Shown: positions 1 to 57,453 of the stretch, piece by piece
How positions within the stretch are numbered: position 1 is the first letter of the stretch
Layout of the letters: each line of letters starts with the position of its first letter
NCBI RefSeq assembly: GCF_006345805.1
Contig: NW_021833609.1
Coordinates: forward strand, 1 to 57,453
DNA from: Octopus sinensis
Taxonomy: Eukaryota
Direction of reading: 5' to 3'
DNA: 57,453 bases
Made by a program: the position numbers and the translations under genes
Notes under the pieces: model-generated
Seen by the model: the letters and a program-made list of their open reading frames with translations, nothing else
Told to the model about the DNA's origin: nothing
Database searches by the model: none

Positions 1-52
1 AAAGACATTCTTTTCACAAGGCTTAAAATGTTTTTTTTAATGAAATACTAGA

Positions 53-560
53 AATGAACGCCTTACTTCCCTGGGCATGGACACATTGAAACTCCGACAT
101 CTGGCAGCTGACTTGGCAGACACCCATAAAATTATCAACCATCGTACAAACAATAACTCTGAGCACCTTTTCAAACTCCACCCATCTAACACCCATGGAC
201 ATATTTACAAAGTCAGAAAACAGCACAGCTCCCATGACTTCAGGAAACATTTTTTCATGCTAAGAGTTGCTGAAGTATGGAACAAACTCCCACCATCAGT
301 TCTTAGTTGTCGGAGCACTGCATCCTTCAAAACTTCCATGCTTTCTGAGATTCGCCAACACTACACCTGATTTTCTCCCCTCCATACACACACAAGCATG
401 TATCTGACTCATACATTGTTCGCTTTCCAGACATTTGTACATTACTGCATGTACTTTATACGCACTTTCTGACAAGTTGTGGTGCACCTGAGCACTGTAT
501 ACAATAATTTCATTATTATTATTATTATTATTATTATTGTTATTATTATTATTATTATTA
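53..560 (+). mobile_element. CR1-clade LINE 3' fragment with (ATT)n tail
   Basis: ORF 77..370 reads LRHLAADL..HKII...LFKLHPSNTHGHIYKVRKQ...RKHFFMLRVAEVWNKLP...SFK, the typical CR1 ORF2 C-terminus. It is followed by (ATT)n at ~512-560. Related copies lie at 46232 and 49052. Confidence 0.8.
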
Positions 561-912
561 TAAAGCACAACATCGCTTGTATGATTCTGATGTTTGTTGA
601 CAACTATCACATGACATCAAGACAAGGCCACATAAGTACTCACCCCAAACACATGCACACAATTTTTTTTTTTGGCAGTTTCCATTCAACATTCACAAAG
701 CTTTTGTCAGTCTAGGGCTGTGTTAGAAGACATTTGCCCTGGGCTCCATGCAGTGAGATTAAATTAGAAGCCATATGATTGACAAGTGAAATTCTTACCC
801 ACACAGCCATGCCAATGCCTATGTCATATATATAATTTTCTTTGCAAGGAAATTGCTCATTTTATTTTTATAAAGGAGAACCCTACCACCATACATACAT
901 ACATACATATAC

Positions 913-969
<57 letters not shown>

Positions 970-1696
970 TGCACACATATAGTTTGTGTGTGTGGTGGTT
1001 ATGGGGGTACCCTTAAATAAGTGGAGGGTGCCATTATGAGATATAGTGTGAAGTGGAGATTTTAAACCTTGTAGACCACATCCCTTTCCATGGTCTGAAT
1101 ATAATCGATTTCTTTTTGAAAGAATGTTTGTTAGAGAGAAAAAGAGAGAAGCGTAATATGATAATATAATGAACTTCTTGTATATATACAGTGCTTAGGT
1201 GCACTACTACTCATCAGAGAATGTACCACTCGTAAGAGAAAGCATGAACAGTGCATAGAATACGCACAGGAAGTGAACAGTGAAAAATTCTTTAAAAAAA
1301 CAATGAAATGGAATGGGGTGTACTGTTAGCGAATTGCAAGGTGTATGGAAATTTGGAAGGATGTAATTTCTAGACAGCTAATATCTGATGCAGGTAGTTT
1401 ATTCCATGATCCATCAGGGCTATGCACGCACACTCATTCATAAATATATAAAATATTATTACCAAATATCGTTCTTTTTAGACACTTGGAACGTTTATTC
1501 TTATTTTGAATGTGAAACCAAACCTTTGTTTTTGTGCCTCATGCTCATATCTACGCAGTAGACGTTATTCTTTTTTTTTACATACACTCATACTTCGGTT
1601 TTTCATTACTAACAACCTCCGTAAGAAATTTTACTTCGATTTATCATGCCTAAAAATCTTATAAAAGCTAACTTATAAATCGATATATATTTCCAG

Positions 1697-1989
1697 ATCT
1701 GTGTCGTTACCAAAGTGATCACACATGGAATAGGAGAAATCAACTTCCACACACACTCAAACGATCGAGGGGAGATAACAATTATTGCTATCAACCAAAT
1801 GTTAACAATTCTAGTCACCTCGACCACATACCTTTGAATATAACTGGGACCACATCCAATATAAGTGAACAACCATCTTCAGTACCAATGACAAGTGCCT
1901 TCACTTCTATCTGTAAACCACCTCTACCAGCTGTACCTAAAGTAACAACAATACCTGAGGTACCTCCTCTATCGACATCGCATATCTAA
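1697..1989 (+). CDS. Terminal coding exon of upstream protocadherin (gene 0); rest of gene is outside the window
   Basis: Acceptor ttccag|AT at 1696/1697. Reads (D)LCRYQSDHTWNRRNQLPHTLKRSRGDNN...PPLPAVPKVTTIPEVPPLSTSHI* with TAA at 1987-1989. Homologous to the terminal exons of genes A-E. Confidence 0.85.
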
Positions 1990-2598
1990 TGCTAAAATAT
2001 TTAGTAACTAATGGTAGGAAGTTGCCAAACCAGAACAATACCGGTCTAAAAACCTTGCACCATTTTATGTTTGTCTGCTTACTAAGTTCAAATTATAACT
2101 TAGCTAGTCATTTGCCAGGGTCTTCTTTCGATAATCACATAATTTAACTTACTCTTACTAGTAACACTACCAATAATAACTTTACCTTATATAAAAGTAG
2201 AGTTTGTATATTACAGCAAATATTTTAATGAAAACCTTAAAAGTAATTATAAAGTACTTTAATATTAATATTTGATCAAGAAATATTTTAGAATATATTT
2301 TACAAAAGTTATATAACATTGTCATAACATTTCTTGAACTTATAAATTTACGATAAATTTTCACCAAATAGGACTTTTTATTTTGCTTTCTTTAGTCTTT
2401 AACTGAAGTAAATTCATTCACATCAAAGAATAACAATAGAAAATATGACAGAATTACCAAACTATTTGGAATTACTAGTGCAATTAAGAGTGAAATATTC
2501 TTCCAAATTACCAATACCTACTAAAGTTTGCTTGGAGGAACTTAGAACCATAAGTGTTATTGAAGCTGTCAGAATATATTTACTGAAGGTAACTGAAT

Positions 2599-2648
<50 letters not shown>

Positions 2649-3519
2649 CAGCCATGCAAGAAATATATAACACACCTATTCTTTATACTCTCTGGGCATT
2701 TTCATGTTAGAATCATTGCCGATAAGATAAAATATGGAAATTATAACCAATCTGAAATAGAAACATTTCTATTTAAGTTAAAAAATGGCAATGATAATTT
2801 CTTTCTTTGAAATATTTTTGATACGTTGTAAAAATAAACAGAAGACTTAACACTGTGTCCAAATTTTCAAGAATAATTTACTATGTTAAAACAATATGCA
2901 ACATTGATTTGTTGATAAGTGAAATGGGAGTTTCCAAGACCAACAAAATATAAAAAAAGAAATAAGTGGACAGAAATGAAAAATATAGAAAATTGAATAC
3001 ATGACAAATGAATATATTAGAAATGAATTCAGATCTTCTTTTAATGAAGAAGCTTCGATTTTAATGGATATTTATTTTAGGTTTCAAATGTGAAATTTAC
3101 AAAGATTTATTTCCTTTTCAAAAGTATTAGTTCTCATCTAGGAATACAAATAAGAATTACTCCTGTTCTAATCATCATTCAACATAATTATTTGGAGCCA
3201 TAATTACATATTTTCAAATGAGATCAATGCTTATCTTATGAAATCAATACATCAAAATATCATTTAATTTCAATTTCTAAGGATGTCTCAAGCAGATAAT
3301 TTTGTAAAACCAAAGTGGAAGTTCAGATAAAAAGTTTTGTAACTTTGACTGAAGTTAGAAAATAATTTTTTTCTCTTAAAATTAAAATCAAACATAGTTT
3401 TAAAATATGATATTTTATATTTCATAGCTTTAAAACTTATTTTCAACCATTTAGTTGTGTACTTTCTCACCACACACATGTATATGTATGCATCTAAATA
3501 TGAGTATGTCTAAGTGAAA

Positions 3520-3758
3520 TATTTTGTGAGTCAGCCTATTATTTACTGCAAGAACTGGAGGCTGTATTTCCGTTTCCTTGCACTGGAATAATAGACAGCT
3601 TGTCATTGGCTACAACACACATTACATACTACACAACGAACTTGAGAGAACTATATAAAACTATTACATACCAAACTACTCAGAACTATTGCTACAACTT
3701 TGTTACCAGAACACTGTAATAACACAGTAACAACTGTATAAACAACTTACAACTGTTG
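3520..3758 (+). promoter_or_regulatory. Conserved promoter-like block + non-coding leader exon of Pcdh gene A
   Basis: TGAGTCA 3527-3533, TTCCGTTTCC 3568-3577, GACAGCTTGTCATTGG 3594-3609, then an A/C-rich ATG-free leader and donor CTGTTG|GTAAGT at 3758/3759. Same block precedes every full gene. TSS not known. Confidence 0.7.
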
Positions 3759-4809
3759 GTAAGTACTTATTAAAAGTTATTTTGCTAAGTAAATTGGTTC
3801 TTTAAATATTTGTTTATCTCTCCTTGTTACCAACCATCTTTGTAAAACTACATCAGTATATATCAGATTAGTACTTCCTGAATAATAATTTTGTTGATTT
3901 TTTTTTGTGATCTTTTGTTAATTGTTCGAAATACATTTTCAAGAAGTATTTAAAATTAATTTTTTGAAAGAACACATTCAATTTACCATTATTTCAAAAA
4001 AAATAAATATATGTAGCTATTTACATCCATCAAAATATTTACTGTATTTGTTTTATACAATATTTCTCAATCAAGTCATATTTAGTTAGAATATAAGTTA
4101 ATAATGATAGGGTATAAGCGTAATTATTACAAGATGTAGATTACGTTAATTTATTTTTCTTTTCTTTTCTTTTTTTCTTTTTTTTCGATTCATTTTAAAA
4201 TATAGCATAGTCTATTTCCAGTAGGTTGTTTTTAATTTAAAATGATAGCTTAGGCAGATTCATCATCAAGGGAGATTACTTCTAATGAACCAACGATCGA
4301 GCCGTTATGTGGTTATTGGGACTGTTAGAAATAACAGCTAATTTTCCTAACATTGCGAGACAATTTATTCTTAGTGACCCAACGATAGACCCATAACGTG
4401 ATTATCGAAAATAACACCCATACCTCACTCGAATCCCACTCTCTTCGTCATTCGAATGGGCAGGAGACATTTAGTTGAGTTGTATAGGGATCAACAATTG
4501 TTGATCATGGTTGACTTGGAGTCAATTAACATAAGATTCAACACTAATTGTGCGTGTACTAATATTCTAAGTAATCTCAAAATCTAATGAGTTCTGTTAG
4601 ATTCAGGTGAGAAAAGTGTTTTCAGAGGCTTTATATTTAGTTTTTATTCGTATCATTAATCTTTGTGTATATTGATTACTTTGTTTAACATTTGTGTATT
4701 CATTGTCAGATACGAGTTAAATTCAATTTACATGTGTTATTATACATGGTCGATCTATCTATCTATCTGCTTCTCTATGTTTGTGTTTATGTGTGCTCTT
4801 TATTATACA

Positions 4810-5312
4810 CTAGCAGTATCGCCTGGCGTTGCTCAGGTTTGTAAGGGAAATAACTATATAAGCATTTTTAGAGAGTTACTTCCCTTATAGATGCCAATTC
4901 GGGCTTTCTTAGCCATTTCTGTTTTGGTGTCTTCAAGCCATGAAGTCGTTGTTCTAAAAGAACGCTGGTCTCCTTGACAACGCTTTACGACGTTGATTTC
5001 CTTACACTCCCTTCTCCACAGCTTCACGAGGGAGGGAAGAAGGGGGAGAAGCAACACAGGTGTGAGCGTGGACGCCAACTCCGCCGCCATCGACACACGA
5101 AAAAATATGCATTAAAATGGAATAAAAAATGTTAAATTATTTTTAAAATCGTAGACTCATCGTAGACGCGCGCTAATACCCAGACGGGCTCGATATGAAT
5201 CACGACTATAAGATACCCGAATTTGATTAAACTGCACCGCAAAATGTTGGAATAGATAGGAATCTAAATAGAAGGGGACAGACACTCACACAACTAGTTT
5301 TATATATATAGA
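4810..5312 (-). mobile_element. Non-autonomous Helitron-like element
   Basis: On the minus strand it starts TC (A|TCTATATA) and ends with a GC hairpin (CTGAGCAACGCCAGG) followed by CTAG|T, inserted in an AT dinucleotide. Related to copies at 42476 and 48649. Confidence 0.65.
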
Positions 5313-5563
5313 TGTAAAACTATAAAAGAGTTCAATATTTCGTTGTATTAAGCACAGAGAATCTATTGCATGTTGTAATTAAGAATACTACATATGTATG
5401 TCTGCATGTATGTATGTATATATGTATGTTCCCTAGTGTATTCAGCCCATGATTAACAAAGCATGGTACAGCTATATGCTACTCAATTATACACACTAAT
5501 AAAGGATGACCCTATGTATGTATAGACACTACAGCTTCTCTTAAAGTGACACATTATTCACAT

Positions 5564-5972
5564 AGGTGCAGGAGTGGCTGTGTGGTAAGTAGCTTGCTTA
5601 TCAACCACATGGTTCCGGGTTCAGTCCCACTGCGTGGCACCTTGGGCAAGTGTCTTCTACTATAGCCTCAGGCCAACCAAAGTCTTGTGAGTGGATTTGG
5701 TAGATGGAAACTGAAAGAAGCCCGTCGTATATATGTATATATATATATGTGCGTGTGTGTTTGTGTGTCTGTGTTTGTCCCCCTAGCATTGCTTGACAAC
5801 CGATGCTGGTGTGTTTACGTCCCCGCCACTTAGCGGTTCGGAAAAAGAGACCGATAGAATAAGTACTGGGCTTACAAAAGAATAAGTCCCGGGGTCGAGT
5901 TGCTCGATTAAAGGCGGTGCTCCAGCATGGCCGCAGTCAAATGACTGAAACAAGTGAAAGAGTAAAAGAGAG
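5564..5972 (+). mobile_element. tRNA-derived SINE family A (full length)
   Basis: A-box TGGCTGTGTGG, B-box-like GGTTCAGTCCC, central (TA)/(TG) microsatellite, (GAGTAAAA)n tail. About 9 related copies in the window. Confidence 0.8.
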
Positions 5973-6810
5973 TTTCCATAGTACTCCTTTGCCAGCAACA
6001 ATTTCTATAAACACCAACTAATCAACTCTCCCTTATGAACAAACACATAAATGCCACTACAGTCTCGTATTATCCAGTCGTTCCACCCTCTCTCATTGTA
6101 CTCCACCTATACTGTTTCTCATTCCTTCTAGCACAACCTTTCCCATCTCCATTTCCTCCTCCATAGTGTCACCATACTCTCTCTCTCTCTCACCTTAGTT
6201 TATCATCTGTGGTTACCCTTTCTTTCTGTTGAAATTGTACCTCCAACAAAATATATGGGATGCTGAGAAATTTGATACAAATTTAAAGCTTTCAGATTCC
6301 AAGGGGTGTTATAATTATGTAAGTTAATTGCTCTCTGAATCTTGGAGAAAATTTATTAGAATTCTTCTGAATGTAATTCTGAGATACCTTAATTTAAATA
6401 CCAAATAAAAGATACATGTGAAGAATAAGTCAAATCAGATACAGCTTGCATTATATAATGCTTATCTCAAATATATTTCTAAGTATGGGACACATACACA
6501 CACATCTATCTATCTATCTATCTACATATATATAAACACATGCATATATATGGAAATGCATTATATATATATATATATACATATACACATACACACACAT
6601 AATATATTATACATATATATATATATATATTGTGTGTGTGTGTGTTCAGTTGTATGCAAAACTAAAAATTTGGATTAAATAGCTGAAACTAAATAGAATT
6701 TAGAGAAGAATGTAAAGGCACTAAATGTTAAAGAAATTTTTTCTTTACATTTATTAGATTCACATTTGTATATACAAACTTTAATCAAAAATTTTTTTTT
6801 CAGATCGAAG

Positions 6811-9189
6811 ATGATTTCAGTGATATTGTTGATTGTGGTGCTGATGGCTAACAGCTGCCGGTGTGTGGATCATATCTACCATATAAAAGAGAATAATGAT
6901 GTACACAGCTTCATTGGAGATATTGTCAGTGATACACATTTACTGGATAATATACAGACTCGAGATGATAGCAACAAACTGACATTTAATGTACTCCAGG
7001 GTGGTACTGATGGAGGTGTTCAGTTATTTAATGTTACACCTGGAGGACAACTGTACACAGCTGCCATATTGGATGCAGAATCTCTTTGTCAATATAATGT
7101 GGAATGTTTCAGGATATTGGAAATAGCAGTTCAAGAAGGCCATTCTTTTATGAAAATATTAGAAATCAAAGTTGTAATAGAAGATGTCAATGATAATTAT
7201 CCTATTTTCCCAAACAAAGAATTTCATTTAACATTTGATGAAAGTGATTCAAAAGGCTCAAAAGGAAGAATTCCAAAAGCCATCGACAATGATGTCAGTA
7301 CTCAAAATTCTAAACTTGTATATCAGCTTAAAAAAGGTGAAGATATTCCTTTCAAACTGTTCGTTTCTAAAGAATTAGATGGAACAGATTTACTGCAACT
7401 AACTTTGGAAGGCAACTTAGATCGTGAGAAAAAAGACATTTACAATTTTCAGTTGATTGCAAGAAATGGGGGATCTCCGCAAAAGGAAGGTGTACTGGAT
7501 ATAATGATATCAGTACAAGATGAAAATGATAATTCCCCAGTGTTCTCCCAGAATATCTATAACATCACTATCAATGATACACACCAGATAAACAAACCTG
7601 TTCTAAGACTTTCTGCCACAGATTTAGATATGGGGGGAAATGGAAAAATTTCTTATACTCTCAGTCCTAAAACACCGAATAAGATAAAAGAATGCTTTCA
7701 ATTGAACAGAGTAACTGGAGACTTATTTGTAACAACAGAATTTCAGTTTGGAAAATCCTATAAAATACTTGTCAAAGCCACAGATAATGGTAAACTGCCT
7801 TTGTCCTCAATTGCCACTGTTTTCATAAATGGTATCAGTCACATTAACAATTCACCAAACATTGACTTCAGATTTGTCATTAAGTCAACGGGAAACACAG
7901 CTGCAATCTCAGAAGCATCTAAAATTGGCAGTTTTGTTGCCTATGTCAAAGTTACTGACAGTGACAATGGAGCAAATGGCCAAGTGAAATGCCATTTACA
8001 AAACAGATATCTTCAGCTAATTTCAATTTCTGAAAAGAAATACAAAGTTGTTGTCAAGAGTGAAATAGATAGAGAGAGTGAGAAGAGCTTTAATTTCACC
8101 ATTAAATGTCTAGATAATGGTTTACCTCCGTTGAAAGTAGAGAAACGGTTTTCTGTGCTGGTTACTGACATAAATGATGTACAACCTCAGTTTAGTCAGG
8201 ACATATTTAAGTTTCTCACCTATGAAAATGAACACAAAGACTTCCCTGTTGGATATGTCAATGCCACAGACCCAGATATTGGAGATGGAGGACAATTAAC
8301 CTATTCTCTATTATCTAATGGAAAAGATATTCTACCATTTCAGATATCTGATGTGGGATTCATTTCCACAACTGAGTCCCTAGACAGAGAAGAAAAGAAC
8401 CTGTATGAGTTTAAGGTTTTAGTAAAAGATAAAGGAACACCATCACTGGAGAAGAGAGCAAATGTTGTTGTTGAGGTTATGGATTTAAATGATAATGCTC
8501 CCTATTTCAGTTTCCCTAATGTTGACCCTTTCAGTCTTAATGTCCACTACCATCCCCACTCTGACCATGATATCACAGTTGTTAGGGCCTCTGACAGAGA
8601 CAGCCAACACAATGCCTTCCTCACATATGAAATACTCAGAGGTAATGAGAAACACTTATTTCAAATGAACCATCACTCTGGTGTCTTATCTTTCTCTCGC
8701 TCACTTTACCAAAATGATGCTGGATTCTATGAACTGGAATTAGGTGTGAAAGACAGTGGCAGTCCAGTTCTGTCATCGACAACAACTTTGTCTTTGACTC
8801 TCACAGTTAGTAACAGCACATCAAAGATATTTAAGACCCCTTCAAAGACAACAACAGAATCAAGTAATGGTCTCCAATTGAATGTGATGATTGTTATTGT
8901 TATAGCAGCTGTGATCGTATCAGTTGTCATAGTGATCTCTATATCGATCTGTATAGTTCATAGACTGAAGCAGACAGACAACAACTATAACAACAGTGTT
9001 GATATGTACCACAAGGTTACACCTGCATTAAACGTGCAATCAAAATATATATTTGATCCTACCTGTGTTCCTCCTGGAGTTCAGTACACAGTGGAGAGAA
9101 ATCTGAAGAAACCCCAACAACCAATGGTAGATAGAGAAGATATTCAGTACAGAACCATGCCAATGATCAGATTAAGAGAAAATCAACAG
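6811..9189 (+). CDS. Protocadherin gene A, large exon (signal peptide, EC1-EC6, TM, juxtamembrane tail); CDS join(6811..9189,9505..9655,11338..11657), 949 aa
   Basis: Acceptor ttttcag| at 6803, ATG 6811 (MISVILLIVVLMANSCRC). Cadherin motifs DVNDN, LDRE, DENDN, DINDV, DLNDN; EC1 LCQYNVEC loop; TM VMIVIVIAAVIVSVVIVISISICIV. Phase-0 donor CAG|GTAAGA at 9189. Confidence 0.95.
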
Positions 9190-9504
9190 GTAAGATAATT
9201 TTCCATTAATTTCAAAGTATTTCGCCTTTCAAAATTCCAGTATTAACATGAAATTTGAAGTAATTTACGAAGAACTTTCGAAGCAGTGCTACAAAAGGCA
9301 AAAGATGAAGATAATCATATTTTATCAATTCTAATTTCTGCAATGAAGATTCCAAATTATTGTTTAATATTTTATACTAACACACATGATAATTATTATG
9401 ATCTATATAAATGGTGATACTTGATGTTACACCTTATAATATGCAAACAAAACAAGAATTATGAAATGTCATGAAATAGAGTGGATCTATTTTACTGTTT
9501 CTAG

Positions 9505-9655
9505 ATGTTTGTTCCAAGAGAAGAAAGTATGTCTCCAGGTTACAGAGAACTAAATAGTGCTGACCAATTCACTGAGATGTCAACATTGTCATCTCTCACT
9601 GATAGTGGTCATGGGTGGAGTGTTGGCAGTGCTGGACACTATGAGGAACTGCCAG
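9505..9655 (+). CDS. Protocadherin gene A, 151-bp cytoplasmic exon
   Basis: ctag|ATG...CCAG|gtaag, phase 0 to phase 1. MFVPREESMSPGYRELNSADQFTEMSTLSSLTDSGHGWSVGSAGHYEELP. Same length in all five paralogs. Confidence 0.9.
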
Positions 9656-10105
9656 GTAAGTTAGAAATACTGAATATTTCTACACTATAGTCTAATAATT
9701 TGCGTATGCATTTTGATACAGTCAGTTACCATCACCATTAGTTCTGCTGTTCATGTTTCCATGCTTAGATTGGCTGAACAGCATTCAACAAGGCTAATAA
9801 TTTTTCATGACCAGATGTACTACCTATCACTAATCTTCACTTGTATTCAAGCAAGACAGTCTTCCCCCAAGGTTTGAAGGTCATTGACTACTATACCATG
9901 CTGTCAAACCAGGGAGACATAAACACATAACCCTTACGCATACACAAACATTTATATAGAACAGCCTTTGTTTTCAGTTTCCATTTACCACTCAAAAGGC
10001 TTTAGCTGGGATGAGACTACAGTGGAAATCCCTTGCCCAGGGTGCTATGCAGTGGGACTGAACCTAAAACCAATTCCTTTACCATGCAGACAGTCAGTGC
10101 ATGTA

Positions 10106-10146
<41 letters not shown>

Positions 10147-11337
10147 TATTTAAGTAGTTGAATGAATTATCCTAGTATGGATAATTCGGTTAACCGATAC
10201 CTGGGTAGTGATGTCGAGAATAAAGGAATTTTGTTAAATCAGCGTTCAACTCCATTCTTTCATTTATTTATATATATATATATATATATAGTGTGTGGTA
10301 TTGTGCAGGTGTAATTTTTGTATGCAAGGAAATTATTCTGTTTTCATAAAGGTAAAGTGGTGGTTATGAGCCCCTTAAATTCTGAAGCTGTTGTAGGTGT
10401 ACCAATTTGATATACAGTGTGTCTTGGATGTTTGAAATCTAGGGGGAGCTCATTCCTCTTTTAGTCTGAATATACTTGGCTTCTTTCTGTGAAAAGATAT
10501 TTGTGGGCATCAAAAAGAGAGGACGATGGAAAAGAAAAAAAAATAACTCAGTACAGCGCAAACACTCACAGAAACACAAGATTATTGTCAAACCCATAAA
10601 TATCATTCCTTTAAGACGCTTGGAACCTTTTTTTCTTTTATTTCAAGTATGAAACCAAATGTTTGTCTGTGTACCTACTTCATATCTTCTTAGCAGTGTG
10701 GAAGTATTACTAGTACTATATTTTTGGTGCTATTCTGGCGTGTGATCCACAAATGAGATTATTTTGTTACATTTTGAATTATTTTGTACATACTTAAAAT
10801 TTTAAATGTACTTTTTCAAAAATTCTTAGTATTTTGATAAAAAGAGAACCATATAATAATTAAAATAAGCATGTAGATCACCCACCAAAGTAAGTTTGTC
10901 CACGTTGATCACTCAGAAAGTAGCACTAACACAAAGTATACTAAAAAGTAACCTAAAGTAGTCTCCCTTTCAATTGTACATCACATGACAAAGTTGCACG
11001 TTTCTTTTTCTTAAGAAATGTGAATTTAGTGGCTGGTTTCTTATAAAAATGCAACAGCCTTTCTCTTGTCGCTGATCACATTGTAAAAATCTGTAGCCAA
11101 CATTTTATGGGGTTTTAGAAATTGAAAAGTAAACTAAAAAGTAACCGAGAGTAATTTCCTCCGTAGATCACATGCCAAAGTAGCACCATACTTTTGTAGT
11201 TGTTGTTATTAAAATGTACACATACTTTGACTTTCTTTTATTTTGAAAAACGTATGTAAGAAACCTTGCTTCTATTCACCATGCAAAAAAAGGAAAAAAA
11301 ATTATACAAGGTAACCTATAAATCGATATATTTCCAG

Positions 11338-11657
11338 ATTTGTGTCCTTATCAAAGTGATCACACATGGAACAGGAGAAACCAACTTCCACACACAATCA
11401 ACAGATCAAGGGGAAATAACAATGATCGACATCCTTATCCAAACGTTGACAATAATACTTTTTGCAATCGTGACCAAATACCCTTGACTGTAACTGGTAA
11501 CACAATTGACATAACTGAACAATCATTTTCAGAACCAATGACAAGTGCCTTTATTCCATACTCTAAGCCACCCCTAACAACCGTACCAAAAGTAGCAACA
11601 CTACCGAAGGTATCTTCATTAGCTCAGGTACCGCCATTACCTACACCACAAAACTAA
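11338..11657 (+). CDS. Protocadherin gene A, terminal exon
   Basis: ttccag|AT TTG TGT CCT, in frame after the phase-1 donor. DLCPYQSDHTWNRRNQLPH...VPPLPTPQN*. Confidence 0.9.
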
Positions 11658-13069
11658 TGCTAAAGTACTTAGAAACAGATGGCTCACAGATGTAGAACTA
11701 GTATACCGAGTGACTAAATACTTGGTCGTATTCTATGCTTGTTCGTGTACTAAGTTCAAATTATATCCCACCGGAGACGACCTTGCCAATCATTTGCCAG
11801 GGTCTTCTATACTTGTTTGCATGATTTAAGCTTATCTTATTATTAACTATATCAAAAATAATTTTTATTTATATAACAGTTTGTATATTACAATGAATAT
11901 TTTGAATGAAAGTATATAAAAAAAAATAATCATAATGTATTTCAATAATGCTTGCTCAAGAAATACTTCAGAGTATGTCTGACCAGAATTATATAATACC
12001 AATGTTATAAACCTTAAATATATGATCCATATATTTTCAAATTTGATCTTTAATTGACTCCAAGAAATAAGAAAAAGGAAATATAATGGAATTATCAAAA
12101 TATCTGGAGTGACTGGTACATTTAAGAGTGAAATATCCTCCCAAACGACCAGTTGATATCTACCAAGGTGTGCTTGGGGGGAACTTATAACCATTCGTGT
12201 TTTGGAAGCTATCAGAGTATATATACTTACACTATCTGGATATACATCGTGAAGCCATACAAAAATACATAACACATCTATCCATTATACTTTCTGGGAA
12301 TTTTATAAAACGCATTGCTGATAGGCCAAGTATTGAAATTACCCTATCATAAATAGATTAACTTTCATTTAAGTACAGAAAAAGCAATGCATTTCCCCTT
12401 GTTATCAAAATATACAAAATACATATGTGTTTCTTAATATTCAGCCATAGTTTACCATTTCTAAACAATATAAAGAATATGCATTATTGATTAGTTGTTA
12501 AGGAAACTAGGAGTTTCCAAAGAAGAAAAGAAAAGAACAAAATTTTTTTTTACATAATTAGCTATATGATATAAGAATGTAACAGAAATGAATTGAGATC
12601 AATTTTAATTGATATTTATGTTAAGTCTCAAATGTGAAAACTCCATAGACACATTTTCCATTTCATACTTTTTATTTTCTACAGGGAACATTAGAAATAA
12701 GTGGCCATTTTCTAATCATTATTGAATACAATTATTTGGAGCCATAATTTCGTATTTTCAAATGAGCTCAACAATTTTATAATGAAATTAACTTCTAAAA
12801 ATATTATTCAATAACATTTATTAAGTTTATCTCAAGCAGATAATTTTGAAAAGTCAAAGAGAAATCTGAGATGAAAAGTTTTATAACTTTGACTGAAGTT
12901 AGAAAATAACTTTTATGCATTAAAATTAAAATGTAATTTATTTTTAATAGACTTTAATTTTATATTTCATTGCTTTAAACTTTATTAATATTTCCATCCA
13001 TTTAGTTGGGTTTCTTCTCACCACACACATGTATATGTATGTATCTATACATGAGTGTGTCTAAGTGAA

Positions 13070-13317
13070 ATATTTTGTGAGTCTGCCCATCATTTACTGC
13101 AAAAGTTGGAGGCTGTATTTCCGTTTCCCTGCATTGGAATAAAAGACAGCTTGTCATTGGCTACAACACACATTACACACTACACAACCAACTTGATAGA
13201 ACTATATAAAACTATTACATACCAAACTACTCAGAACTTCTGCCACTATTAAAACTTTGTGTTGCCAGAACATTGAAAAAGTTCATTAAGAACAATATAA
13301 ACAACTGACAACTGTTG
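13070..13317 (+). promoter_or_regulatory. Conserved promoter-like block + leader exon of Pcdh gene B
   Basis: TGAGTCT 13078, TTCCGTTTCC, two ATTGG, GACAGCTTGTCATTGG 13145-13160, donor CTGTTG|GTAAGT at 13317/13318. Confidence 0.7.
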
Positions 13318-14981
13318 GTAAGTATTTATTAAAAGTTATTTTGTTGTGTAAATTGGTTCTTCAGATATTTGTTCATCTCTCTACCAGTAACCTACAATCC
13401 AGGAAATACTACATCAATGTATAAGTCAGATTAGTACTTCCTGTATTACAATGTTATTTTCAAACGTCTTTTACTTAATTATTTCCAATACATTTTCTAC
13501 AAATATTGAAGCTTGGACGTTTCTAAAAAATAAAAAAACTGTTTATTGTTATTTTAACAGCTATATAACAATTACATTCTTTGAATACATATTTCTTTCT
13601 TCAGTATTCTCAGTTTTGTCATCTATATAGTAATAGTTTAAGTTAATAACGACAGGATATAATTATGATAATGGCAAGATGTAGATTATATTAGTTGAAT
13701 TCTTAACGAACTTTTTGCTCAATATTGTGAAATGCTCACTATTCTATTTTCTTTAGACTGATTCATTTTATGAATGAGCGATTGCGTAGGGTTTATTAGC
13801 AAGGGAGGTTACTCTTAACGTACTAATGAGGAAGTTGTTTAGGCTGTTGATTGACCTGTTAGAGATGACAGTCAAACCTCCCTCGAATCATATCCCCCAG
13901 TCTTGAGAAACAGAATGTCACGTAACATAGTGTATTTTTCAAATTTTCTAAAAGCTTGAATGTTTTGGATCATAGATCTGTTCGTTCTTGCTGACCTGGG
14001 GCTAAACAGCAACAGTAACTCTTAATGACTCCATTATACGTACATTATTTACATTTGATGGATATTTGTCCTCATCTTGTTTGTTGTTAACACAACTTTT
14101 CGGCTGATATACCTTCAAGCCTTCTTCAGGTATCTTGGGGAAATTTCGAACCTGGGTTCTCATTCCTGAGGTATTTTTCGCTGTTACAGATATTATTATT
14201 AACATTATAATCTCATTTTCCATGCCAGAATTGAATGGTCAGTTTCACAAGAGCCAGCGAGTTGTACTGCGTCAAGCTCCAGTCTCTGCTGTAGTATGGT
14301 TTCTACAGCTGGATACTCTAGCCATTTCAGTGTGTAGTGGGTGCATTTATGTGGCACTATCACTAGTTAGGTCAGTGTAAACTGGCAATACAGGACCGTG
14401 GAGCTGACTGGGATGTGTTGAGGGAAGTGGTTACATGCCAGGTGATAAGAAATTAAAATATGATAAAGAGATAAAAATAGGTGTCTTGTAGAGGAGATAC
14501 ATGATTACTCCAATTAGAAAGGGAAAGATGGTGATGAGGTGTGAAGATGTACCCTTAGAAGTTGAACATAAAAGAAGTGGGCTAGACAGTGACACAGGGT
14601 GAATGAGTTGGAAAGTTGACGAGTGTGGTCAAATAATATTTCCCAGTGTCAAACTGTGATTTTACTTACAATTATGTAAATCTGGTATGTTAACCAAGTA
14701 AACAATCATTGACATACTGCTATTAAAAAGAAGAGGGCAAGAACATAAATATAATTTTATTCAGATATACTTTCATTTCCAAAGAATTTAATCAAATTTT
14801 ATTAAAGAATCATAATTCTGTCTTCACTTTTATGTTTAATGTTGATGGTTGATTTTAATAGTTTGAGAATTATATTTGACTTGTGATTGATTTACGGGAC
14901 TAAATGTTAAGATGTATTTTATCTACATTTATTAAATTCTTCTTTGTGAATATCAGCATGTAATTATATTTCAGATTCAAA

Positions 14982-17357
14982 ATGTTTCCAGTATTAATGT
15001 TGATGCTGTTGTTGTTGGCTGAGAGCTGCCTTTGTGTGGACCATACCTACCATGTGAAAGAGAACAATGATGTACACAGTTATATTGGAGATATTGTCAC
15101 TGATACACACTTAATGGATAATATACAGTCCCAGGATAACAGCGACAAACTGACATTTAATGTTATCCAGGGTGTTACTGACGGAAGTGTTCAGTTGTTT
15201 AATGTTACACCTGGAGGACAACTGTACACAGCTTCCATATTGGATGCAGAAATTCTTTGTCAGTATAATGTGGAATGTTTCAGGATATTGGAAATAGCAG
15301 TTCAAGAAGGCCATTCTTTTATGAAGATATTAGAAATCAAAGTTATGATAGAAGATGTCAATGATAATTATCCTATATTTCCAAAAAAGGAACTTAAAAT
15401 ACAATTTGATGAAAATGATTTGATAGGAACGACAGAAACACTTCCCAATGCTATTGACAAAGATTTCAGTGTTCAGAATTCTAAACTCTCTTATCAACTG
15501 AAAGCAGATGAAGATATTCCTTTCAAATTGTTTGTTTCTAAGAAATCAGATGGAATTGATTTATTACAACTAATTTTGGAAAGTAACTTGGATCGTGAGA
15601 AAAAAGATGTATATAATATACTATTAATTGCCAGAGATGGAGGATCACCACCAAAGGAAAGTATATTTCATATACAAATATTGGTAGAAGATAAAAATGA
15701 TAACTCCCCTGTTTTCTCGCAAAATATCTACAATGTTACTGTAAATGGTACGCACAGAATAAACAAACCTATTCTGAGGTTGTCTGCAACAGATTTAGAT
15801 GAAGGAGAAAGTGGAAGAATTTCTTATATCTTTAGTAATGCCAAAACACCAAATAAAATAAAAGAATGCTTTAAGTTGGATGAAGCAACAGGAGAGTTGT
15901 TTCTGAAGCAAAAATTTCAGTTTGGAAGAATTTATAAATTATTTGTTGAAGCCAGAGATAATGGTATTCCTTCAATGTCTTCAACAGTTCCCATTCTAAT
16001 AAATGGAATCAGTCACATTAACAATCCACCAAACATTGATATCAAATTTGTTATAAAGTCAACTGGAAACACAGCTTTCATCTCAGAAGCATCTAAAATT
16101 GGCAGTTTTGTTGCTTATGTCAAAGTTACCGACAATGACAGTGGAAAAAATGGACAAGTGAAGTGTCATTTACAAAACAGATATCTTCAGCTAATCTCAG
16201 TGTCTGAAAAGAAATACAAAGTTGTTGTCAAGAGTGAAATAGATAGAGAAAGAGAAAAGAGCTTTAATTTCACCATTAAATGTCAAGATAATGGTTTACC
16301 TCCATTGAAAGTAGAGAAACAGTTTTCAATGCTGGTTACTGACATAAATGATGTACAACCTCAGTTTAGTCAGGACATATTTAAGTTTCTCACCTATGAA
16401 AATGAACACAAAGACTTCCCTGTTGGATATGTCAATGCCACAGACCCAGATATTGGAGATGGAGGACAATTAACCTATTCTCTATTATCTAATGGAAAAG
16501 ATATTCTACCATTTCAGATATCTGATGTGGGATTCATTTCCACAACTGAGTCCCTAGACAGAGAAGAAAAGAACCTGTATGAGTTTAAGGTTTTAGTAAA
16601 AGATAAAGGAACACCATCACTGGAGAAGAGAGCAAATGTTGTTGTTGAGGTTATGGATTTAAATGATAATGCTCCCTATTTCAGTTTCCCTAATGTTGAC
16701 CCTTTCAGTCTTAATGTCCACTACCATCCCCACTCTGACCAGGATATCACAGTTGTTAGGGCCTCTGACAGAGACAGCCAACACAATGCCTTCCTCACAT
16801 ATGAAATACTCAGAGGTAATGAGAAACACTTATTTCAAATGAACCATCACTCTGGTGTCTTATCTTTCTCTCGCTCACTTTACCAAAATGATGCTGGATT
16901 CTATGAACTGGAATTAGGTGTGAAAGACAGTGGCAGTCCAGTTCTGTCATCGACAACAACTTTGTCTTTGACTCTAACAGTGAGTAACACCACATCAAAG
17001 ATATTTAAGACCTCTTCAAAGACAACAACAGAATCAAGTAATGGTCTCCAATTGAATGTGATGATTGTTATTGTTATAGCAGCTGTGATCATATCAGTTG
17101 TCATAGTGATCTCTATATCGATCTGTATAGTTCATAGACTGAAGCAGACAGACAACAACTATAACAACAGTGTTGATATGTACCACAAGGTTACACCTGC
17201 ATTAAACACCCAATCGAAATATATATTTGTTCCTCCTGGTATTCAGTACACATTGGAGAGAAACATGAGCAAATCTCAACAACCCATGATGGATATGGAA
17301 GGTGTTCACTGCAGTGATGGATGGGGTAAACCAGCTTTCATTGAAACACATCAACAG
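14982..17357 (+). CDS. Protocadherin gene B, large exon; CDS join(14982..17357,18954..19104,19399..19703), 943 aa
   Basis: Acceptor tttcag| at 14974, ATG 14982. Six cadherin repeats + TM. Donor CAG|GTAAAA at 17357 (phase 0). Confidence 0.95.
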
Positions 17358-17551
17358 GTAAAATATTTGTCAGCTATTTAATAATGTTGAAATATGTGTA
17401 TTAATTACTGAAGCCTAGTTTGACCAATGCATTGTGAGTGAATTTGGCCAATAGAAACTGCATGAAAGAAATCCCATGTGTGTGTGTGTGTACTATATTT
17501 TATTAAATGTTCTCAATATTTCGATTAACAACAATCTGAATGGAAGATAAT

Positions 17552-17950
17552 ACTCTTAACTCTTTTACTTGTTTCAGTCATTTGACTGCGGTCATGCTGG
17601 AGCACTGCCTTTAGTCGAGGAAATCGACCTCCAGGACTTATTCTTTGTAAGCCTGGTACTTATTCTATTGGTCTATTTTTGCCGAACCGCTAAGTTACGG
17701 GGATGTAAACACACCAGCATCGGTTGTCAAGCGATGTTGGGGGGACTAACACAGATACACAAACACACACACATATATATATACATACATACAACGGACT
17801 TGTTTCAGTTTCCGTCTACCAAATCCACTCACAAGGCTATGGTCGGCCCAAGGCTATAGTAGAAGACACTTACCCAAGGTCCCACGCAGTGGGACTGAAC
17901 CCAGAACCATGTGGTTGGTAAGTAAGCTACTTACCATACAGCCACTCCTA
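17552..17950 (-). mobile_element. SINE family A
   Basis: Reverse complement of the 5564 element, with tail and tRNA-like head. Confidence 0.8.
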
Positions 17951-18384
17951 TAATGGTATTATATAACAACAAAAATGTCACTTTTGTACCACAGGATATT
18001 TATTGTTGAATGATTTCTTTGGTAACTTAAACTCATTCTTTATAAACAAAACATTTTATATTATTGTGATGATTTCTATTTTATGCAGAATCAAAATAAA
18101 AAATATATCCTTCAATAATGATTACAAATTTTGGCTGAAAATTAGTAATTTTGGGTCAGAGGATAAGATGTCTACAGCGATCTCAGTGTTCAACAATTAT
18201 TTTATCGACTCCAAAAGAATGGAACACATAAAACCTACTTTAGTACAACTTCAGAAAACAGTATTACTGAGGATAGCTAGGATCCTTAGGAAGGTTTGTG
18301 GCATCTGACGTTACTTGTTGTAGACCAATGTTAGGAATTTTTTTCCAACAGTCTAATCTGTTATGCGCTCATGAAAAATGAAAT

Positions 18385-18778
18385 AATAATAATAATAGTT
18401 CCGGATACTCCATACTGCTGAGGTACAGCCTTGAAAGATGTAATCAACCCTAGTACTAATTTTAAGTCAGGTAATTTTTTGCTGGGGGATGTAAATAAAC
18501 CGATACAAGTTGCAGTAAGAGACAAAGGTACGCACACATATGACAGGCTTCCAAAGTTTCTTATTTCTTTATTGCCCACAAGGGGCTAAACATAGAGGGG
18601 ACAAACATGGACAGACAAAGGGATTAAGTCAATTACATTGACTCCAGTGCGTGACTGGTACTTAATTTATCGACCCTGAAAGGATGAAAGGCAGAATTTG
18701 AACTCAGAATATAAAGACAGATAAAAGGACACTAAGTATTTTGTCCGATGTGCCAATGATTCTGCCAGCTCACTGCCT
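18385..18778 (-). mobile_element. Composite SINE remnants (second tRNA-derived family at 18557-18778 next to an older (AAT)n-tailed fragment)
   Basis: Minus-strand head AGGCAGTGAGCTGGCAGAA...GAGTTCAAATTC and core TTTCATCCTTTCAGGGTCGATAAATTAAGTACCAG. A related + copy lies at ~42245-42420. Confidence 0.55.
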
Positions 18779-18953
18779 TAACAGAAAGCATATAATGACA
18801 GGTTGAATAATGATTGATTAAGTGAAATTTGACTAAAGTTACTTTAAGGAACTTTATATCAGCTGGTTCCTGTTTTTCCATGAGTTGTGTTTTTAATAAA
18901 TTTTTGTTGTCTTCTTCCAAATTTCCTATTCATTATGGCATCTCAAAATTTAG

Positions 18954-19104
18954 GTATTTGTTCCAAGAGAAGAGAGCATGTATCCAGGTTATAGAGAACT
19001 AAACAGTGCTGACCAATTTAGTGAAATGTCAACATTATCATCTCATAATGATAGTGGTCATGGATGGAGTGTCGGTAGTGCTGGACATTATGAAGAACTA
19101 CCAG
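18954..19104 (+). CDS. Protocadherin gene B, 151-bp cytoplasmic exon
   Basis: ttag|GTATTTGTTCCAAGA...CCAG|gtaagt. VFVPREESMYPGYRELNSADQFSEMSTLSSHNDSGHGWSVGSAGHYEELP. Confidence 0.9.
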
Positions 19105-19398
19105 GTAAGTGATAAATTCTTGTTTCCATTTCCGTGACTGTTGCTTTATTTTAATGATAACATTTTTGAAGTTCTTTTTAAATCAAAGCTTTTTGTCTAA
19201 AGCACATTTTCCTTTCTGTGATATCAGTTGTAAGGCAGAAAAATATTTAGTTATGTACATCTCAATGTATACGTGCATACACACACAAACGCCCTTTAGT
19301 TCTTATGTCAAGATAAAGAATGTACTCTTAGAATTTATCCTTCATTTTTGGTACAATACTCAAATTGCATTATAATCTTTAAATGTAACTGTTTTTAG

Positions 19399-19703
19399 AT
19401 CTGTGCCGTTACCAAAGTGATCTCACATGGATTAGGAGAAATCGACTTCCACACACACTGAACAGATCAAAGGGAGATAACAATGGCTATCCCTTTCAAC
19501 CAGACGCCGATATGGACTCTTCCTATAATCAAATACCCTTGACTATAATTGGGACCACATCGAATATAGCTAAACATCCATCTACGGTAGCAAGGACAAA
19601 CGACTTTACTTCAAGTAGTAAAGTACCTCTATCAGCTGTACCAAAGGTAAAAACATTGCCAAGGGTACCTCCAGTACCTCCTGTGACAACACTAAACAAC
19701 TAA
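19399..19703 (+). CDS. Protocadherin gene B, terminal exon
   Basis: ttttag|AT CTG TGC CGT. DLCRYQSDLTWIRRNRLPH... in frame with ORF 19512..19703, ending VPPVTTLNN*. Confidence 0.9.
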
Positions 19704-19844
19704 CACCATACTTGAAAAAAACAAAAACAATGAAAACAAACAAAACAATACCTAAAGTGCTTGAAAAATACTAATAGGCAATTTGTTTAAATATGAAAAT
19801 GTTATTAAGAATCTTTTTTCTTTCTTTTTCTTTTTCTTTTTTAA

Positions 19845-20067
19845 TTGTTTCAGTCATTTGACTGCGGCCATGCTGGAGCACCGCCTTTAGTCGAGCAAAT
19901 CAACCTCGGGACTTATTTCTTTGTAAGCCCAGTACTTATTCTATCGGTCTCTTTTGCCGAACCGCTAGGTGACGGGGACGTAAACACACCAGCATCGGTT
20001 GTCAAGCTATGCTAGGGGGACAAACACAGACACACATACATATATACGACAGGCTTCTTTCAGTTTC
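19845..20067 (-). mobile_element. SINE family A, 3' half
   Basis: Matches the 3' half of the family A consensus seen in other copies. Confidence 0.75.
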
Positions 20068-20646
20068 ATAATTTTTTTTTATAGTTTTAGTTGATGTGGT
20101 AGATGCAAGTTTGAGATTAACTGCATGCATCTTTAAGGCACTAAATCTATCACAATATTTACATAACTGAAGCAAACACATGGTATATATCCATATTTAT
20201 CTTTCGGGTCGTGATAGCGAACTATTTATTCTGTAATGGCTTACAATTACAATTTTTGTCTAGAAAGGAAATTTCTCGTAAGACATAATTTTAATACAAA
20301 TAGAATTTTTTCTAAGTTACTATTTTGAGTTGGATATTTACTAAAGAGAATGAATCTTCAACTGTCTAGTTTTCAATTGTTATAATTGTAATTTAAATAA
20401 TTGATATTAGAGCAATTTAAGCAACAATTTATGGAAACATTTCAGAGATGAGATAGATGTGTTCCCCGAACTCAAGTTTTATAATGAAATAGTTTCTGAT
20501 TATGAGATAACACAAAGCACATCTTTATTAATTTCCATTACAAATATTTTAAGAAGTGATGCAATATTTCATTAGAAAAAAGTAAATTTTTATCTTCGTT
20601 AATATTGTCCTAACAAAATCACACATGATAAATCAATAGACAGAGC

Positions 20647-20683
<37 letters not shown>

Positions 20684-21234
20684 TTACATGCATTTGTTAA
20701 ACTAATTTAAAACAACAAAATATGTTAAAATCGTCATAGACATAGAATTTGGACCAAAAAATTTAATTGTACAAAAAGATGCAAACTTCTAAGGATATAA
20801 TTCTTTTGCAAAATCTGTTTTTGAGATATTCCATTTATTCATATTCTCACTATAAGCATGCCACTTTTAATATAATCTACAATTTTGTAAGTATTTCAGT
20901 AATTTAATAATGAGATAAACTACTCTAAAAATATTTTAAAATTGATATTATAGATTTGGTGAGTAAAAAGTTATGTCTAGCCAATAGAAAATTAAAAACT
21001 TGATTTTCAAAAAGCTTTATAACTTTTACTTAAATCGTGAAATAGCAATTATTTTCATTGATAATTAAAATACTTTAAAGTATTTCATAATAACATTTTT
21101 CAGCATTTATTGAGTGTTTGACCACAATGTTCTGCTCACTAACGTTTTCATAAACCATACTCATAAATTATATACTCCATATGTTCACACACACTTATGT
21201 ATATGTATGTGTGTGTGTGGGGGGGGGGAAGTAA

Positions 21235-21485
21235 ACTTGTCTGTGAGTCAGCCCATCATTTACTTCAAGAACTGGAGGCTGTACTTCCGTTTCCTTGCAT
21301 TGGAATAAAAGACAGCTTGTCATTGGCCACAACACATATTACACACTACACAGCCCACTTCATAGAACTATGTAACAGTGTGTGTCACATACCAAGCTCC
21401 TACTATTATTACAACTTCGTTACCAGAACACTGGAACAATACAGTTACAACTGTAGAAGCAACTGGCAGAAGTATAAACAACTTG
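21235..21485 (+). promoter_or_regulatory. Conserved promoter-like block + leader exon of Pcdh gene C
   Basis: TGAGTCA 21244-21250, TTCCGTTTCC, GACAGCTTGTCATTGG 21311-21326, donor ACTTG|GTAAGT at 21485/21486. Confidence 0.7.
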
Positions 21486-22561
21486 GTAAGTATTTCTTAA
21501 AAGTTTCTGTTTTGTGTAAATAATTTATTTAGACATTTATAACACTCTCTCTCTTTCTTTCTCTCTCTGTGTCTCTGTCTGTCTGTCTCTCTCTCTCTCC
21601 AAGAAACAACAATAAAAATAAGTTTAGTGACTTCCACATCCTCATGCTATTTGAGTAAAGACTTAATTTTCCTTGTCACCTGCGTTACCTTTAACAAATA
21701 TATAACGTTGGTGTTAAGAAATATTCTGATGTAGAAGTTTATCACTTACAGATGTATTTAATAATTATAATTATCAAAATATCTTTATGATATTGTGCAC
21801 CATATTTAGTCAGGATGTTAACGTAAAATAATAGGATATCATAAGATATATATATATATGTGCTTGATAATCGAATTTCCATGTTGCATTGTAAATTTGA
21901 TATGTCTTGTTTTCATCATATTCTATTATTAGAACAGAGTGTAAATAAGCTGGGAACAAGGGAGGCTATTCTTACTGAAATAGTAAATTCGGTGCAAATT
22001 AGTGAAGCACTGCTTTGGAAAACAATAAATAAATAAATAAATAGAAAAATTTCACGATGCAAAGTAAATTATTTCGTAAACTTTTTTGAGACGTCTTACA
22101 ATCTTGAACCACCAAGAAAATTTATTCAAGGGTCAAATTTATAGTTTAGGACGAGACCGTGAATTTCTTAATTTTTATTTTTTCTAAACACCCCCTTCTC
22201 CACCCACAGTCATCATCTTTATTGTCATTACCATCATTAAGATCTTTTTCAGCATGCTTGCATGGCTCAGATAGATTGCAATTAAGCAGATTTTCCTACG
22301 ACTGGGCACCCTTCCTGTTGCTAACCATTATCCGTTTCCAGGCAATGTGATATTTTCCCAAGGCCAGACATGTTTTTGCAGAATATGGTAATTAACCCTT
22401 TAGTGTTCAGATTATTCTATCAAACATAATGCTTATTGATTCCCTTTGATTTGAATTAATCATGCATTATCTCATATCTTCAAGATCTTGATGGTATAAT
22501 TACTTAATGTAGAATAACATTGTGGGGTAGGTGTGAGAGCCTGGATCTGGTCAGTTTGAAC

Positions 22562-25519
22562 ATCATCATCATCATCATCATCATTTAGCGTCCGTTTTCC
22601 ATGCTAGCATGGGTTGGACGGTTCAACTGGGGTCTGGGGAGCCCGAAGGTGCACCAGGCCAGTCAGATCTGGCAGTGTTTCTACAGCTGGATGCCCTTCC
22701 TAACGCCAACCACTCCGAGAGTGTAGTGGGTGATTTTATGTGCCACCGACACAGGTGCCAGACGAGGCTGGCGAACGGCCACGCTCGGATGGTGTTTTTA
22801 TGTGCCACCGACACAGGTGCCAGACGAGGCTGGCAGACGGCCACGCTCGGATGGTGTTTTTATGTGCCACTGACACAGGTGCCACATGAGGCTGGCGGAC
22901 GGCCACGATCGGATGGTGTTTGTTACGTCCCCAAAGCACGGAGGCCAGTCTATGCGGTACTGGCTACGGCCACGTTCGGATGATTTTTTGTGTGCCACCG
23001 GCACTGGTACCACAAAGATACAAATTCCATTGATGTCATCTATTTTGATGTTTTGATTTGATTTGATTTTCACTTGCCTCAACAGGTCTTCACAAGTGTC
23101 ACAAGAAGGACGGTATGCACAGGTGGACTGACTACGTCCAGGTAGGGGCCATGGGTTATGGCCTGACTAGTCTTGCCGGGTCTTCGGATGGTGTTTTTAT
23201 GTGCCACCGACACAGGTGCCAGATGAGGCTGGCGAACGGCCACGATCGGATGGGTTTGTTGCGTGCCCACAGCACGGAGGCCAGTCGATGCGGTACTGGC
23301 TACGGCCACGTTCGGATGGTTTTCTTGTGTGCCACCGGCACTGGTACCACAAAGATACAAATTCCATTGATGTTCATCTATTTTGATTTGATTTGATTTG
23401 ATTTTCACTTGCCTCAACAGGTCTTCACAGGTCTTCACAAGTGTCACAAGAAGGAAGGAAGGTATGCACAGGTGGACTGACTACGTCCCAAGTAGGGGCC
23501 ACGGGTTATAGCCTGACTAGTCTTGCCGGGTCTTCGGTTGGTGTTTTTATGTGCCACCAACACAGGTGCCAGATGAGGCTGGCGGACGGCCACGATCGGA
23601 TGGTGTTTGTTATGTGCCCACATCACAGAGGCCAGTCGATGCGGTACTGGCTACGGCCACGTTCGGATGGTTTTCTTGTGTGCCACCGGTACTGGTACCA
23701 CAAAGATACAAATTCCATTGATGTTCATCTATTTTGATTTGGTTTGATTGATTTGATTTGATTTGATTTGATTTTCACTTGCCTCAACAGGTCTACACAA
23801 GTGTCACACACTTGCCTCAACAGGTCTTCACAAGTGTCATAAGTAGGAAGGTATGCACAGGTGGACTGACTACGTCGCCGGGTCTTCGGATGGTGTTTTT
23901 ATGTGCCACCGACACAGGTGCCAGATGAGGCTGGCGAACGGCCACGATCGGATGGTTTTCTTGTGTGCCACCGGTACTGGAACCACAAAGATACAAATTC
24001 CATTGATGTTCATCTATTTTGATTTGGTTTGATTTTCACTTGCCTCAACAGGTCTTCACAAGTGTCACACGTGTCACACACTTGCCTCAACAGGTCTCCA
24101 CAAGTGTCACACACTTGCCTCTGCCTCAACAGGTCTTCACAAGTGTCACACACTTGCCTCTGCCTCAACAGGTCTTCACAAGTGTCACACACTTGCCTCA
24201 ACAGGTCTTCACAAGTGTCATAAGAGGGAAGGTATGCACAGGTGGACTGACTACGTCGCCGGGTCTTCGGATGGTGTTTTTATGTGCCACCGACACAGGT
24301 GCCAGATGAAGCTGGCGAACGGCCACGATCAGATGGTGTTTGTTGTGCCCACAGCATGGAGGCCAGTCGATGCTAGGGGTACGGCTACGGCCACGTTCGG
24401 ATGGTTTTCTTGTGTGCCACCGGTACTGGAACCACAAAGATACAAATTCCATTGATGTTCATCTATTTTGATTTGGTTTGATTTTCACTTGCCTCAACAG
24501 GTCTTCACAAGTGTCACACGTGTCACACACTTGCCTCAACAGGTCTCCACAAGTGTCATAAGAGGGAAGGTATGCACAGGTGGACTGACTACGTCGCCGG
24601 GTCTTCGGATGGTGTTTGTTGTGCCCACAGCACGGAGGCCAGTCGATGCGGTACTGGCTACGGCCACGTTTGGGTGGTTTTCTTGTGTGCCACCGGCACT
24701 GGTACCACAAAGAATACAATTCCACTGATGTTCATCTATTTTGATTTGTTTTGATTTGATTTTCACTTGCCTCAACAGGTCTTCATAAGTGTCACAAGAA
24801 GAAGGAAGGTATGCACAGGAGGACTGACTACGTCCCAGGTAGGGGCCACGGGTTATGGCCTGACTAGTCTTGCCGGGTCTTCTCCCGCACAGCATACTTC
24901 CATAGGTCTCGGTCTCTAGACATTTCCTTAGTGAGACCTAAAGTTCGAAGGTCGTGCTTCACCACCTCGTCCCAGGTTTTCCTGGTCTACCTCTTCCACA
25001 GGTTCCCTCAACTGCTAGGGTGTAGCACTTTTGCACACAACTATCTTCAGCCTTTCTCGTCACATGACCATACCAGCGCAGCCGTCTCTCTTGCACACCA
25101 CAACTGACGCTTCTTAGGTTCAACTTTTCTCAAGGAACTTACACTCTGACGATTATGAACACTGACATTACACATCCATCGGAGCATACTGGCTTCATTT
25201 CTTGCGAGCTTACGCATATCTCAGCAGTCACGGCCTATGTTTCACTACCATGTAGCATGGCTGTACGTACACATGCATCATACAGTCTGCTTTTACTCTG
25301 AGCGAGAGGCCTTTTGTCACCAGCAGGGGTAAGAGCTCTCTAAACTTTGCCCAGGCTATCTTACTCTAGCAGTTACACTTTCAGCACACCCACCCCCGCT
25401 ACTGACTTGGTCTCCTAGGTAGCGGAAGCTATCAACTACTTCTAGTTTGTCTCCCTGGAACGTGGCAGAAGTTGGTCTCTGCACATTTCCAGTGTTTATT
25501 GCTCCTGAGCATTTGCCAG
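22562..25519 (-). mobile_element. 5'-truncated RTE-clade LINE with tandemly expanded 3' region and (GAT)n tail
   Basis: Minus strand 25500-24860 translates (with lesions) to GDKLEVVDSFRYLG...FRELLPLL...MLRWMCNVS...ERRLRWYGHV...GRGRP.KTWDEVVKHDL..LGL...DRDLWKYAV, an RTE ORF2 C-terminus. It is followed by repeated 3'UTR units and ends at (CAT)n 22562-22585. Confidence 0.85.
22720..24900. repeat. Complex tandem repeat (~270-450 bp units with ~30-60 bp sub-repeats) from the RTE 3' region
   Basis: Six recurrences of CTATTTTGATTTG..TTTTCACTTGCCTCAACAGG near 23040, 23380, 23730, 24015, 24465 and 24737. Internal repeats of CACTTGCCTCAACAGGTCTTCACAAGTGTCACA and TGTGCCACCGACACAGGTGCCAG. Confidence 0.9.
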
Positions 25520-25658
25520 ATTAACTATTTTGGCCGGATATGGCCGGTTTAAATACTAAAGGGTTAAATAACCTTCATCTGCAAGAAGCAAGTGATGACA
25601 ACACCAGGAGACACATACACATACACACTCACACACAAACATAGGACAGGTTTCTTTC

Positions 25659-25838
25659 TTAGCACCCACTACACTCTCGGAGTGGTTGGCGTTAGGAAGG
25701 GCATCCAGCTGTAGAAACACAGCCAAATCAAGATTGGAGCCTGGTGCAGCCATCTGGTTCGCCAGCCCTCAGTCAAAATCGTCCAACCCATGCTATCATG
25801 GAAAGCTGACGTTAAACGATGATGATGATGAGGGTGAT
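25659..25838 (+). mobile_element. RTE-family 3' end fragment
   Basis: GGAGTGGTTGGCGTTAGGAAGGGCATCCAGCTGTAGAAAC...CCAACCCATGC...(GAT)n; inverse of 22562-22735. Other copies at 55622-55924 (+) and 37851-37983 (-). Confidence 0.75.
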
Positions 25839-25973
25839 GTCTACTAAATTCACTCACAAGGTTTTGGTTGGTGTTAGACTTTATTAAAAGATACTTTCCC
25901 TACGTGTCATATTGTAAGACTAACCCCGAAACGGTGTGGGTGGGAAGCAAACTTCTTAACTACTCACCCATAC

Positions 25974-26045
<72 letters not shown>

Positions 26046-26425
26046 AAATGCATGGTCCAGTGGTTAGGCTGTTGGGCAAACTATCACATGATCTCGGGGT
26101 TTCAATTCCTGGACTGAGCAGTGAGTTTTGTCCTTGAGTAAATCATGTCACTTCATGTTGCCTCAGTCTGCTCAGCTGTGGAGGATTACCAACTCAGTAC
26201 TGGTGCAGTTCTTTCTTCTGCTAACCGTCACATCCTTGATGTTTCACTAGGTGAAGGATGAGAGAGCCAAAAGTAGTTTGTTTTTGCTTATGATTATATA
26301 GACACCTAAAACAGTCAGTGAAAGCATTGAAGCCATTCTTGCTGGTGAGTGACACAAATGGTATAACCTACCCAGTCATACTTTCCTGCCCTTGTGTGCA
26401 TGTGACAGCTAATCTTTACATATAA

Positions 26426-26816
26426 CTAGCAGTATCGCCCGGCATTGCTAGGGTTTGTTTTGACCCTTTTGAATTAGAATTTTTGAAAAGTAAAAATTTT
26501 GCATTATGTAGCTTGTTATTCTCTTTAAGTGAACATTTTTCTGGTTGAAATACACCGAAAAATGGTGACACAGCAGTAAAAAAATCGTAAAAAATAGGTA
26601 TTTTCATAGAAAAAAAGGACTTTTTTGATGTAAATAATTTTTGGTGCTAACATGGTCCGATTAAACTTTTTTCTTCTATGGCAGGAAGAGCAAGACTTCT
26701 ATCATACTCTCAATTTTGGCCAACTTGCGCCGCAGGGTCTCGGAGGAGATAGTGTTAGTTGAAGGCTACCAAACCTGCCATACACAGACAACTTCAGCTT
26801 TATATATATAGAGAGA
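26426..26816 (-). mobile_element. Non-autonomous Helitron-like element (different internal sequence)
   Basis: A|CTAGCAGTATCGCCCGGCATTGCTAGGG left end, TATATATAGAGAGA|T right end, (CTGT)-like tract near the 5' end. Confidence 0.6.
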
Positions 26817-27300
26817 TTATACCATGCTGCTGCGAGATTCTGTTAGATTCCTTAAGTTCCATTTCAAAGCAAGATTATATGCTTATATTTTAAACTGTGT
26901 GTGCATGCATGCTTTAAGACATCCCTACTCTAACTAATGAATAATGGAAAATACAGAATATTTATAGATTGTGCAATGAGCATGCAAGCTTAATGTAGGT
27001 GCAGGCATAACTGTTTAGTTAATAAGTTCAATTCTTGACCATGTGATTTCAATTTCTTTCCCACCACATAACATTAACTGTAATTAACAGTATTCTATAC
27101 TGTAGCTTCTATATTATCATAATTATATTCAAAGTGTTAATATATCCTGTAATTGTTTTTAATGTTGAAGATTATTTTAACCTTACTACAGTATGCATAA
27201 TTTATTTTTATATAATTACATTAGAAGAGTATAACCATATCTATTTCCTATGTGCATATCCATTTCAGACCAGTGGAATATATTGAAGAAAATTAAAGAG

Positions 27301-29688
27301 ATGTTTACCTTAATATTGTTGATGTTGTTAATGGTTGACAGTTGCTGGTGTGTGGATCATACCTACCACGTCAAAGAGAACAATGATATAAACAGCTATA
27401 TTGGAGATATTGTCACTGATACGCACTTATTGGATAATATACAATCTCAAGATAACAGAAACATACTGACATTTAATATACTCCAGGGTGGTACCGATGG
27501 AAGTGTTCAGTTGTTTAATGTTACACCTGGAGGAAAACTGCACACAGCTGCCATATTGGATGCAGAAATTCTTTGTCAATATAATGTGGAATGTTTCAGG
27601 ATATTGGAAATAGCAGTTCAACATGGTCATTCTTTTCTCAAGATATTAGAAATCAAAGTTATGATAGAAGATGTCAATGATAATTCTCCCATGTTTCCCA
27701 ACAAAGACTTTAATATACAGTTTGATGAAAGTGCAACAAAAGGAAGAAAAGAAACACTTCCAAATGCCTTTGACAAAGATGTCAGTATTGAGAACTCAAA
27801 GCTTTCTTATGAACTGAGGAATAATAATAATAAAACTTTCCAATTAATGGTAATAAAAGTTTCTATCCGGAAAAGTAAAATAGAATTAATTCTGAATGGA
27901 AAACTAGACAGAGAAATGAAGAAAAATTATGATCTTCTTCTAATGGCTACAGATGGGGGATACCCTCCAAAACAAGCAGATATGGCCATACATATTTTAG
28001 TAAGAGATAAGAATGACAATGCACCTGTATTCTCCCAAAGTATTTATAATGTCACAGTCAAAGATACACAGAATTTGCATAAACCTATTTTGAATTTAAC
28101 TGCTACAGATGTAGATCAGGGTACGAATGGACAAATTCTATATACATTCAGTCCTGACACCTTAGATAAAGATAAGAAATTCTTTATTTTAAATCAGACA
28201 TCTGGAGAATTATTTGTGAAGAAAGAATTTGAATTTGGAAAAATCTATAAATTGTTAGTTGAAGCCACAGATAATGGAAAAATACCTATGTCTTCAACAG
28301 CCACCATCCTTATTAAAGGGATCAGTTACCTTAATAATCCACCAAAAATCCATGTAAAATTTATCTTAAAGTCAGCAGGAAACAAAACAGTAATCTCAGA
28401 AGCATCTAAAATTCACAGCTTTGTTGCTTATGTCAAAGTTACTGACAATGACAGTGGAGTAAATGGACAAGTGAAGTGCCATTTACAAAACAGATATCTT
28501 CAGCTTATCTCAATGTCTGAAAAGAAATACAAAATTGTTGTCAAGAGTGAAATAGATAGAGAGAGAGAGAAGAGCTTTAATTTCACCATTAAATGTCAAG
28601 ATAATGGTTTACCTCCATTGAAAGTAGAGAAACAGTTTTCTATGCTGGTTACTGACATAAATGATGTACAACCTCAGTTTAGTCAGGACATATTTAAGTT
28701 TCTCACCTATGAAAATGAACACAAAGACTTCCCTGTTGGCTATGTCAATGCCACAGACCCAGATATTGGGGACGGAGGACAATTAACCTATTCTCTATTA
28801 TCTAATGGAAAAGATATTCTACCATTTCAGATATCTGATGTGGGATTCATTTCCACAACTGAGTCCCTAGACAGAGAAGAAAAGAACCTGTATGAGTTTA
28901 AGGTTTTAGTAAAAGATAAAGGAACACCATCACTGGAGAAGAGAGCAAATGTTGTTGTTGAGGTTATGGATTTAAATGATAATGCTCCCTATTTCAGTTT
29001 CCCTAATGTTGACCCTTTCAGTCTTAATGTCCACTACCATCCCCACTCTGACCGTGATATCACAGTTGTTAGGGCCTCCGACAGAGACAGTCAACACAAT
29101 GCCTTCCTCACATATGAAATACTCAGAGGTAATGAGAAACACTTATTTCAAATGAACCATCACTCTGGTGTCTTATCTTTCTCTCGCTCACTTTACCAAA
29201 ATGATGCTGGATTCTATGAACTGGAATTAGGTGTGAAAGACAGTGGCAGTCCAGTTCTGTCATCGACAACAATTTTGTCTTTGACTCTAACAGTTAGTAA
29301 CACCACATCAAAGATATTTAAGACCCCTTCAAAGACAACAACAGAATCAAGTAATGGTCTCCAATTGAATGTGATGATTGTTATTGTTATAGCAGCTGTG
29401 ATCGTATCAGTTGTCATAGTGATCTCTATATCAATCTGTATAGTTCATAGACTGAAGCAGACAGACAGCAACTATAACAACAGTGTTGATATGTACCACA
29501 AGGTTACACCTACATTAAACATCCAACCAAAGTATACATTTGACCCTACCTGTGTTCCTCCTGGAGTTCAGTACACAATGGAGAGAAATGTGAAAAAATT
29601 TCAACAACCAATGGTAGACAGAGACAATATTCACTGCAGAACTATGTCTTATAGATGGAATGATCAGGCTTCAAGAGAAAACAATCAG
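27301..29688 (+). CDS. Protocadherin gene C, large exon; CDS join(27301..29688,30839..30989,31740..32035), 944 aa
   Basis: Acceptor tttcag| at 27268, ATG 27301 (MFTLILLMLLMVDSCWC). Six cadherin repeats + TM. Donor CAG|GTAAGA at 29688. Confidence 0.95.
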
Positions 29689-30838
29689 GTAAGATGAAAT
29701 GTTTGCCATTTTGCATATTAATTTTTAATCATTTCAAATGCAGCTTCTTCTGTACAGATTAAAAACAGAATTTTGCTTTTAAAATGTAAAGATATATTCA
29801 AAGTAACATATACTTTTACCTTGATGAAGTTTGAACCTCAAAATCTGAGATTCAATTGCAGAAATGGTTTCTAGATAATCTTCCTTAAACACAGTTGCTT
29901 TTGCAGATCTTAGTTTTGTTCCAACCAAAGACAGTAATCTCTATGTAGCGTTTAAAGATTACTAAAAATTTTGAAGCTGTAGTAAATGATGTTATAAATA
30001 GATCAACCTCTTCGATTTCAGTAAGTCACCACTCAATCAAGTGATCCCCTATAGTAGTATATCTTCTTAGACATCATCCACCATTTCTCTGACTACAATC
30101 TTTACCGATATTCACTTATATTACTATTAAATCACACCATGTAAGAGCTGCAATAGAAATTCAGAACCTACAAACATATATTGAATACGAGATATGCCAC
30201 TAAGAGATATGCTCAAGCGGTCAAGGCCAAACAACTGAGAAGCAAACCTGTGGTATTGAGCAGAACATTTGCTGTAAAGATATTTCTGTTTCAGCCACTC
30301 AGTGAAGAATGTGTCTGAAATGTAATGGAAAATCAGTGCGTTTGAAAACATTGATGTCAAAAGCAAAGTTTGAAGGGAATAGTAGTCATTTCGTTTGGTT
30401 TCTAGATAGAAGCAAATAGGAAATAACACTCACTGACTAAAGACAGAAAAAATTTAAAATCTTGTTACAGTGTTATTCATACCCTCATTGAACTTGGCAA
30501 GCTAAATTATTTGATATGAGTCTTATTTTCTTCTTTATCTAAGGTTTTTTTAATTATTGCCAATTCAACAGTTATAATAGTCTGTGTCAAGAGATAGTAA
30601 TTTTGTAGATATACTGGAGACAATGAACATAGAATATGCTATGATTGGTTCAAATATTCTGATTACTGTTTTGTGTCTATGTTAGAGTTCAACTTTTTAG
30701 CCTATGACTTGTACCATAGTTTAGAAATTAATATTCCACTTGATGGTTTGTTGATATTTTAATTTCTGGTTTATATTTCATATTTTCATTTTTGAATGTC
30801 CAGAACATTATGAAGATCCACTGAATTTATAATTTTAG

Positions 30839-30989
30839 ATGTTTGTTCCAAGGGAAGAAAGCATGTCTCCAGGTTACAGAGACCTAAACAGTGCTGACCA
30901 ATTCAGTGAGATGTCAACGTTGTCATCTCACACTGATAGTGGTCATGACTGGAGTGTCAGTAATGCTGGACACTATGAGGAACTGCCAG
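30839..30989 (+). CDS. Protocadherin gene C, 151-bp cytoplasmic exon
   Basis: ttttag|ATG...CCAG|gtaagt. MFVPREESMSPGYRDLNSADQFSEMSTLSSHTDSGHDWSVSNAGHYEELP. Confidence 0.9.
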
Positions 30990-31181
30990 GTAAGTTAGAA
31001 ATGTTGAATATTTCTATAATGTTAAGATGTATGTTATATATTTCCAACAATACTAGGAGGTCAAAAGTTGAAATGAATATTAAATAAGGGATTGATATAA
31101 TTATAATACCAAAGATGTAAATATTAATTCGATCAACTGATTGTCTATTTTTTTAGTTTAAAAGTGAGTTCATTTTCTATA

Positions 31182-31552
31182 TCTCTCTATATATAAACGG
31201 CAAAATATCTGTCTGTCTGTGTGTGTATCCTTTATACAAATCCACAATTTTTCAGTTAGAGGGCTCGCACTTTCTATGGTCATTCAAAACCGTCCAAGGG
31301 TGGTCGTGCACATCTTTACATTTCCCCAGTCACCCTGCAAAGCCATTAAAAAATCAATAGAAGTGACATTTTTGTGAATTTTCTATCCAAAACCCAATCA
31401 AAATGCTCGAAACTTGATATGCCTATTGAATACCAGCTAGCTGTATGTGATTGGTCGGAGATTTGGACAGTACTTGCGTATATGTGTGCACGCACGCAGC
31501 TGTATTGCATGCACTAGCACTATGACCCGGCAACGCCGGGTCATAGTGCTAG
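31182..31552 (+). mobile_element. Non-autonomous Helitron-like element with long 3' palindrome
   Basis: A|TCTCTCTATATATAA start, (CTGT)n tract, ends CTAGCACTATGACCCGG-CAACG-CCGGGTCATAGTGCTAG|T. Confidence 0.65.
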
Positions 31553-31739
31553 TTTCAATATATTCAGCAATATTATGAGCAATGTATATAAATACACAGA
31601 GATTTTCCCGCTAAAATATAGAAATATTAAAATTTTAGCTACTAAGAAGCAATTTAGTAAAACAGCATCATTTTGGTTTGTCTGAAATACATTCTAGATA
31701 GTGAACTCTTTGATTGATAAATTATTTGTTTCTTTCCAG

Positions 31740-32035
31740 ACCTGTGCCGTTACCAAGGTGAACTTACATGGAACAGGAGAAATCAACTTTCACCTACACT
31801 TAACAGATCACAGGGAGATAACAATAACAGATATTATCAACATAACGCTGACATAAACACGACCTGTTATCCTGACCAAATACCTGGTACCACATGGAAT
31901 TTAACTGAACAACCAGTTTCAGTACCAATGACAAGTCCGTTTACTTCATACAGTAATCCACCTCCACCAGATGTACCTAAAGTAACAACACTGCCAGAGA
32001 GTATCTTCAATACCTTAGGTATCACCAATTTATAG
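31740..32035 (+). CDS. Protocadherin gene C, terminal exon
   Basis: ttccag|AC CTG TGC CGT. DLCRYQGELTWNRRNQLS...PPPDVPKVTTLPESIFNTLGITNL*, TAG at 32033-32035. Confidence 0.85.
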
Positions 32036-32233
32036 CTATTACAAAACGCTTAGTTGTCAGCTTTAAGAGAACAATGAAATAATAATAATATACACGTCAA
32101 TCATCTCGTCTAGGTCGTCCCATGGGATGCTCCATAACTGTTTCCACATGTTTCCCCCATTCATCTCCATCTTCCATAATGGTCCTCAGCTCCTGTGCCC
32201 CTTCCATACCCGTATCCTCTAGCATATTTTATC

Positions 32234-32465
32234 TTACTCTTTACTCTCTTTTTACTCTCTTTTACTAGTTTCAGTCATTTGACTGCGGCCATGCTGGAGC
32301 ACCGCCTTTAGTCGAGCAAATCGACCCCGGGACTTATTCTTTTGTAAGCCCAGTACTTATTCTATCGGTCTCTTTTTGCCGAACCGCTAAGTGACGGGGA
32401 CGTAAACACACCAGCATCGGTTGTCAAGCAATGCTAGGGGAACAAACACAGACACACAAACACAT

Positions 32466-32496
<31 letters not shown>

Positions 32497-32666
32497 CGAC
32501 AGGCTTCTTTCAGTTTCCGTCTACCAAATCCAAATCCACTCACAAGGCATTGGTCGGCCCGGGGCTATGGCAGAAGACACTTGCCCAAGATACCACGCAG
32601 TGGGACTGAACCCGGAACCATGTGGTTGGTTAGCAAGCTACTTACCACACAGCCACTCCTGCGCCT
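32234..32666 (-). mobile_element. SINE family A (full length)
   Basis: Near-consensus reverse copy. A + strand 5' fragment follows at ~33088-33250. Confidence 0.85.
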
Positions 32667-33254
32667 TCTGTAGATTGAATAATCAATATTTATTGCATGT
32701 AATTATAATATAGGAATATTATCAGTTTTAATTACTTTTTCCTATTTATCTGTAGTCAAAATTAACTAAAGTATAAAAGACATATGATATTAAATAGCAT
32801 GAATAGAATTTCATTCGATATTAATTACTGGTATTAAATACTCAACCTCACGACAAAGACTACTTTAATTTAGAGATTTAAAGAGAAATACTTCTTCAGA
32901 AAAGATAATCCTCTTAAAATGTTTGTCAAAAGTATTCAATAGTAAATTGTTGACGTCATAAGAGAAAGTGAAATAATTCTTTTTTGTTTATTTTTGGAAC
33001 AGTGGATCTTGAAGCAGATGACAAAGCTATAAATGATAGTGTGTAAATGTTAGGTTAAAACATATTTTCCTTTTGAAAACCTTTTTCAGACATGGCTGTG
33101 TGGTAAGAAGCTTGCTTCCCAACCACGAGGTTCCTGGTTCAGTCCCACTGTTTCCCACCTTAAGCAAGTGTCTTCTATAATCTAGGGTCAACCAAAGCCT
33201 TGTGAGTGGATTTGGTAGATAGAAACTGAAAGAAATCTGTCACGTGCGTGTGTC

Positions 33255-33308
<54 letters not shown>

Positions 33309-33739
33309 TTACTAAGTGTGTGTGAGTGCAAAACTACATAACTTCTGAAGTTCGCAACTGATTTTCTCCAAACTGGGAACATACATTACTTATGTTCAAG
33401 AGATTGTTTTAGACCCTTAACATTTTTCACATAAGGTGTAATGGGACCTCTTGGGAACAGAAAACCCCCTTTCTTATGGTATTTATGACTACTGTGGTGA
33501 AGGAGGTAATTCTTTGCAAAGTAACTTTCAGAAATCGATTGTCTCCCTTACATCCAGCACAATGACACGATGTAGACTTGAGACTGCATTGTCTAAGTGG
33601 CAGCAATAATAGCGTGTTCCCATACAACCACAGGCAGCAATTTGTTGGAATAAAAACTGTTTGGAACGCACTATGTTTATTGTGAAAAATATGCTAAGAT
33701 ATGTTGAATCCTCAGACTATGCTATGACAATAACTATTT

Positions 33740-35187
33740 AGATGACCATGACCTTAGTAAATTCTGCCCCACCAGGTCACAGAGGGGAAGACCACCCACC
33801 ATCACTTCAGCAGTGAAGAAAAGCACCACAGAGTGCTGGGGTGGCTGGACCGCACCCACCCAAAACCCTGAGAACAACAATCAGGTGAAGGAAATGATTG
33901 CATGTGCAATAGGGGCCAGCGTAAAAACCACCTTGAAAAACCACATAGTAAAGTTTAATAAAAAACTATACACGCAGGTTCAAGGTGCAGCCATCTCCAG
34001 CTATACCTACACCAATGGCCGCACCTTGAACCTGCGTGTATAATTAGCAAAACAGTCCACAACTCTTCTACTCTACAGTAGATATGTAGATGACATTAAT
34101 ATCATAGTTAGGACCAACTCTAGTGACGGTAATGTAGAGACTGAGAAGAACGTAATGGAGAGCATCCAGCAAATAGCTAACTCCATTCACCAAAGTATCA
34201 AGAAAACTATAGATTACCCCACTAAGCACCCTAACAATAGACTCCCTGTACTTGATACTGAACTTTGGTTAGAGACTGTGAACCATAGAGTGCAGCTCCG
34301 ACACTCTTATTACATGAAACCCGTAAATTCAAAATATGTTGTTCACAAGAACTCAGCTTTGTCACACAACATGAAAATTAACATACTGATAGCAGACCTA
34401 GTTAGAATAATGAACAATGTGTCCCCACTATGCGAACCCTATGAAATGAAAAAAACATATACAGAACTTCATGCACCGCATGAAGTTCTCTGGATATGAT
34501 CAGAAAGATAGGGTTCGAGTATTCAGGGGGGCTAGAAAGAAGTTAGATAACATTATACGTAATGATACCAGTGGTACCTGCCCTAGATATAGAAACAAAG
34601 AATGGAATAGAATACAAAGAACTTGTGACAAAGCAAACAGGGTGAACACGTGGTATAAATCTGACAAATATCAAGGAGTGATGTTTGTAGAGGCCACATC
34701 CCATGGAGAACTAGCCTGTAGATTTAGAAAAGCTCTGAAGGAGACCAAACTCAACATTTAAATTGTTGAAAAGCCAGGGAACTCCGTCAGATAACAACTA
34801 TGTAGGATGTGCCCCTTTAAGAATACAATATGCACCAATGATAACTGCATGGTATGTAGAATTAGCCCTAGCATTAACTGTAAAGCTAGAAATGTAGTCT
34901 ACTGCATAAGATGCATAGAATGTGCTTGTAAAGACATGAACATGACGTACATAGGAGAGACATCTAGGAGCATAGCTGAAAGACTAAATGAACATCTGAG
35001 ACAATATGACAACAAAAAACAGTCCTCCATACTCTACCAACATGCCAAAGACCACCATGGAGGTAACTTGGGTCAACTTGACATCTGCATCTTATCCAAG
35101 CACCCAAAAGACCCAACACTCAGACAAATACGGGAGTACGTCCTTATAAATGAAACCTCCCCAATACTAAATAAGAAATATACATAG
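33740..35187 (+). mobile_element. Penelope-like element (degenerate RT + GIY-YIG endonuclease)
   Basis: YTQVQGAAI, RYVDDI (34080-34097), LPVLDT...YYMKP..S..VVH.NS..S...KINI are PLE RT motifs. A Cys-rich linker precedes NVVYCIRC..C...YIGETSRSIAERLNEH (GIY-YIG, ORF 34807..35187). Stops and frameshifts lie between segments. Confidence 0.85.
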
Positions 35188-35259
35188 TAAATACCATACC
35201 TCCATACCCACAGTTTACACAGGTAGAGTAGAATAGTTAGTGGACTGTTAGGTAGATAA

Positions 35260-35760
35260 ATGTATGTATGTGTGTGTATATGCACCCCCTTTTCTTTTTT
35301 TCTGTATGTAAGCATATAGATATGAAAATAAACAGATCAACATACAGATGGATAGGTACATAGGCTACAAGAACAGACACATATGGAGACATGGGTCCAC
35401 ACATATAAAGATGCACATCCATACATACAAACATGGTACATAGTTACATAACACACACACACACAGACATGCACACACAAGGGGACAGAGGTGCATACAT
35501 ATACAAACACATGCTCTCGCACACACATACATAGAAAATACACGAACACGAACATGCAAGCACATAAATATGCAGGATACGTACATACAGATGCACACAC
35601 ACACAGACATACATATGTACATATGCATATACACACACATATATACATACACATGCAAACACACACATACATACATACATACGTACATGTATGCATGTAT
35701 AGACACACACACACTGGCCCACACACATGCGCACAAACAAACAAAAAGGAACGCAGTGTA
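35260..35760. repeat. CA/TA-rich low-complexity tract
   Basis: Degenerate (CA)n/(CATA)n; explains the spurious overlapping ORFs 35337-35805. Confidence 0.85.
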
Positions 35761-36114
35761 AATAAGGGACAGAGTGAAGACTATTGAAAAGGTTGCAAGA
35801 CACAACGAAAATTTTAGGAAAATAAAAATAAGAAAAAAGGTGGAAATTTTACCGGTGAGTGTGTTAAATAATAAGGCACTAAAAGAGAATGACCCTCCCC
35901 AGACACAACAGAATATGCTTCAACACACAACTCATATAAAGAATCTTGCAAACCAAATCCAAAAACGAAATACATCAATAATACTTCCTAGAAATGTTAT
36001 CACCATTTTATTACAGACACTAAGTAGTGTTAATGAGAAATTCAAAATATTTGATCCTGAACACTTTTAATTAAGTCATAAAATATTTTATTCTTAAAAT
36101 ATGTATATATATAT

Positions 36115-36510
36115 AGGCGCAGGAATGGCTGTGTGGTAAGTAGCTTGCCTACCAACCACATGGTTCTGGGTTCAGTCCCACTGCGTGGCATCTTGGGCAA
36201 GTGTCTTCTGCTATAGCCCCGGGCCGACCAATGCCTTGTGAGTGGATTTGGTAGACGGAAACTGAAAGAAGCCTGTCGTATATATGTATATATATATATA
36301 TATATATGTGTATGTGTGTGTGTTTGTGTGTGTGTGTTTGTCCCCCTAGCATTGCTTGACAACCGATGCTGGTGTGTTTACATCCCCGTCACTTAGCGGT
36401 TCGGCAAAAGAGACCGGTAGAATAAGTACGGGGTCGATTTGCTCGACTAAAGGCGGTGCTCCAGCATGGCCGCAGTCAAATGACTGAAACAAGTAAAAGA
36501 GTAAAGAGTA
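36115..36510 (+). mobile_element. SINE family A (full length)
   Basis: tRNA-like head at 36115, (GAGTAAA) tail at ~36510. Confidence 0.85.
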
Positions 36511-36631
36511 ATATATATTCAATACTATTAACGAAACAGAATTTATTGCCTATCCTTGAAATTCTAGCTAACCATCGTTCTTCACTGTTCATTTACGTAC
36601 ATTTTATATACACCTACAACACGGATACGTA

Positions 36632-36843
36632 AGTGTATGTGGACAGCCTATCATTTACTGCAAGAACTGGAGGTTGTATTTCTGTTTCCTTGCATTGGAA
36701 TAATAGACAGCTTGTCATTGGCTACGACACATATTACATACTACACAACGAACTTGGTAGAACTACTTAATACTTTCACACATCAAACTGCTCGGAACTC
36801 CAGCTGCAACAGTAACAACTGCTTAAACAACAGACAACTGTTG
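36632..36843 (+). promoter_or_regulatory. Conserved promoter-like block + leader exon of Pcdh gene D (5' part degraded)
   Basis: GACAGCTTGTCATTGG 36706-36721 and donor CTGTTG|GTAAGT at 36843/36844 are intact. TGAGTCA is replaced by TGGACA and TTCCGTTTCC by TTCTGTTTCC. Confidence 0.65.
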
Positions 36844-36948
36844 GTAAGTATTCGTTACAAGCTATTTCTTGTGTATATTTGTGATTTAAACATTTAGTAA
36901 TATTTCTCAGTTTATCATTTGGAGAAAAAGAATATTAGTAAAAAAGTA

Positions 36949-37148
36949 ACTCTCTTTTTACTCTTTTACTTGTTTCAGTCGTTTGACTGTGGCCATGCTA
37001 GAGCACCGCCTTTAGTCGAGCAAATCGACTCCAGGACTTATTCTTTATGTAAGCCCAGTGCTTATTCTATCGGTCTCTTTTGCAGAACCGCTAAGTGACG
37101 GGGATGTAAACACACAGCATCGGTTGTCAAGCAATGCTAGGGGGACAA

Positions 37149-37213
<65 letters not shown>

Positions 37214-37378
37214 TACGACAGGCTTTTTTCAGTTTCCGTCTACCAAATCCACTCACAAGGCATTGGTCGGCCCGGGGCTATAGCAGAAGACACTTGCCCA
37301 AGATGCCACGCAGTGGGACTGAACCCAGAACCATGTGGTTGGTTAGCAAGCTACTTACGACACAGCCACTGCTGCGCC
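36949..37378 (-). mobile_element. SINE family A (full length), followed by a 3' half copy at 37480-37674
   Basis: Reverse copy, inverted relative to 36115-36510. Confidence 0.85.
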
Positions 37379-38385
37379 ACATTTCAATATTATAATTTCA
37401 AACTAATTAAATTCATCTTAGTTATATTCTCATTATATAAATGCATTTGTATCATGTGCCTTACTAATTACTGTGATATACTCTTTACTCTTTTACTTGT
37501 TTCAGTCATTTGACTGCAGCCATGCTGGAGCACCGCCTTTAATCGAGCAACTCGACTCCAGGACTTATTCTTTTTGTAAGCCCAGTACTTATTCTATTGG
37601 TCTCTTTTGCCGAACTGCTAAGTAACGGGAACATAAACACACCAGCATCGGTTGTCAAGCAATGCTAGGGGGACATTGTTATCAATTACTTAACAGTTTT
37701 TACTTCTGCTAATTTATACATATCATTAATAACCCAAGTTACATATTAATTAATATTAATTAATAATACAGTATGAGAATGTCATTGTGTATTTGGTCTT
37801 GGATACCTAAGCTTGAGATGGTGTGTGTGTGTGTGCGTGTGTGTATAAATCATCATCATCATTGATTAACATCTGCTTTCCATGCTGGGATGTGTTGGAC
37901 AGTTTGACTAAGGATTGGCAAGCCAGGAGGCTGCACCAGGCTCCAATCTGATCTGGATGCATTTCCTAATGCTAACAACTCCGTGTCTCATATTTTTGTT
38001 TGCCCACTCAGTTGTATTTATCAATTTATCTTTGTGTGTGTGCACGTGTATACATATATATAAAACACCCTAATGTGGGCCTTAACTCCCAAAGTTTAGT
38101 CATTTCTTTTATGATCCAAAAATAGGTCAAAAGTACTGAATGGATCTTCATGAAATTTGGAAATTATATTCTATGCATAAGGGCCATAACCCCCATGACA
38201 ATTCATATATTTTTGCTGTTGATGAAATTTTAACCATAGATATTAGAAAAAAATGAAGTAATATTTCTAAAATTTCATCTTCTTGCAAGTTACAAAGACC
38301 CCTCCATGGGGACTTAACACCATGGTGGTAGCATTCACTTAATGACACACTATAATTTAGTCAGTATGAGAAGGAAGGAAATGAC

Positions 38386-38803
38386 TGTATCTACTCATTA
38401 CAACAAGAGGATAGAATACACAAGGCGCTTGTAATAAGTCATAATTTTTATTGCAGATAATAGGTTCACATACAAGGTTAGTTGAAAGAATCTTATAACA
38501 TAACATGAACGTATTCTGTCTGCAGTCACATGTCTCCAAGTAAGAATGGTGAATCAGTGGGCTTGAGTGTGGTGGCTTGATCCAGTACACATTGAAGAAT
38601 CAACATGCACTGAATGGTGCAAATTAGAATTTCTTTCCTTTATATAGGGATGGACAGGAAGTCCCCGACTTTCACATAAAACCAGGAGTTCTAGAAGAAT
38701 CTCAAAAATTCTAGAAGCTTGAGGGAGATTACTCTCGTAACATCCCTTTTTTAGTTTTGTTTGCTGTCATAGCCACCAGGGGTCACTACATCACTCCCCT
38801 CTT
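38386..38803 (-). mobile_element. Probable LTR with adjacent polypurine tract (LTR-retrotransposon remnant; decayed internal region may extend to ~41000)
   Basis: TGTA...TACA termini at 38386 and 38790. Minus strand has PPT AAGAGGGGAGTGA just 5' of TGTAGTG, plus internal TATATAAA and AATAAA. A PBS-like TGTTGACCCGAC lies at ~40963-40974. Confidence 0.5.
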
Positions 38804-39119
38804 AGACAGACAGTTGATAAGCAGAACCATTGTAGCGATCCAGGGCAGATACGAAGCAAAATGAAGTAGCAGAAACATGTTCTTGAAAACAGGTAGTAAA
38901 ATAGAAAAAGCATGTTATTGCATCATGATAGATACTGAACATAATTGCAGAGTTTGGTGCAGTAAGCCTTTAGCTACACAGCTATGCACATCAAACTAAA
39001 TGCAAAACATGGAAAATGAAAAATACAATGTGGAAAAAAGCAGAGGAACAATGTTTGTGAATAACTTTCTTTGAAAAAGAAATAACAAACAGTTTGTGTT
39101 GTAATACAAAGTTAAATGT

Positions 39120-39522
39120 AGACGCAAGAGTGGCTGTGTGGTAAGTAGCTTGCTTACCAACGACATGGTTCTGGGTTCAGTCCCACTGCATGGCACCTTG
39201 GGCAAGTGTTCTCTACTATAGCCTCGAGCCGACCAAAGCCTTGTGAATGGATTTGGTAGATGGAAACTGAAAGAAGCCTGTCGTATATATATATATATGT
39301 GTTTATGTGTTTGTGTGTCTGTGTTTGTCACCCCAACATCGCTTGACAACCGATGCTGGTGTGCTCATGTCCCCGTAACTTAGTGGTGCAGCAAAAGAGA
39401 TCGATAGAATAAGTACTAGGCTTACAAAGAATAAGTCCTGAGGTTGATTTGCTCGACTAAAGGCGGTGCTCCAGCATGTCCACAGTCAAATGATTGAAAC
39501 AAGTAAAAGAGTAAAGAGAGTA
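39120..39522 (+). mobile_element. SINE family A (full length)
   Basis: Head and tail both present. Confidence 0.8.
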
Positions 39523-41388
39523 CATAGTTCTAGATAATTTTTGTGTGAGTGTGATAGTACACAAGAAGGTCCAGAGTAAGGTGAATGCAGCATATACTAC
39601 AAAAAGGAAGCTGAAGGAAGTTCTTCTTAGTTTGCTGCCCGGGAAGGTGGTTTCTGTGAGACAGAGCCAGTGAAACTTGATGTGCAACCGTGATAGCTAA
39701 TGTCCAGGGAACTGGAAATCACAGGATGCAAAAGTCAAGGTGTAAGAGCGTGCAATGTTGGCTGCTGAGACATAAGCAGTGCCAAGATTTTGCCTGCAAA
39801 ACATTGAGTTGTTTGCAGAGGCAAGGCTGTAGGTGCCAGAAAAGTGACAGTGACTAGCGAAGCGAGTCAAGCCATAAGGATGGTGGCAAAAGGGAGAAGT
39901 TCTGACATGCAAGAGACTTGGTGTTGATCAGGTGCCAGAGGAAGAAAGTGCATGGAATGCTACGTGATGCAAAGAGAAAAAATATATGCGTTTATAAGAG
40001 GTGGTTTGTGCGTCCTACAAACCAGAGAAGCGACATATGGCAAAAACACGTAAGGAGCTTGTTTACCGGATGAGAAAGGTTTGAGAAAAGCATTCAGCTG
40101 GAATAAACCTAGAAATGTGAGATTGGATAGCATGAGGCAGACTGCATGTATGTGTGTATGTATGCATGAACACTGAGCAGTAAAGTAATGTGCAAGTGTA
40201 ACTTCTGAAAGCATTGTGAAGCAACATCAATTGCAAAGTCTGATACAGTAACTTTCAGCAAGAGTTGAGCATCTAAGACTGAGTGTACAAGGTGAGGTGC
40301 TGAGTAGAGAAGAAATTGGAAGAGAAAAGCTCATGATGAGATACATGCAGAATGTTCAGTTTGTTGAAATTGTTCCAATGAATGCTGTTAAATGCCTGGT
40401 TGGTGAACAAAATGTCACATTTCTGATTACGAAGCTTTTTGAAGTGCTGTCCAGCTGTGAGGTGCTCAGAGTGACTGGAATTTGCTGTATAAGGCCACAA
40501 ATCCGGCTGCTGTACACAAGATGGAGCAGGAACGAGTCGAGATTAGTGGTGAGGTGGTGGTGGTGGTGTTTGCGTTGTAGTCAGGTACAAAGGCTGAGAC
40601 GGTGGCGGTGGTATTGGTGGTGTTGATGAGAATGCTGTTCTGCATGGCTGTCAAAGTCCAGCCACATGGAAAATTCGAGACAGGTGAATGCAATAGAAAA
40701 CTGTTGAGATCTGGCGTGCACATCCACTGCACATGCTCAGAGTGGTGATTGCATGGGAAGAACCAGTGAGGAAGATGAAGACGGACACCATGTCGGAAAT
40801 GCTCCGATGTGAAATTATTGGCAAAACGTTGACAGTTGACTTGGTGAGAGGGAATTGCTTCAAAGGAGATTATTTGAAGGAAGAATGCATATTCTGTTAG
40901 GTACGAGCTCAAAGTGAAGATGAATCCTAGAGGTTCACTTGAACAAAAGAAAATATCCTGATGTCGGGTCAACAGTTTGTAGTTGAGATGCGAGCAAAAA
41001 CTACGATTCTGAAAAGTGTATAATTACCATCTCTATACAGAGATGGTAATTATATACTTTTCAATTTTTAGTGCTCCCAAGAAGCAACAGGATTTCCCAT
41101 TAACACTCAGCTCTGAGTGTATTGCTTCCTGTTGCAAAAACAGCTGTAATCCAGTGAAAATGACTAGGAGAGTCCAGTTCCTTAATGCATATTCCAATCT
41201 AGTATTCGACTGACATTTTATTTTCAAGTGTATGTAAATTGAGGCCAAACAGCTAGTTTTAATGTAGCTATACTTAAGTGCTATATATATATATATATAT
41301 AGATAGATAGATACTAGCAGAGGCACTTGACATTGCCCGGGAATGAAATTGTTCCTTATATATGTGTGTGTGTGTGTGTTTGTGTGAA

Positions 41389-41702
41389 GGCACATGGCTT
41401 AGTGGTTAAGGCATTCAGCTCATGACTATAAGGTTGTGAGTTCGATTCCCGGTGACACGTGTCCTTGAGCAAGATGCTTTATTTCATGTTGCTCCAGTCC
41501 GCTCAGTTGGCAAAACTGAGTTGGACTTGTATTTCAAAGGGCCAGCCTTGTCACACTCTGTGTCACGCTGAATCTCCCTGAGAACTACGTTAGGGGTACA
41601 CGTGTCTGTGGATTGCTCAGTCACTTGCACGTTAATTTCACGAGCAAGCTGTTCCGTTGATCGCATCAGCTGGAACCATCGTTGTCGTAACAGACAGTGC
41701 TC

Positions 41703-41703
<1 letters not shown>
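41389..41703 (+). mobile_element. tRNA-derived SINE, family B
   Basis: A-box TGGCTTAGTGG, B-box GAGTTCGATTCC, then GTGTCCTTGAGCAAG...TGTTGCTCCAGTCC core. Confidence 0.7.
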
Positions 41704-41733
<30 letters not shown>

Positions 41734-41811
41734 CCGGAGTAAGCTCATAAATGTGAAACAAGGTGGAAGGTGGCAAAAAAGAGTACTTAAATACCAGAGG
41801 TAGAGTAATAT

Positions 41812-41975
41812 GCTTTATTTAAAAGCAGCAGGAATATAACAAATGCTGTTACTCAGTTTCACGTTCCCGTTCATCAGGCAGCTTTGTTAAAATTTTAACA
41901 AAACTGTCTGACGAACGGGAACGCGAAACTCTAAGTAACAGCTTTTGTTATATTTCTGCTGCTTTTAAATAAAGT
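41812..41975. ncRNA. ~164-bp palindrome carrying a minimal type I hammerhead ribozyme motif on each strand (Penelope-type)
   Basis: + strand: CTGT-CTGACGA-ACG GGAA CGC-GAAAC-TCTAA-GTA-ACAG (41904-41941). - strand: CTGC-CTGATGA-ACG GGAA CGT-GAAAC-TGA-GTA-ACAG (41881-41846). Activity not shown; each copy has one or two lesions. Confidence 0.6.
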
Positions 41976-42475
41976 ATATATATATGTATATACTTCAGAG
42001 GAAGTAGTTCAGCTAGTGGAATCAGACTTGGCTGATCTTGCTAACACTCCCTGATTTTGTTCCATGATAATACCATTTCCAAGAGAGAGATTCTCTTGGT
42101 GCAGTGCCAGTGAAACTATTTCACTAATCCCTGCTATGCCTATCAGTCATTTTAATAATCTTAGCTATTAAAAAAGAATGCCTAAGTCACTTAAATTTGC
42201 AACTTATTCTTTTGCCATATCAAAAGTAGTAAAATGCGAGAATTGTTAGAGCAACAGAAAAAATGCTTCACAGTATTTCTTCCGACTCATTTTGTTCTGA
42301 GTTCAAATTCTGTCAAGATCGACCTTGCCTTTAATCCTTTCAGGGTCAATAAAATAAGTACCAGTCAAGGAGTGTGAGTGATATAACTGACTTGACTTCT
42401 CCCCTCAAAATTACTGACATTGAAATTAGAATTGGTTATTCTGTGTTTATAGTTTCTTTCCTGAATTATAAATGA

Positions 42476-42870
42476 CTAGCAGTATCGCCCGGCGTTGCTC
42501 GGGTTTGTAAGGGAAATAACTACATAAGCATTTTTAGAGATGTAAAGTATAATAGCCATCTCAATATGGCTAACTACAAAGGTGGGTGTTACTGTAGCTT
42601 TTTACGTTCTGAGATTTAATAATAAATTTTTAGAGAGTTACTTCCCTTATATATGCCAAAAATGCATTAAAAATGGGAAAAATATGATGGTAAATTTTTT
42701 TTAAATCGTAGACTTATCGTAGACGCGCGCTAATACCCAGAAGGGCTCAATATGAATCACGACTATAAGATACCCGGTTTTGGTTAAACTGCACCGCAAA
42801 ACGTGGGAGTAGTTAGGAATCTAAATCGTAGGAGACAGACAGCACACAACCTCTCTTTTATATATAAAAA
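42476..42870 (-). mobile_element. Non-autonomous Helitron-like element
   Basis: A|CTAGCAGTATCGCCCGGCGTTGCTCGGG end; body shared with the 4810 and 48649 copies. Confidence 0.65.
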
Positions 42871-43146
42871 TATACTAGAGGAGAGTGAATGTTGCAATAA
42901 TACACTTATGAACATCTAATGTATAATACAGCTGTCAAGTTCTTTATTTGTTTAAGCTAGAATTTGAGACACATTATTGGTCAAATAAAGTAGTTAATAT
43001 CCAAATCACTGATTGCTATTTGATATTACTTACATAATGTTTTGAGATGATTATGAGTTAGCTACTCGAATTGTTAATCACTAGATATCAGGGAATGATT
43101 TATATACAATTTAGCATTTTATTTCAGATTGGCAAATCCTATACTA

Positions 43147-45543
43147 ATGAAGATGTTATCAGTGATACTGTTGGTGTTGTTAATGACTGAAAGCTGCTGG
43201 TGTGCGTATCATATCTACCGCATGAAAGAGAACAATGATATAAACAATTATATTGGAGATATTGTCACTGATATGCACTTACTGGATGATATACAGACTC
43301 AAGATGATAGAAGCAAACTGACATTTAAAATACTCCAGGGTAGTACTGATGGAAGTGTTCAGTTGTTTAATGTTACACCTGGAGGACAACTGTACACAGC
43401 TGCCATATTGGATGCAGAAACATTGTGCCAATACAATGTGGAATGCTTCAGGATTTTGGAAGTAGCAGTTCAACATGGCCATTCTGTTATCAAGATATTA
43501 GAAGTCAAAGTTATAATAGAAGATGTCAATGATAATTCTCCTATATTTCCAAATAAGGAATTTCAAGTGTCATTTGATGAAAGTGTGACCAAAGGAATCA
43601 AAGAAATCATTCCAAATGCGATTGATAACGATATTAGCTCTCGGAATTCTAAACTCAATTATCAACTGAAGGAAAATGAAAATGTTCCTTTTCAATTGGT
43701 TGTTTCTAAGTCACGTGGAACTGATTTATTGCAACTAATTTTAGAAGGTTCCTTAGACCGTGAGACAAAAGATATGTACAATATTCAGTTAATTGCCAAA
43801 GATCAAGGAACACCACCAAAGGAAGGTGTATTGGATATAAAAATATTAGTGGGAGATAAAAATGATAATTTTCCTGTTTTCTCCCAGAATATTTACAATG
43901 TCACTATAAATGATACATACCAGAGAAGCAAGCCTCTTGTTAAGGTCTCTGCATCAGACTTAGATAAAGGGGAAAATGGAAGAATTTCTTATGTCTTTAA
44001 TAATGTTAAAACACCTAAAAGGATAAAAGAAAGCTTTAAATTAGAGGAGGCAACAGGGGAGCTATTTTTGAAGAAAGAATTTAATTTTGGTGAGATTTAC
44101 GAGATATTTATTGATGCCAGAGATAATGGTAAACCACCTATGTCATCAACAGTCACAGTTTTTATAAATGGTGTCAGTCATCTTAACAATCCTCCCAAAA
44201 TTGATGTTAAATTTGTTATAAAGTCAACTGGAAACACAGCTGTCATCTCAGAAGGAACTCAAAATCAAAGTTTTGTTGCTTATGTCAAAGTTACCGACAA
44301 TGACAGTGGAGAAAATGGACAAGTGAAATGTCATTTACAAAATAGATATCTTCAGCTAATCTCAGAGTCTGAAAAGAAATACAAAATTATTGTCAAGAGT
44401 GAAATAGATAGAGAGAGTGAGAAGAGCTTTAATTTCACCATTAAATGTCAAGATAATGGTTTACCTCCATTGAAAGTAGAGAAACAGTTTTCTATGCTGG
44501 TCACTGACATAAATGATGTACAACCTCAGTTTAGTCAGGACATATTTAAGTTTCTCACCTATGAAAATGAACACAAAGACTTCCCTGTTGGATATGTCAA
44601 TGCCACAGACCCAGATATTGGAGATGGAGGACAATTAACCTATTCTCTATTATCTAATGGAAAAGATATTCTACCATTTCAGATATCTGATGTGGGATTC
44701 ATTTCCACAACTGAGTCCCTAGACAGAGAAGAAAAGAACCTGTATGAGTTTAAGGTTTTAGTAAAAGATAAAGGAACACCATCACTGGAGAAGAGAGCAA
44801 ATGTTGTTGTTGAGGTTATGGATTTAAATGATAATGCTCCCTATTTCAGTTTCCCTAATGTTGACCCTTTCAGTCTTAATGTCCACTACCATCCCCACTC
44901 TGACCAGGATATCACAGTTGTTAGGGCCTCTGACAGAGACAGCCAACACAATGCCTTCCTCACATATGAAATACTCAGAGGTAATGAGAAACACTTATTT
45001 CAAATGAACCATCACTCTGGTGTCTTATCTTTCTCTCGCTCACTTTACCAAAATGATGCTGGATTCTATGAACTGGAATTAGGTGTGAAAGACAGTGGCA
45101 GTCCAGTTCTGTCATCGACAACAACTTTGTCTTTGACTCTCACAGTTAGTAAGAACACATCAAAGATATTTAAGACCCCTTCAAAGACAACAACAGAATC
45201 AAGTAATGGTCTCCAATTGAATGTGATGATTGTTATTGTTGTAGCAGCTGTGATCGTATCAGTTGTCATAGTGATCTCTATATCAATCTGTATAGTTCAT
45301 AGGTTGAAGCAGACAAATAGAAACTATAATAGTAGTGTTGATATGTACCATGGTGTTATACCAGCATTAAATATGCAATCAAGATATATGTTTTATCCTG
45401 CTTGTGTTCCTCCTGGAGTTCAGTACACATTGGAGAGAAATGTGAAGAAATCTCAACAACCAATGGTAGACAGAGAAAATATTCACTGCTGGACTATGAC
45501 AAATGATAGACGGGTTGAACCAGCTTCAGTAAAACATCATCAG
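43147..45543 (+). CDS. Protocadherin gene D, large exon; CDS join(43147..45543,46053..46203,48082..48416), 960 aa (ATG 43153 is the start homologous to paralogs)
   Basis: Acceptor tttcag| at 43127, first in-exon ATG 43147. Six cadherin repeats + TM. Donor CAG|GTGAGA at 45543. Confidence 0.95.
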
Positions 45544-46052
45544 GTGAGATTTTTCAGTTATATTTTTAGAATTACTTTAAAAAAAAAAAGATGTCCTATA
45601 TCAGAATTTTTCCAAAATGTGAGTCAGTATAAATGACTTGTAGATAAACTCTTCCTTGAAGATGAGATATTTGACAAGCCCTGATCATTCTATTGCATTA
45701 GTCATTGATTTGTGTATAGATTGAAATGATTGGTTTTAAATTTTTTATACTTTATTGTTCACTGTTTCATTGATGTATATATCTTGTATAAATCAATATA
45801 GTCTTACAAAATTTTTAAATTATTAAATACCATCATCTGTAGTTTTTTTCTTCTTATTTCTATCTGTACTTTATAAGCATCACATACAGTGATGTATTAT
45901 TTTGTTTAATTTAATGTTTGTTGGCTGAAAATACTTTAATGGAACTTAGTAATATATGTCAGCTGCAGGTTTTGGCTTTACTCTTGAACTGTGTATTTGT
46001 TTTTTTTTTCTTTCTTCAAATTTTCTCTTCATTATAACGTCTCAAACTTTAG

Positions 46053-46203
46053 GTATTTCTCCCAAGAGAAGAAAGTTCATCTCCTGGTTACCAAGAGCTA
46101 AACAGACCTAACGAATTCAATGAGATATCAGCAATGTCCACTCATACTGATAGTGGGCATGACTGGGTTGTTGGTAGTGCTGATCACTATGAGGAACTGC
46201 CAG
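46053..46203 (+). CDS. Protocadherin gene D, 151-bp cytoplasmic exon
   Basis: tttag|GTATTTCTCCCAAGA...CCAG|gttagt. VFLPREESSSPGYQELNRPNEFNEISAMSTHTDSGHDWVVGSADHYEELP. Confidence 0.88.
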
Positions 46204-46231
46204 GTTAGTTAAAAATACTGACTCTCTCTTC

Positions 46232-46875
46232 AATAATAATAATAATGAAATTATTGTATACAGTGCTCAGGTGCACCACAACTTGTCAGATAGTGTGTAT
46301 AAAGTATATGCAGTAATGTACAAATGTCTGGAAAGTGAACAATGTATGAGTCAGATACATACTTGCGTGTGTATGGAGGGGAGAAAATCAGGTGTAGTGT
46401 TGGCGAATCTCAGAAAGCATGGAAGTTTTGAAGGATGCAGTGCTCCGACAACTAACAACTGATGCCGACAGTTTGTTCCATGCTTCAGCAACTCTTAGCG
46501 TGAAAAAATGTTTCCTAAAGTCATGGTAGCTGAGCTATTTTCTGACTTTGTAAACATGTCCACGGGTGTTAGACAGGTGATGTTTGAAAAGGTGCTCAGA
46601 GTTATTGTTTGTAAGATGGTTAATAATTTTATGGGTGTCTGCCAAGTCAGCTGCCAGACATTGGAGTCTCAATGTGTCCATGCCCAGGATAGTAAGGCGT
46701 TCAGAATATGGCAGATGCCTGATGGAGGGTATTCTCTTGGCTGCACGTCACTGAATGGCTTCCAGATGATTAATATCCTGTGCAAGATAGGGGTTCCAGA
46801 CCGGCGATGCAAATTCCAGGTGAGGTCGTACCATAGCTATATAAAGCCGCAGTTCGATTCTATGTTACGTAATAC
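46232..46875 (-). mobile_element. CR1-clade LINE 3' fragment in intron of gene D
   Basis: Minus strand reads VRPHLEFASPVWNPYLAQDINHLEAIQ*RAAKRIP..LPYSERLTILGMDTL; (AAT)n tail at 46232. Confidence 0.85.
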
Positions 46876-48081
46876 TAGTGATGGCTAAGTTCTTTTTGCT
46901 GCTCTTCATAAGAGCCAAAAGATATTTTCTTAAGTTCAAGACCCACAATATACATACATTTTAAAAGATATATTAAGTAAGAATACATATATACAGCCAC
47001 AGGTGAACTCACTGAATACTGATTGATTTCATCTCATTAAATGCATTTATTTTGTCATCATTTTTGTAGTTCTCAAAACCCAGCAGGTAGAATGTTTAAA
47101 GCATTCTTGAGTCACTCATAATTACTTTTTGGGCAGCATGTCTGAAGTGGTTAAGGTGTGTATCAGAATGTGTTGAGGTAAACAGATGTGATAGGCATGT
47201 GGATGCCTTCAAAGTGAACAAAGGAACAACATCTTTTTATAGTTTAAATGATTTATTTGTGGGACTTGCATTTGCTGGTGTAATGCATAAGTTTTCACTA
47301 CATCAGTTTGTTGCCAACTGCAATGAGCCAGCGAGGAATTCGACAATGTACATCTGTGGATATGCTAGGGTAAAAAGTGAATACTGTCTGTGTGTGTGTT
47401 GTTCATCAGAGAAAATACTGGTCAGCTATCTTATGCACTCTGAGTCCCAGATCTTTTCTATCTGTCCTTTTACTGACCAAGGTATTTATAACATATCGTG
47501 GCAGCTAGAAGGACAGATATACATTGTGCTTAAATAGGTCAGCTCCTGTCCATTTGATCTTCACCTGACATGGCTGAGGTCGAAGGGAGATGATCAATCT
47601 TTTTTTTTTGACAGGACGAAGAAAATTTCTTTCATGCTTGTTTGGTCAGTGGTGGTTCAGACAAGTGAGATTCCTCAGATTTGGTTTCGAATCTAAGCTT
47701 GGAGAAAGGAAGTGTTAATTTTTACATGTATCTTATGAGAAGCATTTTGACCACGACTGATAAATTTTGAAATAGTTAGACACTAAAAAGTCAAGAGGTT
47801 TACACAATCAGTCTACTAAATATATAAATAGTATTAATTCTAGTAATTTATTTTCCATATGATATTTTATTTATGAAATCATCATTTGTCTTTAGATATT
47901 TAATTTCTGTGCATACGGAAGACTGTCAGTGTTCTAAGTATCATAGAATATGCAGCCATAGTTTTAACAGGAATTAAGTAAATTTTTTAATAAATGGAAA
48001 ACTAATTTAGAAAAAATAGCTTCAGTGTAATTTTTATCAAATTCGTTTTTAATAACTTTTTAAAAATCGATCTACTTCCAG

Positions 48082-48416
48082 GTCTGTACTGTTATCAAAG
48101 TGACCATACGTGGAACAGGAGAAATCCACTTCCATGCACGCCCAGTGGTTCAAAGAGAGATAATAATGGATATCAACCTAATGGTGACAATATCACTGAT
48201 AACCAAATACCTTTGACTATATTTGATAATACATCTAAGATCACTGAACAACCATCTACTGTACCAATGACAAGTCACTTTACTTCGAACAGTAAACCAG
48301 CACTACCAGCTGTACCTAAAGCAACAGCACTACCAAAAGTACCTTCAATACCTCAGGTACCTTCAGTTTCCATAGTAAAAAATATGCACAGTAACTCTAC
48401 GGAAACACTGTATTAA
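48082..48416 (+). CDS. Protocadherin gene D, terminal exon
   Basis: ttccag|GT CTG TAC TGT. GLYCYQSDHTWNRRNPLP...PALPAVPKATALPKVPSIPQVPS...ETLY*. Confidence 0.88.
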
Positions 48417-48648
48417 TATAAGCATCTTATAAGTTGTCTTCACAACTTACATAATGAAAATAATACAAAAATCAATAGAATATTCCTCTAAACATATTTT
48501 ATAATACAAGGATTCTTTTTATTTGGATTGACATGTTAGTGGTCAATATATATCACATACAACTACATAATTCACTTATTTTGGTAATCTCCTTCCCATA
48601 CTCTTGAAATACACTGATATATTTCACCTAGTATACTTTTGGTTGTTA

Positions 48649-49046
48649 TCTTTATATATAAAAGTGAGGTTGTGTGCTGTCTGTCTCCTACGATTTAGAT
48701 TCCTAACTACTCCCACATTTTGCGGTGCAGTTTAACCAAAGCCGGGTATCTTATAGTCGTGATTCATATCGAGCCCTTCTGGGTATTAGTGGGCGTCTAC
48801 AATGAGTCTACGATTTTAAAAATAATTTACCATCATTTTTTTCCATTTTTAATGCATTTTTTCGCTATTATATAAGGGAAGTAACTCTCTAAAAATGTCT
48901 ACGATGAGTCAACGATTTAAAAAAAATTTACCATTTTTTTCCATTTTTAATGCATTTTTTTTGCTATTTTTTGGCTATAACTCTCTAAAAATGCTTATAT
49001 AGTTATGTCCCTTACAAACCCGAGCAACGCCGGGCGATACTGCTAG
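48649..49046 (+). mobile_element. Non-autonomous Helitron-like element
   Basis: A|TCTTTATATATAA start, ends CCCGAGCAACGCCGGGCGATACTGCTAG|T. Confidence 0.7.
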
Positions 49047-49051
49047 TATAT

Positions 49052-49438
49052 AATATAATAATAATTAAATTATTGTATACAGTGCTCAGGTGCACCACAA
49101 CTTGTCAAAAGTGCATATAAAGCACATGTAGTAATGTACAAATGTCTGGAAAGTGAATAGTGTATGAGTCAGATACATGCTTGCGTGTGTATGGAGGGGA
49201 GAAAATCAAGTGTAGTGTTGGCGAATCTCAGAAAGCATGGAAGTTTTGAAGGATGCAGTGCTCCGACAACTAACAACTGATGCCGGCAGTTGTTCCACGC
49301 TTCAGCAACTCTCAGCGTGAAAAAATGTTTCCTGAAGTCATGGGAGCTGTGCTGTTTTCTGACTTTGTAAATATGTCCACTGGTGTTAGACAGGTGGAGT
49401 TTGAAAAGGTGCTCAGAGTTATTGTTTGTAAGATGGTT
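49052..49438 (-). mobile_element. CR1-clade LINE 3' fragment
   Basis: Same family as 53-560 and 46232-46875. Confidence 0.8.
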
Positions 49439-49577
49439 GAATGTTTCAGCTATCATATCATCCAGTATTCATCACATGTCTGTCATATTCAGGAAGGTAT
49501 ATAGGCTTAGATTCTTTTTTTTTATTTTGTTGTCCACTCCAGGAATATTTTGTATTTGATGTATTCTATGGATTTGT

Positions 49578-49900
49578 GGAGGCGCCATGGCCCAGTGGTT
49601 AGGGCAGCGGACTCGCGGTTGGAGGATTGCGATTTCGATTCCTAGGCCGGGCGTTGTATGTGTTTATTGAGCGAAAACACCTAAAAGCTCCCCAAGGCTC
49701 CGGCAGGGTGTGGTGGCGACCCCTGTTGTACTCTTTTGCCCGAACTTTCTCTCACTCTCTCTTCCTGTTTCTTGAGTAACGCTGCGATGGACTGGTGTCC
49801 CGTCCAGCTGGGGGGGGGAACAAATACACCACAGAAACCGGGAAACCGGGCCCACGAGCCTGGCTAGGCTTGAAAAGGGCACATAAATAAATAAAAAAAA
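49578..49900 (+). mobile_element. tRNA-derived SINE family C with V-SINE-like core
   Basis: A-box TGGCCCAGTGG, B-box-like TTTCGATTCC, core CTGCGATGGACTGGTGTCCCGTCCAG (49782-49807) resembling the V-domain (from memory of the family), A-rich tail. Confidence 0.65.
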
Positions 49901-50357
49901 ATTGCATGAATTTACTAAAGGCTTGAGTTTGAAATTCTGGAGATGACATTGAATATGCTAGGTTCCTGAAGAAGGCCAGGGGCTGCAATGAGCAAATTGC
50001 AATCACTATAACATCAAATATATTGACATTACTCTGGGCAGAAATTCACACAAAAATATAAGAAATGGACTTTAATGAATACACTGACTATTTTTTAATT
50101 AGCCATTAAAGATACACAGAGATTTTCAGACAGAAAATATGCTGGCTCATCAAATAGCCTGAAGAAGAAAATTTGAGTCTATTTGTAGAAATGTGATGAT
50201 AGACATTATCTTGATAGTAATATTTAAGGATTTATATTAGATTAGTTTTCATTAAAGCATCGAAGCATAAAGAATTCTTCTTACTTTGTTATAAATGAAA
50301 TAATTCCTAATCTTTAGAATGTGAAGCAAATAAAGAATTAAAATATATGAATTAATT

Positions 50358-52730
50358 TTCTGTCATCAACAATAATTTAGTCTTTGACTCTAACAGTTAG
50401 TAAGAACACATCAAAGATATTTAAGACCCCTTCAAAGACAACAACAGAATCAAGTAATGGTCTCCAATTGAATGTGATGATTGTTATTGTTATAGCAGCT
50501 GTGATTGTATCAGTTGTTATAGTGATCTCTATATCGATCTGTATAGTTCATAGACTGAAGCAGACGGACAACAACTATAACAACAGTGTTGATATGTACC
50601 ACAAGGTTACACCTGCATTAAACACGCAATCAAAATATATATTTGATCCTACTTGTGTTCCTCCTGGTGTTCAGTACACAGTGGAAAAAAAAATCTTCAG
50701 AAATCTTAACAACCAATGGTAGACAGAGAAGATATTCACTGCAGAAGTGTATCTGACCAATGGGTAGATCTGAGCCTAAGAAATCATCAACAGGTGGGAT
50801 TTTTAATAATCTATTCAGAGTTGTTTTTCTAATTCAACTGTCCTATTTGCCTGGTTTTTTTTTCAAAATTTGAGATGGGGTGAACAAAATGTTTATTCTA
50901 CATTGAAATTATTTCATAAAGACTAAAAATTTACCAGAGCTTGTAAAAAGTAAAATTCTTTGATATATTTTATTTCAAATATTGCATCAGACATTTAGAA
51001 TCAATAAAAGCATAAATAGCTATATTCTTTCAAAATTCTTTTAATATTGAATAACTTCATTTTTATTCTTTGAATTCTATGACATACTTACTAACCCGTT
51101 AATTAATATTTCAACCTTTGCTGTTGTGGCAAAATCTAATTATTCTTTAAGGGAACTTAATGTGGAAGTTATAGGCTTTGGTTTATTCCTTGAATTGCCT
51201 ATTTCTATTTATTTATTGCAATTCTTCAGAATATTTTTCTATTTCTCATTTGTTTTTTTTGTTTTTTTATAGATATTTGTTCCAAGAGAAGAAAGTATGT
51301 CACCAAATTATAAAGAACTAAACAGCACTAACCCCTTCAGTGGGATGTCAACATTGTCATCTACCACGGACTGTGGTCATGGATGGAGTGTCAGCAATGC
51401 TGGACACTATGAAGATCTATCAGGTCAGTTAAATATGCCTAATATTTCTGCAGTTTCAGATCATAATTTATGTAAATCCTCACCATCATGGTTTTTTACA
51501 TCCACTTTCCATGCTGGCATGGGTTGGAGAGGTTACCTCAGTCAGTTTGGTGTGTTCGCTCATGAGTTTCCTTTTTGGCTTGGTTTCTATGGTTGGATAC
51601 TCGTTGCAATGCCAACTATTTCCTCGGCTTCCACCATGGCTTCAAGACAACTCAAGAACCTGGCAAATGTGTTCTTCACTGTGTCACCGAGTAGATCTTG
51701 AAACACCTCCTTGATCTTGGTCACCAGATTGGCCTTGGTGTTGCAAGAAAAGTAGTTGATACCATTTTTGGCCTTGCCCCACTCATAGTGCCAATAAGAT
51801 TACAATATGTGTAATTGGGTGGGAGACAGAAATCGGAGCTGATGAAATCACAGAATTTCTTCTACAACCACTTCTGATTCTTCCTGGAGATATGGCAAGG
51901 TACTGAGTCCTGCTTTCACACATATGTGGCCTCCAAGCAGCAACACCAGCCAAAGCTTGACCAAAGTCTCCAGCAGCTTCACAACGTAACGACAGACGAA
52001 ATACCGTTAAGCATTTTGCATGGCGCGCTAATGTTTCTGCCTGCTCGCCGCCTTCAATGCTCTCTAATGCCATCGGCTGTTCCCCAATGCATCAAACTGC
52101 TCCTTGAAAAAAAGATGACATAAAAGATCATCAAATTTAGCTGAACAATTTCTATGAGTAGGAAATAAATGGATACGAAGCAAACTTCTCAAACATGCTT
52201 CTATTTTACACTGGTTAGATATTATATTGATATTTTTTAATCATGGAACTTAAACATATATATATCATCAAATAAAAGAATACTGTAAAAAAATGAATTT
52301 AATTTAGGAATTTCTTTCAATAAATTTTGTACCAAAGATATCTTAAATCACTCAAAATAAATGTTTCCATATATATTTGTTGTAACCAAAGTGACTACAG
52401 AACTTACTGACACTTTTGTTAAAATTCTGAGTGAGATGTCAATCTTCAATCCCTATTTCTACAGATCTGTGTCGCTACCAAGGTGATTGCACATGGAATA
52501 CGAGAAACCAATTACCACACACACTGAACAGATCAAGGGGAGATAACAATGGATGTAACTCTGAACCTAATGTTGACATGAACACTTCCTGTTGCCCTGA
52601 CCAAATACCTTTGACTATAACAGGTACCACATCTAACATAATTGAACAACCACCTTCAGTAGCAATGGCAATCTGTATACCACCTCTACCATCTGTACCT
52701 AAGGTGACAACACTACCAAAAGTACCTTGA
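50358..52730 (+). pseudogene. 5'-truncated protocadherin pseudogene E (end of EC6 + TM 50358-50793; 151-bp exon 51273-51423; terminal exon 52465-52730)
   Basis: Homology starts abruptly at ~50358, with no promoter block or EC1-5. It has a +2 frameshift in the A9 run (~50685-50693), CAA>TAA in the paralog frame just after it, and TCA>TGA at 52728-52730. Splice sites at 50793, 51273/51423 and 52465 are still GT/AG. Confidence 0.85.
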
Positions 52731-53651
52731 ATACATCAGGCGCCTCCAACAAATATTAACTACTAACAATGCACAAATTCATACATAAAACTATTAATAT
52801 AAAATTTCATTAAATCTTACAAGTAAAATAGTAATTAATGTTATAAATATATATATTGTTTTTGTATAGCTACATTCTCTTCAGTCATATGCAATAGCTA
52901 TGATAAATTTAATTCTTTGTAAGAAGGAAAATATTTAAGACTGTCATTCTAAATAAGAAAATGTTTTTGAAGTCCACTAAGATCCTCAAACTTCTACAAA
53001 CCTTTGCTTCTATATTTTAATATAGTGTAAGGAAAAAAGTAATTATCGAAATGTAACAAATAATTAAATCAGTTGTTGATTATTTGATAATTGTTAAAAA
53101 AAAAAACCCCTCCAATAATCATAAAATATTCTTTATTAGTCCAGTTAGCTTGTGTGATACACACACACACATATATATATAGTAACAGACAACATACAAA
53201 TAATGCAAATATGTATATAGTCTTATTGTTTTGAAATTAGTATTTTAAGCTTCTAAATCTAAATTCATTTAGGTGTAGAAAGTCATTTCATATGTTGATT
53301 ATTGTTGAGCCTCTAATTCAAAGCCATAATTTCGTATTTTCAAATTAGTATTAAGAGTTAAATATATTGAAAAGCATTTAAGGGGATTTTTTAATAAATT
53401 TTGCCAAAATTTTACTAAATAATGGCTGGTATATAAAGGTTATTGAAAATTTTAAACTTTTGATGTTGGAAACTTTTCTAACTTTTACCAAATTTATAAT
53501 ATAAAGATTTTTTTTTAAATCTTGGAAAACTAAATATTTAATCATATTTTCATAAGTTTATTGCTTTGCCTCAGTTTTCTAGACATTAAATATTCTACCT
53601 TATTCATTCTGTAACACATACATATGTATATGTATGTGTGTGGGCTTAAGT

Positions 53652-53902
53652 AAACTAGTCTGTGAGTCAGCCCATTATTAACTGCAAGAACTGGAAGCTG
53701 TACTTCCGTTTCCTTGCACTGGAATAAAAGACAGCTTGTCATTGGCTACAGCACACATTACATACTACACAGTCCACTTCATAGAACTACATAGCACTAT
53801 TACATACCAAACTGCTCAGAATTCCTGCTACTACTACAACTTTTTGATGCCAGAACTTTTAAACAGTACAGTAACAACTTTAAGAATATATAACAACTGT
53901 TG
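53652..53902 (+). promoter_or_regulatory. Conserved promoter-like block + leader exon of Pcdh gene F
   Basis: TGAGTCA 53663-53669, TTCCGTTTCC, GACAGCTTGTCATTGG 53730-53745, donor CTGTTG|GTAAGT at 53902/53903. Confidence 0.7.
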
Positions 53903-55621
53903 GTAAGTATATATTAAAACTTTTTATCTATATTTTAGTCATTTGGTAATCTCTCTGTTATTTATGTTGATAAAATAACTTTCTGAATAACAGACAATGT
54001 GTTAACTTGTATACTATTCTCTCACTTTAATAGACAATTAAATTGTCACATACTATAGTATATATAAATACCAGCACTACAAAAAACTTTTTAAATAAGT
54101 TCTGTTATTTTTTCAAATATTTAACATCTTTAAACCATCAATATTTTTTACTATCATTCTTTTTTATATATATTGTTATCTGAGTCAACAAACTGGTTAA
54201 TAATCGGATATTATTGTAATCAAAGAAAATGGTATACAATAGAATATCTTGATTAATTTTTTTCCTTTATGTATAAGTTAAGTAGGATATTATCTTCAAA
54301 ATACTCCATCTATACAGGAACTGAGGTCAGAGTAGAAAAAGTAGACTTTTAATAATCAAGGGAGGCTATTCTGATTTCTCATCAGTATCTTGCAATAATT
54401 ATTGAACTTGTAGTTTAACCCTTGGTCAACTTGTCTGAAAAGATCCAATGATCAAAGTCATTGCAGCCATAGTCATCTTATCTTTTTAGTAATATCAAAG
54501 GCTACTTTGTGTAATGTGTTCCTTTTTTTTAATGGCAAGCTGATATTTGAAGAAAATTTGTCAACTATTCATAACAGATAAATTGACTCCTGGGACTCAC
54601 TCATTTGTGGAAGAAATTCAGGTGTTAGTCTTGTTACTGTTGTTTAGACCCAGGTCACTACTCATCAAGTAAGCCTTCTGGCTATGATCATTTTGCCTGA
54701 TTCCTATGCTATGAAAAGTCAGTTCTACCTTACTCAATGAATCCATTTCCAAAAGGATAGGATGTAATTTGAGGTTGATTTATCCCTTATTTCTAGCAGT
54801 TTGAACAGCTACTTTGGATGTAGAGTATGTATGGGTTGATTTTAATACAAGACTGTCTTCATGATAATGTCAAGAGGTAGGCCCCGAAACGGCGTACATT
54901 CTCTCCTGATGACCCCATACACTAGCTGGCTTCCTGTATGTGGAGTTTTATGACTGGTAGCACTTGCATATGCAAGTTGTTTGCAAGACATGTACTGATT
55001 AAAACTTGTAGAACTCATTGCTGTGTTCTGTTGCTAGCACATCCTCGATAGGATCACAGAACCATATAAAATATCGAGGATTCTCATAAATATCAACTTT
55101 CATTATCTCTGTAATAGTAATGTATCTCATGGAGAGTTCTGGCAAATCCATAATCCCATGGCAAATGTTGGAGTGTCCCTTTTGTAAAAGCAATGTTGTT
55201 GGTTGCCCTGTCAAGAGAAGATCACTGGCAATACATAATCATTGTTTTATTGCCAGAGATGAGCTGTAACAGAGTAAAGTTACAAAATATTTTTCTGTCT
55301 ATATAACATCGCTATCGGATGCTTATGTGTCTTCAGTGATATATTCTCTGTTAGGGGCTTTTAATTCAGGTCTCTGGCTTGGATGTAATATTCTTCCTTC
55401 CTTCTTTCAAACTTGGAGACACTGACAGTCAAACACTTTCAGCTTCTATGGTACAAACCCACAACTGAAATACCTGATTTTCTTCTTTCAAGGGCTAATT
55501 CAACTTAAAGAAAATAACTTTTTAGACATGATTTTCCACTCTTCTCTTGAAGTTTACATGTCTAGTGCTAAGTTATGAAAAGTCTATCTCTTTGCAGAGT
55601 AAAAAAAAAAATTTGTTTAGT

Positions 55622-55924
55622 TGTGATACCTGTGCTGGTGGCTTGTAAGAGAACCATCCGAACGTGACCATTGCCAGCGCCGCCCCGACTGGCCTCTGTG
55701 CCGGTGGCACATAAAAAGCACCATCCAATCATGGCCGTTGCCAGCCTCGTCTGGCACGAAAAAAGCACCCACTACACTCACAGAGTGGTTGGTCTTAGGA
55801 AGTGCATCCAGCTGTAGAAACACTGCCAGATCAGACTGGGCCTGGTGCAGCCTCCTGGCTTCCCAGACCCCAGTTGAACCGTCCAACCCATGCTAGCATG
55901 GAAAGCGGACGTTAAATGATGATG
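55622..55924 (+). mobile_element. RTE-family 3' end
   Basis: GTGCCGGTGGCAC repeats, then the same core and (GAT)n tail as the 22562 element. Confidence 0.75.
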
Positions 55925-56174
55925 TATATTTAAATAACAAATGTCACCACTTAAATGCAATCACACTCACACACTCCCCCTCTCTCACACGTATGATGGG
56001 TTTCCTTCAGTTTCCATTCCCTAAATCCATCAAAAGACTTTGGTGAGCTCAGGAATATTGTAAAAGACAATGGGCCAAGATACCATTTATTGGGATCTGT
56101 GTGTTTGGGAAATCAACTTCTCAACCACAACACCATGCCTGCATCATAATGCACACATAAGCATTATATATATA

Positions 56175-56730
56175 CTAGACTACCCGTGACCGTTCTGTCA
56201 CCTGGGAAGTTCCAAGTTTCCCAGCAATGGAGTTTTGTTTTGTGAGTTATTTTTTTCTTTTCCATGTTATTTCACATGCTTTCAATGAATGTGATATCGA
56301 AATCAGGCGTAAACAGCTCCTTTTCCCAGAAAAAGGAAAGATTTGGCTGCTATTTCTTGCATGCCCTGCTACCATGTAACAGGTTTTTTATGTCCTTTAT
56401 TGCAAATAGCTGTTATGTTGTAAAGCGTGCTAGGAATAGCAGCCAAATCTTTGGAGGTGAGATATGTTGAATACACTCAAAGAAACCTATGGAAAAAAAA
56501 CTATTTCACACCAAGGTTACGAATGAATCTTTTACAAAATACCGTATTTTAAAAGTCATTTTCACGTTAAAATATTTTGCCCATCATAATGTGTTTAAAG
56601 GAAAGGTTAGAGTTTCTTCCCTGTCTGGGTTAAATTATTTTCAGAGTATTTTCCCTTTATGCACCAGTTTGGCTGTGTAACATTGTAAGCAAGCAAGCAA
56701 GCAAGCAAGATTGAACTTCATTTATATATA
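56175..56730 (-). mobile_element. Possible non-autonomous Helitron-like element (third subfamily)
   Basis: A|CTAG followed by hairpin CCCGTGAC..GTCACC.GGG at the left end; (GCAA)n and TTTATATATAT at the right end. Confidence 0.45.
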
Positions 56731-57000
56731 TATGTCTTTATATATATATATATTATATATATATATATATATATAATCAGTTGGTAATCAAATTTTCACA
56801 ATTCTCATTGTCACTGATCAATAAGAAAAAATTTTGCAAGAATTTATGCTACTTAATGATGGTAATTGATATTTTGACATAAATTATGATGTATTGGTAT
56901 GGAAGCAATATCTAGATATATTCTGTATATTGGATGTTATCCTCTATATATCTATTTCCATTTCAGATTAATATATCAAAGACAATTGAAGATTGTAGTC

Positions 57001-57453
57001 ATGTTGTCAATGGTATTGTTGGTGCTGTTGATGGCTGAGAGCTCCTGGTGTGTGGATCATATTTATCATGTGAAAGAGAACAATGATTTAAACAGTTATA
57101 TTGGAGATATTGTCACTGATACACACTTACTGGATAATATACAGTCTCAGGATAATAGCAACAAACTGAAATTTAAAGTACTTCAGGGTAATACAGATGG
57201 AAGTGTTCAGTTGTTTAATGTTACACCTGGAGGACAACTGCACACAGCTGCCATATTGGATGCAGAAATTCTTTGTCAATATAATGTGGTATGCTTCAGG
57301 GTATTGGAAATCGCAGTTCAGCATGGCCATTCTTTTCTCAAAATATTGGAAATCAAAGTTATGATAGAAGATGCCAATGATAATTCTCCCATTTTCCCAA
57401 ACAAAGAATTTAATATACAGTTTGATGAAAGTGCAGCAAAAGGAAGAAAAGAA
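57001..57453 (+). CDS. Protocadherin gene F, start of large exon (runs off window)
   Basis: Acceptor tttcag| at 56966, ATG 57001. MLSMVLLVLLMAESSWCVDHIYHVKENND...LCQYNVVCF...EDANDNSPIFPNKEFNIQFDESAAKGRKE, open to the window end. Confidence 0.93.
   Translation, partial: MLSMVLLVLLMAESSWCVDHIYHVKENNDLNSYIGDIVTDTHLLDNIQSQDNSNKLKFKVLQGNTDGSVQLFNVTPGGQLHTAAILDAEILCQYNVVCFRVLEIAVQHGHSFLKILEIKVMIEDANDNSPIFPNKEFNIQFDESAAKGRKE

What the first reader, a model, noticed from the sequence alone, without database searches (positions are those of the whole stretch)
3520..53902. Every octopus-type Pcdh gene has its own copy of a conserved promoter cassette and non-coding leader exon (a possible invertebrate analogue of the vertebrate CSE / promoter-choice system)
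Seen: five copies (3520, 13070, 21235, 36632, 53652), one before each gene with an intact 5' end and none before truncated gene E. They lie 1.7-6.3 kb upstream of the large exon, across TE-filled introns. The ~110-bp core appears better conserved than the EC2-EC3 coding DNA. GACAGCTTGTCATTGG is invariant in 5/5 copies, and TGAGTCA and TTCCGTTTCC are near-invariant. Each copy ends in the same TTG|GTAAGT donor after a G-poor, CAA-rich leader. Established: vertebrate clustered Pcdhs use a conserved sequence element in each promoter for stochastic promoter choice, and cephalopod arrays expanded independently. Inference: a shared cis-code (AP-1-like, tandem ETS-like GGAAACGGAA, NF-Y CCAAT, and a GACA-GCT-TGTC dyad like a TALE-homeodomain site) lets equivalent promoters compete for a shared enhancer or be co-regulated, giving neuronal barcodes.
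Basis: partly seen in the sequence, partly recalled or inferred. Interest (0 to 1): 0.82.

Follow-up and report, generated by a model that had tools for sequence, protein, structure and literature searches.

The report
Shared promoter-leader cassette of octopus protocadherins
Each gene in one tandem family of about 25 octopus protocadherin genes has its own copy of a conserved ~250-bp block that is most likely its promoter plus a short non-coding first exon; one 20-base piece of the block occurs almost nowhere in the 2.7-Gb genome outside the protocadherin region, but nothing here shows that it drives vertebrate-style random promoter choice.

Summary
Five same-strand copies of a ~250-bp block lie 1.7-6.3 kb upstream of the five protocadherin (Pcdh) genes with intact 5' ends. 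All five carry the invariant 16-mer and end in TTG|GTAAGT. The genome is Octopus sinensis, and the window is a haplotig of chr14:6.03-6.09 Mb.

The block is not a dispersed repeat. It occurs only in one array (C14:5.91-6.14 Mb), about 25 copies, one per gene unit.

It is conserved upstream of the same subfamily in O. bimaculoides and Argonauta hians. Between Octopus and Argonauta the core is 76-98% identical, while flanks are unalignable and 4-fold sites are 55-77% identical.

Canonical acceptors sit 7-34 nt before each ATG. The leader is G-poor, ATG-depleted and unstructured. NCBI's gene model uses one predicted junction.

The best reading is a proximal promoter plus a 5'-UTR exon under purifying selection.

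The claim that every Pcdh gene has it is wrong. More than 100 other Pcdh exons lack blocks A and B. Block C (CCAAT plus a TGACA-type half-site) recurs at 15 more sites, all in the chr14 Pcdh region on the gene strand.

It is not a vertebrate conserved sequence element (CSE): there is no CGCT box, no CTCF-like site and no shared constant exons. Promoter choice remains untested.

The parts
3512..3758 (+). Cassette 1 (gene A). Core blocks: A 3525-3550, B 3555-3579, C 3594-3618. The leader ends at the donor TTG|GT at 3758.
13063..13317 (+). Cassette 2 (gene B). The AP-1-like site is TGAGTCT here. The 16-mer is at 13145-13160 and the donor at 13317.
21229..21485 (+). Cassette 3 (gene C). The 16-mer is at 21311-21326 and the donor at 21485. 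NCBI's chimeric model XP_036355489.1 translates through this block and uses its donor.
36635..36843 (+). Cassette 4 (gene D). Block A is lost, the ETS-like CpG is mutated (TTCTGTTTCC) and the leader has a ~36-bp deletion. The 16-mer is at 36706-36721 and the donor at 36843. SINE-like elements bracket it at 36108-36510 and 36952-37378.
53648..53902 (+). Cassette 5 (gene F). The 16-mer is at 53730-53745 and the donor at 53902. It is orthologous to the O. bimaculoides cassette at L051:6602-6874.
6804..9189 (+). Gene A large exon. Acceptor ttcag| at 6804, ATG at 6811, six cadherin repeats plus the TM segment. Private exon 3 is 9505-9655 and exon 4 is 11334-11627.
14975..17357 (+). Gene B large exon. 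Acceptor at 14975, ATG at 14982. Exon 3 is 18954-19103 and exon 4 is 19398-19646.
27269..29688 (+). Gene C large exon. Acceptor at 27269, ATG at 27301. Exon 3 is 30839-30988 and exon 4 is 31736-32017.
43128..45543 (+). Gene D large exon. Acceptor at 43128, ATG at 43147; it encodes XP_029644521.2. Exon 3 is 46053-46205 and exon 4 is 48075-48413.
50360..52757 (+). 5'-truncated gene E. It keeps the large-exon remnant from residue ~655 (50360-50796), exon 3 (51282-51425) and exon 4 (52476-52757). No cassette precedes it.
56967..57453 (+). Gene F large exon, 5' part. Acceptor at 56967, ATG at 57001. It runs off the end of the window.

Best explanation
**What it is.** Each block is the proximal promoter and the first, non-coding exon (5'-UTR leader) of one gene. 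The genes form a tandemly duplicated protocadherin subfamily of about 25 members on Octopus sinensis chromosome 14.

**The promoter core.** A core of about 110 bp holds three footprint-like blocks:
- Block A: TGTGAGTCAGCCCATYATTWACTGCA. It contains a TRE, or CNC/Maf-type, TGAGTCAGC site.
- Block B: CTGGAGGCTGTAYTTCCGTTTCCTT. It contains tandem GGAA ETS-like sites and the only CpG of the core.
- Block C: ACAGCTTGTCATTGGCTACAAC. It is an inverted CCAAT box of the NF-Y type, abutting TGACA(A/G) half-sites of the Meis/Prep (TALE) type.

**The transcript.**
- Transcription is inferred to start some 60-90 bp downstream of the CCAAT box.
- The leader is then roughly 80-110 nt long. It is A/C-rich, G-poor, ATG-poor and unstructured, and it ends at a conserved TTG|GTAAGT donor.
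- It is spliced across a TE-rich intron of 1.7-8.6 kb to an acceptor 5-40 nt before the ATG of the ~2.4-kb exon. That exon encodes the signal peptide, six cadherin repeats and the TM segment.
- Two small private 3' exons complete each gene, so every unit is an independent transcription unit.

**Why it is conserved.**
- The core is kept by purifying selection because it gives all subfamily members the same transcription-factor input.
- Blocks A and B are the subfamily-specific part.
- Block C is an older element shared with some other Pcdh promoters of the same chromosomal region.

**Shown and inferred.**
- Shown: copy number, specificity, periodicity, splice signals, non-coding character and cross-genus conservation.
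- Inferred: TSS position, transcription-factor identities and the regulatory outcome.
For: **Specificity**
- The exact 16-mer occurs 24 times in C14:5.919-6.141 Mb, 5 times in the window haplotig, and nowhere else in 2.72 Gb.
- BLAST with the whole cassette or the core finds only that array.
- Blocks A and B are also confined to it.

**Periodicity**
- In 190 kb of C14 there are 18 units of cassette > large exon > exon 3 > exon 4, all on one strand.

**Splice signals**
- The donor G|GTAAGT is kept in all 31 copies examined across three species.
- A polypyrimidine-CAG acceptor lies 5-40 nt before the ATG in nearly all paralogs.
- NCBI model XP_036355489.1 uses the 21485>27268 junction.

**Non-coding character**
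- Copies differ by indels that are not multiples of three.
- The leader is 7-13% G.
- It holds 11 ATGs against 43 expected over 31 copies.
- There is no Rfam family match, and the fold z-score is -0.5.

**Constraint**
- Among paralogs the core is 0.906 identical and 98% alignable. Sequence 300-700 bp either side is only 10-35% alignable, and EC1-4 4-fold sites are 0.71 identical.
- Between Octopus and Argonauta, blocks A+B are 0.876 identical, the 14-nt spacer 0.667 and block C 0.985. Flanks are 0.34-0.55, and 4-fold sites are 0.55-0.64 (EC1-4) or 0.77 (EC5-TM).
- Core identity is the same within O. sinensis (0.917) as between O. sinensis and O. bimaculoides paralogs (0.915). There is therefore no concerted-evolution signature, unlike EC5-TM (0.984 against 0.961 against 0.875).
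- The terminal cassette, which has no gene behind it, has decayed in blocks A and C.

**Block C beyond the subfamily**
- The 20-mer AGYYTGTCATTGGCTRYARC, with up to 1 mismatch, gives 46 hits against 2 for the control.
- The 15 non-subfamily hits on C14 all lie at 2.26-8.14 Mb on the strand of the Pcdh genes.
- Nine of the 15 are less than 40 kb upstream of a listed Pcdh exon (P = 2e-4).
Against: - No transcript data were reachable. No Logan transcript contigs exist for this subfamily, so the TSS and the leader-to-exon junctions are not directly shown.
- The NCBI model that uses the junction is a chimeric read-through model and may be partly ab initio.
- The TATA-like CTATATAAAA is present in only some copies.
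- Between the true orthologs of O. sinensis and O. bimaculoides, the whole neighbourhood is 0.88-0.97 identical, so that comparison adds no evidence of constraint.
- Only 3-4 Argonauta copies were seen, and they are close paralogs.
- One orphan cassette, at C14:5953757, is still intact although only an exon-4 remnant follows it.
- The transcription-factor assignments rest on consensus matching alone.
Confidence: 0.77

Rival explanations
1. It accepts that the cassettes are promoters and adds a mechanism. Because the cassettes are equivalent, they compete for a shared distal enhancer or are silenced epigenetically one by one. Each neuron then activates a sparse, stochastic subset of the array. 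This would be a functional analogue of the vertebrate CSE system.
For: - The roughly 25 promoters of one array are near-identical.
- The core has a single CpG, sitting in the ETS-like site. It is lost by CpG>TpG or CpA in 3 of 18 copies, which would fit a methylation-sensitive switch.
- Octopus vulgaris brain cells express on average about 19-21 of about 170 Pcdh genes (PMC9712504).
- Block C is essentially exclusive to the Pcdh region.
Against: - There is no CGCT box and no CTCF-consensus site anywhere in 200 kb of the array.
- There are no shared constant exons.
- No enhancer has been identified.
- Published single-cell data report cell-type-enriched and ubiquitous Pcdhs, not stochastic choice.
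- Identical promoters are equally well explained by plain co-regulation.
- Nothing in the sequence can separate choice from co-regulation.
Confidence: 0.15
2. The similarity is only a by-product of recent tandem duplication or gene conversion, as in the EC5-TM part of the coding exon. On this view the block has no sequence-specific function beyond any ordinary promoter remnant.
For: - The array arose by tandem duplication.
- The 3' half of the large exon is demonstrably homogenised: 0.97-0.996 identity including third positions.
- O. sinensis and O. bimaculoides orthologs are about 92% identical throughout the non-coding neighbourhood.
Against: - Sequence immediately flanking the block is unalignable among paralogs, and EC1-4 4-fold sites are only 0.71 identical.
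- The block shows an internal footprint pattern between genera: 0.985 and 0.876 for the blocks against 0.667 for the spacer.
- There is no within-species excess of identity: 0.917 against 0.915.
- Block C persists at Pcdh genes that are only 46-54% identical in protein sequence.
Confidence: 0.05
3. The block is a distal regulatory element placed between gene units, an enhancer or a boundary element, or it is a dispersed repeat or ncRNA gene. On this view it is not the promoter and first exon, and the GTAAGT motif is incidental.
For: - It lies 1.7-8.6 kb from the coding exon.
- No transcript evidence was available here.
Against: - The donor is invariant in 31 copies across three species, and a matching acceptor sits just before every ATG.
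- Strand and order are strictly fixed.
- There are no copies outside the array.
- There is no Rfam match and no stable RNA fold.
Confidence: 0.03

Closest known systems
Conserved sequence element (CSE) of vertebrate clustered protocadherin promoters
   Same: Both are short conserved elements repeated once in front of each member of a tandem Pcdh array, at a fixed position and orientation relative to the transcription start. Subfamily-specific flanking conservation also occurs in vertebrates, where the CGCT box is surrounded by cluster-specific sequences (PMC4978886). The gene layout without constant exons resembles the Pcdh-beta cluster.
   Different: There is no sequence homology. The CGCT box and any CTCF-type motif are absent. 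The CSE lies ~200 bp upstream of the ATG within the variable exon (PMC7811963, PMC4978886). The octopus block is separated from the ATG by a 1.7-8.6 kb intron and carries its own leader exon. Its motif content is CCAAT/TGACA, GGAA and TGAGTCA. It covers one subfamily, not nearly all clustered genes. CTCF binding, looping and stochastic choice are unknown here.
Mammalian odorant-receptor gene promoters (from my own knowledge, not tested here)
   Same: Both belong to large tandem families in which every gene has its own promoter with a shared small motif set, one or more short non-coding 5' exons, and a single large coding exon reached across an intron. In both, the shared promoter code is a candidate substrate for restricted expression per neuron.
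   Different: The motifs and factors differ: O/E-like and homeodomain sites in odorant-receptor promoters against CCAAT/TALE-like, ETS-like and TRE-like sites here. Singular choice is proven for odorant receptors and is unknown here.
NF-Y (CCAAT) plus TALE (Prep/Meis/Pbx) co-occupied promoter-proximal elements
   Same: The reverse strand of block C reads AGCCAATGACA(A/G)G. That is a CCAAT box directly abutting a TGACAG-like HEXA half-site, and the variant at other Pcdh genes (AGCCAATGACAGGCT) is a perfect TGACAG. [quoted passage not shown]
   Different: In zebrafish the TALE site is mostly the 10-bp DECA motif TGATTGACAG, with the CCAAT box nearby rather than overlapping. Binding by octopus NF-Y or Meis/Prep is not tested. 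The main subfamily has TGACAA, one mismatch from HEXA.
Chelicerate shortened-Dscam arrays with tandem 5' cassettes and alternative promoters
   Same: This is an invertebrate tandem array of neuronal recognition genes or exons in which each unit is transcribed from its own promoter (cited in PMC6339937).
   Different: There the variable 5' cassettes are spliced to shared constant exons. Here every gene has private 3' exons. No shared promoter motif comparable to blocks A-C is known to me.

Membership tests
Vertebrate Pcdh CSE / CTCF-binding promoter element | A highly conserved CGCT box within the element | tested here: not met
   No CGCT or AGCG occurs in any of the 18 cassettes (-85 to +175) in C14.
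Vertebrate Pcdh CSE / CTCF-binding promoter element | A CTCF recognition sequence, with CTCF binding | tested here: not met
   A loose CTCF core regex gives 0 hits in 200 kb of the array. A 9-mer core gives 9 scattered hits, none recurrent per unit. Only the consensus was tested; no PWM and no binding assay was possible.
Vertebrate Pcdh CSE / CTCF-binding promoter element | [quoted passage not shown] | tested here: not met
   The block lies 1.7-8.6 kb upstream and is separated from the ATG by an intron.
Vertebrate Pcdh CSE / CTCF-binding promoter element | One copy in front of (nearly) every member of the clustered array | tested here: inconclusive
   This is met within the ~25-gene subfamily. 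It is not met for more than 100 other Pcdh exons on the chromosome. Block C alone is found at 15 further sites.
Vertebrate Pcdh CSE / CTCF-binding promoter element | Mediates stochastic, methylation-controlled promoter choice through enhancer looping | not testable with these tools
   This needs single-cell RNA, methylation and 3C data.
RNA polymerase II proximal promoter plus non-coding first exon | Upstream of the gene it serves, on the same strand, one per gene | tested here: met
   18 of 18 units in C14 and 5 of 5 in the window. The same holds in O. bimaculoides and Argonauta.
RNA polymerase II proximal promoter plus non-coding first exon | The exon ends in a consensus 5' splice site, and a matching 3' splice site precedes the coding exon | tested here: met
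   G|GTAAGT is present in all 31 copies. A polypyrimidine-CAG acceptor lies 5-40 nt before the ATG.
RNA polymerase II proximal promoter plus non-coding first exon | Not protein-coding | tested here: met
   Copies differ by indels that are not multiples of three. The signal peptide starts in the large exon. ATGs are depleted, 11 against 43 expected.
RNA polymerase II proximal promoter plus non-coding first exon | Transcripts start in the block and are spliced from its donor | not testable with these tools
   There is only indirect support: NCBI model XP_036355489.1 uses 21485>27268. No transcript contigs were found for the subfamily.
Dispersed repeat / transposable element | Copies scattered through the genome, away from Pcdh genes | tested here: not met
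   The 16-mer, the whole cassette and blocks A and B occur only in C14:5.91-6.14 Mb and the window haplotig.
Structured non-coding RNA gene | A match to a known RNA family, or a fold more stable than shuffled sequence | tested here: not met
   There are 0 Rfam matches in the window. The leader folds at -12 kcal/mol, z = -0.52.

The most novel reading that the evidence does not exclude
Block C, the CCAAT/TGACA composite AGYYTGTCATTGGCTRYARC, has 44 of its 46 genomic matches inside the chromosome-14 Pcdh region. It may be a Pcdh-specific 'address' element that recruits a dedicated factor complex. With the subfamily-specific blocks A and B and the single CpG, it would let neurons pick a sparse subset of equivalent promoters. 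This would be a convergent, CTCF-independent counterpart of the vertebrate CSE system.
Probability: 0.12. Interest if true: 0.85.

Novelty: new variant of a known kind. Interest (0 to 1): 0.52.

Why it matters
Octopuses expanded protocadherins independently of vertebrates: O. sinensis has 161 genes on chromosome 14 (PMC9795677). How these genes are regulated is an open question. I found no paper in the held library that describes a promoter motif for them.

The cassette gives experimenters concrete handles:
- predicted transcription starts and splice junctions for about 25 genes;
- three short conserved blocks for footprinting, DAP-seq, EMSA and reporter mutagenesis;
- a 20-mer that marks a subset of Pcdh promoters and almost nothing else in a 2.7-Gb genome.

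It also corrects the annotation, because NCBI's 3921-residue model on this contig fuses four genes and translates a promoter. If the promoters prove to be chosen stochastically, this would be a second, mechanistically different solution to neuronal barcoding. If they are simply co-regulated, the finding is an ordinary though well-defined family promoter.

Tried and rejected
- **Profile search of the whole genome.** I built a sequence-only covariance model of the core (R1). The tool refuses model searches on the window's own genome. I used IUPAC patterns for blocks A, B and C instead.
- **Fetching other C14 or C17 regions.** The 15 block-C-like sites and the C17 sites could therefore be judged by coordinates only.
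- **Full-length protein search of the own genome.** It failed twice. A 300-residue query worked, but only 131 of 913 candidates were scored, so the map of Pcdh exons is incomplete.
- **Transcript evidence.** No Logan transcript contigs carry full-length or N-terminal products of this subfamily. O. sinensis records are withheld from the look-up of encoding contigs.
- **The variant GATAGCTTGTCATTGG.** It has 11 copies, four of them on C17:42.77-42.81 Mb. I rejected it as related, because those sites do not match the 22-mer or 20-mer that extend into the 3' flank.
- **O. sinensis against O. bimaculoides orthologs as a test of constraint.** This was uninformative, because the whole neighbourhood is ~92% identical.
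- **Pfam on ten intronic or intergenic ORFs.** There were no hits.
- **TATA box.** CTATATAAAA is present in only some copies and is not conserved in Argonauta, so I did not count it as a defining part.

Full report
**1. What the window is**

- The four complete large ORFs on the + strand (6697-9198, 14964-17381, 27235-29697, 43099-45636) and the open one at 56890-57453 each carry five Pfam Cadherin repeats plus Cadherin_2.
- Their closest database relatives are Octopus sinensis, O. vulgaris, O. bimaculoides and Argonauta hians protocadherins.
- The window is contig C10080 of a 2.72-Gb, 13,516-contig genome. Its chromosome C14 (68,403,164 bp) is the contig that carries the O. sinensis proteins.
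- The window is a haplotig of C14:~6.035-6.090 Mb on the minus strand. It is 99.2-99.9% identical except around gene C.

**2. The observation**

- The 16-mer is exact at the five stated places; 0.03 matches are expected by chance.
- The five copies align over about 250 bp, from TGTGAGTCAGCC to TTG|GTAAGT.
- All five donors and all five predicted acceptors are canonical. An ATG follows each acceptor by 7-34 nt.
- Copy 4 has lost the TGAGTCA block, has TTCTGTTTCC and has a leader deletion. Copy 2 has TGAGTCT.
- The truncated gene E (50360-52757) has no copy.

**3. Gene structure**

- Mapping NCBI proteins onto the window shows that each gene has a large exon of ~800 codons, a 150-nt exon 3 and an exon 4 of ~100 codons. 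All are private to that gene.
- NCBI's own model for this contig (XP_036355489.1, 3921 aa) is a chimera of genes A-D. Between genes B and C it translates straight through cassette 3, leaves it at the 21485 donor and re-enters at 27268.
- Read-through fusions among octopus Pcdh genes are also reported by Styfhals et al. (PMC9712504).

**4. Genome-wide distribution**

- The whole cassette, the 112-bp core and the exact 16-mer are found only at C14:5.909-6.141 Mb and in the haplotig. There are 24 exact 16-mers plus one degenerate copy.
- I fetched C14:5.90-6.10 Mb. It contains 18 consecutive units of cassette > large exon > exon 3 > exon 4 on one strand. The cassette lies 1.8-8.6 kb upstream of its large exon.
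- There are three exceptions:
  - the cassette-less truncated gene E;
  - an intact cassette followed only by an exon-4 remnant (C14:5953757);
  - a terminal cassette with no gene behind it (C14:5909598), whose TGAGTCA and CCAAT motifs have decayed.
- A 300-residue EC1-3 query finds 21 exons of this subfamily (66-100% identity), all inside that interval. It also finds more than 100 other Pcdh exons (46-54% identity) at C14:0.5-13.3 and 57.2-60.7 Mb. This agrees with the 161 Pcdh genes on chromosome 14 reported in PMC9795677.
- The cassette therefore belongs to one subfamily, not to every Pcdh gene.

**5. Is it conserved beyond what duplication gives?**

Among paralogs:
- In a 25-copy alignment, mean pairwise identity is 0.84-0.97 from -75 to +50 around the 16-mer and 0.72-0.87 through the leader. 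It drops to 0.25-0.55 on both sides.
- In pairwise comparisons the core is 0.906 identical and 98% alignable, and the leader is 0.807 identical. The flanks are only 10-35% alignable.

The coding exon is a mosaic:
- EC2-EC3 is 0.66-0.75 identical, with third positions at 0.55-0.62.
- EC5-EC6-TM is 0.97-0.996 identical, including third positions.
- The latter is concerted evolution. Identity is 0.984 within O. sinensis, 0.961 to O. bimaculoides and 0.875 to Argonauta.

The core shows no such signature: identity is 0.917 within O. sinensis and 0.915 between O. sinensis and O. bimaculoides paralogs.

Other species:
- The cassette is present upstream of each subfamily gene in O. bimaculoides (3 copies in L051) and in Argonauta hians (4 copies in L052).
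- Identity between Octopus and Argonauta:

| Region | Identity |
|---|---|
| Blocks A+B | 0.876 |
| 14-nt spacer between B and C | 0.667 |
| Block C | 0.985 |
| Last ~12 nt before the donor | 0.80 |
| Rest of the leader | 0.14-0.69 |
| Flanks | 0.34-0.55 |
| 4-fold sites, EC1-4 | 0.55-0.64 |
| 4-fold sites, EC5-TM | 0.77 |

- The Argonauta-Octopus split carries a fossil minimum of ~29 Ma (PMC12682272).
- A caveat: the O. sinensis and O. bimaculoides orthologs are ~92% identical across the whole neighbourhood, so that pair says nothing about constraint.

**6. Block C beyond the subfamily**

- The degenerate 20-mer AGYYTGTCATTGGCTRYARC, with up to 1 mismatch, has 46 matches against 2 for the reversed control.
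- Apart from the subfamily copies there are 15 matches. All are on C14 between 2.26 and 8.14 Mb, and all are on the minus strand, like the Pcdh genes there. Only two matches lie elsewhere in the genome.
- Nine of the 15 lie less than 40 kb upstream of a listed Pcdh large exon, and four lie less than 10.5 kb upstream. The binomial probabilities are 2e-4 and 3e-3 against random placement. The exon list is incomplete.
- One of these sites (C14:3829086-3829169) also aligns to the cassette over 81 nt, including the ETS-like part.
- Blocks A and B give no such extra sites.
- Four genes of other subfamilies, in O. bimaculoides and Argonauta, have no cassette and no block C within 10 kb upstream.

**7. 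Nature of the leader**

- From the 16-mer to the donor is 122-190 nt.
- The composition is 38-43% A, 23-30% C and 7-13% G.
- It holds 11 ATGs against 43 expected over 31 copies. The copies are not independent, so this is descriptive.
- There is no Rfam match, and folding is no better than shuffled sequence.
- Copies differ by indels that are not multiples of three, and the signal peptide starts in the large exon.

**8. Comparison with the vertebrate CSE**

- The CSE is defined by a CGCT box, by CTCF binding and by a position ~200 bp before the ATG (PMC7811963, PMC4978886). None of these holds here.
  - No CGCT occurs in any cassette.
  - There is no CTCF-consensus site in 200 kb.
  - An intron separates the block from the ATG.
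- The only CpG of the core sits in TTCCGTTTCC. It is replaced by TG or CA in 3 of 18 copies.
- The reverse strand of block C reads AGCCAATGACA(A/G)G. This is a CCAAT box abutting a TGACAG-like half-site. TGACAG is the monomeric Prep/Meis site, and NF-Y partners with TALE factors (PMC6023610).
- This, like the AP-1/CNC-like TGAGTCAGC and the tandem GGAA, is resemblance only.

**9. Verdict**

- The promoter-plus-leader reading is well supported by sequence logic and comparative data, but it lacks transcript proof.
- The scope must be narrowed to one subfamily, with a more widely shared block C.
- The promoter-choice analogy is neither supported nor excluded.
- Nothing comparable is described in the papers I could search.

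Noticed in passing
window 16200-17100 (gene B) and the equivalent part of every large exon; C14:5.90-6.10 Mb: The EC5-EC6-TM half of the large exon is 97-99.6% identical among about 16 paralogs, including third codon positions. It is only 87.5% identical between Octopus and Argonauta. EC2-EC3 is 66-75% identical. This is concerted evolution (gene conversion) of the membrane-proximal half with diversification of the specificity-determining half, much like the gene conversion reported for vertebrate Pcdh clusters.
   Followed up: partly
window 6811-48413: NCBI's model for this contig (XP_036355489.1, LOC115230295, 3921 aa) fuses four separate protocadherin genes. It translates intergenic DNA, including promoter cassette 3 (21173-21485). 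Fused models of 5424-6653 aa also exist for C14 and O. bimaculoides.
   Followed up: yes
window 22395-25565 and 26423-31197: Compared with the chromosome copy, the haplotig carries an extra ~3.2-kb GC-rich (47-48%) insert in gene C's first intron, with 62-, 351- and 39-bp tandem repeats. The gene C region is only 90-97% identical to C14, against more than 99% elsewhere. Gene C's large ORF is intact here (820 aa) but only 664 aa on C14.
   Followed up: partly
window 33087-33330, 36108-36510, 36952-37378, 37481-37675, 39113-39520: There are five copies, direct and inverted, of a ~400-bp SINE-like element with a tRNA-like head. Two of them bracket cassette 4, which is the copy that lost block A.
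   Followed up: partly
L053 (O. bimaculoides), L054 and L055 (Argonauta hians); P0019 record: Pcdh genes of other subfamilies have their small 3' exons 17-45 kb from the large exon. Their annotated ranges of 48-135 kb abut or overlap the neighbouring gene. I did not examine whether some 3' exons are shared between genes, as in vertebrates.
   Followed up: no
C17:42771309-42809496 and nine other chromosomes or contigs of G000: The one-mismatch variant GATAGCTTGTCATTGG occurs 11 times against 0 for the control, four of them on one strand within 38 kb of C17. These sites do not share the cassette's 3' flank and are outside the Pcdh region. They are probably an unrelated repeat.
   Followed up: partly
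C14:6132287-6132887 (L006); C14:5953757; C14:5909598 (L030): Three odd cassettes stand out. One is a near-identical pair 585 bp apart, differing by 1-bp indels, which may be an assembly artefact. One is an intact cassette followed only by an exon-4 remnant. One is a terminal cassette with no gene behind it and with decayed blocks A and C.
   Followed up: partly
window 3571-3572 and the same position (23 bp upstream of the 16-mer) in all copies: The only CpG in most cassettes lies in the ETS-like TTCCGTTTCC. The three C14 copies that lack it have TG or CA there, the changes expected from deamination of methylated cytosine.
   Followed up: partly

Follow-up and report, generated by a model that had tools for sequence, protein, structure and literature searches.

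A tandem array of octopus protocadherin genes raises the question of how neighbouring paralogs can be almost identical over one internal segment of their large exon and deeply diverged elsewhere in that same exon. We propose that recurrent interlocus gene conversion has driven the concerted evolution of this segment among head-to-tail paralogs that are themselves old, a reading to which we assign a probability of roughly 0.9, and we consider below how it accounts for the structure of the locus, the synonymous divergence along the exon and the relationships among species.

Organisation of the array

The window (the whole stretch of DNA that was analysed, 57,453 nt) is an unplaced scaffold of Octopus sinensis and a duplicate of chromosomal sequence, to which it is 99.2-99.9% identical. 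Four of its tandem protocadherin exons are intact (A-D), a fifth (E) is represented by its start, and there is also a truncated relic (F); the array as a whole comprises at least nine sequenced genes (X1, X2, A-E, S1 and S2), which span ~190 kb of chromosome CM016872.1 in O. sinensis. In each of A-D all six EC repeats are encoded by a single large exon, together with the TM and a brief cytoplasmic portion, and the genes are arranged head-to-tail in the same orientation. The large coding exon of A lies at 6804-9189 on the forward strand (ATG at 6811; acceptor TTTCAG, donor CAG/GTAAGA) and encodes a signal peptide, EC1-EC6, the TM and a juxtamembrane region; on the same strand follow those of B (14975-17357, ATG at 14982, with the donor QQ/GTAAAA placed by computation from the ORF), C (27269-29688, ATG at 27301) and D (43128-45543, ATG at 43153), and the start of E (56967-57453, ATG at 57001), which is cut by the end of the window and whose orthologs are P0003 in O. 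vulgaris and P0007 in O. bimaculoides.

Each gene, relic F included, has its own separate copy of the cytoplasmic exons 2 and 3. Those of A lie at 9505-9654 and 11325-11654 (cytoplasmic tail), both on the forward strand; exon 2 of B, C and D is found at 18954-19103, 30839-30988 and 46053-46202, and exon 3 at about 19398-19655, 31733-31999 and 48069-48383, respectively, with a further exon 3 at 1690-1965 belonging to an upstream gene. Exon 2 shows no homogenisation, paralogs being 72-91% identical in nucleotide sequence. Relic F (50358-50793, forward strand) is 5'-truncated and frameshifted, and all that remains of the large exon is the final part of EC6, the TM and the juxtamembrane region. 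Downstream lie its own exon 2 (about 51282-51419) and exon 3 (about 52464-52745), and the relic is also found in O. vulgaris. The 350 nt 5' of each ATG have a splice acceptor as their sole common feature, and the promoter is therefore expected further upstream, behind a 5' exon.

A homogenised block within a diverged exon

Whichever two of A-D are compared, an 801-nt core block shows 98.4-99.3% identity; it occupies 8164-8964 in A, 16338-17138 in B, 28651-29451 in C and 44503-45303 in D, on the forward strand throughout. A first-pass annotation made from the letters of the window had described EC5-EC6-TM as nearly identical among the paralogs, which our measurements bear out, with limits that need redrawing: the block begins inside EC4, at its second half, continues through EC5, EC6, the linker and the TM, and ends ~25 juxtamembrane residues beyond it. 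The identities given there were likewise accurate. A 8164-8813 and D 44503-45152 differ at one base in 650 nt (position 8568), B 16338-16975 and D 44503-45140 form an exact run of 638 nt where ~640 had been claimed, and the handful of differences ascribed to C amounts to 8 positions against B and D over that stretch, mostly synonymous. Small clusters of synonymous changes private to C lie at codons 481-492 and 594-598, and in D the 3' boundary is sharp, with divergence from A, B and C starting at 45301. Among A-D, protein identity is 100% in EC5 and 96-98% in EC6, and Nei-Gojobori dS is 0-0.05 in EC5, 0-0.05 in EC6 and 0-0.03 in the TM.

The remainder of the exon has a different history. EC2-EC3, which form the diverged and unconverted core (7207-7860 in A, 15378-16034 in B, 27694-28347 in C and 43546-44199 in D, all forward strand), are 46-68% (EC2) and 54-66% (EC3) identical in protein, matching the earlier estimate of half to two-thirds, with dS of 0.41 to saturated in EC2 and 0.86-1.33 in EC3. 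EC1 had been called well conserved; this holds for its protein identity of 76-87%, while at dS of about 0.25 it is only intermediate and not homogenised, and EC1 and EC4 (83-90% protein identity) both carry patchy conversion tracts. Synonymous divergence is thus grossly non-uniform along the exon, 0-0.05 against 0.4 to >1. The proportion of four-fold degenerate sites that differ is 34-60% in EC2-3 versus 1-5% in EC5-TM (Fisher p 3e-7 to 2e-13), and a Sawyer/GENECONV-type permutation of polymorphic sites gave p<=2e-4 in 6/6 pairs.

The depth of EC2-EC3 bears directly on a scenario in which whole genes duplicated recently and these two repeats alone then diverged rapidly by adaptation. Tandem arrays do grow by duplication, and S1/S2 are an apparently young pair, with dS of 0.10-0.16 even in EC2-3; among A-D, however, EC2-EC3 dS of 0.4 to >1 at an omega of about 0.2 shows that the synonymous sites are old too, the introns are unalignable, and the EC2-3 lineages had separated before O. 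bimaculoides and the vulgaris group did, so that we find this scenario scarcely credible. The paralogs are old, because their EC2-EC3 dS reaches these values and their introns cannot be aligned. Since EC2-EC3 evolve under purifying selection (omega about 0.2 between paralogs, 0.27-0.44 between orthologs), their diversity represents old retained divergence rather than accelerated diversification.

Homology between the paralogs also ends abruptly. By blastn it spans the splice acceptor just 5' of the ATG to the donor and nothing beyond, as anticipated from flanking introns that barely aligned by eye, and the cytoplasmic end of the large exon, exons 2-3 and the introns are diverged and each gene's own, at 60-90% identity. 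With both flanks of the block diverged within each gene, the exchange must be double-ended, that is conversion and not single crossovers. Homogenisation mainly by unequal reciprocal crossing-over inside the block, with chimeric genes being born and lost in the process, would suit a head-to-tail array whose gene number and content vary among species, and the breakpoint of relic F, which falls within the homogenised block, could be a by-product of unequal exchange or deletion. A single crossover, however, would homogenise all sequence 3' of it, whereas that sequence has remained gene-specific, and O. sinensis and O. vulgaris have kept the same gene order and EC2-3 identity despite exchange of the block; we therefore regard this explanation as unlikely.

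Concerted evolution across species

Orthologs were taken from the collinear O. vulgaris loci L001 and L002 (94-99% nucleotide identity) and from O. bimaculoides (L004), and further paralogs from Argonauta hians (L005). Per-domain trees change topology between EC2-3 and EC5-TM with bootstrap support of 1.00 on each side. In the EC2-EC3 NJ tree genes group with their O. bimaculoides orthologs, as (D,Dv,O1) at 1.00 and (Ev,O2) at 1.00, whereas in the EC5-EC6-TM tree the genes of O. sinensis and O. vulgaris, ten in total, fall into a single clade (1.00) and support for the ortholog clades is 0.00. Furthermore, paralogs are closer than orthologs in the block: A and D differ at 1/171 synonymous sites versus 16.5/171 between D and its O. 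bimaculoides ortholog O1 (p=2e-4), and block dS is 0-0.06 among paralogs, 0.07-0.10 to O. bimaculoides orthologs and 0.2-0.3 to Argonauta. At 87 of the 768 block sites a fixed difference separates every vulgaris-group paralog from every Argonauta paralog. The heterogeneity of dS, the flip in topology and the greater proximity of paralogs than orthologs together uphold the earlier proposal of ectopic gene conversion limited to the membrane-proximal part of the protein.

The A. hians paralogs independently display the same mosaic, with dS of 0-0.02 in EC5/EC6/TM versus 1.0-2.6 in EC2/EC3; as the Argonauta EC2-3 sequences are monophyletic (0.98), independent duplication and conversion are separable there by dS only and not by topology. 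A second subfamily of 22 proteins displays it as well, with EC5-6 98.8-99.4% identical within a lineage and EC2-3 at ~66%. Homogenisation is weaker in O. bimaculoides, whose three genes form no clade in the block.

These comparisons also speak to whether the identical tracts are consensus products of an assembly in which near-identical segments were collapsed or cross-polished. The window comes from a PacBio-era assembly in which it is unplaced and repeats chromosomal sequence, the two 1-nt deletions carried by the chromosomal copy of gene C resemble consensus errors, and polishing within one assembly could have wiped out some residual differences between paralogs. The block is nevertheless near-identical in the independent O. 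vulgaris assembly too, and the mosaic recurs in that of A. hians and, more weakly, in that of O. bimaculoides; this pattern in four independent assemblies means that assembly collapse is not the explanation. Collapse can yield neither 87 between-species fixed differences common to all paralogs nor 100% bootstrap incongruence, and small paralog-specific variants of the block recur in the second O. sinensis copy, with 0-4 nt in 2.4 kb separating the two versions of A, B and D. We consider an artefactual origin very improbable.

Purifying selection alone, acting on EC5-EC6-TM at both protein and synonymous sites (e.g. through RNA structure or RNA editing), would also predict a conserved block. 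Cephalopod protocadherin transcripts undergo heavy A-to-I editing, which counts in its favour, as do the 95.7% identity of EC5-6 between Octopus and Argonauta in the second subfamily and a between-species dS of 0.082 in the block versus 0.143 in EC2-3 (~1.7-fold lower, p=0.018), which leaves room for some additional synonymous constraint. Constraint cannot, however, bring paralogs closer than orthologs or produce species-specific substitutions common to all paralogs, and block sequence persists in the non-coding relic F. Moreover, ortholog omega is alike in the two regions (0.28-0.34 in EC5-TM, no lower than the 0.27-0.44 of EC2-3), and stronger protein constraint is therefore not the cause of block identity. 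Selection without conversion is accordingly a very weak contender, and recurrent conversion among old paralogs provides the most rational explanation for a large exon that is a mosaic, whose block evolves in concert and whose copies are still exchanging sequence.

Recent exchange and a possible GC bias

Individual variants record this exchange. Codon 598 AGC is common to A, B and D and absent from their O. vulgaris orthologs, and codon 586 CAG is found in B and D only. Between the window and the second O. sinensis copy, A differs at 1 site, B at 4 and D at 0, and C at 79, clustered in EC1 and EC4. Nucleotides 361-450 of C show 1 mismatch to the paralog S1 versus 10-12 to its own allele and ortholog; as both C copies derive from one CLR assembly, the differences between them (C versus Cc) could in part be consensus chimeras of that assembly.

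The derived changes in the block comprise 25 W>S and 1 S>W, an excess over cyto1 at p=1e-4. The EC2-3 control is W>S-biased as well, more weakly (26:8; Fisher p=0.06 versus the block). The 25:1 ratio and the GC3 peak, which lies in EC6, are compatible with GC-biased gene conversion (gBGC) in the block but, given the bias of the control, only suggestive of it.

A model for maintenance of the mosaic

In the model that most reasonably fits these observations, recurrent non-reciprocal copying among paralogs would overwrite a single stretch inside the large exon, which begins in the second half of EC4 and ends ~25 juxtamembrane residues past the TM, probably through double-strand break repair from a paralogous template and possibly with a GC bias. 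New variants arising in the block would either reach the other copies or be erased, leading the copies to evolve in concert. EC1 and the first half of EC4 would take shorter, patchier tracts from varied donors, and EC2-EC3 would never be overwritten. Two causes may underlie this sparing: their nucleotide identity of 50-80% may be too low for heteroduplex formation, and selection may act against conversion that erased isoform identity. High identity within the block would in turn favour more conversion, making the mosaic self-maintaining.

Relation to vertebrate protocadherins

The vertebrate parallel drawn in the first-pass annotation is documented in PMC4978886 (citing Noonan 2004b), which describes, for clustered Pcdhs, domain-restricted gene conversion with a dS minimum in EC5/EC6, a maximum in EC2/EC3, intermediate values in EC1 and EC4, and an orthology signal that survives in EC2-3 only. 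Like the octopus genes, vertebrate clustered Pcdhs form tandem arrays of large exons, each with six EC repeats and a TM. The octopus expansion is described as independent, however (PMC9068888, PMC4978886), and the vertebrate genes splice to shared constant exons, whereas each octopus gene has its own exons 2-3, in keeping with the description of cephalopod protocadherins as having no shared constant exons (PMC9068888). The octopus contrast is also far stronger than the mouse/Xenopus dS ratios of PMC4978886, at ~0 versus >1 and with the longest identical run reaching 638 nt, and the octopus block includes the TM, unlike that of vertebrate clustered Pcdhs. For the same gene family and arrays as those studied here, 'recent duplications or gene conversion' and 'homogenization through gene conversion' have already been proposed to explain species-specific clades (Albertin et al. 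2015 and 2022, PMC9068888; Styfhals et al. 2019, PMC6339937); the searchable text of PMC9068888 and PMC6339937 makes these statements at the whole-gene level, and no domain-resolved analysis, dS by domain or ortholog-versus-paralog test was found in it.

Over their full length, the PDB ectodomains of delta2 protocadherins can be aligned to the octopus protein, and they score as high as gamma-Pcdh. The vertebrate delta2 genes (PCDH10/17/18/19) are alike in having six EC repeats, several exons and their own cytoplasmic exons; unlike the octopus genes they are dispersed single genes, with neither an array nor concerted evolution. Delta2 protocadherins are reported to lack an EC6 cis interface, which is why the octopus block cannot simply be credited with a cis function.

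Each paralog has EC2-3 of its own, which orthologs nevertheless conserve (omega 0.27-0.44), and a division of labour in which EC2-3 would set trans specificity and EC5-6 would act as a promiscuous cis-dimer module fits this pattern by analogy; that isoforms share one block sequence is compatible with such a cis role. On the same analogy we put forward, tentatively and as a doubtful rather than a favoured proposition, that octopods may have independently reached the logic of clustered protocadherins, with EC2-EC3 as a conversion-protected, isoform-specific trans-recognition module and EC5-EC6-TM-juxtamembrane as an interchangeable module for both cis-multimerisation and signalling, kept identical over at least ten genes by possibly GC-biased ectopic gene conversion. 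If so, the identical block would serve as a 'virtual constant region' in place of the shared constant exons of vertebrates.

Results

The + strand of the window carries, head to tail, four intact open reading frames (A-D) of about 800 codons each, whose products begin with a signal peptide, continue with six cadherin repeats (EC1-EC6; at least five Pfam Cadherin matches) and a transmembrane (TM) helix, and finish in a short cytoplasmic segment. The large exons lie at 6804-9189 (A), 14975-17357 (B), 27269-29688 (C) and 43128-45543 (D), with a TTTCAG acceptor 7-34 nt before the ATG and a CAG/GT donor at the 3′ end of each. Of the limits of the span singled out in the first-pass annotation, 6811 is the ATG of A and 45543 the donor of D. 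Octopus proteins are the best database relatives, and A-D align end to end with the solved EC1-EC6 ectodomains of vertebrate gamma-B4 and delta2 protocadherins. Full-length relatives reach about 955 aa, the remaining 165 or so residues being supplied by a pair of small exons that follow every large exon. Two further protocadherin pieces were located on the + strand by tblastn, the start of a fifth gene, E (ATG at 57001, cut by the window end), and a 5′-truncated, frameshifted relic, F (50358-50793, with small exons at 51282-51419 and 52464-52745); every gene, the relic included, has its own copies of both small exons. Relic F begins at the end of EC6, inside the homogenised block described below, with a TM sequence nearly identical to that of the block. 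It is also conserved in O. vulgaris; there the annotation appends the relic's small exons to the 3′ end of gene D (P0004, 1091 aa).

The TTTCAG acceptor is conserved before every start codon (6798-6803, 14969-14974, 27263-27268, 43122-43127 and 56961-56966), so the large exon is not the first, and a 5′ UTR exon and promoter are expected further upstream. When the 350 nt before the start codons were searched for a common promoter motif, this acceptor was the only shared element. Between B and C lies a GC-rich (0.47-0.48) satellite with periods of 62 bp and 351 bp (22560-25840), to which copies at about 55610-55930 are related, and a SINE-like repeat of about 400 bp is dispersed over at least ten intergenic and intronic places in both orientations at 80-93% identity (among them 5562-5985, 17547-17949, 19808-20067, 32236-32666, 36108-36510, 36952-37384 and 39113-39531).

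The window is an entire unplaced scaffold of the O. sinensis assembly GCA_006345805.1 and duplicates chromosome CM016872.1 at 6.03-6.10 Mb (locus L006) with 99.2-99.9% identity, but with 96.6% around gene C; the scaffold is most likely a haplotig of that region. The satellite stretch between B and C is not aligned between the two copies. NCBI models A+B+C+D as a single read-through fusion of 3921 aa (XP_036355489.1, O. sinensis LOC115230295), and the chromosomal copy carries a fused model of 6653 aa (P0129), both being annotation artefacts that arise from tandem genes on the same strand. In O. vulgaris, OX597827.1 at about 7.00-7.06 Mb (loci L001 and L002) is collinear with the window at 94-99% identity and supplied the orthologs Bv, Cv, Dv and Ev, that of A lying just beyond L002. 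The amount of divergence changes unusually much from one part of the locus to the next: gene B and the sequence around it (window 14361-17550 against L002 21-3212) are 99.2% identical between the two species, with zero differences across the first 1080 coding nt of B, and the neighbouring segments are only 94-97% identical.

Divergence among A-D is distributed along the large exon as a mosaic. The observations of the first-pass annotation hold throughout. A and D are nearly identical over the membrane-proximal part (8164-8813 against 44503-45152, with a single mismatch at position 8568), B and D are exactly identical over 638 nt (16338-16975 against 44503-45140), and within that stretch C departs from both at 8 positions. 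The core of this block, 801 nt from the end of EC4 through EC5, EC6, linker and TM to about 25 juxtamembrane residues, is 98.4-99.3% identical in all six pairs, with protein identity of 100% in EC5 and 96-98% in EC6 and dS of 0-0.05 in both repeats and 0-0.03 in the TM. EC2 and EC3, also correctly described as diverged, share 46-68% and 54-66% of their residues, with dS from 0.41 to saturated and of 0.86-1.33, respectively; the conservation noted for EC1 holds at 76-87% protein identity with dS of about 0.25. EC4 (83-90%) grades from dS 0.11-0.49 in its first half to 0.03-0.18 in its second, and the remaining cytoplasmic part of the large exon returns to 0.24-0.62, so that dS along the exon is strongly non-uniform. 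At four-fold degenerate sites, differences amount to 34-60% in EC2-3 versus 1-5% from EC5 to the TM (p 3e-7 to 2e-13), and permuting the polymorphic sites in a Sawyer-type test yields p<=2e-4 for all pairs among A-D. The flanks are hardly alignable, as had been remarked, paralogs having only dispersed repeats and the small exons in common outside the large exons.

The decisive comparison is that of orthologs with paralogs, for which trees were built from 16 large exons, namely A-D, the four O. vulgaris orthologs, two paralogs located elsewhere in the O. sinensis array at a distance of about 100 kb (S1 and S2, locus L003), three O. bimaculoides genes (O1-O3, L004) and three genes of Argonauta hians (H1-H3, L005). 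The EC2-EC3 tree follows orthology, grouping D, Dv and O1 as well as Ev and O2 with bootstraps of 1.00, versus an EC5-EC6-TM tree in which the ten sinensis and vulgaris genes form a single clade (1.00) and the ortholog clades receive 0.00. Within the block the paralogs A and D differ at 1 of 171 synonymous sites, versus 16.5 of 171 for D and its ortholog in O. bimaculoides (p=2e-4). The mosaic recurs independently in Argonauta, with dS between paralogs of 0-0.02 in EC5, EC6 and TM versus 1.0-2.6 in EC2 and EC3, and at 87 of 768 block sites a fixed difference separates every Argonauta paralog from every vulgaris-group paralog. A second subfamily (22 proteins) repeats the contrast: EC5-6 are 98.8-99.4% identical among members of one lineage and 95.7% identical across lineages, as against about 66% in EC2-3.

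Ortholog dN/dS is similar for the two regions, 0.27-0.44 for EC2-3 and 0.28-0.34 for the block, and the identity of the block is therefore not due to unusual constraint. Positive selection was rejected as the cause of EC2-3 divergence, omega being about 0.2 for paralogs and, for orthologs, 0.27-0.44 as above. Synonymous divergence between species (window, L001 and L004) is lower in the block (28/342) than in EC2-3 (38/266, p=0.018), a difference that may reflect additional constraint on synonymous sites, conversion between copies that are polymorphic, or chance.

Several observations indicate that exchange is ongoing and reaches outside the block. A, B and D have AGC at codon 598, where their O. 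vulgaris orthologs and all other genes have AGT. Codon 586 (residue numbering of A), at the start of EC6, lies in about 600 nt that are otherwise identical and in which no other codon varies non-synonymously: it reads His (CAT) in A (8566-8568), Gln (CAG) in B (16740-16742), D (44905-44907) and the second copy of C, on the chromosome (Cc), and Arg (CGT) in window C (29053-29055). All genes examined from O. vulgaris, O. bimaculoides and Argonauta encode His at this place. The large exons of the window differ from those of the chromosomal copy at 1 site in A, 4 in B, 0 in D and 79 in C, the latter falling into two clusters, nt 30-570 (EC1 and the first part of EC2; window 27330-27870) and nt 1114-1345 (EC4; window 28414-28645). 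C, Cc and Cv differ mutually by 7-9% within these patches and by about 1% in EC2b-EC3, and nt 361-450 of C have 1 mismatch to the paralog S1 and 10-12 to Cc and Cv. D and Dv likewise differ most in EC4 (9-12 per 120 nt versus 0-5 elsewhere). These patches point to short tracts from varied donors in EC1 and EC4. EC5 to TM is fully homogenised and EC2b-EC3, where the closest paralog stands at 18-32 differing sites per 90 nt, is untouched by exchange. Cc carries two 1-nt deletions that break the frame, and the C/Cc patches have two readings, a conversion haplotype that segregates along with a pseudogenised allele, or an error in the consensus.

Discussion

We conclude, with a probability of roughly nine in ten, that gene conversion homogenises the block among octopus protocadherin paralogs. 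The ectopic conversion of the membrane-proximal part proposed in the first-pass annotation is thereby strongly supported, on the grounds that paralogs are closer than orthologs within the block, that the domain trees conflict and that Argonauta repeats the mosaic. Identical tracts might also be produced by collapse or polishing of an assembly, but this cannot be the main cause, as the same mosaic is present in four separately assembled species.

We propose that non-reciprocal copying between paralogs overwrites an internal block of the large exon. Gene-specific sequence is kept on both sides of the block, in the exon end, exons 2-3 and the introns, which argues for internal, non-reciprocal exchange, that is conversion, rather than single unequal crossovers, and the graded 5′ boundary through EC4 suggests variable tract end points. 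Of the derived changes in the block, 25 are W>S and 1 is S>W, and GC3 rises modestly from 0.19-0.24 in EC2 to 0.39-0.41 in EC6; GC-biased conversion is only suggested by these figures, since the EC2-3 control is also skewed (26:8). EC2-3 may escape because its 50-80% identity would fall below heteroduplex tolerance, and because overwriting would erase gene identity, the conservation of EC2-3 between orthologs arguing that this identity is under selection.

For vertebrate clustered protocadherins domain-restricted conversion is established, dS being lowest in EC5/EC6 and highest in EC2/EC3, according to PMC4978886 (citing Noonan 2004b), and for cephalopods PMC6339937 (citing Albertin 2015) and PMC9068888 put forward gene conversion in general terms only. 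A domain-resolved treatment of cephalopod conversion was not found in the searchable literature. Shared constant exons, one of the features that define the vertebrate cluster, are absent in octopus, where each gene has its own exons 2-3, and vertebrate delta2 and gamma protocadherins are equally good PDB sequence matches to the octopus protein. The likeness we claim is one of evolutionary dynamics and not of membership, and descent of the octopus array from the vertebrate clustered genes is not supported. In the antiparallel EC1-4 interface EC2 contacts EC3 and EC1 contacts EC4, and these contacts, if present in octopus, would match the observed ranking of variability. Trans specificity in EC2-3 with cis interaction through EC5-6 would be compatible with such an interface, and functional convergence with the vertebrate clustered protocadherins is plausible.

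In practice, reads from the block are ambiguous among at least ten genes, which affects short-read mapping, RNA-seq quantification and RNA-editing calls, and octopod protocadherin phylogenies and orthology calls should be based on EC2-EC3 only, because whole-gene trees distort toward species-specific clades. Among cases of molecular convergence underlying large nervous systems, the cephalopod protocadherin expansion is the standard example. The mosaic yields concrete constructs for adhesion and cis-interaction assays, and separates the gene-specific information, held in the ortholog-conserved EC2-EC3, from the interchangeable EC5-EC6-TM part.
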